A stretch of 64,000 nucleotides of DNA, taken from the NCBI GenBank assembly GCA_045837725.1, contig JBEWZL010000003.1:434001-498000 (forward strand), in the 5' to 3' direction. Shown here one piece after another: positions 1-64,000 of this stretch. A program made the position numbers and the translations under genes. How positions within the stretch are numbered: position 1 is the stretch's first letter; each line of letters begins with the position of its first letter. This stretch comes from Vermamoeba vermiformis (Eukaryota). The notes beneath the pieces are model-generated. The model was not told the DNA's origin. It did not search any database and saw only the letters and a program-made list of their open reading frames with translations.

Positions 1-1750
1 AACAACAGCTGGAAGCAGATCCCGTGTTGACGTACGAGTACAGCCCGAACGGTCAATTGTTAGCGCTGATTGGTGCAGAGAAAGTGCTATTAATAGAACC
101 GTTGAGCGGTGATGTGAAGCACGTGTTGAATGTGAAAGGTGTGAAAGAAGTGCACTGGAGTCCGCGCGGCAAGTACGTGATCACGTGGGAGAATGCGAGT
201 CACGAGGACAATTTGAAGATTTGGAGTGCCACCACCGGAGAACTGCTCCGACAGTTTGGACAGCGCTCAGTCGAGAACTTGACTTGGCCGCCCTTGCAGT
301 GGTCGCGCGACGAGTTGATTGCAGCGCGACACATTCAGCGCGGTGAGGTGTCGTGGCTCAAATTCGACGAACAGCTGCATCTGCCGCAACCTCTGCACGT
401 GCCTGGTCTGACGATGATTGAACTCTCGGGGGGCGAGGGCTCACCGCTCAAAGTAGCCACATTTGGTAGGTGACTGAGGCCTTGTAGCGCGCGTGTACTG
501 ATCTGTTTGCAGTGCCTGAACACGGCAGCAACCCTGCAGTGATCAAAGTGTTTCAGTGGCCCAACTTCCAAGTGCCGCTCGTGACCAAGACCTTCTTCAA
601 GTGTCAAGAGGTCGTGCTCAAGTGGAATGTCCAAGGCACGGCACTGCTGATCGAGACGATCAACCGACTCACCGATGCCTCGCGACAGAGCTACTACGGC
701 AACAATGGACTCTACTACCTCGCATTCAACGCGCAGACCTCCAAGCTCACCATTGACTGCCACGTGCCACTCTCCAAAGAAGGGTCGATTCACAGCGCCA
801 AGTGGAATCCTACTGGCAAGACCTTTGCAGTGGTGCACGGAGCTATGCCCAGCCAGACTACTATCTACGACTTGCACTGCCAACCTCTCGTGGATCTCGG
901 CATTGCACATCGCAACACACTCTGCTACAATCAGCAAGGCACGGTGCTCGTGGTCGGTGGATTTCAAGGACTCAATGGTGACATGGACTTCTGGGACGTG
1001 TCGCGTGTGCAGCCCAACAGCTCCTCCAAGCCCACCAAGTTCACCACCTCGAACTCGTACTGCGCGCACAGTCTCGAGTGGAGCAGTTGTGGCCAGTACC
1101 TGTTGACAGCTGTGTTGCACAAGAAGCTCAAAGTGGACAACGGTCTCAAAGTCTTCAAGCTCGATGGCTCGCTCTTGCATCACATCAAATTCTCGATGCT
1201 GTTCAAAGCACACTGGCGACCACTCGACTCGGCGCAGTTCCCAGCCCCCGTCATTCCCAAGCTCAATGCGGCAGCTGCTAACTCGCCGACCACCACTGCT
1301 CCGCGCGCAGGTGCCTACAAGCACCCGAACTTCAAAGGTGGACCAACGGCCTCTACGCCAGCCCCGCGCGATGAGGGTCCCAAGCTGTACCACGCCAGCA
1401 CGGGCAACAACACGCGTCGCACACCAGCACCGCGCAGCAATGATCCTCCTGGCTGGGAACCAGCTGAAAACAAAGCTCCTCAAGGCAAGAAGCAGCAACA
1501 AGCGCGCAACACCACCCCCACCAATAATAATAATGGCACTCCTCAGCGACGCGAGAGCAACGGCGCGAAACTTGAGAACAGCCCGCAAAGTGAAGCATTG
1601 AAGAAGAAGAAGGCCTTGGTGAAGAAGTTGAAGCAGATCCAAGAGTTGAAAGAGAAGCGAGCAGCAGGGCAAGCACTGAACGCAGATCAGGTAAAGAAAA
1701 TCGAAAGCGAAGAGAGCATCCGATCTGAAATTGAACAACTTAAACTGTAA
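1..1750 (+). CDS. EIF2A: Eukaryotic translation initiation factor 2A (beta-propeller); 5' end lies outside the window
   Basis: Frame is open from base 3. A GT-AG intron at ~467-512 joins ORFs 24..473 and 512..1750. Motifs: WSPRGKY, SYYGNNGLY, GFQGLNGDMDFWD, LKVDNG, and C-terminal KKLKQIQELK...Q..KI. Confidence 0.9.
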
Positions 1751-1921
1751 TTCTTGTTATATTGCGAACAACCCTACCCAATTACTGTGAATAAAACACC
1801 CTCCATTCCCACATTGACAACAACAGCTATCACTATTGCATCACGTGCTCGAATCACCCACCGACTTTTCGCTGGCCAAAAATTTTGCTTTTATCTCGCA
1901 ATTTGAATACAAACAACAACA

Positions 1922-3405
<1,484 letters not shown>

Positions 3406-3600
3406 AGTAGTTCGAACTTACCCCAGAGTAAATACGAGCTTTGTTAAACTTTTGAAGGCCCTGTCTGTCATACTTTATTTTAAATAAGCGCCATTTAATT
3501 GTTTCAAATTGAAGTTTATCAGACATCACTATAATTCATTCAAAGTGAGTTCTTGTATGGTATATGAAGCGAAGAGAGATTAGATAGCGGTGCGCCAATT

Positions 3601-3917
3601 TTTGGCGCGAACCGGGAAATCTCCAAAAATTAAGCGCGGGATTTGGCGCCAAATTCTTTACGCAAGGGCACTTGATTTTTTTTTTCTTATCCACTTCTAT
3701 CAATTTGAGTAGGCCACAATCCTCGCTAACATGGACAAACTAGAGAGGCTCGAAGTTAAAAACTTCAAATCCTACAAAGGAGAGCAAATCCTTGGTCCTT
3801 TCCAGCAGTTTACTGCGATTATTGGCCCCAACGGAGCAGGTAATTATGGTTATATATATTTGTTGCTTGGATATTATTTAGATTCGTATTTGAGCTCTTT
3901 GTAATTTTCGCGGGAAA
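3601..3917. promoter_or_regulatory. E2F-like sites around the SMC1 start
   Basis: TTTGGCGC at 3601, perfect dyad TTTGGCGCCAAA at 3642-3653, and GCGGGAAA (TTTCCCGC on minus) at 3910-3917 in intron 1. All match the TTTSSCGC consensus. Confidence 0.55.
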
Positions 3918-6900
3918 ACTGATTTAATTTTAAATAGGCAAATCCAACGTTATGGACGCTATTAGCTTTGTGTTGGGTGTCCGAGCAACTGCATTGCGAA
4001 GTGAAAATCTTCAAGACCTTATTTACCAACAAGACAAAGAGGGCAAAGGCAAATCTCGCTGCTTCGTGCGATTGGTCTATTTGCGCAAGGCTACCTCAAA
4101 GCGTGCTGAAGAAGAAATACACTTCCAGCGTTCTATCTTGTACGATGGCAAGGATAAGAAGACAGACAAAGACAAATACGTTTCTGAGTACCGCATCAAC
4201 AACGAAGTGGTGTCTTGGGACGATTACAACAAGAAACTCGCCTCGTTCAACCTCATCGTAAAGGCACGCAACTTCTTGGTCTTCCAGGGCGACGTTGAAT
4301 CGATTGTCACCAAGTCTGGCACCGAGCTGACGCGCATGTTGGAATTGATCTCAGGCTCCGATGAGCTTCGCGAGAGCTACGAAGAGGCGAAGAAAGACAA
4401 AGCAGACGCAGAAGAGAACACCATCTTCAACTTTCAGAAGCGTCGTGGTATCACTGCTGAGAAGAAACAGTACAAGGAACAACTTTCAGAGGCGACGAGA
4501 TTCCACGCTTTGAAGGAGCAACAAGCCAATATTCAAGTGCATCACCTCCTGTTCCAACTGTTCTATCTCAACAAGGACATTGAAGACACCGAGACCGATC
4601 TCAAACAGAAGAGTGATGAATTGCTCAAGCTGCAGCGAAAGAAGGACTCGCATGACAAAGAGCTTGCTGAGAAGAAAAAAGAACAGGCCAAGTTGCATCA
4701 AAAGAGCATGGCTGAGGAGCGCAAGATCTCTAAAAAGCAGAAAGAGCTCGATAAGGCCAAGCCTGCACTGATCAGCGCACAAGAGTCTATCGCGCATACA
4801 ACTCGCCGCATCGAATCCAATCGCACTGCACTTGACAAGCTTGAAGAAGAGCGCGACAACCAAGCAAAGAAAATCGAGTCTCTCGAAGAAGACTTGGGCG
4901 AGGTTGAGCGACAAGAGCGTGAATTTGAGGATGAATGGAAGCAACAACAGAAGAAGATGAAGGTGACGCTCGATGAAGATCAGTGGCGCGAATACAATCG
5001 CCGCAAAGAAGAGGCCGCTAAGCGTACTGCTAAACCTCAGCAAGAACTCACTCAAATCGAGCGTGCGCAATCTCTCGATGAAGAGGCACTCAAGCGCGAA
5101 GAGGCAAAGATGAATGATCTCAGTGCACAACTGCGACAACTTGAAGAGTTGCGTGCACAATTGATGACTCGCCGCGCTCGCGTTGAAGAGGTCATCAACG
5201 AAACCAATGCGCGCACCAAGGAGTTGAAGAACGAGATCGACGACATTAACGGCAGCAATCAAAAGGCGCGTGTTCGTCAAGAAGAGCTCGGTGAACTGCT
5301 GCGCGAGGTGCAAGAAGAGTTGCAACAAGTCAAAGTGCACAACTTGGAGACTGATCGTGAAAATCGTTTCCGCGAACTCGTAGCAACACTCAAGCGACTC
5401 TTCCCTGGTCGAGTGTACGGTCGTGTTCCCGACATCGCTAGTGCCAACAATAAGGCTTATCACAAGGCACTTGCAGTAGCTATGGGCAATCAACTCGATT
5501 CCATTGTCGTGCACGATGAGCGTACTGCAATGGAGTGCATTCGTTACATGCGAGATCAACGTGTTGGTACAGCCACTTTCTTACCGCTGGACACGCTTGT
5601 CACTGTGCCTGTGCCCGACCGCCTGCGCAATCTTGGAGGCAGTGCGAAACCACTCATTGATGTACTGAAGTTCGACGAACAATTCACCAAAGTTGTTGAA
5701 TATGTTGTGGGTCACGCCTTGGTCACAGATACTCTGGATGAGGCGAAGAAACTGGCTTACAACCGCCGTGGTGAGAAGTTCAAAGTTGTGACATTGGACG
5801 GCACTTTAATCTACAAATCTGGTTTGATTACTGGTGGTTATGCTGAAGATGTTGAAGCTCGTGCCACTCGTTGGGAAGAGAAAGAGATTAACGATATTCG
5901 CAAGCGCCGTGACAAGTACTTGCAAGAACTCGCAGAGATCGGTCAAACGCTTCGTTCATTTGCCCGTGAAGAACAATTGCGCTCTCAACAGTCGGCCCTG
6001 GAAAGCAAGCTCAAGTTCTCGAAATACGACCTTGAAGTTACTGACGGCAAGCTGAAGAAGAACGACGAAGAGATTGGCGAGCTCAATGCTGCTATTAAGA
6101 AACTCAAGCCTACCATCAACAAGCTGACAGCTGCCATTGATGCTCGTCGTGCTGACATTGATCGTCTCAAGGATGAAATTCATAAGATTGAAGACGAACA
6201 GTTTAAAGACTTCAGCAAGGCTGTTGGTGTCTCCAATATTCGTGAATATGAAGAAACTCGTATGCGTTTGGCAAAGGAGCGTAGCGAAAAGACAGTGTTC
6301 TTCACGACGCAGAAGTCACGCATTCAAAACTTGCTGGAATACGAGCGACAACGAGATTTGGAGGGACCCATTGAACGACTCAAAGAGAAGATCTCTGAAG
6401 ACGAGAAAGAGAAGAAACGTCTCCAGGACCAAGAACGCGATGCCAGCAAAGAGGTGAAGAAGCACGAAAAAGAACTTGAAGAGATCAACAAGGGCTACAA
6501 AGAGGTCATGGAAGAGGTCAATCAACTCGAAACCTCTGTGAAAGCTCTGCGCAAAGACGCTGAGAGCTTGGGACGAGCAGTTGCGGCCATTGGTCGTGGT
6601 GTTGTGGCAGCTGAGACTAGTCTCGATCAATTCCGCACCAAGCGACACACTTTGTACGTGCAATCCCGCAGCATCGAAAAGGCGCTGCCCTTAATTAAGG
6701 GCGAAGATCTTCTGCCTACAGAAGGTGCTGATCCAACGGACCCCACCGCGCTCAAGAAGATGCTTGCCAGTGAAGACGAGATTGAACCAGAATTTAAAGA
6801 TAAACTCCCAGAAAAAGACAGGAAGTTGTCTAACGCGCAGAAGCGAGAAGAGCGTCACAACCAGTTCTTGGATGACTTGCAGAAGATTGCAGTTGAACTC

Positions 6901-7577
6901 GACAAGATTGCGCCCAACTTGAAGGCCGTGGATCGCATGGAGGATGTGAAAGCGCGTCTGAAAGAGACTGAAGAGGAGTTCAACAGCGCCAAGTCCAAGG
7001 CCCGTGATGCTCTCGAACAATTTAGAAAGATTCGTGATGAACGGTAAGTGACGCAGGAACATCTTGTACGAATTGTCCTCCAATGCTAATGTGCTGTCAA
7101 TGCAGTGTGCGTCGCTTCAAAGAGGCTTACGATCACGTATCAAAGGTGATTGACGAACTGTACAAAGATCTCACTGACGGTCAAGGTACTGCTTATCTCA
7201 GTTTGGACGATCCAGAAGAGCCCTACCTCGGTGGTGTGCGATACAACGCTATGCCTCCGAGCAAGACCTTCCGAGATATTGATCAGCTGAGTGGTGGTGA
7301 AAAAGCTGTCGCTGCTCTTGCGCTCTTGTTCGCCATTCACAGCTACCGTGCCTCACCGTTCTTCATTCTGGACGAGATTGACGCTGCGCTCGACATTACT
7401 AACGTGACAGTGGTGGCGCAATTCTTGCAGAAGAAAGCCAAGAGTCTGCAAGTGATTCTTATCTCGCTCAAAGACAAAGTGTACGACAAGACAAACGCCC
7501 TCATTGGCATCTATCACGATCGAGCGAATGTGTGCTCCAAGTCCATCACACTCGACTTGACGCAGTTCCCTGCTTAA
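3731..7577 (+). CDS. SMC1: Cohesin subunit SMC1, 3 exons
   Basis: NFKSYKG, Walker A GPNGAGKS split by intron 1, [12 protein letters not shown], hinge domain, LSGGEK signature, [16 protein letters not shown]. Confidence 0.96.
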
Positions 7578-7667
7578 TCGCGTTGATCCGCGTGATGATC
7601 TCTTGTAATATAGTAGTAATAAATACGGTTTTATTTTACATGGTTGGGCGTATGAAACAGTTAGAGC

Positions 7668-9855
7668 TTACATTTTTGGGCGTACAAAACAAGTCAGCTG
7701 TCCTCCCCACGCAGCAACGCTCAGCAAGTGTGGTGTGATGAGCACATCCGAGTACGGTGCCGTGTGCGCGGAGTGATACGTGACAGCGGGCACGAGTGCG
7801 GGGAGATCATCGGGACACGTGATTACCGCGGCACAGCCCTGATCGGTGCTCTCAGGTACATCGAGATCCACCAAGTGAGCAGGACGAGGCAGATGAATGG
7901 ACGAGCGGCGCAGACTGTTGCGGCGAGCACGTGATTCTTTGGGCAACAGCAACGAGTCCAGGGCAAAGTCCCAGAGCACGAGTCTGCAGTCCTGGCCCAC
8001 GGACACCAGTCTGTAGTAGCCCTCGCCCTTGCCGTGCCATGTGTCGCAACAGATCTTCGAGATCCAGCTGTGGTGAGCCTTGCCACGTGCCACAAAGTTA
8101 CAACGCGTTGCATCGTGCGCGTCAAACGTGCAAATATAGAGTGCGTCGTCTTCACCTCCCAGCACGAGATATTTGTCGTCGGGAGTCCACGTGACACAAG
8201 TCAGACCGCCATAATAGGATTTGTACACCACGACCATGCTGTGCAATGTTAATCCGCTGATCGAGGTTTGACACGTTGACACTTACCGCTCCGCTTCAAA
8301 GTCAAACACGCGCAAAAATCCGTCGAGACTGGCCGTAGCTAAGTAGCGACCATTGCCCGAAAAGGCAAAGTCTTTGATGGGCTTGCTCGACACGTGCCAT
8401 CGCGACACTGGATTGACATTTGCGTTCTGGTGACGCCAAATTGAGAAACGTTGCATATCTGCAATCATTGGCAGCTGCACACTGTCATCTTCAATTCGCT
8501 GCCGATCGATCACAAATAAATTTCCGCCAAGACTGGGAGATCGAATGTCATTGCTGTTGTTCGTCGTGTTCTGCGCGTAGAGCACTGTGTCATCAAATGA
8601 GGCTATAAATAGATCTGCATGCAGAGGGTGCCAGCACAATTTAACAACCGCACCGCGAGACAGCGCTTTCTAAATAAGGAAATGAGTCATTGCATATGCG
8701 TGCCATCGAGTCACTTACGCCCTTGTTGAAGTGTTTCGTGAATGATTTCCTAATCGGGTCATGCAGCAGTATGTCGCCAGATTTGAAGCCTATTAATAGC
8801 TCCAGTTCTATTTTTGGTTTGTTGTCCGCGAGCTCGTGTCGGACTGTGTTCCGATTGAGCACGTGACACGAGGGCGGGTGTCTGAACTGCAGCGTGAATG
8901 TTTGGCGCGTGTCATCGGATATCTCCGCGGTATCGCGTGACAGCACCGACATGACTATTTTTAGCGCGCCCTTGCTGACCGAACTCGCGCTCTGATTGGT
9001 CGGTGGACTGCTCAGGGAATATATCCACGTGACACGTGCATCCTGTTCATGAACGAAGTACAATGCGTCGTGTGAAGTCACGTGGACTGAGTTCTGTGGT
9101 GTTCTATTTATAGCCCTTTCGCTGGACAGCGTGTGATTGCCATTTATAGTATTGAATTTGCTGGTGGTTGTACGCGGTATAGTCAACGAGCTATTTTTGG
9201 GCTCTGGTTCTTTTTCGGGCACTTCCTTTTTTAGTAAATCGACTGCGCGTCGTCCAGTGTCCAAATCGAGCATATGCCACGTGCCTTCAGGGGCCTTAAA
9301 ATAGCGCTTGATTTTGACATCTGATGTGACACTCTTGTTGACAGGTCTATTTTTAGTCTCTACCGCTGACACGCTGCTGTCACTTGACGTGCGTGACGTG
9401 GTGCTGTCAATCGAGTCACGTGACTTGTCTGGCACTGCATCTGATGCGGGGCGATCGACTGCTTTGTGATTGCCTTTTTTGGACGCTGAATCTCCGAGAA
9501 CTTCAAAATCGTCTATTTTTAGCTCCGTGCGCGACTGATCACGTGATTCAGTGGCGCCGTTCGCTGCTTTGTCGGACTGATTCTAGAAGAGCAAATTGTC
9601 AGCAAGTGTTTGCGGGTATTTTGCGTTATTTTTAGACAAATAGAGCGGTGCACTGTCCATATTAGTAATTACTCAATAAATCAAAAATCAATTATTTTTA
9701 AAAATAAATAATTGCGAAAATTTGAAAAAATCCTTTCATGTTCATACCGCAGCGTGGCCATTCATCTCCACGTGCTTCAGAGGCGCGGAATTATTGTCTA
9801 AATTAGTACTGTCATGAGCACTGTCTGCGCTCTGATTGGCTGCAATGTCTGTCAT
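7668..9855 (-). CDS. WDR20: WD40-repeat protein of the WDR20/DMWD (CreC) family
   Basis: Motifs NPVSRWHV, ATASLDGFLRVFDF, KSYYGGLTCVTWTPDDKY, GGEDD, HHSWIS, YRLVSVGQDCRL. ATG at 9855 reconstructed through GT-AG introns. Confidence 0.85.
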
Positions 9856-10065
9856 GGTGCAGGGGTGAATGTAGCGCTACTCGCAGTAAATAGATATTGA
9901 ATAGCAGATAGATGTATATACAAGTGAGTCCTATTCTCGTTGTTCGTCTGGCTGGGCTGAGTGCTGCATCTGTTTGCAAAATTATTTCACTGCCATTCAA
10001 TTTCACGAACACAGCTCAGCAACACCGCGAATCGATATAGAAAGGATTGCAGTATATATATACTC

Positions 10066-11679
10066 ATGGAAACAACTTGCAGTAGCATCGTACAACGTGT
10101 TTTAGACTCGCAACTTGGATCTGCAGAACGTGCGCAGGCCTTGGGTGCCTTTGTGCGTCAATTTGAGAGTACGTGCACTTGCATTATGCGCATTTAACAC
10201 CGCGCGTTATTATGCATATTTAATGAATTTGTAACAGCGACCATGTCATTCAAAGCCATTTTATCGACGGATTTGAAACAAAAACTCGTTCAAAAATTAG
10301 TGGACGAGTTCAACAATAACAACGAGGCTAGTTTCAACCCGCAAGGTACGGCTGAAGTGTTCGGGTAGGTCAGAGCGGTGCTAATTGAGTCTAAAAATAG
10401 AACTCGCGCATCACGTGACTACACTGCGCGTACTGGCACGTGAAAATGATGGCATGGAGCCACTGTACAGCACCACTGTAAGTAGCGCACTGCTGGCACT
10501 GTTCGCGCTAAATTTGGACAGACTTTGCACCGCTTGATGGCCCTGGCTGGTCTCGCGCAATCACCACTGCCTAATTTGGACAAAACAGTGCAATTAGAGG
10601 CCCTGAAGTGCGTCATCAACGTCACGCTCAAGAACGACACGTGCATGAATGCGCTGTTCACTGAACAAGGTCACGTGACTGCACTCCGCTCGGTGCAGGC
10701 TGGACCGAACAGCGGAATAACTGACATGGAAGCCTTTGCGCTGTTCAAGCTGCTGGCAAACTGCACCGTGCCGAACAAAAGCACTGAAACTGACACGCGC
10801 AGTGCCATCGTGAATGAATTGCTGGCACGTGGTCTGTTGACATGTGTCAAAGAGTGGCTCGCAGCAGTGCTGTCACAGCTCAACCAGGGCCACGTGTCAC
10901 TCGTCGTGTCAGAGCTCGTGCGTGTCATGCTGCACGCCACCATTAATTGGGGTGTGCTCGCCCAGGGCTCGTTTGATGCTAAAAATAGCGACGCAGGCCC
11001 TGAGAACCATTTAAAGTCCGGCGGAACAATTATCGAAGACAAATACTTTGCTGAACTCGAAGTGTAAGTAACTGTGCTCTAAAAATAGCCACTGACACGT
11101 GCCAGCATCATCGAGTCACTGCTGCAACTGCTGGCCAGCACGGCAATCACGTGGGAGGTGCGGGAGAATATTGTCAGCGCCTTCTTGAACATCCCTGCGA
11201 GGTATATTCGTATACTTTTGCACCGCGCCATGCACCACACGATTGACAGCATTTGTCACGTGCTCGCGCACCAAGCAGCGAGTGGTGATGCACGTGACAT
11301 GGTGCCAACGATGATTTTGTTGTCCACCATTGCCTCGCAGCACGGTGAGGATCCTGATCCCAAGAACGAACAGCCACGTGATTACCTGTTAAAGAAACTG
11401 TTTCCTAATCGGGATCTAGCAACTGAACTCTCTGAAGGCGGTGACAGCAGCGCCCCAAATATGGAACCCAAAGGACGCGATGCGGACACACTGGGCAACA
11501 AAATCATTGCACAAATGACCTCGTTGGACATGGCTATCAAGTACAGCGCAAATGAGCTGCTCTTTCAGCTCGCAGAAGAGGATCCAGAACGCTTTGTCAA
11601 GCTGACTGGATTTGGCAATGCTGTAGGACTGCTTGCAATGCGTAATTTGTTTGGTATGGGTGCTCACTTGAAACAATAA
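10066..11679 (+). CDS. RIC8: Ric-8/synembryn G-alpha chaperone/GEF
   Basis: EALKCVIN and the C-terminal signature ELLFQLAEEDPERFVKLTGFGNAVGLL. Multi-exon. Head-to-head with the WDR20-like gene, ~210 bp apart. Confidence 0.8.
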
Positions 11680-12044
11680 AATCAACCTTGTATTAATTCA
11701 AGCTACCACTTAACCGAAGGATGGCATGTCCCCTGGGTCAAGTACGCCCTTGAGATGTTTTTTTCCGATTTCTTCCTGTTGCTGGACTCAGTACCCTTGG
11801 ACAGATGCAGGATCAGCGGATGGGTCGCAGCGTCCGCTGATGTTAGTAATTGACCAACTTATGCCAAACTTTGCTATTAGCACCAGCGGACGCAAGAAGT
11901 ACAACTATTGGCATCAGGAGGCTTTGGGCTAGCCGCTGGAGGCGGAAAATGACATTGTTCTGCAAAGAACTTCAGTCTAGAACTTTGTTCTCTATGCTGC
12001 AACTATTTAAACTTTGGCATAGGGAGGACGTCCTGCCCAAATTA

Positions 12045-12138
12045 GACAGGGTGTCCGTCCATAGACAGGGTGTCCGTCCGTGGACATGGTGTCCGTCCGT
12101 GGACAGGGCGTCCGGTCCCGGACGGGGCGTCCGCCGTG
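12045..12138. repeat. Tandem array of five 19-bp units, consensus GACAGGGTGTCCGTCCGTG
   Basis: Units start at 12045, 12064, 12083, 12102 and 12121. Each forms a short (G)GAC-N5-GTCC dyad. Confidence 0.9.
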
Positions 12139-12296
12139 ATTGGTAATTGACAAAACAGACCGGGGTTTTTTGCTAAATATAGTTTATATATGATTTACTT
12201 ATGGTTGTAAGTGAGTTGAGTTAAAATATTGCATAGGAATTATAAAAAGTACAAAAAGTGGTAAAAGTTCTATGAAGAACAACAGAGCATTCCTGA

Positions 12297-12764
12297 TCAC
12301 TCATTTCTGTGGCTATTACCTGCATTGGGAAGTTGTGTTGGTCCACTGGCCTCAGATTCGACTTCTGAGTGGTTTTCATCAAGTTGCTCTAAGTCAAAGC
12401 TCTCATCCAAGTAGTGTCCTTCATTAGGTGCAATTGCATTCAAGCTATCTTTGATATGTTCAATGTCTGCAGCGTTAAGGGCTCCAAATGGGTAGTCAAG
12501 TTCTATCTCCTTGATACGATCATGTGCAATTTGTTGAAGGTGATAAAGTCGGTCACCTTCTGGATCTTCACCAAAGTCATATGAAGTCTCCAATTGTGAA
12601 TTGCGGAAAGCGTTGTGGTCTCGGTACTTTTGACTTGCACTGGTGAACTCCTTCCAATAATCGTAGTACCGCAAGAATGGTGCCACATATTGGACATCCG
12701 ACAAGACAAGGCGAATAATTTTCGTACGGGAGTTGTTCATTTCTTCAGCTTCTTCAACCTCCAT
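12297..12764 (-). pseudogene. Intronless acidic orphan ORF (155 aa) within the island; probably a gene or element fragment
   Basis: The frame stays open upstream to ~12818, where it runs into the repeat motif. Third positions are AT-rich, unlike host genes. No family recognised. Confidence 0.4.
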
Positions 12765-12804
12765 TTCATACTCTGGTGCCTCATCTTCAACTTCTGGAGC
12801 GAGT

Positions 12805-13312
12805 CTTCTGATGTATGGTCAGCAGACGCGTGGTCCGTGGCGGACGTCCAATTTTTGCTGGACGGGATGTCCGCCCAAAGATATTGTAGTGGCAGCAATT
12901 TGTAAATGTTCAGCATTAAGTATGAACCCATCCCCAGGTCTGGACACCCGTCCATATTGGACGCCTTCTCATCCTTGTCCTACCAGTGGCAAATCCTTCC
13001 ATAATGAGCCATTCGCAGTTTCGCTGTATAAGATTGCTTATACTTAGACATGCATGGCTTAATTCTGAGACAAGCATACGCAGGATCAACCTTTTTATAT
13101 GGAAGGAATATTCTTAATCAAATAGATGGCATATAGAAATCCTATTAAAATCTTTGTGCTATATAATGTATGGTCAGCAGACGTGCAATTGGTCCAGGAT
13201 GGGCGGATGTCCAATTTGGCTTTACTCCAGGGACAAGATTAACGTCCGGAATTTACAAATCTTCCGCTATATTATGTACGGTCGGCTCATTATTTGTGGT
13301 TGCTGGATGGGC
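12805..13312 (+). repeat. Three degenerate direct repeats with core ATGTAYGGTCRGC
   Basis: ATGTATGGTCAGCAGACG at 12811 and ~13166, both followed by GGCGGAYGTCCAATTT. A third copy, CTATATTATGTACGGTCGGC, at ~13267 shares the upstream AAATCTT..GCTATAT with the second copy. Confidence 0.8.
13002..13091 (-). pseudogene. Degenerate fragment of the 18S rRNA 5' end (~90 nt)
   Basis: Minus strand reads GGTTGATCCTGC-GTATGCTTGTCTCAGAATTAAGCCATGCATGTCTAAGTATAAGCAATCTTATACAGCGAAACTGCGAATGGCTCATTA. This is the universal eukaryotic SSU 5' end with CAGTAGTC missing. Confidence 0.93.
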
Positions 13313-13383
13313 AGTTTTTTGACTTTTTGCAATGCATCAACCAAATTTGACACTTGGATGGCACTTCAGTGGTGCCCTTTTAT

Positions 13384-16225
13384 TTACATCTCACGGCGTT
13401 TGTAAAACAAAATGTAGGCTGCAGGTGATACAACTGCAGAAGTAACATCTTCAGTAATTGGCTGTACACTGTCATCATCATAATGGTACCACTGGCCAAG
13501 CTCTGAATGATACGCCATTGCAGTGTAATGTCCACCGCCCATGCCACCATAGTGGTTCTGCGTGATCATTAGTAGCTATTCACATGAAACCACAGCAGAC
13601 TTACCGCGACAGCAAACAGATCATAGATGGGCGGCACCCTCTGCTCAGTAGCCTCAGCATTCAGCTGCAGCACACTGTGGTCCTGCACATATCCTGACAG
13701 GTCCAGGCCACGCAGCGGGAAGTCAATGGCATCGTCCAGTTTGCTGCGCCACATGCCACTGAATGCAAAGCGCTTCAAGTGCACGACAAGTACTTGTGGT
13801 GCCTGCCACAGCTCCATCTTCTTGCTCGCTGTCAAGCGTGTCAGTCTGTGACCCCCATCGATAGCTGCAAATGACACGTACCTGGTTTGAAATCTTTGCA
13901 GGTTGGACAACGCCACAAATTGTCATTGGAGAGCTGCTCTTCGGTGGTGAACAAGTTGAGACAGTCGTACAGCGAGGCACGTGACTTGCTCTCTTCGCCG
14001 ACCACCACCTCTGCGAAGGGCTAAAAATAGCGTCAGTAAACTAGTTTTCAGTGAACACGTGACGCACCTTGACGGCAAAGACTTTGCTGTTGTACAATCT
14101 CAGATCGAGATCTACGGCCAGATACACCTCGGGGGTGAGTGGTACAGCACGTGACGAGTGCCAGTCACGTGACAGCTCTGTGGTGCGACCAGTGCTCGTA
14201 TCAACCAGGGCCACATCTAAATTTAGCTGCGTGGTGCTGGACAGTGCCAACAACGCGCGCAGTTTGAGCTCGCAGATCGCAACGAGCTCCTTGTAGCTAT
14301 ATTTAGCGCGCGGCAGTACCACGAGCACTGGGAACAATACAGGGCGGTACTCCCATTGCCACTCACTGGAAGCACGTGCCTCGGCTGAAAACAGACTCAG
14401 ACTCTGATATTTGAATGGTTTCAGCACGCGATAGACTATTTGCACCGTCACGTGATTGACAGGTGTCAAAGTGGGATCTGGCTGACTGCTGAGAACGTAA
14501 TTGCTATTTTTGGCAGTATTCGCCAGAGGTGTTAGACCAACAGGCATGCCAGCCATATCCATTGCGGGCATCTGAATGACAGGTGTCAAAGTGGCAGGTG
14601 TCACGTGATATATGTAGATGTCATCCTCAGTGTTGAGCAGACGCGTCACTGGCTCATCATTAGCTAGCACACGTGTGATCAGTTGAGTGCGAGGATTGAC
14701 ACGTGTCACTGTCAGTTGATGAACTGTCACGTGGTCCAGTGTCAAAGTGTCAATCACGCGTTGTTTCAGATCGGCGATTTTCATCGACTGAGCGGCAAGG
14801 CTTTTGAAAGTGACACGTGTCAAACGTACCCCCGCATCCGTGAACACAATGACACGTGTCATCAAGTGAGCAGCACGTGTGCGCGGCAGGGGCAGTGAGA
14901 GGTACATGAAGGGATCAAAGGTCAGCGACACCGTGCTGCACGCGGGGCACGTGACAGTCGAGCAGAACAGGCCCTGGAACAGCTCTACCAGGGCTGAATT
15001 GTTCCGCATCACGTGACGCATCCACGCCTCCCGTGCCCCACGCGCGAGTTGAGTGGCGTGCGGCAACTGTCCCGCGCTGTAGACGAGATCCGCGACGGCG
15101 TGATAGGGCTTGTCGCGCACCCGATTGACGTCCTCGTGCAGCGCGTCCAACAGATAGGCGAGCAGTTCTTGCGCGTCGTGTTGGTTGTAGCCGCGGAACT
15201 GCGTCGCGTGCTCTTGAATCGTCCATTTGATGCCACGCGGCAGCACCGCGCGCACGTGACTGGCATCGTGCCACAACTGCGCCATGAGAGTGCTGCACAA
15301 TCACGTGTCAAAAAGAATTCGCTGCGTGTCATGCACTCACCTGTACTCGTGTGCCAGCTTGCCACCGACCCCCAAGGGATTGCGCGTGTTCACGTCATCG
15401 CGGAATTTCCCAGTTAGGAAATACTCGCGCAATGAGGTCACGTGACTGAGACACTGCAGCGCTGAATTCATGAAACAAGTGTTGCCCATATTAGTCAATC
15501 CCACACAACCTGCGCGAGTGACAGTCATCGTGTCATTGCTCGCACTCTGATCACGTGACAATTGTTCCGCCGTGTCAATCAAGATCTGCTGTCCATCCTC
15601 CAGCTGTGCCTCGTACAGCGTGCAGTCGAGCTGATCGAGCTGTTCCTGCCGCGTGCCACCAAGATAGTTCCAATAATAGACATCGCTAGGTGCTATTTTT
15701 AGCTCGCTATTCACGCGTTGTTGCATGGCGCGAATGGTGTCGGCCTTGCTGAATGCAGCGCGGTGATGCTGCTGCCGATAGATAAATGTGAGCGTGAGGG
15801 GATAGAGCTCCACCACTGCTTGCTGCACTGCGCGGCCAATTGAGATCACGTGACGCTTCACTTCGGGACCTCCACCAAATCTAACGAAGAGTGAGTGTGA
15901 CTCGCAGAGAGGGGTGTAGTTACCGATCGAGTATTAATTTCCAGCCATATTCTGTAATCAGTTCGTAGTCGTGGTGCTCTTGCAAGCGTGGTTTGAGTGT
16001 CTCAGATCCGTCTTCAGATTCAGAAAACAACACTGTGTTGTCTACACGGCCGAGCTCATTGCTTGGATTGGTAGCAATATCGTCGCTATTATTATTGCTG
16101 ATTATGCCACGCAAACGATTCCACCACTGCGCTGAGACGAGATAGCGAAATGAACCAGATTCGAGTGGCACTTGAGCTTGCGTGATTATCTGCTGCAACA
16201 CTGCACTAGTATCAGCCTCTGTCAT
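13384..16225 (-). CDS. Ubiquitin-specific protease, USP4/11/15 type (DUSP-UBL-USP)
   Basis: DUSP motif YLVSAQWW, Cys box [36 protein letters not shown], His box [18 protein letters not shown]. Confidence 0.92.
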
Positions 16226-16394
16226 ATATGCAGGATTATATCAATCGCAGTCCTATTTCTGTGCGCGAGGTGTTGTGGTTGCGAATCTGCAAGCAATTAA
16301 ACACAAAACAAGAAGCAGCACCAGGATCCAATTTACATCAAAACAATTTATTCGCAAATACATAACTCGCTCTTCGGAGCGAACAAAAAAAAAT

Positions 16395-18111
16395 TTAAAG
16401 CTTCTTGTAAGAGATCAAAGGCTTCACAGGCGAGACAATCATGGTCGTGTAGTCGGGCTCAGGCATCTTGCCAGAGACCAAGTTGATGTCGTAGTGGCGC
16501 AACAAGTAGAACCACACGGTCTTAATTTGCACGTTAGCGAACTGCTCACCGATGCAGGCGTGACGACCAGCACTGAAGGCGAGGTAGCTGTACTGCTTGG
16601 CCTTGTCTTCCTTGCGCTCGAATCGCTCGGGATCGAAGCTCTCAGGATTGGCCCAAATATCGTCGAGACGGTGCGCGACAGTGGGCGAGACAGCAATCAG
16701 CGTGCCCTTGGGTACGGTGTAGTCCTTGTAGTGGAAGTCCACTTCAGCGTAGCGCTGCACGATGACAATAGGGGGATTGAGACGCAGCGTTTCTTTGAGA
16801 CAGTTGTTCAAGTAGGTCATGTTCTTGAGGGCATTGAAGTCGAGCTCGGCACCCTGGGGCACCACGCTGTTCATCTCTGCCAACACGCGCTCCTTCACGC
16901 CAGGCTGCGTCATAATGTACGAGCCCAACCAAGCGGAGGTGACGTTGCTAGTGTGCTGACCAGCGAGCATGAGTGCGACACAGAGGCCTGCAATCTCGTC
17001 GTGCGTCAACTTGCGACCGTCAGTGTAGCTGCTGTCCATGAACACTTGCAGCATGTCTTCACCGCGTGTGCCAGTGCTCTCGCGCTGCTTGATGATGTTC
17101 TGGAAGATCTTCACAATCTCTTTGCGCGCCTTGTCACGACGCAAGTTGACGGGCAAGGGCCAGTAAGGGAAGAAGTACGACACGGCAGAGAGGGCGCGAT
17201 CCAAGTCACCCATCAAGCGCGAGAAAGGTCCAGCTTCGAGCGCGGAACGAATCTCGTCACCTTGCAAGCAGCGCGCAGCAGTATTGACGAGCAGTTCGTT
17301 GAAGAAGTCCATCATGTCGGTTTGACCAGATCCGCTCTTCCACGCCTCCTTGACGTACATTTCTGATTCTTCGAGGATGAGAGAGACGTACTTCTCGAAT
17401 CTCTTCTTAGTCAAACCACCGCTGATGAAGCGGCGTTGTTGTTGGAAGGAGTCGTGATCCGAGTCGTAAACAATGTTCTTGCCAAACACGGGGATGGTGA
17501 AGGTGTAGGCCTTGCGGGCACAGAGCTCTTCTTCAGGAGTCTCAAAGAACTTCTTTTGAGCATCAGGACCCACCATCATAGTCATTGTTTGACCAGCAAC
17601 GCGCAGTTGGAAGATCTCACCAAATCTCTTGTAACCGTTGAGGAAGAGCTTAGCAGGATTGACACCGTACTCGATAGCGCTACCAAGGTAGGGAATCTTG
17701 TAAGGGTACATAGGGGGAAGTTTGCCTTTAGTGCGAGGCTTAAGAATCTATTTTCAAGCAAGCCATTAGTATTCAGATCTTTGTTCATGAACGACCAGCT
17801 AGTTCGATCTAAAAGGATTAACCGATTGTTGTGCAAAACCAATATTGCGACAATTAATAAATTACGTAATTGATTGCTCGTTCTTTGGCCAGAAATAATC
17901 GCCGCAGATAATTCAAAATAATTCTAGATCTACAAACGATCGAAAAAAATGCTGTTACGATCGAGTCGCAAACACGTACCTGGTATAACACAAAGATAGT
18001 AACAAGAGCTGTAACACCCACGGCAACGAGATTGAACTCCAAAGGCTCGGCTGACTTGAGGTAGACGGCCTTTAATTGCTGAGTGACCTGCTCGACAATA
18101 GATGTGGCCAT
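16395..18111 (-). CDS. CYP51: Sterol 14-alpha-demethylase (cytochrome P450 51)
   Basis: N-terminal membrane-anchor exon (ATG 18111), AYTFTIPVFGKNIVYD, AGQHTS, KETLR, heme motif FSAGRHACIG. Confidence 0.95.
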
Positions 18112-18526
18112 GTTGGGCAGAGTCTATAGTAGAGACTGGTGGTATTCTCCTGCAGATAGTGAAACAATTAGCGCCATTTTTTCGGGCCTCGGGTTTGTCG
18201 TTGATTTCGAGTCTCGCGGCACAGATTGGTGATATCACCAGCACGCAATAAATATCTTTGGTGAGACTCACGAAAATAGTTTCTTACGGCCCGTAGGAAC
18301 TCGCAGCTCCGTTCACTGAACCTCGCCCTCCAAGACATTGCAAGTGTTCGCGGTGATTGTTGCGATTTTCTGACGTCATCGCGATTGCTGCCGTTCTATA
18401 ACCGCGTCATGTGCGCAGGTGATTGCAGTACAATGTCAGAGGGCCAGAAAATACGACAGATCGCGTGGGTCAAAAACTGTACATGATTTTATTGAATGGA
18501 AACAGAAAATTTTTCTTGCCTTTGTT

Positions 18527-18829
18527 CTAAGGCATAGCACCTCCAAGCTGCGTATAAAAACAATCAATTTAAGTTGGTGTGATTATTATTATTATTTAAT
18601 TATTTACCTGAATAATTTCCAGAGCCTCTTTAGGCAATGAAGGGCGCTTGAATAATGAAGTCACAGTGCTTGATACTACGTTATTACTGCTCGTAGTGCT
18701 CGTAGCATTGGTGCTTGGTGCACTCGGTGCAGGGGCAGCTGGATGTTCTGCAGTCAATTTACCGCGGAATTTAATCAGAGGAATGTGAGGCTTGAGCTTG
18801 AGTACTGCGCGCACTGCTTGTGAGGCCAT
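18527..18829 (-). CDS. KGD4: 2-oxoglutarate dehydrogenase adaptor KGD4/MRPS36-like small mitochondrial protein
   Basis: HIPLIKFRG, a low-complexity linker, then FKRPSLPKEALEIIQ|LGGAMP* across one intron. Confidence 0.8.
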
Positions 18830-18981
18830 AGTGTTATAGTGAATATGACTGACCTAGTTGTGTGTTTGTTTTAGGCTCGATGGACTATTGTGCGTGACAG
18901 CCTGCTGAGTTTATTTTCATTCACAAGTGCAGCAGGAGTGAGAGGGCTGACTATATCGGTATTACTATATCACGTATATAT

Positions 18982-21301
18982 ATGCTACTAGCAGCACTGC
19001 GCACTTCACTGACTCGCATTGTAACACCTCGATTGTTTTGCAGTTCTGATCCACGATCGCACTCGCTATTCAGCACTACACGACGCAACACACATCATAA
19101 CCGATTTTATAATATGAGTAATATTAACAATACGAATACACCTGATTCTGCATCAACTGCCTTGAAACGAAGCGCATCTGTCCTCGACGAAGATAACGCA
19201 CCAGCCAATAAAAAGCAGAAATTGAGCGATGAGCACGACGAAGAAGAACTTGAAGTATATGAAGCGAATGATAATGAAGAGATTCCATCGGCCATCACCG
19301 AGGAAGATTTGGGCATTAAAATGTTCTTGCATCCAGCTACTGAAGGCTTCTCGGGCAAGATCAAGCAGCGCTACACCGACTTCTTAGTGAATGAAGTCGG
19401 TCTCGATGATCAAGTGGTCCATCTGACCGATCTGGACTCCTTGCCTGCTGAAGATCAGACTGTCGCTCCTGAGCCAGGTAAGATCTTTATAAGCAAATAT
19501 TTATATACACACCATTCATCTTTGAGCATTAGTTGATGAGGCAGTCAAGTTGCAACAACGCGAGACAGAGGTGCCTGAAGTGCTCGGATCTGACAATTAC
19601 CAACACGTACTGCGCTTCATGGAGTCCGATGAAGCGACACTGACCATACACAGCGCATTGGATCTCTCCGTCAAGACCAATCGCACGCGCGTACACGAAC
19701 TGGTGCGCAAGTACTTTGCGGATGTAGAGAGCGAGACCCACCACGAGCAAGGCACGTGGAGCATCAAGCTGATCAAGCGAAACAACAGCGGTGGTGGCAC
19801 TGATCGCAAGCCACGTGCCCAGACACGACTCAAATTCGAGTGGCCGAAGCACAAGCCCGCGTACTTGCAGTTCCACCTGTACAAGGAGAACAAGGACACG
19901 AATGAGGTGCTCAATCTGCTCTCCAAGCTCACAGGGTAGGTGTGCCATGTGTCGTGCTGCGCGTACTGATCAGCGTGCAGATTCAAGCCCAAGATGTGGA
20001 GTGTGGCGGGCACCAAAGACAAGCGCGGTGTCACGTGTCAACGCGTCACGGCGTGGAAGGTGCAAGCGACACGACTGCGCGCACTGAATCAGCGCTTGAT
20101 GGGCATCAAACTCGGCAACTTCCAGTACGTGCACAAGCAGCTGGAGCTCGGGGACTTGCACGGCAATCGCTTCACGGTGGTACTGCGCAACGTCACTGCG
20201 GCTGATCACGTGATTCACGATCGCTGTATCTCCCTGCGAGATCGCGGATTCATCAACTACTTTGGCACGCAACGATTCGGCACTGGTCAGATACCGACGC
20301 ACGTGATTGGCAAAGCAGTGCTGCGCGGCGACTACAAGCAGGTGATAGAACTCATCTTGAAGCCCAGACCTGGCGACAACGACGACATTGCAGCTGCGCG
20401 GAGATATTACGCCGAGTCGGGGGACATTGCTGGCACTTTGACACGACTGCCCATGCGTGGCAGTGGCATTGAGCGCAGTGTGTTGCAGGTACCGCTATTT
20501 GCAGCGTGTGCGTACATCCGTATATGTGTACTGACTCGTGACTAGGGACTGCAGCGCATGGGAGCCAGCAACTACAAGAGTGCCTTCGAACAGCTGACCA
20601 AGAACATGCGCCTCTTGTACGTGCACGCCTATCAGAGCTGGCTGTGGAACACGCTCGTCTCTGAACGATTGCAGCTGTTCGGCACTGCGGTCGTGGTGGG
20701 AGATCTCGTGCTCAACGAATCACGTGACGGTGATGACGTCACCGCCGATCAGCAGCAGTCACGTGTGCGCGTGATTGGCAGCGAAGATGAAGCACGTGCT
20801 CACTCCATCGAGGACGTCGTGCTGCCTCTACCAGGGTTCGCAGTGAAGTATCCGAGTCACGTGATTGGTGCGCGGTACCGTGAGCTGATGAGTATCGATC
20901 ACGTGGACCTCACCACGCGCGAGGGCAGTCGCGACTACATCTTGCCGGGCAGTTACAGAAAACTGGTGATCAGACCGCGCGATGTCACCTGGCAACTGCT
21001 GCACTACGACACTCTGACCACACCTCTGACCACCACTGACCTCGAACGGTTGCAGCGTGCCTCGAACAGCGCCGCGTCTGAGCAGAGTGCTGCCGACTCC
21101 ACGAGCGGTCAGTACAAAGCACTGCGCTTAGAGTTCACCTTGCCCTCCTCGTGCTACGCGACCATGTGTCTGCGCGAACTCACCAAGCAGAGCACGACGA
21201 TTGAGTTCCAGAAGAGCTTGCCCAATGCCACCGTACACAGCTCTGGATCGAACACTAACACCAACAGCGGAACTGATGCTGCAGCGAATACCAACAACTG
21301 A
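18982..21301 (+). CDS. PUS7: Pseudouridine synthase PUS7 (TruD family)
   Basis: GFSGKIKQRYTDFLVNEV, catalytic AGTKDKRGVT, GFINYFGTQRFG, LYVHAYQS, LPGSYRK, FTLPSSCYATMCLRE. Confidence 0.95.
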
Positions 21302-21369
21302 TGATGTACATAATAAAGATAATGTAACTTCCTTCGTTATTATCCTCTCTTCCAGTCCTGGTTTTATGA

Positions 21370-21385
21370 AATTTCCCGGGAAATT
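21370..21385. promoter_or_regulatory. Perfect 16-bp palindrome AATTTCCCGGGAAATT upstream of beta-COP
   Basis: Exact dyad 75 bp upstream of ATG 21460. Contains TTC-N4-GAA (STAT-like). Function unproven. Confidence 0.35.
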
Positions 21386-21459
21386 CACGAGGGGGCGTGG
21401 ATCTGACGTCTGCGTGTATTTTTTTTATTATTCTAGAACAGCCACACAACACATCCACT

Positions 21460-24400
21460 ATGGCTGATAAACCCTGTACACTGCTGGTCCACAGCATTGG
21501 CTTGGAACCACCTCAAATCCAGCAGCTCAAGAACCAGTTTGAGAACGGCACCGACCAAGAGAAGATCGAGACGCTGAAGAAGGTGATCTTATTAGTGCTG
21601 AATGGCGAGTCATTGCCGCAGCTAATTATGCACGTTATTCGCTTTGTCATGCCCACCAAGAACCACACCATCAAGAAACTGCTGCTTATTTATTGGGAGA
21701 TTGTCAACAAAAAATCAGCTGCTGGCAAACTATTGCACGAGATGATTTTGGTGTGGTATGTAGCTCAATACAATGGAATTATTTGCTAAATTGTTAAGGA
21801 TAATTATGGAATATAATTTTGCATTTTTTTTGAAATTTTTTCTTGCGGCATTGAATGGCAGTACTGCTGTTACTAGCGTGAAATATGAGCATTATATGAC
21901 TACTATGACGATGCTTATTGCTTCCATTCACTAGCAACGGATTGATGCAAGATCTGCAACATCCCAATGAGTACATCCGAGGCTCCACACTGCGATTCTT
22001 ATGCAAGCTGAAAGAAGCAGAATTATTAGAGCCACTCATTCCTGCCATCCGACAGAACCTCGAGCACCGCCACAGCTACGTGCGACGCAATGCAGTGCTG
22101 GCAGTCTACTCCATCTACAAAGATTTCCCGCAGCTGCTCAGGTACGTACTCCATGCTACCACGCATACATGCGGAGTATATATTAACACTGCGCAGCGAT
22201 GCACCAGACCTCATCTACGAGTTCTTGAACAGCGAAGGCGATCCCTCCTGCAAGCGCAATGCCTTCATCATGCTGTTCAACTGCGCGCAGGACCGTGCCA
22301 TCAAGTACCTCAATGCCGTGCTCGATGAGGTCGCAGGCTTCGGTGAGATCTTGCAGCTGATTGTGATTGAAGTCATCAAGAAGGTGTGGCGCCAAGACAC
22401 GGTCAGCGGCAGTCAACGCGTGCGCTACATGAAGGCGCTGTTCACGCTGCTCGCGAGTGGTGGCCGCGATCAGGGCAGTGGTGCCGTGCAGTACGAGAGT
22501 GCGCTGTGCTTGGTGCAGCTGTCCAGTGCCCCGACTGCCATTCACCAAGCCTCGCTGGCCCTGATCCGCTTGTTGTGCACGCAGAGCGACAACAACGTGA
22601 AGATGATCGTGCTGGATCGACTGACGGACATCAAGCTCAAGTACCGCAAGACACTGCAAGAGCTCGTGATGGACATTCTGCGCGCACTGTCCTCGCCCAA
22701 TCTCGAGATACGCAAGAAGACGCTGGAGATTGTGCTGGATCTGATCACCCCGCACAACATTGTCGAGGTGATGGGTGTGTTGAAGAAAGAGATCCACAAG
22801 ACACAGAGCAGCGAGGGCGAGGGACAGGCCACTGAGGACGCCGCGCACTACCGTCAACTGCTGATCCGTGCCGTGCATCAGTGTGCCATCAAGTTCCCCG
22901 AGGTGGCAGGTGAAGTGGTGCACATGTTGCTCGATCTGCTCACCACGGCAGACCCCAGCACCACCCAAGTCGTGGACTTTGTGCGTCAAGTCGTGGCCAG
23001 CTATCCACAACTGCGCGGCGTGCTCGTGCACAAGCTCACCACCGACACACTGCCGCACGTGATTGAGCCGCGCGTGTGTCGTGCCGTGCTGTGGATCATT
23101 GCTGAGTACGCACAGGAGCGCACAGAGCTGGCACTGGTGGCAGACACGCTGTGGTCGCTGATCGGTGAGCTGTGCGTGCAGTACGATCCCAGTGTCGCGC
23201 AACACGAGCACGTGACCGAGGACAGCGCGCAGTCTGCGGGCCCCAAGCTGGTCTCCAAGACACGCGTGCTCGCTGATGGCTCGTATGTCACCGAGACTGT
23301 CGTGGCCACTCGTCAAGTGAGTGCCAGCAACCCACGTGACTCGGTGCTGCGTCGCTTGGTGACCGGACAGGTCATTGAACAAGCGACATCCGCGCAGAAT
23401 GTCAAGTCGAGTGACACGGTGCTGGTCAGTGTGCTGGCAGTCACGTGGCTCAAACTCGTGGTGCGTGCTCGAGCACTCAACATGCCTGAATGGGGTCTCT
23501 ACCAATCACGTGCCATGCTGGTCATCACCTCTTTGATGCAGTTGCCTAATTTGGAATCAGACGACGAAGAGCGCTTGGCTCAAACTCTGACACTGCTGAC
23601 ACACAACGCCGAGTACGCGAGTGTGAGCGAGTTGTACAGCAGCAGTGTGTTCCGCACCAGCTACAGCCGATTGTTGGCCCTGATCGAGGCACAGCAGCGC
23701 GAAGAACAAGAGAAGTTCAAGTCGCGCGATGATCGTGCGAGTGTGACACAGCCTGATCAGCTGATCAAGTTCAGACAACTGCGTCCTCGTCGTGACATTG
23801 CATTTGACAACGAAGAAGATGAGGGTAAGTGACACGTGTCATTCACTGACTCGCACGAACATTGTTCACTAACGTTGTGCAGCGGATGAGTTGATGAAGG
23901 CAGCGGGACAAGTGGATCTCAATCGCGGCTTGAATCAAGGCCAGAGCACGAGTCAAGCGCGCACGATTCAACTCACGGGCTACAGCGATCCGATCTACGC
24001 CGAGTGTCAAGTGCACGTGCATCAGTACGACATTCGCTTGGAGGTGACGGTGATGAATCAGACCGCGGACACACTGCAAGCACTGGGCATAGAGCTGAGC
24101 ACACTCGGTGATCTCAAGCTCACTGAACGACCGCAGCAGTACAACATTGGTCCGCACGCGCAGATTGTCATCGCTGCCAATGTCAAAGTGTCCTCCACTG
24201 AGAACGGCATCATCTTCGGCTCCATTGTGTACGACATTGCTGGGGCCGTGCAATCAGAGCGCCGCAACTGCGTGGTGCTGAACGAGATCCACATCGATGT
24301 GATCGACTACATTGCGCCAGGCCAGTGTCAGGACAGCGAGTTCCGCACCATGTGGGCGGACTTTGAGTGGGAGAACAAGATTGCCGTCAACGCGGCCTTC

Positions 24401-24712
24401 AGGTACGTAGCGCACTGGAGAGTGCTGAGCGGTGACTGACACGTGTCAATCAGTGACCTGCAAGAGTTCTTGACGCATCTCATCAAGTCCACCAACATGC
24501 GGCCCCTCAACAGTCACGAACACATGCCCGATGACTGCGGCTTCCTCTCCGTCAATCTCTACGCGCGCAGTGTGTTCGGTGAGGACGCGCTGGCCAATGT
24601 GAGTGTGGAACAGATCGGCGAGAAGATTGTGGGCTTTGTGCGCATTCGCAGCAAGACGCAGGGCATTGCCATCTCCATCGGCGACAAGATCAGTCAGTCG
24701 CTCAAGAAGTGA
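21460..24712 (+). CDS. COPB1: Coatomer subunit beta
   Basis: [72 protein letters not shown]. Confidence 0.96.
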
Positions 24713-24843
24713 GGCGCTGTCGTGGCCTATTCAGCTCTGTAGAATAATAAAGTGCTGTGTACGCAATCACGTGTCAATTTATTGGCTATTTATAGACACA
24801 GCTCGCTACAAGTGCGCGAATGACACGTGTCAGTGCGTGTTCG

Positions 24844-25674
24844 TTATTGTGGCTGCGAGGTGTTCGGGGTGCCAGTGACGCTGTTCTGTGCCCCTTGCAT
24901 GCTTTGCAGTTGTTGCATTTGCAGCTGTTGCAGTTGTTGCGGCGACAAATAGAGCGGTGAATAGGGAGGCTGGATGTAGGCCAAATTACCGCCGGGATTT
25001 GCGTAGGTGGTGGGATAGTTCTGATAGCCGGGGATCATATAAGGATTGTAGCCTAAGGGCTGTTGTGTGGCATTGTATTGCGGCACGAAGGAATTGAACG
25101 GATTTGAGACTGCTTTGGGTTCATTTTCTGTCTTGCGGTACGCAGGGCCGACATTCATCTGCATGCGAGTTAAATTGTCAATATAAAGTTACATTACGAA
25201 GGAATAGCTATAGAGCTTGTAATTACCGTCTTGCCCAAGAAGTACAGATTTGGCTGCTTTTGAACCTGATCAGCGGTTGTACTATCAGAGAAGGTGACAA
25301 ATCCATATCTATACGAGAGCAAATTAATATAATGGCCGTAGAGAGCAGTAATATGGCTGAATTAATGCTCAGCTCAGCCAAAGTGTCAAGAACACCATGT
25401 CAGATTGCATCTTACCCTTTTGACTTTCCAGTGTTTCGATCATAGATAATTTTAACATTATCAACTTGTCCGAACGACTGGAAGAACCCTTTGAGGCTAT
25501 TCTCATCAGCCTAGCGAAATTTGAAGGACATAAGCATTATGAAAATTTTCGACTTTAGAAATCTGACTTGCCTTTGGAGGAATTCCACCAACAAATATGG
25601 TTCTAGTATCACCCTATAATAGTGTTTGTAATTAGCAATCTTGTCAGTCAAATTAATCAAGGCTTACGTACCAT
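24844..25674 (-). CDS. Single-RRM RNA-binding protein, DAZ/BOULE-like, with P/Q/Y-rich tail; 5 exons
   Basis: Exons 25674-25672, 25613-25572, 25510-25416, 25308-25227 and 25158-24844 translate to MGDTRTIFVGGIPPKADENSLKGFFQSFGQVDNVKIIYDRNTGKSKGYGFVTFSD...LGKTMNVGPAYRK... Confidence 0.85.
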
Positions 25675-25937
25675 TATGTAGTATATAATAAAATAAAAAC
25701 AAAAATGAAAAAGATAAATAAAAATAAAATCAAAAATAAACCAGGAACAGACCCCTGAGTAGTGTTTTGTTTTGTACAATGAGCGCGCGTCTAAAATGAT
25801 TTTGACACTCAAGATTTTGTGACAGACCGTGAAAAATTTGAGCCAGAAAAAAACTGGGTCCCTGAAATTGTGCTTTGCAGGGCATGTGCGTGTATTGATA
25901 TTGTTGCTAGGACCAGTGAACACAGTGCGTCATATTC

Positions 25938-26458
25938 ATGTCGTTGTTGCCTGAATACGTGGACAGTATCCTTTTTACAAGAATAATAATTATGTGCTAG
26001 CGGATCTGGTTGTAGCTTATTTTCTTTGACTAATTTGCGCAGAAACAGTGTCAGTAATTACAAATGACGGCCGAGTCATCGTGGTACGTATTAATGCAGT
26101 TAACATCAGTGTTCGCAGCAGCAAAGAAAATTCAAAAAATAATATCAGAAAAATTATTTAAAAACCTCTTCAACAGCTAGCAATCAAATACAATACAGTA
26201 GTATTGATACGCGATATGTACACGTCATAATAACTTGCACAGGGTAAATTGCGTGGATTCGATCAGTACATCAACTGCGTGCTCGAACAGTCAACAGAGC
26301 GCGTGTACACACAAGATGGGGTGCAGACAGTGCCACTAGGACTATATATAGTGCGCGGTGAGAATATTGCAGTTGTAGGCCTCATCGACGAAGAAATTGA
26401 CGAGTCGATCGACCTCGCTTCAGTGAAAGCAAATCCAGTGCCACCACTCATTGTGTAA
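25938..26458 (+). CDS. LSM8: U6 snRNA-associated Sm-like protein LSm8, 3 exons
   Basis: MSLLPEYVDKTVSVITNDGRVIVGKLRGFDQYINCVL...LGLYIVRGENIAVVGLIDEE. Exons 25938-25965, 26043-26083, 26243-26458. Confidence 0.93.
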
Positions 26459-26607
26459 TCACTCGTCGTGTAGCCGCAGACTATATAATACGCGCAGCAA
26501 CAGCCCTTGTAAATATTATAATAATACAGCTTTAATTATCTACAGTTCACGCAACAATGTACATCAAACAATTAATCCAAAAAAGGAAACACGGACCTAA
26601 CGATGAA

Positions 26608-28875
26608 TTATTCCGCCGTAAGATCTGCTTGCGAGCTCTGCACTTCCATATTAGGCTCGTCAGAGGGCTGTCGGTGCGCGTAGATCGCATCAATCACGTG
26701 CTTAGCATTGCGATCGTTCAGTCGATTACCAAATTTGTCCAAGAGATTCTGATAGAGACTCTGCAGCTCAGTGCTGTCAGCGAGTGTCACGTGATAGTCT
26801 TTGCCGTTGTGTTCGGTGTCAGGGCGTTGAATCCAGTCGCTGATGTACGCGACAATCTCGCGCGTGTGGAGATGCGACTGTGCCAGCAAGTAGCGCGCCA
26901 GTTGACGGTGCAGCCACAGCGAGACATGTCTATATTTGGACAAGTGGTCCAGCACTAGTTTGGACACGCGCTCGTCTTTGAGCAAGATGAGCTCGGAGAC
27001 TGCGGAGTGAATGAACTCGACCTCGCGCAGGAGATCGTCGGAGATTGTTCCGAGCACGGCTGTCAGAGCTGTCAACGTGTCAATGTCACGCTCGCGTAGT
27101 CGTGTCAAGTAGTAAAAAAGTGTCATCTAAATATAGCTCGAGTTAGACTTTGCAACTATTTGATCATTCACTGAACGGTACCTTGCGGGCAATGCGGTTC
27201 TCTTTGAACAGTTTGAGGAAGAGTTGATCGTTCATGAACGAAGGTGTCACTTCGAGCATGTTGTCCACCATGGCACTTAACAATTTCGGATAAAATTTCC
27301 GCATGACGGTCTCATCGCCGGGCAAATAATTGATCGATTTGAACTTGGTGGCACGTGGCATCTTGACTTCTTCCTCGTGCGAGTATTCTTCCGACGAGTC
27401 ACGTGACTCTTCATTTCTATTTTTAGCCTTGGAGCGCGTGATGTGCAGTGTGGTGCCCTCAGCTGTCACGTGATCTTTCTTTTCCTTTTTTGTCTTCTTG
27501 CTCGTGCTTTGATCTCCCTCAATCTCCAGCTTGATTAATGTGGGGGCGTGCAGTGCCAAATTTAGAAGTCCGTTCAAGAAGCGCAAAGTCTCGTCATTTT
27601 TGGGCAATTCTTCCGCGGAGATGAGTGCCTGCAACTGGTGCCAAATGGAGCGCGTGACAGTTGACAGCACCCACGGATCACGTGCGATCATTGACGCGTC
27701 GCGGAGTCGCGTGTCAAGTGTCAACATGTCACTCGTGCTCGGTGCCGCGGAGAGTCGTCCGTCAGTGGACAGCATGTCTAGCAGAAACGAATCCAATTCG
27801 CGCACACGCCGCGTGTCAATGACGCCCTCGCGCAGACAGGCATCGAGTCCCCACGCGAGCTTGTAACTGCTGTCACGTGCTGTCAACTCGCTGGACATGT
27901 CGTGCAGGGCCATCAACAGTTCACCGCGCAGGGTGCAGTATGACAGCGCTTGACAGGTGCCATCAGCGGTGTCGGGCAGTGTCAGTGCCGCGAGACAGCC
28001 CTGTTTGAGCAGTGTGCACGCGTGTTTGTACAAATCGAGCTGTGTCACGTGATCACCGACCAATCGCAGCAGTTCTTGCAGCGCACTGTTCTGTTGGCGT
28101 CGTTTGCGCGAGTCCAGCACGGGGGCATCGAGCAGTTCCCACACGCTGCTGATAATTGTTCCGCTGCTCGCACCTGATTGGCCGGCAATGAGTGTGTGGC
28201 TGTGGTGCGACATCTCCTCGCTGTGTTGTTTCATGAACGGCGTGAGTTCGTTCTTGAACAGCTCGTCATTCACGCGCCAGATCTGACGCCGCACCTCGAC
28301 TGGACTGTCGCTGTACAGCTCGGGATTGTGCGCGAGTTCCATCAAGAACGGCAGCGGAATGGACTTGAGTCGCTTCATGATGGCGTAGGGCACTGCTTTG
28401 AGCTCTTCAAAACTGATGTACGGAAAGGTCTCGTCGAGCAGTGCTTTCAGTCTGGCAACGGTGTTAGCTGCTAGTAGTAGAGTACTGGTACGTACTTGTC
28501 TTGTTCTAATCCAGCCACTTTGTCCAGCAATTGGTGGCGCAGCGAGGACAATATATTTTTGTATATATCTGGACGCGGCATGTTGTGCAGATCCAACAGT
28601 TTTAAGGCGGGTTGACATTTGCCAGGTAATCGAAAAATAAATAATTAATTTCTATGTTAAGCAGAATGCATAGTTAGAGTAGCGCGGATATTAATAGCAA
28701 GCACATAATAAATATTATAAAATATTAAAGCGCAAAATCAGCGTAGATACTTATCATTCTCTTTGCGCATCCCATTCTCACTCTGAAATTTAGCGATGAC
28801 CTCTTTCGGATGACTGCGCGTGAGTTCAGTGAAGATCTGATCTGCACCTTGTTTGCCAATCAAATACTCTTCCAT
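26608..28875 (-). CDS. NELFB: Negative elongation factor B (COBRA1)-like
   Basis: IAKFQSENG, QPALKLLDLHNMPR, PVEVRRQIW, YCTLRGELLMALHD, YKLAWGLDACLREG, DASMIARDPW. Confidence 0.85.
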
Positions 28876-29300
28876 GTGTTGTTGGATCAAAATTAATTGC
28901 GGATCTGCTGCTCGCGACTAGAAGTCTCGTTTTTACAGTCCACCTGTCATCAAATGAAGTGCTAGACTAACAATCCACAATGTACTCGCTAGTTTGATGT
29001 GCAGTCATTGCAGGCCAGTCAACAGCAGCGGAATTCTTTGAGTTTTCTGCTGACTTTTTAATTCCGCCGCGCCAGCTGAATGTCATTTTCATATAACACG
29101 GTGAGCACGAACACGCAGCCAATAGAATACGAGTTATTAGTGCGTATTGTCTCCCATTAAATAAACTGGCCTAGTTGTGGTTACTGTCTATTTTCATTTT
29201 TTCGTAATCTACAAGACCCGAATTTAATTAAATTACCCGAATAAAAAATTCAATGTAATTATGTATCAATATTAACACGGTGGTATTCAGGATTTATTTC

Positions 29301-32300
29301 ATGGGAAAATTTGGGAAGAGGTTTTACCTCGCGCAGGTACGTAATAACAACAACAACAACAATATTATTCAGACATAATACCTCGCGCAGATTCCGGAGT
29401 GGCGAGGGCAATATATTGACTACAAGAGCCTCTATCAGCAAATTAAAGTCGTCAAGGCAGCAGTACTCGAGCTAGCACAGGCATATGCGCACATTAAAGG
29501 TACAGTACTCGAATATAACGTGTCATATTTAATTAGCCTCTTTTGGCGGTAATTAATTTCCTGCCCAACAGAGATTACGGGCGATGTGGCGAACAAAGAG
29601 ATTCAACTGGAGAAGATGAAGTCTGAGACTGACTTCTGGAAGATGATGGACAACAGCGTGGACAAGGTTGAAATTTGGTATTTGTCGCAGATGGAGCACT
29701 TCACCGAGCAGTTTCATATTTTGACATTGCAAGCCATTCAATTGGTATGCTTTTATATACGCATTGTTGTAACGAATTAAGCTTGCTAACTCATTCCCCA
29801 CCAGCAACTGATCGAGGAGTACATCCCCTTCACGCGCGGTTTGTCCACGCGACTGGAGCGCGAGTTAGATCGACTGCACCTCGGTGTGGACATTGAACTA
29901 TCGACAATTTCCAAGAAAGACGAGGCCAAGAAGCCCCTAGTGCGCGAGAACACGTTGATTGCGCTGAGCAAGAAGACCACCGTGTCAGATCTGCTCAAAC
30001 GCATGCGCAGCAAAGTGGGCACACGCATGCGCTCAGGACAGACCCACGATACGATGAGTGCGCGTCTGCTGGACAATCAGGGCAGTTCCGACGAGACAGG
30101 TGGTGACAGCGGCTACGACTCGGACAAGAGTATCTCGGTGGAGGGCGAGCACAGCAGCAGCGAGAGCTTCGACGAGGACGACATCGATGCGATCAAGCGG
30201 CAGAATCAACTCGCTGCAGTGATCAAAGCGAGCAAGGAGGACGCGTACAAGACGAAGAGTCCGCAGCCCGAGATGACGAGCAGCGGCAAGAAGAAGAGCG
30301 TGACGAGCGACAAGACCGCCACCAAGAAGAAGCAGCGCAGCGATGCAAAGCAGGGCAGTGATGAGAGCGACGACTTGAAGAAGCCGCACAAGAGCTACAC
30401 CGTGCTGCGACTGCGCAACTTGACGCGCGAGGACATTGAGAGCACCGACATGAGCAAGTCGTCCTTTGTGGTGCATCAAGAGCTGCAGGACATTGGCAAG
30501 ATTGATCGCAATGCCGCACAGCTGCGCTTGAGAAAGGCATTTGCAGAGTTCTATCGCGGCTTGTGTCTGCTGCAGAACTACGTGACAGTCAACTTGGAGG
30601 GCATTGAAAAGATCCTCAGCAAGCACGACAAGAACATTGAGCTCGGCAAGAAAGATCAGTACATTGCCGATGTGCTCAGCAAGTGCGCCTTCTATCGCAA
30701 AGTCGCACTCACCACCCTGATGCGTGAGACGGAGCACGTGTTTGCCATGGCCTTCACGTCCGGACACCGCACCGCTGCCATGAAGAAGTTGCGTGTGGCG
30801 AACAAGGAGAAAGCGAGTCAGGTATCGACATTCAGATTCGGACTGTTCTTTGGCGTGTCCCTCACACTGCTCGCCATCATAGCCTACATGTCCACACTGC
30901 TCGATGCAGCCACTGTGACGCGAATACGACCGATTCTGATCATGTACCGCATGACAGCACTGTGCGTGTTCATGTTGTGGGGCTGGGGCGTGGACATGTG
31001 GATGTGGAGCAAGGTACGTAGTGCACAGTGCCGTCGATGCATGATTATTAACGCTGTTCTGTTGCCCCTCAGTTCCGTGTGAATTACATCTTCATCTTTG
31101 AATTCGATCCGCGGCGTCATCACCGCTATGCAGGTATATTCGAGGTACGTGCCACTATATCTCAACACACAGGACCTCGCCACTGACCACAGCACACGAC
31201 AGGCCGCATCGGTGTTCAGTGTGTTCCTCATCTCCAGCGTGGCCTTCTTCCTGTTCTCGCAGCTGCCCTCAGTGATCCCCGCGTTCCAGTGGATCAAACA
31301 GATCCCCCTCGCCGTGCACCCTCTCGTCGCATTCGGTGTCATGCTGCTCTTCTTCCTCGGCTACTCCATCAAGAGCAAGTTCTGGCTCATCAAATACATC
31401 TTGCAGATCATTGCCTCGCCCTTCACGCCCGTCAACTTCCCGCACTTTTTCTTGGCCGATCAACTCATCTCCATCACGACGGTGCTGTACGACTTGGAGT
31501 ACTTCATCTGCTATCTGGTCAATGATGCCTGGAATGATTCGGGTGTGATCACGTGCGACACGCACTATCGCTGGATATTGCCCATGCTGTCGTTCTTGCC
31601 GCCATTTGTAAGTGCTGCCTATTGATCTCACCCGACGTGCCGAACTGACCCGCGCAATCTCGCAGTGGAGATTCATGCAGTGTTTGCGTCGGTACATTGA
31701 CACGGGAGTCAAACGTCAACTCGTCAATGCAGCCAAGTACAGCTGCTCGTTTGCGGTGATCACATTCGCGTATCTGCGCGGCAAGTACAGCGAGCCCGTC
31801 TATCTCGCGCTGTGGATCGTGTCCGTGGCCATCAACACCATGTTCACCTTCACGTGGTACGTATTGTGAATATATCATAGTGCCTTTCGCTGACAGTATT
31901 AACCGATCCTCTGCTGTAGGGACGTGAAGATGGATTGGTCTGTCGGTGACTTCAAGGCCAAGTACCCTGGTCTGCGCGAGACCTTGTTGTATCCCGTCCC
32001 TATCGTATGTACTGCGATCATTACTCCTGCATTCACAACTAACACGTGCTTGCAGTACTACGTCGCGTTGTGTTCCAATCTGTTCATGCGCTTGATGTGG
32101 ACATTGCAGATCTCACCTGAAGTGACGAGAGGAGTCATAGCCGCAGATGCGTTCAGCACCATCTTGGCCCTGGTTGAAGTGTGCAGACGTTGTTTCTGGA
32201 ACTTGTTCCGCGTCGAGAACGAGCAGATCAACAACATTGGCAAGTTCAGAGCGCTGAATGAAGTGCCTCTACCACTGCCCGTCAAGAATCCCTTCGAGGA

Positions 32301-32322
32301 AGAAGAAGATTCACCCGTATAA
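29301..32322 (+). CDS. XPR1: SPX-EXS phosphate exporter (XPR1/SYG1/PHO1 family)
   Basis: SPX motifs MGKFGK..IPEW..YIDYK and NLEGIEKILSKHDK. EXS motifs FFLADQL, RFMQCLRRY, NAAKY, WDVKMDW, RRCFWNLFRVENE. Confidence 0.92.
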
Positions 32323-32455
32323 TATCTTGTACATAAATGTAAATAGTGCACGTAATATTTATCAATTTTATTTGGCAGTTATTTTTTTTTTGTACCGCAC
32401 TACAAACCAGATCTTAACACTGCACAAGGGTCGAATAGCGTTGTATATTTATATA

Positions 32456-35400
32456 ATGTTCGATCCACAAACCGACGTTATTATTTACGGTTTTAGCGTG
32501 CAATTGCGCGAGGCTGCTCTTGGCCTCATAAAAAGTGTACGCGAAGTGCACACAGCAATTTCAAAAAATGCGGGCGAGGAAGCTCTGGTTAATACTGCTT
32601 GTACTACTGCTGCGGAGGATTCTACAAAAATATTAAATATGGTACAACAACACAAAGGAAAAATTCCGGATTCGGCGTTGGAGATGCTGATAGAACAAGC
32701 TCAAAATGTTGATAAATTCGTGCAAGATGTAGTTCAAAAAGCTAAAATAGCGAGCGCAAATCCCTACGACTTTATGACCAAGCAGAATTTAGAAGAGGCC
32801 TGCAAGACGGTCAGTGAAGGTGTTCAAAAGCTCGTGCGCACCACTCGACAACTCGCGAACACAGGAAGTACAGTGGAAGAGAACAACGCACCCAAGGTAC
32901 AACTTGATATGAGTTTGATCAAGAAAATGGCGGCAGCACTCCGATCCTTAGAAGACGATTGCCGCAACAGCAACAAAGACAAGTTGAATGTCGACATCAA
33001 GACCGTGACGTCAGGCTGCAATCAGCTCGTGCAGACATTGAAGCAGCTTAATCAACTCGCACTCGCGGATGAATTGCGCGATCGTACCGTGCAAGTGGTG
33101 TCTACTGCAAAGGTGGCGTTCAACAAGCCCACACAGGTCTATTTAGAGCAGCTCGGTGAGGCCCTGAAGCGCGAGGCAGACACCCTCAAAGCACTGGTGC
33201 AGACCACTTCGCGCAAGAAGTCCGAGGGCGAGAACGAGTCCAACACCAACACCCCGCCCTCGTCCAATCACAACACGCCCCCTCCCTCCATCACCGTGAT
33301 CAACAAGAGTCTGCCTCACACACCCAGCAAGCTCGGACTCTCACCTCTGCTCTCGAAGGACTCGTCCAACAATCTCACACCCACTGCTTCCAAAGTACCA
33401 GCCCTGCAGATCAGTGACGAGGCATTGCCTGCGTCCAGTCCCACCTCTCCGCGCGCAGTCACAACTTCCAAGGTACGAGTAACTGTTTTGTATACCTCGG
33501 TACTAACACTGTCACTAGCCTGGCTCACTGACATCACGCGAAGAAGAGCGCAGTGAAGTCACGACAGGCAACACCACTGAACGCGTGCACAAGCGCAATC
33601 TGTTGAGTCGCACACCACTCACGCGATCATCACCGAGCCCTTCAGTCGCCGTCAGAATGGTGCGCGCGAACAGTTTCAAAGATCCGCTGGACGAGGCAGA
33701 CTATCTCGAGCTGACCAAGGGAATCTTGCAGACCCTCAAGCTGAGCAAAGAGGACGAGCAGACCTCCGAACTGGCCGCAGAGCTCAAAGCACTCATTCAC
33801 AAGCAGTTGCAGTCCAGAAAGGACTCGCGCATGAATCGACTCAGTCCCAATCAGCTCAACTCGCTGCAAGGTAAGTGCTACGAAATTAATGGTGATAATA
33901 GGTCCTTATTGCTCATTCAGCGCAACGCGAGTTGACGGATCTGCGCAGTTCAGACAATCTCAACTGGAAACAACTGCAAATATTGCTGCTGCGACAGAAG
34001 GCCAATCAGGTGACGCGCAAACGAGGGTTGAACTACGTGGATACGGAGACACTGAGCACCGATGAGATTGTGTCCGATGCCTCCAAGGTGTTCAGTCACC
34101 TCTCCAATCTCTCCGGCAGATTGTGCGAGGTCATCTTGCTGGCCATTATCTCCGCCATTGATGAGATACTCGGCAATGAAGACCCCTCGCAGACAGTGGA
34201 GGAGTGTGTGAACGATGCAGTCGCTTGCACGCACACATTCTTGTCGTTCATGCACATCATTTCCTCGAAGAATTTGAGCGAGCCAGGTGAAAAAATCATC
34301 AAAGCGATTGACGAGATGCTCGATGTGTCCAAGCTGAAGGTCGAGATCGATGATCGGGTCATCTCTGCAGCCACAGGCATGAATTTGTCGCTCGTGGAAC
34401 AAAGGTACGGTGTAGTATTGGAGGAGTATAGGGGCACGTAATTAACACCTCGTCAGCTTAAAGTACCGCGTGAACAAGGCCTCGAATGGACTGCGCGCGA
34501 GTTTGATTCAAATTGTGACCACGATTGGTGCGCTGAAGAGCATTCACATCAGCGAAGAAGTGGTGCTGCAAATCGCTGCGTTGTGTCACTGCATTCTGCT
34601 GTCGAGCAAGACACTCGTCAATGCCACCGTCACCTATCGCTTTGTGCGCGACATTGACCACAACTCCACGGAAGAGAATGCCGCTCACGTGGAGAGCGAG
34701 GGGCACGTGCCTGACTGCAACATCTGGGACGATCGTGATCCATATTTGGAAGAGGACTCGGACCACTCCTCCGATCGCGATGACAGCGGCAAGATGAGCA
34801 AAGGCATCAAGACCAGTAAGTAACTTGTGCCGTCAGTGACGTGCTCGATATTAACCGTGAGCGACAGTACTGGGCGCAGCACGCAGCAAGAATGGCTCGG
34901 AGAAGAATTCACCCGTGGGCAGTCCCGCGAGTCAGTTCACCAAGAGCAAGTCTGACGGCTCCATCAAGAAGCTCAAGTCCAAGAAGATGAAGTTCGGTTC
35001 ACTGAATCAGATCGTCAAGACTGCCACGCACACCAACACGAATGGCAAGTCACATTATTATTAATAACAATACAGGCCGAATACTGATCTAACTCCATGC
35101 GCGCAGATTACTTTGCAGTGACGATGATCACGACCTATCAGTCCTTCACCACGGCCACAAAACTGCTCGACAAGTTGATTCAGCGCTACGACGTCCCTCC
35201 GCACAAAGTCGACATTGACGACCCGAAGCTGATCAAGCTGAAAGTGATTCAAATCATTCAGTATTGGATTGAAAACAACTCTTACGACTTTGATCAGCCC
35301 TTTGTGGACAAGATGCGTCAGTTCATCACCGTGCAACTGCCCAACGATGGATTCAAAGAGATGTCGCTCAATCTCACTGAACTGCTCAATCAGAAGGTAG

Positions 35401-36972
35401 GAGGCACTGTGTGTATATAGTTGCATGCTAATGAGGTCCACAGGTCAATGCGCGCCTCTATCTCGATCGCATGGCCTTCAATGTGCCGCAGACTGATTTC
35501 TTCGTAAGTACCGCTATTGACTCCTCACAGTGCTCAACTAATCGCACCGAGCAGTTCATGGACCCACCGCTCTCCCCCTCAGGTGTGCTGCTCAACTCCA
35601 CTGCTGAAGAGATTGCGCGTCAATTGACACTCGTGGACTGGGAGCTGTTCCGAGCCATAGAGGTGAGACTCGTACCACTAGTGCTCTATATTACACGTAC
35701 TAACTGCGGAGTGACAGCCCATTGAACTGTTCAAACAAGCGTGGAACAAGCCAGCCCTGCAATACCGCGCTAACAATGTGCTGGCAATGATTGAGCGCTC
35801 GAATCGCATCTCGTTCTGGGTGGCGAGCACCATTCTGTTTCAGAACAACCCTGAGGACCGCGCACAGATGATCCTCAAGTTCATCAATGTCGCAGAGGTA
35901 TGTCGCTGTCGTTGTCTGATTCTGTCACGTGACACTTGCTGATCGATGGCACATTAGGAGCTGATCAAGCTGAACAACTTCAACACGTTCAACAGCATCA
36001 TTGCAGGTCTCAATGTGCGCGCAGTGACGCGATTGGAGCGCACCTCCTTCACACTGATACCACCTGATCACGCACGAGCCTTCCACTCATTCGCAGAGAT
36101 CATTTCACCCGAGGGTGGATTCAAAATGTTCCGCGAACAGCTGCGCAGTGCCACGCTGCCAGCCATCCCCTTTTTAGGCCAATTCTTGAGTGACCTGACG
36201 CTGATTGAGGACGGCAACAAAGACACGTTAAATGGTCTCATCAACTTCCAGAAGCGTGAAATGACGATGGAGATCATCTCTGATCTGCAAAAATATCAGT
36301 CCAAGCCCTATCCATTCCCACGCCTCGAGCCACTGTTCACGTACCTGATTGAACTGCCGCACATTGACTCGCAGCGATTGTATCCCATGTCACTCTATTA
36401 CGAGCCACGTGATCCTGTCACACCCAAGAGTAAGTGATTAGTGATAACTGCAGGCAATAGCGCGATACTCACCACGAACATTTGCAGCCCCCTCGAGTGA
36501 CGAGCGCAAAGAAGAGACGAAGAAGAAGCTGAACTTGATTGACAAGCTGGTGAAGAAGAGTGCGGACAAGAAGAAGCACAAGAACAAAGACCGACCCAAC
36601 CGCGAGAAGGACTTCAACGATCTGCTCGATGACGAGGAGTTGCGTCGCGAGTTCCAAGTCTATTTGGTGAAGATATTCTGCGTGGAGAATCTCTTCTTCT
36701 ACCTCGATGTCAACAAGTTCTTGAAGCTCGACTTCAGCGACCAAGATCTGGTCACCAAAGAGGCGCAACGACTCGTGGAGGTCTATCTCGCAGACGACGA
36801 GATTGCTACCATGCCAGTGAGCATCGATTACAATCTCAAAAAGGACATTGAACAGCGCGTGGCCGAGTGCGAGATGGTGACGCCAGATCTGTTCAACACG
36901 GCCAAGAGCGAGATTGAGCAGCTGTTGAAATTGAGCTTTGCGCAGTGGAAGAACACTAGCAAGACAGTGTAA
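32456..36972 (+). CDS. RasGEF (REM + CDC25) with N-terminal helical bundles and a C-terminal RGS domain
   Basis: REM motifs TTYQSF and IIQYWIEN. CDC25 motifs EIARQLTL, IPFLGQFLSDLTLIEDGN, INFQKR. Intron 36430-36487 joins in frame to RGS-like FQVYL..FCVENLFFY...VSID...LFNTA. Confidence 0.85.
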
Positions 36973-37348
36973 TATACGAGCACTAGGGGCACTGAAATGT
37001 ATTGTAACTGATTGTAGAATTTGTAATTAAACGTCACCTTACCATTGCTATTTAGTATCATTATCACCACGATTAATTATGTGGTTATGTGTAGTGTTGT
37101 TGTGTTTGTGGCGCGGTAGTTGTTCGGAGTTTGAAAAAAAAAAAGATTTTATCGTTGACTTGTATTTTTGTATTTATTATTTATTAGCACCACTGTAGGT
37201 CCATTACTGTATTTTTATTTATTGTTGTGGCCCTTCTTTGGGATTTCGATCGAAACTCGGTCATCCCAACTCCAACCACTGATTTGACCTATTTCCTAGA
37301 CATTCAATATTTATTGATATAATTTTTAAAATATCTTTTGAAAGTAAA

Positions 37349-39988
37349 ATGAGGTAAGTCCACCGTAAGAACGCAGATTCAATTTAAAATTCCAAAAATT
37401 AGCAAAAAAAGCAAATAATGCGATAATATACCTTTCAGATACACATATATTTATACTATTTTATTCAGCGATTTTTTGAAAAAAAGGAAGGTTGGTGATA
37501 TGGGTAAGTACATCTCTCATCCTTGAATCTGCTTAAAAGTGAAGATAATAATTGTAAATGAACATAGATTTCAATCCTATTGAATATAGCGGTCCTCAAG
37601 TGAAAAAAGCTAAGCGAGGACGACCACGCAAACATCCGCTTCCAGTTCCCGCGCAACCAACTGTGAACAACACTAACCTACTGTGAGTATAGACCGTGCT
37701 GTTATTATGCACTGCTAGCACTATATGCACGCATTCAGTGATATTAACACTCGCCCATGCAGTCCCCCGTACACCATGCTCGCACCCGTCGCTGCTGTCA
37801 AACCCCTCTCCGGACCCCCCTCGCCGAATATTCCGCTCGTGTCACGTGATCAGCTGACACCTGCTGTCAAACCTCGTCGACCTCGCTCCTCGAGTGGTGC
37901 AGCAGTTCAAGGTAGATCGCTGTCCCTGTCCATTCAGTCTACTTACCTTATTTAGAATCACCGACGAGCAAACCGACCAGTGAGGACACCAAAGCAAAGA
38001 AATCTGCGCTGCTGGCACGTGTCACCTCGCTGCCTGTTGTTTCCTTAAAAGGCAAGCCCGCACCACTCTTGCGCCAAGATCACGTGGAAAACAAGTTGCC
38101 GCTCTCGTGGCGCCGCAAAGCAAAGTTTGCAAGTATTTCAGCAACGCTGTACGGCAATGACAAATTAGGCAAAGACGACGACGAGTTGAAGCGCATGGAC
38201 CTCGATCTCGACAGCGATCTCGGCGTCAATGTTGACAAGCCCAGACGAGGCAGGCCTCCCAAACGAGGGCGCGGTCGTCCGCCCAAAAATTCCGACTTGC
38301 CTAATTCGGAATTGGGCTCTGATCTGCGCGACAGCCGCTTGAATGGCCAAGGAGCTATAAATAGCTACGCAGATCCAGACTACGACCTCGACGAACAAGC
38401 AGTGCAGCCAAGTGAATTTCAATACATGAGTCGTCGTGCACCACCACTGCGCACCATAATTAGCAACAAAGATTGGCAAAGCTTGTACGAGCAGTTCGTG
38501 AAACAATTTGGTTCAGTGAAAGAAGCAACAGATCTGTCACAAGATGCGCTCGAACAGTTCTATTTTAAGATGATCGACATCATCGAACGACACACCACAC
38601 CAAAAGAGGAAATTGACTTGTTGCGCGACGAGACACGTGACATTCGCGAAGAATTAACGCAAAGTCTGTACGATGGCCTGCAACACGTGGAGTCCTGTCG
38701 CGTCAAACTGCAACTCGAGCTGCAACAGCTGCGTCTGAAGCTGCACAGCGATCAAATGTCCGTGCGCCAACACAACGCGAACAAACTCGATGCGCTGCTG
38801 CAACACCTCGAACAGCAGATGAATCTCGATCGATTGGAGATTGCGCGCCAAATTAAGAAAATTCGCGAGGACAGCGAGCGGTACCTGACCATACAACACG
38901 TGCCCACTCCCCCGCCCATGCCTAATATGGCAATGAGCAGTCCCGCGCTGATGATGAACACGATGCCCAACGCGGCCCTCAGCACGCAACAGCTCCGAGC
39001 ACAGCGCGAACTGGCCTCGAAGCAGCACCAACAGGCTGCAGACCTCTACAATCAGGCCGTGCAGCTCTTCAATCCCGCGCCCTATCATCCGGGCTACATG
39101 TCACCGCACCAGATGGGACCGCATCTACCAGGGCCCAATTTCAACCAGGGCTACGAGGGCTACATGTCGCAGCACAACATTGAAATTCCGCGCTCATTCG
39201 TGACCAGTCAGCGCAGTCCTGTCACCGCACCTAATTTGGCATTCCCCAACACGCATCTGCCGAACATGCACGGCTACAAGGCTCAAGATCTGCAAATGAC
39301 ACATGTCATGAACTATCACGAGGCACGACCGCAGTTGCCACCGCTGCTCAATTACCAAGAAAATGCGAGTGTCACTCTGCCACCCATTGTCGACCGCGTG
39401 CCATCACCTGTCAAGTCACGTGATGCGCTGTCATCTGCGTCAAACCCTGAACGACGTGATGCGGACTCACGCGATCAGATCAGCGAGTCCAAGTCGGAAG
39501 TGGCTCCGATGCAAGTGGAGGAAAAATCCACGAGTCAGAACACTGAGAGCAATGTGACACGTGTCAATGAGGAGACTGATGAAACGAAAGAGACAGATGT
39601 CAAAGACACACCTGCACAAGACGCCGCAGTGACACCTGTCAACGCAGAACCAGCCGATCACGTGACAGGGACAGAGCAGTCTAAAAATAGCAATGATGAA
39701 CAAGCGGCAAGCACGCCAATGACAGGTGTCACTTCAGAGTCTGCGCCGACTGCAGTGACAGGTGTCACCAGCGAATCAGCCCCCATCACTGAAGTGCCCG
39801 AAGCAGTGACGCAATCGTACGACATGTTAGTGCAATCTTTGCAACAATTAACTGGCAATGCGTCACTGACAGCGGAACAATTGAGCGAACTCATCGCGCA
39901 ACAGTCTGGCATCGCGCAGGGCGAGGTGTGGGACGAGGAACAGGTGCAAGAAGAGGGCAGCATTCAGACCAATCAGCAACAACCTTAG
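37349..39988 (+). CDS. AT-hook and coiled-coil nuclear protein of unknown family
   Basis: Reconstructed 5' exons give KRGRPRKHP. The main ORF has RRGRPPK and GRGRPPK, a coiled coil, and P/Q/M-rich and acidic regions. Confidence 0.7.
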
Positions 39989-40168
39989 CGCTGCTATTTT
40001 TAGCTCTCAGCTCTCTGGGAGACACTTGCCTTATTTGTACATTGAACCATGGCCTGGTTAATTCTGTAAAAATTAATTTGTTTAATAAACAACATGTATT
40101 TAACTCGAATACACCGCTGATACATATTTATACTAGCAAATACCCCCCTATTATATTCATTGCTGTAA

Positions 40169-41362
40169 ATGGCCAGTCAAGCAGCCAAGGCGATCAGTCG
40201 GATCCCACCCTTCCCCTGGGACGGAGCAGTGAACTGGTTCCCTGGTCATATGAACAAGGCTATTAAGAACATCAAGTCCTCGTTGAAACTCGTCGATACT
40301 ATCATTGAAGTGCGAGATGCACGAGTGAGTTCAAAAACATTTTTAATAATCATCCTAGCGCATCTATAGACATTAGTGGATAGCTATAACACTAAGGACA
40401 TGTTAAATTAATTTTTAAAATTCAAGATGCCGTTCTCTTCAGCAAATCCAGACATTGGCGCCATCACGAGCAACAAACGTCGCGTAGTGGTGCTGAACAA
40501 AGCTGAACTGGCCAATCCAAATATGACCAATCGGCTGAAGACACTGCTGCCTAAATTAGATCGCTCTATCTACAGCGTGGTGCCGCTCACAGCCAAGGAC
40601 ATCCACAGCGCATCTGATCCACTCATTCGCGAGCTCAAGCTGCAGTGCATCAAGGGCCGCGAGATGAAGCGTGGCGGTGAGTTCGTGTGGCTCGTGATGG
40701 GTGTGCCCAATGTCGGCAAGTCCACGCTGCTGAACAAACTGCGCGGCAAGGCAGTGGCAAGTGTGGCAGCCAAGGCAGGCTGGACGCGTGGTCAGACCAT
40801 CTATCGCGTGGCACTCGACGACATTGCGCGCGACATCACTGCCAGCAGACACGTCTTGGAGCAGCGCATGGGACAGCAAGAGAGCACCGCGCAGTACCAG
40901 TACACGGCACTGCTGCTCGACACGCCGGGTCTGCTGTGTCCTGCAGGGCACTGGTTGACACGTGACACTGTGACACGTGACAGCAAGACGTCAGACGAAG
41001 ACCTGCTCATCAACGATCACGTGCTCGCAGATAAAAATAGCACCTACGTACTGCCCGGCGAGATTGGCTTGAGATTGGCGCTGTGTGGCAATGTGCCAGT
41101 GCAGCACGTGCCTGAAGGTGCAACACTAGTGCTCGAGTACCTGGCACACATCTTGACGCACTCCAATACGACCACGTGGCAAGAGAGACTCGAGATGACC
41201 GATCATCGCGGTGCAGTGCGGGCCACGCAGCTGTTGCAGCACGTGATGCAGCGCTGGGGCAAGAGTCAAAGTGCCGCGGAGAATTGGATTCTGCAACTGT
41301 TTCAGAACGGTGAATTGGGTCGATTCACCCTGGATCCGATACCCACTGTAAATAAGAACTAG
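40169..41362 (+). CDS. Circularly permuted ribosome-biogenesis GTPase, MTG1/RbgA(YlqF) family
   Basis: NWFPGHM, EVRDAR|MPFSS, NKAEL (G4), GVPNVGKS (G1), DTPG (G3), GELGRFTLD. One intron. Confidence 0.9.
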
Positions 41363-41416
41363 ACATATCACCGCTGTAGTTGTGAGGCCAAGTTATGTAC
41401 AAATACACCTGTTTTA

Positions 41417-44045
41417 TTATTGCTGCACTTGTTTGAGCAGTGACTCAATCGAACTCGGTCGCCACTGACCACCCACTTGCGTCAATATCAGATCCTTATC
41501 TACAATTATAGGCACACTGCCGAACATATAAATAGGCTTGCCGTCGTGTTGTTTCTTGGTAGGCACAAAGCCCAAGCCATTATCATCGGCCAGCCGTTCA
41601 ATCATCTCGCGGAATGTCAAGGCCTCGCTCAGTGGCACGCGTTTGACAGGCGCAGTGACGGGCACTTCAACTTTCGGGGCTTGAATCGGCACTGGGGGCT
41701 GTATTCGTGCCATATCGAGTGGTGGCAGTGCAGTGCCGCTGAGCACAGCGTTCATGAGCTCGAGTGCGCAGTTGAATTTGTCGCGTATTCGCTCGTGTGT
41801 TTGCAGCTCATCGGGGAACATCTTTTTCCAGTTCAAATACCAACGCATCACCTCTTCGTAGTTGGGCGCAGTCGAGAGCCACAAGTGCAGCACATTGAAC
41901 CACTTGGGAAAGAATTCAAACTCGAAGATGGGAATGAACAAGTGCGCGGGCACGAGGTCGTGCCAGTTCATCACCCACTGAAAGCCATCGATCACTTGTT
42001 GCTGCGGATTGACAATGAACTCGCGCATGGCCAGACTCAGCTTGGGCAAGATCACGCGCACGAGCAGTGACTCCCACGTGTGTTGATCCCACACTGCACG
42101 CAATGGTCGCAGCAGCGCGAGTGCAGATTGATCAGCAGGGTGCCACGCTGTCAGTGCATTGAGCAGGGTGGGCTTCAACACGGCTCCGAGCTCGTGCAGT
42201 CGCGGACCAAGCACCACACGCCAGGGCACTAGCCACTGTGACAGGGGCTGGGGGTCTTTGGTCGGATTCCACCGCTCCACTTCACGCCTGAGTCGCGGCA
42301 GCAGTGAATTTTCAATGACTAGATCACGTGCCTCGACTGGCAAGACATCTTCCCACGCGGCAATCAAATTGAGGCCAGCAGCAGCGTCACGTGCATTCCA
42401 CTCGCGATTGAACCACTCCGTCAGTCGCGGCAACACGACATCAGCGAGCAGTCGCGTCCACGGTGTGACACGGCGGTGACGTCTGTCATCTTCATCGTCC
42501 TCGCTGTCACTCAGCAGTGTGTACCACGCACTCACCAGACGCGGACCAAGCTGCTGATCTTTTGTCGGGTCCCACGCTCCGAGATGTTGTTTTAACTAAA
42601 TTAGGAAAGTGTCAGCAAGATACCACGAATGAATCATATGACAATGACGTACCAATGGGAAGACAAAGATGTAGGCGAGTGATTCGAGCTGATATTTGTT
42701 CCACTCTTCGACGAACTTGTTTTTGAGTAGATCAAATATCTTGGCGATGAAGTCGAGGGTCAATTGATCGCTCTTGGAATGCAGCTTCTCTTGACACTTG
42801 TTCACAATGGTCAGGATGTCTTCTACGCGCTGTATATCTGTCATGTGCGCACATTAGTCCCTACTATAGTACCCTGCATAAGACATGTACGTACCACCCT
42901 CTTCAATCTCCAATTGTTGCTTCAAGGTGACTTCTTCGCGTTTGAGTCCTTTGAGCACATTCTCTTCGTGTCTGCGGCGCTGATCGATCGAGTGTATCTG
43001 ACCCTCTTTCACATCCACCAACAGCGCGACATTGCTGCGCAGTTCGGGCAAGAAGCTTGAGCGCGTGATAATGTCGCGCTGTGAAATTTGATTGGCCCCT
43101 GAGAGCACTTTGACTTGTGGGCCACGCATGTCCAAGATGACTTGTTGCGCGCTCTGAGCCTTGCCGCCCATCACCTCCTCGACGGTCTTGTACACCGTCT
43201 TGCGCTTGGGGGCACTGCGCTTCCAGTGCTGTTCGCGCGGCTGTTCAGGCGCGAATTCCTCAGTGTCCATCGCGTCAGTCTCGTCCTGCACCTCCTCGTC
43301 CAGATCTTGAAAGTGTCGCAGCGACTGATCAGTGCGCTCACTGAAGTCACCGTAGGACAGACCTTGGTTCTTCGGTCGCAACTTGACTTGGATCGGCTCG
43401 GCTAGACCTCGATCTTCTTTGAGACTTCCCTGCACGTAGCTGTTAGTACTGCCCCTAGTGTATATACCTCATGCCATACGTACTCCCTTCCAGCCCATGC
43501 TCTTCAACAGCTTGTGACCAATGCCGTAATTGGCATTCAGTTCGTGGTCTGACAGCTCCGGTACGGCTTTTTTCTTCTTCTTAGCGGCAGTGATTATTAG
43601 TGGTGTTCTTATTCTCGCTGCTCTTAGCTTCTTTGCCCTCGCTGCGTGAATGGTCGCTCTTTTCTTCGAGCTCTTCTTGCACCTCTTTTGTGGGCACGCT
43701 CTTGCCGCTCGATACGAATGACAAGGGGGCTGAATAGCTACATCACATATTAGAGGCCTTATTGGCTTACTTCAATATTAATAGCTACTTACTCTTTCTT
43801 GCTTCGTTTAGCACTTCTACTGTCTTCTTCAGAATCTGATCCCTCTCCAAAGACACCATAAATTGAATCTTCTTTATTGTATTTTCTTTTTTCACGTTTG
43901 CTGTCTACATTGATAATGTAATTAATATCAAATTTTTCTCGAATTATTTGAATTTCTTACCATAAAAAAATTCGCCATTGATCCACTTTCCGCCTTCATA
44001 ATCATTGTCCATATTGAACGGCTCGTATCCACCTTGGTGTGACAT
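41417..44045 (-). CDS. TFIP11: Tuftelin-interacting protein 11 / Ntr1 spliceosome disassembly factor
   Basis: N-terminal DYEGGKWINGEFFY, G-patch GIGHKLLKSMGW...PIQVKLRPKNQGL, GCFC region, FFPKW, PNYEEV..WY..WK. Confidence 0.92.
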
Positions 44046-44467
44046 TATGTACGATTGTGTTATTTACAATTCAATGGTGTGAGTGACATGGTCGTCTACG
44101 CAAACAAAAACAGACACTAATTTTACTTGCTTTTTCAAAGAGTTCGCAACAACTCCGCCTCCTGAAACCAAACATCAAAATAATTAAGTACTGAACACAC
44201 TATGATATAACTATTCGTAAACCCTCGCTGGCGAGTGCAGTGCACTCAAGTGTAACGAAAAATAGCGATCATCGCGAAATGGTGCCACCGCATACTAGCC
44301 TCACGAAGCTAGTGATTTTATTGTTATTAATGCTCCATGCGATCGTCTTTTTCGACAACGCCAGTCCTTATTCTCGGGAAAGTAGTTCCTCGTAATTTCT
44401 CAGTTCCCTCAAGTTTGGACTGCGGCGAAAGGCACTCCATTATGCGATTACATAACAACAGTGCACC

Positions 44468-45208
44468 ATGAGTAAGAACAAAAGTAAAAATAATAATAAC
44501 GGGCCAGAGACTATAGTAATGATATTGGTGGGTTTGCCGGGTAAGTCTCTCAGTTCGAAATAAATATCAAGACTACAACTTAAATATTATCCTCGCAAGC
44601 GCTATTATACTTATGGATTATCTGCTTTAATTGGTGTCAAGTTCATTAATTCGATTAATTTTCTCAACCACAACAAAATTAACGCCAAATTTCATTATTA
44701 ATTAGGCAGCGGTAAATCGACACTGAGCCAACAGCTCGAGAAATTTGGTAAGTTAAAAAGACAGCAATTTAAAATATGTAGCCTAATTCGGTTTGAAGGG
44801 TGGATCAGAGCCAATCAAGACGATCTCGGTACAGCAGAAGAGTGCAAAAAATTGATGAACAAAGCCATCAAACACAAGAAGTGCGTGATTATAGACCGCT
44901 GCAATGTGCACGCCAAAGAGCGCAAGATGTGGCTCACTGACGCGAAGAAGGCAGGGGTGACGCACTTCGAAGCAGTCTATCTCAATCCAGGCGTTGAAGA
45001 GTGCAAGAGACGAGTGCGCGAGCGGAAAAAACATCCCACTTTGAGTCCAGAGAACGGTGACGCTGTGATCGACGACTTTGCAAAGAGTTTAGCGCCCCCT
45101 GAGGCCTGGGAGGGGTTCGACAAGATCAGTGTGGTCACCACCAGCGATGAATTCAAAAAACTCGTCAAAGATTATCAGAGTTACGACATTAATAAAAAGC
45201 CTCTTTAA
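44468..45208 (+). CDS. P-loop nucleotide/polynucleotide kinase-like protein (AAA_33 type)
   Basis: Spliced MILVGLPGSGKST, W.R.NQDDLG, IIDRCN, R..HPTL, P..WEGF. Confidence 0.85.
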
Positions 45209-45296
45209 TCCAACTCCCACTGCCTCTAGTGCCGTGTTGTTGGATGCACTAGGCACTACTGTACAGATGTAACATTTTGTTAAATAAATCAAACAA

Positions 45297-46692
45297 CTAC
45301 TCGTCACTGTCACTACTCTTACTATTGCTGTTGCTACTGTTGTCGCTATCGTTGTTGTTGCTGTCACCGCCACTGTTGTTGTGATCGCTGCTGTCACTCT
45401 CATTGCTGGCCTCATCCTCGCTGTCACTGCTGCTCGAGCTCTCGTCCTCGCTGCTCACACTGGAGTGCTTATTCTCAGCGCTGTGCTGACTGTAATTGCT
45501 GTCCTCGTCGTGTGAATCATCGCTGCGTTGTGAACTCGCGTCACTGCCTCGACTAGACTTCTGTTGGACACGGCGCTTTTTGACCACTCGCGGACCACTT
45601 CGTGCACTGTCATCGCTGCGTTCACTGTCACTATGATTACTCGCAGCCTTATTATGGTTATTTACCTCATTGCTGTTCTCGTCCTCGCTGTCGTTGTTCT
45701 CTGCACTCTCCTCCTCACCATTGTTATTATCCTCATCATTGTCTTCATCGTTGTGGCTACTTTCATGGCTATTGTTATCCTCATTATTATGGCCCCCTTC
45801 ATCACTGTTATTATCCTCATTGCTATTATTATCTTCGCCATTATCCTCATCCCTATGGTCCTCTTCATCGCCGCTCTCTCCGACATCACGCATCGCTTTG
45901 TCCATATTTGCAGTGTGCCTGTTGTCACCATCACTCTCCTCGCTACTCTCACGCATGGGCACATCGTCATCAACGTGCTTGTCCTCGTGCGCGGTATGTT
46001 TGCCAGCTTTGTTTCGGTTGTCAGGCGCACCCTGCTCAGCGCTCAACGACTCTTGGATGTGTTTTGACCGCTCTCTCATAGCGGCATATTGAGCTTCGAT
46101 CATCGCAGTGATCGCGTTGTTCTGAAACATGTCGCACAGGGGCTGAAATGCGCGCACCACTGCCCACGGTGTCAGTACAAAGTGGTGGTAATTCGAATGT
46201 AACTTACACTTTTTGTGATAGTATATCACGGACTGTTCGGGTGGACAAATGGAGGTGGTTGCATCGAATATAATAACCTCTTGCGGTTCTTTGTAGCTGG
46301 TGCGCTTCGTTCCATCTTGCGAGTTGGGACTCAGATCGGACTTGGACTTGTTCAATCGACTGCTAATGCGACTAGGACTCGTGGGATTGGTGAATTTCTT
46401 GTGCTTCTTCAGCACCGGGCTCTTTTTAGGCTTGGATGCTCTACGCAAGAGCCAGTTAGTAGCTGCAAATTTAATAGAACTTACTAAAAAATCATGATAT
46501 TAATCGAAAAATTACGTGTGCCTATTATGGTTGATAAATAGAAGGCAAATGTTTCAGATCCGTAATTACGTACTTCGGTGCTGCGGAGGCTATGTTATCG
46601 AGAATAGGCGTAAGACCCAGTTCCTTTAATTTATTTTTGTTTTGTTCTCGTTTGTCTTTAATTCGCTTCTCGTAGTCGCTGGATTCTTCCAT
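45297..46692 (-). CDS. Unknown nuclear-type protein with a long D/E/N/S-rich tail
   Basis: Exon 1 (ATG 46692) MEESSDYEKRIKDKREQNKNKLKELGL is spliced to ORF 45297..46448. Basic patches and acidic low complexity. Confidence 0.7.
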
Positions 46693-46921
46693 CTCTGCTG
46701 CGATCTCAGAGGGAGAACTGCTGTGCTAAGCAAAACAGGAGAGATGATTACGAAAATATAAATAATTGGTTCACGAGAGGAAGATTGTTGGTTCCGTGAC
46801 TCATTAAGACGCAACTACTAGCAATTTGAGTCAATTCCGACTTTTCTTTTTATTTCTCTCCCAACTAAGAAGAACACATCGGCCACTTAATACATATTAG
46901 CAGTCCGCTCGATTGTCTAAT

Positions 46922-49498
46922 ATGTTGAAGCAAATATTAGCGGCTGAGAATTTGAATCAGCCAAATTTGAATGCAGAAACCGAGAATCTGTCGGATATAA
47001 CTGACGACAATGGCCAATTATTCGTTAAAGGTAGAAATATTGTGATGATAATGCACAATGATATTGTAATAACAACTTTAATACATAGTTATGCAATGTT
47101 CGAATTTTTTGATCCCGCACGAGAAAGGTAAGAAATTAGATGTGGTTTATACGAAAGACGGAAGCAGACTTTATACTTACAACCTCTCCTATAATTATAA
47201 TAGAATGTACTGGATTGTATGCCATCATTAGTTTAGAGAAACAAGAGCTCCGAACTTCAACTTTAGAAATTATAACCGGTTCCGATCAGAAAAAAAGTGT
47301 AGAATGGAATCAAGAATGTGCTTTGTAAGTATTGAAGCTCGATTTTATTATTCTTAAGGTCTCCAAATTCCTAATTTATTTTGGGGTTTTATTCCGTTTT
47401 GGTTTGACAACGGATGTCAACAATTTCGATCACGTCTTCTAGAAAAATTAAATCGTTCATCGAAGCTTCGATTAATATTTTTATTCCATTATAGAGACGT
47501 CACTCAGCCAGAAGCTACATTAGCAATCACAGTATTCGCCAAATATCCACGCACTTCGTTGTCGCTTGGAAAGATCACTCTGCCCATTAGTCAACTGCGG
47601 CGCGAAGTGACAGAAGCGAAATATATATTGAGACTACGGCGCGTGGATGACAGCACACTAGAACTAGCGCCAGAACTGCATTTGGGCGTGCGGTTCGTGC
47701 ATATGAACAATGTGAGTGATTGATCCGGCATTATTGTTTCGATTCATAATTACTCCGCACTAATCGTGACTATGATGGCAAATATACTCATATTATTAAA
47801 TGCAGAAAGTAGGCCCCGATGATTTTGAAATTCTCGCAGTGGTGGGCAAGGGCAGTTTTGGCAAAGTGTTTCAAGTGCGCAAGAAAGACACGGGCAACAT
47901 ATTCGCGATGAAAGTGATTCGCAAGGACAATGTGGTCAAGCGCAATGCCGTGGAGCACACCATGGCCGAGAACAAGATTTTGAAGCACATCAATCACCCG
48001 TTCTTAGTCAATCTCAAATACGCCTTTCAGACCAAGCTGCACCTCTACATGGTGATCGATTACCTCAACGGCGGTGAGCTGTTCTATCACCTCACGCGCG
48101 ACGATTACTTCAGCGAAGAGCGCACTCGATTCTACGCCGCTGAAGTCGTGCTGGCCCTCGGCTACTTGCACGACAACAACATTGTGTATCGCGATCTCAA
48201 GCCCGAGAACTTGTTGCTCGACATGCAAGGTCACATTTGTCTCGTCGATTTTGGACTGTGCAAGACTGGACTGGGATTTGACACCAAAACGCACACCTTC
48301 TGCGGCTCACCCGAGTACATTGCCCCTGAAGTGTTGCGCGGTGAGGGCTACAACAAAGAAGTTGATTGGTGGGCCCTCGGCACTCTCATCTACGAAATGC
48401 TTACTGGCCTCGTAAGTGTCTCACTGTTGATTGCTGGCTGTTATTAACCTCACTGTTGTTAGCCACCTTTTTGGTCAGAAGACGAAGATGTGATGCACAA
48501 TAAGATTCAATACGCTCCTCTGCAGTTCCCGCCCAACTTCAGCGAGGCCGTGAAAGATTTGTTGCGCGGTCTGTTGAACAGAAATCCCAAGAAACGACTG
48601 GGCACGGGACTAGACGGCACCGAAGACATTAAGAAACATCCTTGGTTCAACTCGCTCAACTTCAGAAAGTTGTACAATCGTGAAGCAGAGCCGCCATTCA
48701 AGCCTCACATTGTAAGTGCCTCTTTTCGCTCTATTTATAGCAATTACTAATTTCAATTAGACCAACATGCTTGATTTGAACTATTTCGATGAAGAATTCA
48801 CACGCGAGGCGCCACAGCTGTCGTACACCGGCACACCTGGTTTCAAATTCGACCAAGACATCTTCTCTGGCTTCTCGTACAACGGCGAGTCAGAAATGCG
48901 CAACTTTGGTGATCACCCAATGCCACCGAGCTCACTGTCGCGCAATGGTACGTGATCGCAGTGCAATTCGATTGGTTTGACTGACACGTGTCATTCAGGT
49001 GCTCTTGAACGACGTCGTAGATTTTCATCTGCCAATGCCCCGCCACCTGTTGGTTCAGTCAACTCGCGACTAAAAGTAGCCATTAGCAATTCCTATAAGA
49101 CGAACAACGTGGACATGATGGAGAGTGATTACGATGGTAAGTTGATTGTTGCTTGTGATTGTGTTCTCTTTGAACTCACTGTTGTTGCAGAGTCGCTCGA
49201 AGACAAGATGGTGCGCATGAACAGCCTGCAGCAGGACACGATGAACATCACGCCCGTCTCCTCGCTCGGCAACTCCTACACCACCAGCAAGTCTCCGCAA
49301 TTCGTGCAAGGTCGCGTGGCCACGAACAATTTTCAACGTCCAGGCAAGCCTCAATCTCCACAGCGCAAGATGTTGATTGGTGTCAACAAAGAGATGCTAT
49401 CACCGCGCGATGACATGTCTGACATGAGCGAGGACGACTTTGACGATGAAAATCACACGCCCTCGTCGCAGAGCAACTTGATGTTTGCACTGGAGTAA
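46922..49498 (+). CDS. AGC kinase with an N-terminal C2-like domain (Ypk/Gad8/Sch9/SGK-like)
   Basis: GKGSFGKV, FAMK, YRDLKPEN, DFG, THTFCGSPEY, hydrophobic motif FSGFSY. Upstream exons give C2-like GQLFVKV..WNQEC.LDV..LGKITLPI. Confidence 0.88.
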
Positions 49499-49862
49499 GG
49501 AGCCACGCACCTCACTCGACTGTACATATTTGCCTTGTAACATAGTTCTCGCTGATTGCCGCAGACGAGAACAGATCTGTTTCTATATTTAGCTCAGCCT
49601 TTTGTCGGATTTTCGCTGCTGTAAATTAATAACTCATTAGCTCGGCGTTCATTTTGGTGCAAATAAAACAACTTTTAAAACTTAAAATCGCTTCATTATT
49701 ATAATATTGTTCCTTGCGTTCATAAGAATTAAAGCCTAACTTGCCACAGTTTGACAAAACTATTCAATACATTTTATTTTGTTCTGGGTAAAAGGGGTAA
49801 GATAAATTAATAATGGGTTGCTGACTACTAGTCGGTGGGTATTTGATGTATTACGATCAAAT

Positions 49863-50953
49863 TTAGTTGAGTTCATCAGCTTGAGTGTAACCGCTAACGA
49901 GTTTGTCGACGAATGTGTCGTAACGAACTCGGCCGTTGGCATCAACCTCAATATCAGCCATCAAAGAGTCGACCTACAATTAAATACAAGTTAATATTAT
50001 ATTTGACATTTGTAATCAGATCGGACAATATAAAGGCCGGCTTATTTTTTAAAATTTAAAGAAGACGGTTGCATACTCGCAATATCTTATTTTGTGGTAT
50101 ATCAAATCTAAATACTTACTTCTTGGTGAGAAAGAGGCTCTCCGACAGTCAAAAGCATTTGACGGAGTTCAGATTCAGCAATAGTGCCGTCGTTTTCGGC
50201 ATCGAGGATCTTGAAGGCGTCGCGCATAGCTTTATCTTGTTCAACAGGGGTTTTGAATTTCTTGCCGTAAGCAGTCTTGAAAAGACCAAAGTCAATAGCC
50301 TCAACACTTGAGCCTACAAAAAAAGTCGGTCAGATACACCCCTTTTATCGCAAGTGGAGGCTCCATTTAATTATCTAAATATAGTATAGTGTTCCAAGAT
50401 GCTCAGACATCAATTTGAACGTTGGATAATCAATGTTGAATCCGATGTGTTCCGCTGATATTTTTTAAACCTGCAACAATTTTCTTTCGAAAATGACAAT
50501 ACAAGCAGTTACTTACCGAACTCCTTCAAAACTTCTTCAATTTCAGCTTCAGTGGGGTTCTTGCCTGCGTTTGGATAGGGTTATTAAAGTCCAAAAAAAT
50601 CGTCGAAGCAAATGCATTCAAAAAAGTAAATTTTAAACTGTACAAATTTTGTTAACTGCAACAATATAGAACCAAAAAATCAATTCAAACTCGTGCACGG
50701 AATAATAAGCCGAGTTAACTTATTGCAAAATAATACTCACCCAAGGCACGAATGCAGGTGGCCATATCTTTTTTGCTGATAAGACCGTCATTATCGGTAT
50801 CAAAAGCAGTGAAGCAGTCCTTCAAGTCGTTTTGAGTGGCAGTCTAGCGATTATAATTATTAGTATTCGTTTTTTTAAAATTTAAAAAAACCGATCAGCG
50901 GTTGGAAAACCGGAGTAGTAAAACTGAGCATAGCAAGACTAATAACATACCAT
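49863..50953 (-). CDS. Calmodulin-like EF-hand protein / myosin light chain
   Basis: Spliced MTATQNDLKDCFTAFDTDNDGLI...IRALGKNPTEAEI...DAFKILDAENDGTIAESELRQMLLTVGEPLS. ATG-only first exon. Confidence 0.88.
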
Positions 50954-51507
50954 GATTGTATATGTGTTGTGGTTTAGACCTTGGTGTGGTAAAAATAAAA
51001 GATTTCAGCAAGTGTGCACGAATCTCTGTCGCGAAGATTTTTTGGCTGGCAGTTAAGTCACGCTTTTCTTCTACCGAGATTTCGTGTAGTTAAGTCACGT
51101 CGAACTGTGACACCACGCATTTAGTTGGCTTCAGTCTCCCTAGTGTTAGGGTTCAACGCAAATTTGGTCTCAATGAATGTTGTTGCGCACTGGATCCGAC
51201 TTCAAACTGGTTTATACTTTTGACACGTACAACAATCATCAAGTCTTGGGTTACGTTAATGAGGGGAGTGGTGTTTGATTCGAATGTCCCTTCAAAACGA
51301 TCACGTGCTTTTTTTTGCCCGTTTTCACGAAGAGTCGCACTGCAAAAAAAATTGCATATTTCATTAACACCTGAACGTGCTAACACGTAACGTGTCGAAT
51401 ACAATAGCTAGCGATAAGCGCACCGGAGCCTAGTATTTATTAAAAGCGGTTCCGTTACATTTCTGAACTAGTTCAGATTCAAGAAACGTTCTTCAACTAG
51501 AGAGTTC

Positions 51508-54500
51508 ATGGAGGCTAACAATAGCAACACTTCAAACCCGACCACTCCCGTCAACAACAACAGAGGAGGTTCTGCCCGCAAATCTCGTCCCCAGCGCCAA
51601 AGAGCGAACACGGATGAAGATCAGAAAGTGAAGAGCAAAGACTCCACGCCCGTCGGAAGCGAGAAAAAAAATCGAAAGGAGACCGATCGTAGCCCCTTCA
51701 CTGGAGGACGAGGAGGACGTGGTCGTGGTGGCTTAGGGTAATTTTCTTATTTTTTGTAAATTTTTCTGGATGATTGGTACCGTGAGACTCCGCAGTGAGC
51801 TCAGCAGACCGATCTTTGTTTATTCATACGGAAGAATGCATATATCCACCAAATTTAATTATGATAATGTCGCATGAACTGACGAGACCTCGCGCAGTTA
51901 CACCCCGCCACGAGATGCCCCTAAACGCAACTCGCGCCCACAAACACCGGACCAACAGGCGAGCAGCTTTCCTCAACGTAGCTACAACAATATGCCTTTC
52001 AATTACGGCGAAGAGAACAAAAAGCTCAGCCACCCTCCTCGCTTCAGTCCGTTGCCTGGATCATTCTTGGAAGTCAACACACCTCCCAAACGCGAGCGCG
52101 ATGGCAATGATAGCAACACTAACACGCCTTCGTTTCGCAAGAAAGGTTTTGGCGCCAGTCCCAAGCCAGGAGCTAGCCCGTTGAAGTCTTCGGCGGATGT
52201 CCCTTCCGAACAAAAGAAAAAACGCAGAAAGACAAAGGCAGCCAATGGCGAGCAAGCAGCAGGCGAGGCTGTACCGAAGCAAGAGGGCGCTGAAGGAGCG
52301 ACAGGCGAGAAGAAGCGTAAGAGACGTCCCCGCAAGAAAAAGAATGCTGAGGGCGGTGAAGGTCAGCCCAAGACTCCGGCCAAAGAGCAGAATAACAAGT
52401 CTGCTGCCAACACTCCTGCTGGTCAGAAGGGCAAGCGATCCTCGCCAGTGTATGACGAGTACTGGACTGAAGAGCAAGTCGAACAAGCCGTCAAAGAAGG
52501 CAAAGCACATCTGGCTGAACTGCGCGTCAATCCGTACAACCGTTCTGAAGGGTAATATAATGCTTTATTAGTACGCTATATGGTAGTATGCTAACTTGAC
52601 TGCAGATACTCAACTGTGCGCGGCTACAGCAATGACGTGATGATTGAAGGGCGTGCGCAAAACCGAGCATTTGACGGCGATGTGGTGGTCCTCGTTGTGG
52701 CAGCAGAGAATGACTGGGTGCCACTCAAGGTCAAGGAAGAGGATGAGGATGAGGCCAAGACCGAGATCCATCACGCTGAAGAAGAAGACGAGCCCGTGGA
52801 CATTGATCTCGATGCTCTCAAGGTCGGTTCACCCGAAAAGGACATTGAATCGCTGCAAGACCGCATGGCACGCGTTGATCTGAGCGACGAGACTACTAGC
52901 GAAAGCGAGGAAGAGAGCGATGAGAGTGAAGAGGACGAGGAGTCGAGCGAGGACGAAGAGCCCTTGCACGCTGCACCAATCAGCAACACTCCTGCTGCAG
53001 CGGACAAACCTGTTGGCACTGACACTCCCAGCACTGACAAGCCTGCTGAGACCCCCGCAGCTGTCAGCACACCTGTCAAGTCCACTCCTGTCTCAGTCCC
53101 CAGCACACCAGTCACCGCTAAGGGTACTGCTACACTCAAACAGACTCCTTCAAAGGCAGCACCAATCATGCGCCCTGTTGGTCGTGTAGTTGCCATCAAA
53201 GAAGCACGTCACAAGACACGCACATTTGTCGGTTTCTTGCGCCCCAACAGTCCCAAGGGTGGTGTGCGCGAGAGTGACAAGGCCGTGCAGTTCGTGCCCC
53301 TCGACAAGAAGCACCCCAAGTTCTTGATCTTGCGCCGTGACGTGCCTCAAGAGTACTTGCAGAAGTGGGAGGAACTCAAGGACATTTTGTACTCCGTCAA
53401 GTTCTGGAAGTGGTCCATTGACATGCGCATGCCACTCGCTCGTGAAGTGAAGAAGATTGGTCTCGCAGGCTCCATCATTGCTGAGACGCAAGCGCTGATC
53501 ACTGAATACGAAGTCGATGACAGTGACTTCCATCCTCGACTTGTTGAAGGTATTCCCGACAAGTTGGAAATTACGCCTGAAGAACAAGCTCTGCGCCGTG
53601 ACTTCCGCGACATTCGCGTGTTCACGATTGATCCCAAGACAGCACGAGATCTTGATGACGCGCTGTCGTGTGTCAAGCTCGAGAACGGAAATTTCAAAGT
53701 CGGCGTGCACATTGCTGATGTGAGCCACTACGTGAAGCCAGGCTCAGAACTCGATCAAGTGGCACGCGGCAGATCAACCTCGGTCTATCTCGTGCAAGAG
53801 TGCATTCCGATGTTGCCGCGTCAGTTGAGCGAGAACTTGTGCAGTCTCAACCCTCGTCTCGATCGATTTGCCTTCTCGGTCGAGTGGGAACTGACGCCCA
53901 GCGGAGAGATCGTGTCGCAATGGATCGGCAAGTCTATCATTCGCACCTGCTGTCGTCTGGCCTACGAAGACGCGCAGTTAGTGATTGAAAGCGGCACTAT
54001 TGAAGACCCCAAACAACGCAATCTCAAGTCGCTTGAAGCTCTGTACAACTTGAGCATGATGAACCCTGCAGTGGAGCCTCATCTCATTGCGCAGGACATC
54101 CTCAACTTGCACTCCATCGCTGTCAAGTTGCGCGAGAAGAGATTTGCCAGCGGTGCCTTGAAGTTGGACAGTGTGCGCCTCTCATTCACCCTCGATGAGG
54201 ACGGCAATCCCACTGGCTACTACCAATACGTTCAACGCGAGTCCAATCGCTTGGTCGAGGAGTTCATGTTGCTCGCGAACATGTCAGTCGCGGAGTTCAT
54301 TTACAAAGTGTTCCCTAAGGCCGCACTGCTCCGTAGACACCCGCCACCCAACGAGCGCAAGATGAATGATTACGTCAAGTTCTTGAGCTCATTGGGCATT
54401 CATCTGACTGGTACTTCATCTGCTGAACTGCATCGCTATTTGGAGACCTGTCACTTGCGTTACCCCGCCATCCAGAACATCCGTCGCATTCTCGAAGAAC

Positions 54501-55102
54501 TGACCACTCGTCCCATGCAAGTGGCGCAGTACTTCTGTTCCGCGGAGATTGATGACTTGCAAATCAAGGACTACGGACACCACTATGCCCTCAACGTGCC
54601 TTACTACACGCACTTCACCTCGCCCATTCGTCGCTACCCTGATCTCATCGTGCATCGTACATTGCAAGCTGCGCTCTTGGCCACGCAACAGAAGCCAGTC
54701 CCCGAAGGTTTTGTTGTGTCCTCTGACAGCTTGAAAGAATGGGCGGTGTACTGCAACAACAAGAAGATGAATGCAAAGCGCGCACAAGAGAAGAGCTCGC
54801 ACGTCTACTTGTGTGCCTACATGAAAGATCATCCGCTTGAAGAGGATGCAGTGGTCATTGAGCTGTCCAAAAAGGTGTTTGCCGTGTTCAGCATGACCAT
54901 TGGCGAGCGATGCCGCATCTTCACCGAGGACTTGAAGTGTTCACGCGTTGACTGGCAGAGCGACTCTAAGACCCTCAAGTTGGCGTGGCCCAGTCGATCA
55001 TTGACCCTCAACTACTTCCACACTGTGCCTGTCCGATTCACAGCTACGAACACGCACCCAGCTGATATCAAGGCACAACTGCTCTTGGATCCGACCAACT
55101 AA
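51508..55102 (+). CDS. DIS3L2: DIS3-like exonuclease 2 (RNase II/RNB family)
   Basis: NRAFDGDVV, FTIDPKTARDLDDALS, VHIADV, LVEEFMLLAN, HYALN..YTHFTSPIRRYPD. No PIN domain. Confidence 0.92.
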
Positions 55103-55180
55103 TTCACTCACTTGTAAATAGTACTCATCTGTACCATTGCTTGTAAAAATACACCTGCGAACACAAACACTATTGTACAT

Positions 55181-57215
55181 TTATTCTTCGTCACTCAAGT
55201 CATACGGCTCCAAGTCTTCACCGAGCACGTACAACACGCGATTGAGTCGTTTAATGCGCACCAAGTCAAATCCACCGTGAAATATCGACGTGATGGGAAT
55301 GTAGTCTGTCAGCTGTGTCTCGACGTAGGTTCGTTCATCCAGTCCTGAGCCATCGTACCACTGCACTTTGACTTTTTGACGTTTGACTGAATTCGGCTCT
55401 TCAACGACCTTGGCAATCCAATAGTACTCATCGACTTCTTCAGGGGCACGACACGCGACGTGAGTGCCAATCTTGAGCTCAAAGTCGTGCTTGCCTTTAG
55501 TCTTGCGCTTGGGCTTGTCGCTGAAGAACTCGTCTTCCACTTCAATGTCCACTGACTTGCGACGTTTCTTGCGCTCTTCAAGTTCTTTGCGGCGCTTTTC
55601 ATTTTCTTCTTTGATTTTATCAAATGGGACATAGGTCGAACCACCTTGAATGACTATACCACTCCTGGATGATGACAGCGATGACGGCTGGGACTTGTCG
55701 CCCTCTTCATTGATTTCTTTCTCTTCATTTTCTTCTTTCTCTTCCTTGTTATCTTTGCTGCCTTCAATCTCTTTGTGTCCATCAGTGCTGTCTGTCGCTG
55801 GTTTCACAGTTGTTTTCGGCTCTTCTTCTTTGACCACTTGTTTCCTCGCGCTCCTTCTCGTCTTCGCGTTAGTGTTGCTCTTGATCTCCACGACGTCAGT
55901 GTTCGCACTGTCACCTTCACTCTTGCGACGCCACTTAGCTTCACGCGCACTGACCTCGCTCTCGTTGTCTTCTTTTTTGCTCGAGTTCTCATCATTCGAC
56001 TCAGTCTGTCAACACAGCAGTCAATATCTGACACGTGTCACGCACGTCAATTACATACTCGCTTCAAGTTCTCGTTGATCAAGTAGTGTGCCACACTCGG
56101 ATAACGACCGTCGCGCTCGACCATGGTGTACATCACACCTGTGGCTCCGTAGCCCTTGCGATTGCGACAGATGGAACAGTTGCAAATATCACGGCCTGTA
56201 TAAAGGTTCAGTGAATATTTGCAGTGCGTGAAATAGTTGCAAAGACTACGTACATGTTGGGCACACCCAGTTCTTGTTCTCAATCACTTCCAACAAATTT
56301 TCACCGTATCGGATCTGCAAACAACGCCCGCAGAACTGACCTGCAAGTAACAAAGGGTTATTACTATATTTGGTAATATCAACATGGCTTTCTTACCAGC
56401 TCCGCGATGATCTGCACATTTGCTGCAGCGTGTCTTTTTGTCAATTGTTTTCTGACGACATTGATGACACGTCGACCCATTGATCTGAATGTCAATATGA
56501 CACGTGTCAAACAGTGACTTGCATGCACGTGTCATCGTTACGTACCGGATCGAGAATTTTGTCAGCCCACACATCGGGATAGGGTGTCGTGCACGTGCCG
56601 AGTCGTTCCTGGAATGAAATCGTTAGCGGATCTGACCACACCTTGCGTGCCAAGATAATAAAGTATATGATATATATCATACCAAGTACGACGGGTCATA
56701 TTCCTCTTTGACGGAGGCAACGCCGAACATCTCGTAGTCAACACTCGCACGACGCGGTCTCTTCTTGCGCTCTCTCGTGTGCTCGCGCTCGTCTTCATCG
56801 CTCTCGTAGTAGTAATGCATGGCATCAATTTTAGCGAGTTCACTCTCGGCATAGCTCACTGCTGCTTCCTAACAAAAAGCGAGGGATCAGATCGGATCGC
56901 AACTTTGGACGTTATTTCGAAGAATTAAACGGTCTAATAAATTTAATAATATTAATGCGGTATTACCATGCCCTGAATACGGCTCGAGCGACGCACCACT
57001 GTTGGAAGTGGTTTGGATGGACGCTTGCGCTTCTTTTCCTAATGAATGAATCAATTAATTGCAAAATACAGTATTATAATAATTATAATAATTACTTGTT
57101 CTTTTTGTTTGCGAATATCTTTCAGTGTTGCATCCAAACCAAGATCCTGAAACAAAGCTTTGTTTCGCTCAATATTAAGTCGCCGTTGCAACTCATAGTC
57201 TGAAATGGTGCCCAT
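55181..57215 (-). CDS. CDCA7-like zf-4CXXC_R1 protein with a C-terminal Tudor-like domain
   Basis: Spliced GSTCHQCRQKT..CSKC..GQFCGRCLQIRYGE..W.CPTCRDICNCSICRNRKG.GATG..SVAHYL. N-terminal SDYELQRRLNIERNKALFQDLGL. ATG at 57215. Confidence 0.85.
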
Positions 57216-57896
57216 ATTGTACGAGAATACGAATGAAGAACTGATTTGTGTTCCGTGACGCGTGGGATCGTCAACAAAAAAAGATATTTTCTTTTATTCT
57301 TTTATCTTCAGTTATGAATACAAGTAAGGTATAGGCACAATAATTCCAAATGAACAACACTTGTAGTTGCCCCCTTTACCTTGGAAGACATCCGTTCGAA
57401 CATAAGGCCCTCGGTAGAATCATGCGATTAAATTCGTGCGTTTATATTTCTGAACAGCTCATTTATTTTAAAATGTAATTAAAGACGTTACCGCAAATAC
57501 ATTAAGGGTACAAATTTTTTTCGGTGCTTCGGAACTCCGTAACTTGGATCTCGGTTGTACGACGTGATCACGGTGTATCCCCATTATATTCCATTAAACA
57601 GTAACATAAGGGATTAGAAATTAAAATGGCGCAAACCTTTAGTTGCTCTTCGATCGATCAAGAAATTGCAACTTCCCAACGCGAAACAAATCGAAAGACG
57701 ACAGATAGTGCATCTAATGAAAGGACTGTGTGACATATACTTGTAATAGTCGAATCGGTATTAGCATGGAATTGGGCTCGCAAATAGGTTGATCTGTCAT
57801 TTTTTTGACACTTGACACGGGCCTGGTCATTCAAACTGTATTTTTATCGCACGAGCACAACTGATATCAAAAAAGATATTATTGAGCGAGTGCACC

Positions 57897-60800
57897 ATGG
57901 AGAACAATTCCAACAGCCCCTCTACACCGCCAGATCCGACCAGTCTCGAATCTGCAGTTGCTTCTGAAGTTGTCGAAGAAAAAAAGGCAGAACCTAATGA
58001 ACTGGATATGGTTAATGAGCTCAGATTTAATGAGCCAGATAGTCCTAGTAATATTGAATACGACCCCGCTGACCCGACCAAGATCAAGTTGGTCACGTTT
58101 GCTAAATTAATTGAAAAATTAACCTCGCCAACTAAATATGGTATGAATGACTGCCCATATAATGCAATTGTACAATTAAATAAGTTATATGTTATTAATT
58201 AACGCATAATTTTATCAGATACGAATCTGCTCCACGATGTCATGTTGACTTATCACTCTTTTGCTACTTCAAAGCAGCTCTTATTAGCCCTCATGAAGCG
58301 GTAAGATTCTACATGATATTTTTCAGCCTCATTTACTTGTCTTGGTAAATACGACCCTGAAATTTACATTGGCTGTTTGCAACGCGGAACTACAATGAGA
58401 AAACAATTAAGACACTATGCCATGATATTAATATTTAGTATTGTAGACACGAAACAGCCCCTGCGGATGCGGACCAAAAAGTCATTTATTTGAGGTAAGA
58501 AATTGGAATTATTTGCATCCCAAACCAAAATTGGAATTATTTGCGTTATATAGCTTAATATTAATTTGATACACTATTATCATCAAATCACAAAATAATA
58601 TCGTAGGCTCTAGTTTTGTGAGTGCCACACAAAATTTTTGATTTCGATAGCAAAATCTTCTAGTTTTGTTATTCAGCTGGAGAGATTAAGACTAGCAACT
58701 GTTATGATTTTGAGCACAATTTTTGATTGAATACGATCAAATCCAAAGCAATGCTAAAAAGTTTTTGACCGATTGTGCATCCGTTCGTAATTAATTGACC
58801 TCGTTTTTATTATTATTACAGAGTCTTCGTAGTATTAAAGCACTGGATTGACAATCACTGGCACGACTTCAGTCAAGACACTTCGTTGCGTCCTATTTTA
58901 GAGCAATTCTTAGAGCGATGCATCCAAACAGACCCTGCCAAGAACAAAGTCCCTGCTGAACAAGTGCGCACTGCCTTGCAGAACAAGGTAAGTAATAGGC
59001 ATTGGAAACTATCATATGCGACCTTGTAATTAACGAGGCTGTTCAATAATGATTTTGTTGACACGTGTCATTAATCAATTTGCAGCTCGAGAACCGCGAG
59101 AAAGGCAAGATCAACACGATGAAGCCACCCAGACCAAAGTTGCCCAAGAACGTTGAAGACCCGCTCACTGAGCTCGACGAAGAGGAAATCGCACGTCAAT
59201 TGACGCTGTTCGAGTGGAACTTGTGGTCGAGCATTCAGCCCTACGAGTGCTACGGTCTCGCGTGGACTAAGAAGGACAAAGAGAAGAAGGCCCCGAACAT
59301 CTTGTCGATGATTGCGCAGTTCAACTACATCAGCAGTTGGGTCGCTACTACGCTCTGTACCACCGAGGACCCGCGCAAACGATTGGCCCTGCTGAAGAAG
59401 TTCTTGCTCGTGGCCAAGTTCTTGAAGAAGATGGGCAATTTAAACGCAGTGATGGAGATCTTGTCGGGCATCAATCGTGGCCCTGTCTTCCGTCTCGAAC
59501 GCACTTTTGCTGTACGTCTTAGAAACGACTGCTAGACGCCATATTAATTACATTTATCTTCAGGGTCTCGACGCCAAGGGCAAGAAGATTCTCGACTCGA
59601 TCAAGGAGATGTGCAGCAATGAACGTTCGTACAAGAACGTGCGTGATTACCTCTCCAACATCAACCCGCCCTGCATTCCTTATTTGGGCATGTACTTGAC
59701 CGATTTGACCTTTATTGAAGAAGGTAACAAGGACTTTTACGGCAATTTGATCAACTTCCGCAAGCGTCGTCAAACCTCTGAGACCATCCGTAAAGTGCAG
59801 CAGTACCAACAGACCCCGTACAACTTGGAGTTGGTCGAGTTCATTCAAAAGAAGCTCAAGAATCTCAAGGTCTTGAACGAGAACGAGCTCTACGAGTGCA
59901 GTTACTACATTGAGCCCAGACCCGGCAAAGAACGTGCCGCTGTGAAGCCTGAAGGACTTGGTGGACCTCCTCGCCAGAACTCTCAACCTCAAGCTGAAGA
60001 GGTGATCAAGATTGAGCTCGAGCCCTTGCAAGGCTATCCCTTCGGTGTTGCCGACACCGTGCACAACTTGCAAGTGGAGCGTGAGACCAATCAAGTGAAA
60101 GGTGCCACGCTGCCGAAGATGATTGAGCGCTTGACGCACCATCAACACGCGGACACTAAGTCTTTGCCTTCGTTCTTGGCGACTTACCGCACCTTCTCGA
60201 ACCCACACGAGTTGTTCGATCTCTTGGTGGCTCGATTCAAGATGCCTGCACCCAAGGACAAGTCCCCTGACAACATGGAGAAGTACAACACCAAGATGTT
60301 GGTGCCTGTCCGATTGAGAGTTGTCAACGTGCTCAAGACTTGGGTCGACAAGCACTACTACGACTTCGAGAACGACGTTGAGTTGAAGAAGAAGCTCTTG
60401 GCATTCATTGAAGGACCTCTGTCTCAGAACGCTACTTGGTCTGGTTCAATGCGCCAATTGGTCCAAAAGAAGGACGAGACACGCAATCAAAACCCGTACA
60501 CCAACAAGGACTACACTGGTGCTCCTCAGCCTATCTTGCCCTTACCTACTTTGGATCCCATCGCTGCTACATTGTTCGACCTTGACACGGAGGAGTTAGC
60601 TCGTCAATTGACCCTCATGCACCACGAAATCTTCCTCAAGTTGCGTGCCGATGAGCTCTTGTTGCTCGCTCAAAAGTACCGCAAGCCTAAGAACGCAGGC
60701 TCTGCAGCTGAAAGTCTCACTCCTCGCGGCACTTCATTGGACGCCGAGCTCGAAGTGAAGGCCCCTAATGCTGCTGCCCTTCAAGCCTTGTCCATGCACA

Positions 60801-62881
60801 TCAAGGCGTGGGTCGATCAAGAGGTCAACATCGCTCAATCTGTCGGCAACATGCCAGCCGCCATCAAGAAGTTGATTGACATCGTTGTCTCTTGCGACAA
60901 GTTGAACAACTTCCAATGCGTGAAGACGATCATTGGTGGCCTCGAGAAGACCTTTGTTACCGAGTACATGAACGCTTGGGAGACTGTTCCTGCTGACTAC
61001 CGTCGCATGTTCAACGACTACAAGGAGCTTGTTACTCGCAAGAACGCTCCCAAGTTGCGCGAAAAGATCGGCGCAGCATCACCTGTTGTGCCTTCATTCA
61101 GCTTGTTCTTGGAAGACATGGCTGACATCGAAGACAAGTCCCCTGACATGCTCGGTCAGACCATGATCAACTTCTCCAAGAAGCACATGCTCGGTCTTGT
61201 CTTGACGCGCATCCAATCCAAGCAAAGTGTCGCTTACAATCTTCACCCTGTAGAGATTATTCAAGCCTATCTTAAGCGTCCTCGTGCCGTTGAAGACAAG
61301 AACCAAAGCGTCTTTGGTCGTGCAAGCAGTTCGAGCTCTAACAGCGACCCTCAGATCAAGTACTTCATGATCGACTTGCTCTGCAACGACTCTGACTTCA
61401 AGAACGAACTGACTGAGATGGTTGGTGAGGCCTTGCGCGAGGAAGTGGCTCGATTGAAGAGCGAGTTGTCGATTGGCAAGCCCATCAACGACATCAGCGA
61501 GCCAGCTGTGTTCGTGAACAACGTGACCATCAACTCGACGCCCAAGATGACCGCCATGAACCTCTCGATGAGTGGTTCAATCATGAACCCCAACTCGCCC
61601 AACTCACCCGCTCTCGCAGGCAAGCAGATGCAGAAGCAGACTTCATCGCCCACGTTCCAAAACATCCTCAAGAGCAGCGGTGCAGTCGGTACTCCTCCTG
61701 GCAGTCCAATGAACTTGCGCTTCGGTGTCACGCCCAAGCAGCCCCCCACGCTCGCCAAGGAGGGCTCGTTCACTCTTGGCTCGAAGCCCATCACCACGCT
61801 CACCGGTGGTCCTGGCAAACAGCCCCCAATGCTCGCGAAGGAGAACTCCTTCACCCTCGGCTCAGCTGGCTACTACTCCGCTACTCCCAAGCAAGCGCCG
61901 TTCGGTGGTCCAGTCAACTCGCCTCCTCCCAACACGCGCATGACTCTCAGCGGCAGTTCCACGCAAATCATGCCTCCCAATGCTGCAGGTCCCAATGTCA
62001 TGCCCAATGGCACTGCTGGTCCACGCATGACTTTGCCTGGCAACTCCAGTGGCTCCATCAGTCCGCCAGGCTCACCTGTGGTCACTGCGCACAACGCTCA
62101 GCCTCCTCAACAGCCTTTGCAACCACTCAATCCTCAACCGACTAGCCCGCAACAAACAGCTCCGAATGGCATTGTTAGACCTACTTCGCCTCAACCAACA
62201 GCCCCGCAGACTCAACAAACTCCTGTTCAAGTTGCGGCACCACAACAACCTCAGACCACTACACCGCCACAAGTCCACACCCCACCCACTGCTCAACCTA
62301 CTCAAACTGCTCCGCCTCAGCAGGTTGTGGCCCAAACTCCACCTCCTCAGACTGTTGCCCCTGTGCAAGAAGCTTCACCTCAGGTGCAGCCACAAGCACA
62401 GCAAGAGGTTCAAGCACAACCTCAACCTCAACCTCAACCTCAAACGGCGCCTCAACTTCAACCTCAAGCAGCGCCTCAAGTCACTCAACCGCCCCAGACT
62501 CCTCATGCACAGGCCGCTCCTGACGTGTTGGATCCGGCCACTATTCGTCCGTTCAAGCTCGAAGACGCCCTCAATGTGTTGGGCCAACAGTTCCCTGGTG
62601 TTCCACTCGAGCAATGGAACTACTACGACGAGAAAGGTGCTGTGCTCGGCACTCCTTCGAACGTGCAGATCTCGTACGTGAAGAAGGGTCCCAGTTGCTA
62701 CTTGTGCGACATCAAGCCTCAAGTTGCTGTCGCGGATGTCGGCACACTTCTCAAAGTGGGCACGTTGTATCGCTCTGTGAACCCTCAGGACCGCTTGGCA
62801 TGCGTGATTATCACCCCGAACATCACGCCCAGAGCTGAGGAGATCGCACAGAGATACTACATCAAAGTCTACAAGATCTAG
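57897..62881 (+). CDS. Tandem RasGEF (REM-CDC25-REM-CDC25) with P/Q-rich linker and an unusual C-terminal domain
   Basis: Two E(I/L)ARQLTL motifs, PCIPYLGMYLTDLTFIEEGN, INFRKR and INFSKK, and two REM segments (LKHWIDNH, LKTWVDKH). Confidence 0.9.
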
Positions 62882-62987
62882 AGTGGCTTGAGCACGTTGT
62901 TTTGTGCGAGTTCTGCGTACGGAACAATAAACCGCTAGTTGTATCTCATTTCTATTGTTATTTATTACAAGTATGTACAATTAAGAG

Positions 62988-64000
62988 TTATTTGCGACGG
63001 TACTGCGTGTCGCCGTCTTTCTTCGGGTTATTATTGTTGTCAGGGTGCGTCGTCTTTTGTCGCTTGTAATTCGGCTGTTGCTCGTTGTTCCTCTGACCTT
63101 CATTACCCCTGTGATAGTTGCCTCGATTGTTGTTTTGCCCATTGTTTCTCTGTTGACCTCGGGGCGGTGGAGTCTGCACTGTGTATTGTACAGGCTGTGG
63201 CTGCTGTGAATAGTTCGCATAGCCGTAGTTCTGGCCGTAAAACATTGGTTGCGCGTTAAACTGTGGTGGGAAGTTCGGATTAAAATAGGCATTTTGAGCA
63301 CCATATTGTGGATTTAATACAGGTGGCAGTGAATAGTTCTGCGACGGCTCGTACTGAATTTGTTGTTGCGGGAGCTGTTCAAGTTGCGCTTGTTCACCAG
63401 CGTTGCTAGTCTGTCCGTACCGCTGAGAATTATTCCGTTGATTGTTGTCGTAATTGCTGTTGTACTGCTGACGTCTATTGTTATAATAATCAGATCTGCC
63501 GCCTCTGTCCTGTTGGTCTCGTCGCTCATATCTATTGTTGTTACTATAGTCAGTTCTGACACTTCTGTCTTGCTGCTCTCGGCGTTCGTGTCGTGTGGTG
63601 TTTGAAGGGGGCTTGTACGTGGCCAAGTACTTGACAGGACTGGGCTCAAAGACGTCTTCATTCGACCAGTCAACCAAGAACACATTCGTCAGTTCAGGCG
63701 AGTCCACGTGATACACAATTGCCACAAAATACACGCTGGTGTCTCGCTCTACCTCCGCAATGTGTTTTCGTACTTTGAGCTGGTTGTCGCTGATTTCAAT
63801 TTGTCCGTTCCAGTCCTTTGCAAAGCCTTTGACTTCAAAGTAACATTTCTTCGCTTTTTTGTTTTGTGAGCGGTCTTGCGTGAATAATTGCAGCGTGTCA
63901 ATTAACACAAAATCATAGCCCGCCTTCTCGTTGATGTTGCTCGTGCTGTTCGGATACACCGCAGTGCGTGAGCCAGACACCCAGCTGACGTACGGATTGA
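62988..64000 (-). CDS. 3' part of a protein with a DUF3883/NOV_C-like PD-(D/E)XK domain and an N/Q/Y-rich tail; start outside the window
   Basis: Open frame to the window edge: W.S...GYDF...YFEVKG...IEISDNQL...YFVAIVYHV. Confidence 0.65.
   Translation of the reverse strand, partial: NPYVSWVSGSRTAVYPNSTSNINEKAGYDFVLIDTLQLFTQDRSQNKKAKKCYFEVKGFAKDWNGQIEISDNQLKVRKHIAEVERDTSVYFVAIVYHVDSPELTNVFLVDWSNEDVFEPSPVKYLATYKPPSNTTRHERREQQDRSVRTDYSNNNRYERRDQQDRGGRSDYYNNRRQQYNSNYDNNQRNNSQRYGQTSNAGEQAQLEQLPQQQIQYEPSQNYSLPPVLNPQYGAQNAYFNPNFPPQFNAQPMFYGQNYGYANYSQQPQPVQYTVQTPPPRGQQRNNGQNNNRGNYHRGNEGQRNNEQQPNYKRQKTTHPDNNNNPKKDGDTQYRRK

Follow-up and report, generated by a model that had tools for sequence, protein, structure and literature searches.

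A 64-kb window of Vermamoeba vermiformis DNA (the whole 64,000-nucleotide stretch analyzed here, and the source of all the dyad evidence) carries 18 copies of the inverted repeat TGACA-NN-TGTCA, and we take its TGACA-SS-TGTCA form (mostly TGACACGTGTCA), with a probability of about 0.5, to be a putative site for a symmetric dimeric DNA-binding protein, likeliest a MEIS/TGIF-like TALE homeodomain protein, that is under purifying selection at the DNA level. The direct observations are the enrichment of the dyad, its strict 2-bp spacing, its determination by DNA rather than peptide, the persistence of its encoded peptides in relatives (at the protein level), its clustering and its co-clustering with other motifs.

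The perfect dyad TGACACGTGTCA occurs 11 times, starting at positions 14697, 14811, 14850, 23830, 24437, 24821, 39555, 48982, 56029, 56498 and 59059, exactly where the first-pass annotation had placed it; the mean over 100 dinucleotide shuffles is 0.01, and none of the 100 reaches 11. The broader pattern TGACASSTGTCA, with an S-S center, has 16 matches where 0.05 are expected, and includes the five variants that the same annotation had put at 14457, 14577, 39630, 39720 and 39756. Two further copies that it did not list, TGACATGTGTCA at 10838 and TGACACATGTCA at 39297, complete the 18, or about one 12-mer per 3.6 kb (a range of 3.6–5.8 kb is quoted). An order-3 Markov model predicts 0.06 both-strand counts and 22 are observed, and synonymous-codon shuffling of 41 ORFs (12,551 codons, 500 shuffles) gives 0.4 ± 0.6 dyads (maximum 3) against 12 observed; neither codon usage nor lower-order composition, the two controls by which the annotation had proposed to judge the enrichment, therefore accounts for it.

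The arrangement of the arms is equally specific. When spacers of 0–12 bp were scanned, inverted TGACA/TGTCA arms were found 18 times at spacer 2 and 0–3 times at any other, and everted and direct arrangements were at background level throughout the window. The centers are CG in 11 copies, GG/CC in 5 and TG/CA in 2, while GC, the TGIF1 center, is found in 0 of 18. Comparison of the window copies shows that their symmetry stops at 12 bp and that their flanks are unrelated. Pairing of TGA with TGA flanks occurs at 11 sites, about 5-fold more than the 2.3 expected from independent half-site flanks (32/222), whereas TGA/TGT (3 versus 3.2 expected) and TGT/TGT (1 versus 1.1) show no excess, so the whole palindrome behaves cooperatively. 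The half sites TGACAC (112 versus 56 expected) and TGACAG (90 versus 53) are also enriched in the window, TGACAA is depleted, and TGGCA/TGCCA shows no enrichment in the half-site counts. This enriched TGACAS monomer, together with the 7 of 18 copies whose non-CG center removes the CACGTG core yet leaves both arms intact, shows that the arms matter independently of the center.

As the annotation had claimed, the dyad is embedded in both exons and introns (11 exonic, 4 intronic and 3 intergenic copies). The exonic copies are confined to three genes. The TG-centered TGACATGTGTCA at 10838..10849 lies in ORF 10486-11064 (+), just upstream of ORF 11089-11676, which has a Ric8 (synembryn) Pfam hit, and encodes LTCVK. 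The USP4/15-like deubiquitinase gene (− strand) carries GG-centered copies at 14457..14468 (LTPVN) and 14577..14588 (LTPVI) and perfect copies at 14697..14708 (VTRVN), 14811..14822 (LTRVT) and 14850..14861 (MTRVI), some of the five falling inside a structured UBL insert. ORF 37916-39985 (+), which encodes an AT-hook protein, carries the CA-centered TGACACATGTCA at 39297..39308 (MTHVM), a perfect copy at 39555..39566 (VTRVN), a CC-centered copy at 39630..39641 (VTPVN) and GG-centered copies at 39720..39731 (MTGVT) and 39756..39767 (VTGVT). Because 14457 and 14577 are local duplicates (22 nt in common, 120 nt apart) and 39756 is a tandem duplicate of 39720 (a 36-nt duplication), the independent exonic events number nearer 9 than 11. 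The annotation's statement that copies dictate peptides such as LTRV, VTRV, TPV and TGV was borne out, since the 11 exonic copies all encode [LMV]T[RGPHC]V; its proposed check for use of all reading frames gave the opposite result, 11 of 11 being read in the single frame xTG-ACA-NNT-GTC-Axx ([L/M/V]-T-x-V-x).

Is this constraint exerted on the peptide or on the DNA? Selection for an [LMV]-T-x-V peptide would account for its conservation in relatives (below), but 11 of the 12 [LMV]T[RGPHC]V peptides use the one codon combination that spells the dyad, where codon usage predicts 0.14, the 12-mer also occurs 7 times outside coding sequence, and in relatives the center residue toggles between R, G and P, which differ in chemistry but are one base apart. 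Peptide-level selection is thus extremely improbable, and the codon spelling and the synonymous shuffle place selection at the DNA level.

Orthologues were compared as protein sequences only, and in this comparison, which the annotation had suggested, the dyad-encoded peptides persist. In the USP gene VTRVN (14697) and LTRVT (14811) are retained in 4 of 4 relatives of 67–88% identity, MTRVI (14850) reads LTVRVV in the 67% relative, and LTPV becomes LTRV in relatives. In five relatives of the AT-hook protein the peptide of copy 39555 reads VTRVN, VTRVN, TTGVN, VTRVN and VTPVN, and that of copy 39630 reads LTPVN, MTPVT, VTPVN, ATPVN and LTGVN; MTGVT (39720) is unchanged in 5 of 5 although the surrounding stretch is hypervariable, and VTGVT (39756) is lost or altered in 4 of 5. 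The R/G/P toggle corresponds to CGT, GGT and CCT centers, while the arm-encoded T and V persist and, at three of this ORF's five dyads, are invariant in all five relatives. Within hypervariable residues 539–625, a region chosen post hoc, invariant residues make up 12 of the 24 covered by a motif and 3 of the remaining 63 (Fisher p = 4e-6); the same test over residues 445–625 gives p = 0.03, and T/V conservation over all five dyads of this ORF is not significant (permutation p = 0.14). Judged from these alignments, the copies appear to be old and stable in relatives and not to be turning over.

Four perfect copies lie in short introns. Those at 23830..23841 (58-nt intron 23825-23882) and 24437..24448 (51-nt intron 24403-24453) are in the coatomer-beta gene (+), and in-silico splicing of the first of these introns keeps the frame open; those at 48982..48993 (51-nt intron 48948-48998 of a protein-kinase gene, +) and 59059..59070 (98-nt intron 58988-59085 of a RasGEF gene, +) are in introns with RNA joints 48946->48998 and 58985->59084, respectively, both in runs X8 and X5. 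The annotation had put intronic copies at the branch point, and this holds for 24437 (CTGAC branch-point-like, with the 3′ splice site 5 nt further on) and 48982 (5 nt ahead of the 3′ splice site) and loosely for 59059 (15 nt ahead), but not for 23830, which abuts the 5′ splice site and overlaps the final base of its GTAAGT. The introns of 24437 and 48982 both end in ...gacTGACACGTGTCAwTCAG, and a metagenome locus (L080), which has one dyad after a 5′ splice site and one at a branch position, supplies a third intron ending in ...CTGACACGTGTCAwTCAG. The intergenic copies, also perfect, are at 24821..24832, between the coatomer-beta stop codon (24710-24712) and − strand ORF 24847-25188, whose orientation is only putative; at 56029..56040, which is promoter or 5′ UTR since it lies 21 nt beyond the 5′ end of − strand ORF 55184-56008; and at 56498..56509, in an AT-rich spacer where RNA-contig depth is almost nil and two additional CACGTG sites lie within 100 nt.

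The copies are clustered and gene-specific within the window: 8 of its 64 one-kb bins contain a dyad, and the variance-to-mean ratio is 3.2. No hexamer is more over-represented than CACGTG, which 11 of the 18 dyads contain; it has 111 sites, roughly double the number predicted by the order-3 Markov model, and 73 in ORFs versus 29.5 ± 3.8 after synonymous shuffling. Its density rises to 12 per kb in the USP exon and is zero in five ORFs of 1.3–3.4 kb, and the genes without it include such ordinary ones as SMC, P450, Dis3L2 and RasGEF; across the genes of the window it has no significant link to GC3 (rho 0.21, p = 0.25). Two further words that resemble transcription-factor sites, TCACGTGA and the MEF2-type CTATTTTTAG, cluster together with the dyads (rho 0.55–0.68 for E-box versus MEF2-like word and 0.32–0.71 for dyad versus MEF2-like word). 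A second E-box flavor, TCACGTGA (22 sites) and GTCACGTGAC (6 sites), is itself enriched and resembles MiT/TFE-USF sites. Three blocks are motif-rich: 7816..11380 (the WD40 and Ric8-like genes with the spacer between them; 24 CACGTG and 6 CTATTTTTAG-type words), 13978..15852 (the USP gene; 20 CACGTG, 5 dyads and 2 CTATTTTTAG-type words) and 38016..42393 (the AT-hook protein, GTPase and GCFC genes; 17 CACGTG, 5 dyads, 2 CTATTTTTAG-type words and, at 40956-40982, a (TGACACG)n heptamer run).

The abundance of CACGTG raises the possibility, considerably less probable in our view than the TALE reading, that the dyad is an extended E-box or G-box bound by a bHLH dimer (Hairy/HES-like, TGGCACGTGCCA type) or a G-box/ABRE-type bZIP dimer, with CACGTG primary and TGA/TCA as flank preferences; it would then remain a protein-binding site, for another family. 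HES5 is listed with CGGCACGTGCCA in PMC5449588, and among the 26 near-matches with 1–2 mismatches the CACGTG is retained and position 3/10 is the most variable (TGCCACGTGCCA, TGGCACGTGGCA, TGACACGTGACA). The plant G-box and ABRE, whose palindromic form is GACACGTGTC, a sequence that appears in plant drought- and promoter-motif papers, are like class B E-boxes and HES-type 12-mers in sharing this core with most window copies. Unlike these sites, however, 7 of the 18 copies keep both arms without CACGTG, and relatives toggle the center and retain the arms; the excess confined to TGA/TGA flanks and the enriched TGACAS monomer also argue against a primary CACGTG. The annotation had instead proposed a genome-wide iterated palindrome like cyanobacterial HIP1 (GCGATCGC) or uptake sequences. 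In our version of this reading a drive at the DNA level, through sequence-specific mismatch repair, methyltransferase-linked repair or biased conversion, would maintain the copies irrespective of what each site does, and they would be lost only under strong protein or codon constraints. HIP1 is likewise a short perfect palindrome that is over-represented, intragenic and conserved between relatives (PMC5861425, PMC13756078). Such a drive would fit the extreme enrichment in coding and non-coding DNA alike, which overrides codon choice, and the CACGTG-poor 43–59 kb stretch, where dyads are present in introns and spacers and absent from exons. The window motif nevertheless differs from HIP1 in being eukaryotic, in its length (12 instead of 8 bp), in its frequency (about once per 3.6–5.8 kb, against roughly one HIP1 per gene) and in being clustered rather than dispersed or quasi-periodic. 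We know of no cognate methyltransferase for the dyad, and CpG observed/expected values (0.69–1.30 over 32 two-kb bins) mostly stay close to 1, which gives no hint of decay driven by methylation. The clustering (56 of 64 bins are empty), the gene specificity, the co-clustering with TCACGTGA and the unrelated AT-rich CTATTTTTAG, and the apparent lack of turnover therefore speak against a uniform system of this kind within the window, and we consider it unlikely.

It is a little less likely still that the copies act in RNA (or single-stranded DNA), where any two in one transcript would be complementary and pair into 12–15 bp stems that might bring the two ends of a short intron together or give an mRNA structure, with intronic copies perhaps supplying a branch site. 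Stems predicted between copies reach z = −2.0 to −3.7 in four folds out of five, L080 among them, complementary CC and GG variants (39630 with 39720/39756) share an exon, and three introns share one ending. Two palindromic copies give stems trivially, though, and one fold in five is at background (z = 0.09). Some transcripts have a single copy (10838, 48982, 59059), copies 56029 and 56498 are in barely transcribed spacer, the two GG copies of the USP mRNA are unable to pair together, and an RNA signal has no need of a perfect DNA palindrome. Descent from one repeat family, which the annotation had named as a refutation of its own reading, from a mobile-element family (e.g., MITE ends or excision footprints) or from local tandem duplication could explain the two duplicate pairs and the heptamer run. 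The remaining copies are alike in 12 bases only, and since the flanks share no similarity the dyads are not a repeat family; target-site duplications were absent, positions −1/+1 are complementary in just 1 of 11 perfect copies, and the USP copies occupy aligned, conserved UBL-domain positions and are not insertions, making this origin very improbable.

Among the closest known systems are TALE dimer sites, whose architecture the dyad matches, in keeping with the annotation's identification of TGACA as the TALE-homeodomain half site. Two TGIF1 homeodomain monomers were crystallized on TGACAGCTGTCA (PMC6158717), and the MEIS3 HT-SELEX motif is given as TGACAGGTGTCA (PMC5449588), the very 12-mer found at 14457, 14577, 39720 and 39756; in both, as in the dyad, the two TGACA arms are inverted, a spacer of exactly 2 bp separates them, and the center is S-S. 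Another amoebozoan, Acanthamoeba, has a TALE protein of the Meis class whose homeodomain is animal-like (PMC3957477). The window resembles TALE sites in its enriched TGACAS monomer and differs in preferring a CG center (half site TGACAC) and lacking GC. To our knowledge its exact 12-mer abundance, exon embedding and intron-end placement have no counterpart among animal TALE sites. Exonic transcription-factor sites ("duons"), as outlined in 10.1101/2021.09.06.459186 and 10.1101/085795, similarly overlap codons and constrain codon and amino-acid choice; here, by contrast, a full exact 12-bp palindrome recurs in exons in one frame, dictates tetrapeptides in unrelated proteins and forms a conserved island inside a hypervariable region.

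Some features fit the preferred reading less well. A TALE homeodomain should read the A at position 3/10, the most variable in mismatch sites, which an E-box factor with TG..CA flanks would better explain. The center is constrained to CG, GG/CC and TG/CA, without the GC of TGIF1, some copies are where promoters are unexpected (the USP UBL insert; downstream of the coatomer-beta stop codon), and one 12-mer per ~3.6 kb is a high density for a transcription-factor site. The window contains no TALE, bHLH or bZIP gene.

Of the three maintenance mechanisms that the annotation had offered (a binding protein, methylase-directed repair or chromatin anchoring), the binding protein fits best. From the properties above we infer protein binding, the identity of the binder and an effect on transcription or chromatin, as follows: a symmetric, dimeric, sequence-specific protein of the amoeba, likeliest the MEIS/TGIF-like TALE homeodomain protein, would recognize TGACA-SS-TGTCA, and an E-box factor may share the dyad or compete for it, because its commonest center also creates a CACGTG E-box. 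Purifying selection on the DNA itself would maintain the sites, singly or in homotypic clusters with TCACGTGA and CTATTTTTAG, at a subset of genes, both within them and close by. In so compact a genome these clusters would reach into exons, where the site may be accommodated in the sole frame that yields tolerable residues, and into short introns, where it may double as a CTGAC branch-point-like sequence.

The coordinates that the first-pass annotation had given for the dyad proved exact, including all 11 copies of the perfect 12-mer with a CG centre (TGACACGTGTCA) in the window; 100 dinucleotide shuffles gave a mean of 0.01 such copies, and 0/100 reached 11. The pattern TGACASSTGTCA has 16 matches in the window (0.05 expected), and a search that allows any two central bases finds 18 dyads, with extra copies at 10838 (TG centre) and 39297 (CA centre); counts on both strands are 22 observed and 0.06 expected from an order-3 Markov model, and 37 window sites are found with ≤2 mismatches where 4.9 are expected. 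The spacing is fixed: a spacer of 2 bp occurs in 18 copies versus 0–3 copies for each other spacer from 0 to 12 bp, and everted (TGTCA..TGACA) and direct arrangements of the half sites are at background level in the window. The centres found between intact arms are CG (11), GG/CC (5) and TG/CA (2), and the palindrome ends at 12 bp, since the bases at −1 and +1 complement each other in just one of the 11 perfect copies. The geometry is the same as that of TALE homeodomain dimer sites, in that the inverted TGACA half sites lie exactly 2 bp apart, the arms are stricter than the centre, and S-S is allowed between them. As monomers, the half sites TGACAC (112 vs 56) and TGACAG (90 vs 53) are enriched, TGACAA is depleted, and TGGCA/TGCCA show no enrichment.

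CACGTG itself is in excess in the window, where its 111 sites are roughly double the number expected at order 3, and the dyad is a unit of its own within this wider excess. TGA makes up 32 of the 222 flanks of CACGTG half sites; TGA/TGA palindromes were seen 11 times versus 2.3 predicted from independent halves, and TGA/TGT (3 vs 3.2) and TGT/TGT (1 vs 1.1) match the independent-halves expectation. Moreover, class B E-boxes and G-boxes require an invariant CACGTG (ACGT) core, whereas 11 of the 18 dyads have this core and the other seven carry CAGGTG/CACCTG or CATGTG/CACATG with both arms kept. A second E-box flavour, TCACGTGA, with T at −1 and R-R ahead of the T, is present at 22 window sites (e.g., 14449, 39417 and 39659), often codes for H-V-T and occurs 13 times in ORFs versus 2.8 times after synonymous shuffling; we take it to resemble MiT/TFE-USF-Cbf1 type sites. 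The word GTCACGTGAC has six sites. CACGTG in coding DNA uses all three frames (32/31/10), and 32 of 41 H-V dipeptides are spelled with it.

The ORFs of the window are those of ordinary eukaryotic genes, namely eIF2A, an aminotransferase, SMC, a WD40 protein, Ric8, a DUSP-UBL-UCH deubiquitinase (USP4/15-like, here USP), P450, TruD pseudouridine synthase, coatomer beta, NELF-B, SPX-EXS, a talin-like protein, two RasGEFs, an AT-hook protein, a GTPase, GCFC, a kinase and Dis3L2. The Dis3L2 ORF shares 99% identity with a protein in whose 90% cluster a EukProt transcript is named Vermamoeba vermiformis, and the window is accordingly assigned to this amoeba or to a very close relative. Eleven dyads are exonic, four are intronic and three lie in spacers (24821, 56029 and 56498). 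The exonic copies are confined to three genes in the window: one is in ORF 10486–11064, which adjoins the Ric8 match in ORF 11089–11676, five belong to the minus-strand USP gene, where they fall within the UBL insert of its catalytic domain, and the last five lie in the C-terminal portion of ORF 37916–39985. Dyad-bearing segments are present in P0159 and P0165, transcript-derived proteins of relatives, and RNA contigs span 39.4–39.9 kb. None of the 40 strain differences listed, of 323, falls inside a dyad, a share too small to draw on. The product of ORF 37916–39985 carries tandem AT-hooks (KPRRGRPPKRGRGRPPK) and has no Pfam match, and RNA contigs from two runs show in-frame length differences between the dyads of this ORF (3 nt at 39578 and 9 nt at 39741). 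Another RNA run, X22 (2026 oligo-dT RNA, sharing its species label with run X8), gave 0 reads on 39201–59200 from 11 million records.

Two of the intronic dyads, 48982 and 59059, lie in introns that RNA-contig joints in two runs confirm (48946→48998 and 58985→59084, respectively). The other two, 23830 and 24437, lie in coatomer-beta introns 23825–23882 and 24403–24453, whose excision in silico leaves an open frame and an uninterrupted Pfam domain. Introns 24403–24453 and 48948–48998 come from different genes and agree in length (exactly 51 nt), in their start (GTACGT) and in their end (TGACTGACACGTGTCAwTCAG), with unrelated middles; the CTGAC of both occupies the position of CTNAY branch-like words in the window's other introns.

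All 11 exonic dyads are read in a single frame, xTG-ACA-NNT-GTC-Axx; of the two alternatives, one would encode D-T-C-Q/H and the other contains a TGA stop. When codons were permuted synonymously within each ORF (41 ORFs, 12,551 codons), 0.4 ± 0.6 dyads remained versus 12 observed, a number that includes the intronic copy 48982, which sits within a stop-free frame. In the same shuffles CACGTG numbered 29.5 ± 3.8 versus 73 observed, and plain ACGT in ORFs was without enrichment (159 vs 153.5). Peptides of the form [LMV]T[RGPHC]V use the sole dyad-making codon combination in 11 of 12 cases, where codon usage predicts 0.14. The enrichment thus exceeds what composition and codon usage would give, and because the exonic copies exceed synonymous shuffles and spell 11 of the 12 peptides, the force behind them acts on nucleic acid rather than on peptide.

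The dyads are clustered (56 of the 64 one-kb bins hold none, at a variance-to-mean ratio of 3.2), so that of the HIP1-like genome-wide system proposed by the first-pass annotation the strength of enrichment stood and the uniform spread, within 64 kb, did not. Of the 41 ORFs, 21 lack CACGTG, among them the SMC, P450, Dis3L2, RasGEF and talin-like ORFs (1.3–3.4 kb each); in the USP exon its density reaches 11.9 per kb. Neither GC3 (rho 0.21, p = 0.25) nor CpG depletion (observed/expected 0.69–1.30 over 2-kb bins, mostly near 1) was accepted as the cause of this contrast; the correlation of CACGTG density with G3 (rho 0.55) is partly circular. An apparent anticorrelation of motif density with RNA-contig depth at 39–59 kb was also set aside, as the genes involved are too few and contig depth reflects expression poorly. 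The motif-rich blocks are at 7.8–11.4, 14.0–15.9, 19.7–20.9, 23.0–24.8, 26.7–28.0 and 38.0–42.4 kb.

A 10-mer, CTATTTTTAG / CTAAAAATAG, is restricted to blocks rich in E-boxes and dyads; it is AT-rich, unrelated in sequence to the dyad, and fits the MEF2/MADS-box consensus. It has 11 exact sites (8955, 9347, 9513, 10391, 10979, 11079, 14021, 15693, 27417, 39681 and 39994) versus an order-3 expectation of 0.1, and in nine of the 11 a C follows, giving CTATTTTTAGC. Bin counts of this MEF2-like word correlate with those of E-boxes (rho 0.55–0.68, p ≤ 0.004) and of dyads (rho 0.32–0.71). Two other local repeats were noted: a heptamer run, (TGACACG) × 3.7, at 40956–40982 within the GTPase ORF, which is a direct repeat of the half site and yields TGACACGTGACA twice, and a 19-nt tandem repeat of five copies in the spacer at 12045–12138, whose unit GACAGGGTGTCCGTCCGTG contains a GACA-GGG-TGTC dyad with a 3-bp spacer.

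Orthologues were compared as proteins. A search of metagenome contigs for DNA orthologous to the Dis3L2 ORF gave 150 pattern hits and 0 confirmed matches; the contigs underlying the 89% relatives, which are long and carry three or four of the six search peptides, are apparently outside the metagenome collection searched. All orthologue evidence is therefore at the protein level. For USP, all four relatives (85, 88, 78 and 67% identity) retain LTRVT and VTRVN. The 67% relative has LTRV in place of LTPV, and this Pro-to-Arg change matches CC-to-CG at the dyad centre; in a 37% homologue the residues at the dyad places are unrelated. In five relatives of the ORF 37916–39985 protein (98–74% identity), site 39555 reads VTRVN, VTRVN, TTGVN, VTRVN and VTPVN, site 39630 reads LTPVN, MTPVT, VTPVN, ATPVN and LTGVN, site 39720 reads MTGVT in all five, and the peptides at 39756 and 39297 are less conserved. 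By these readings the centre residue alternates between R, G and P (CGT, GGT and CCT) and the arm-coded T and V stay. T/V identity across all five dyads of this ORF is not significant by permutation (p = 0.14). In the hypervariable residues 539–625, a region picked after the alignment had been seen, 12 of 24 residues under dyads or the MEF2-like word are invariant versus 3 of 63 others (Fisher p = 4 × 10^−6), and over the wider residues 445–625 the value for motif-covered invariance is p = 0.03. The MEF2-like copy at 39681, which codes for S-K-N-S, is kept in four of the five relatives within the hypervariable stretch.

The explanation that we favour so far is a binding site for a dimeric protein, selected at the DNA level. 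Perfect palindromy, fixed spacing, cooperative halves, independent conservation of the arms, homotypic clusters and co-clustering with words resembling transcription factor sites are together the outcome expected of selection by a symmetric dimeric DNA-binding protein, whose binding would presumably affect transcription or chromatin. Published reports describe two TGIF1 monomers crystallised on opposite faces of TGACAGCTGTCA (PMC6158717), list MEIS3 with TGACAGGTGTCA, which is identical to the GG variant in the window (PMC5449588), and describe an Acanthamoeba Meis-class protein with an animal-like homeodomain (PMC3957477). Because the geometry equals that of the TGIF1 and MEIS3 sites and Acanthamoeba has such a protein, we favour a TALE-like protein as the candidate binder; there is no TALE gene among the window's genes. 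The main rival is an E-box factor (bHLH or bZIP), because the commonest dyad centre creates CACGTG and the neighbours with one or two mismatches differ mostly at position 3/10, where a TALE site would require the A of TGACA, though monomeric TGACA is enriched and TGGCA/TGCCA are not; this variation may mark a separate E-box class.

A uniform drive of the HIP1 kind seems unlikely: the dyad is over-represented beyond composition and codon usage, and the strength of this enrichment is consistent with such a drive, but a HIP1-like palindrome should be spread through most genes and compartments, and the clustering of the dyads, their gene specificity (three genes for the exonic copies, within 64 kb) and their stability in relatives are at odds with it. 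An RNA-level role is physically possible, in that pairs of copies in one transcript fold to stems of 12–15 bp with z of −2.0 to −3.7 in four of five folds; however, z is 0.09 in the remaining fold, stems are a trivial result of palindromy, and single copies and spacer copies are left unexplained. Descent of all copies from one repeat family or MITE was rejected because the flanks share nothing beyond two local duplicate pairs (14457/14577, which share 22 nt at a distance of 120 nt, and 39720/39756, which lie in a 36-nt duplication). DNA uptake sequences, which presuppose natural competence and motif-biased uptake, were judged inapplicable to the nuclear genome of an amoeba, and the window offers no sign relevant to them. 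A bolder reading, in which the 12-bp dyad of Vermamoeba would be a eukaryotic highly iterated palindrome with thousands of exact copies, selected as DNA for an architectural or chromatin-marking protein and not for gene-by-gene regulation, with one-frame exonic copies dictating [L/M/V]-T-[R/G/P]-V in unrelated proteins and with reuse as the branch-site module of very short introns, seems to us unlikely.

Scanning metagenomes for two 12-mers within 30 nt gave at least 120 loci with GC from 0.19 to 0.77, none with a blastn match to the window and one (L037) with a weak tblastx match. Many of those inspected are tandem arrays of period 23–36, including 23-nt iteron-like arrays in AT-rich contigs. 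Four AT-rich contigs (L020, L027, L014 and L001; GC 0.21–0.40) have TG[AC]CACGTG[TG]CA arrays at 23-nt spacing, in L027 as two arrays in inverted orientation, and these, which are unrelated to the amoeba, resemble the iterons or partition sites of a replicon. One locus, L080, is a eukaryotic DENN-domain gene (GC 0.49) with four dyads and 11 CACGTG in 2.8 kb; its putative minus-strand intron (GT...AG, ~733–792) has a dyad after the 5′ splice site and another at the branch position, and ends like both 51-nt window introns. L080 thus appears to show the same layout at a second genomic place, as judged from a locus chosen by the motif itself; the other loci tell nothing about the amoeba.

Vermamoeba has been studied chiefly as a host for giant viruses and intracellular bacteria. 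Within the literature text available to our searches, the exact 12-mer was found only in Ebola-virus papers and the 10-mer GACACGTGTC in papers on other topics, of which several deal with plant drought or promoter motifs; nothing relevant was found on CACGTG in amoebae, and, as far as found, the dyad is undescribed in amoebae. The words "palindrom", "motif" and "methyl" are absent from the searched text of the Vermamoeba genome paper (PMC7125106), and no description of tubulinean cis-regulatory grammar was found in these searches. The whole analysis rests on 64 kb. TALE-type dimer sites are known in animals and plants, and on the favoured reading Amoebozoa would use them at high density. If the dimeric-site reading is true, the dyad would be an unusually clean natural example of a DNA-recognition word that overrides codon and amino-acid choice, as in the dyad-spelled peptides and the R/G/P swap, and a first handle on the cis-regulatory grammar of a tubulinean amoeba; the bolder reading, if true, would make it a HIP1-like phenomenon in a eukaryote.
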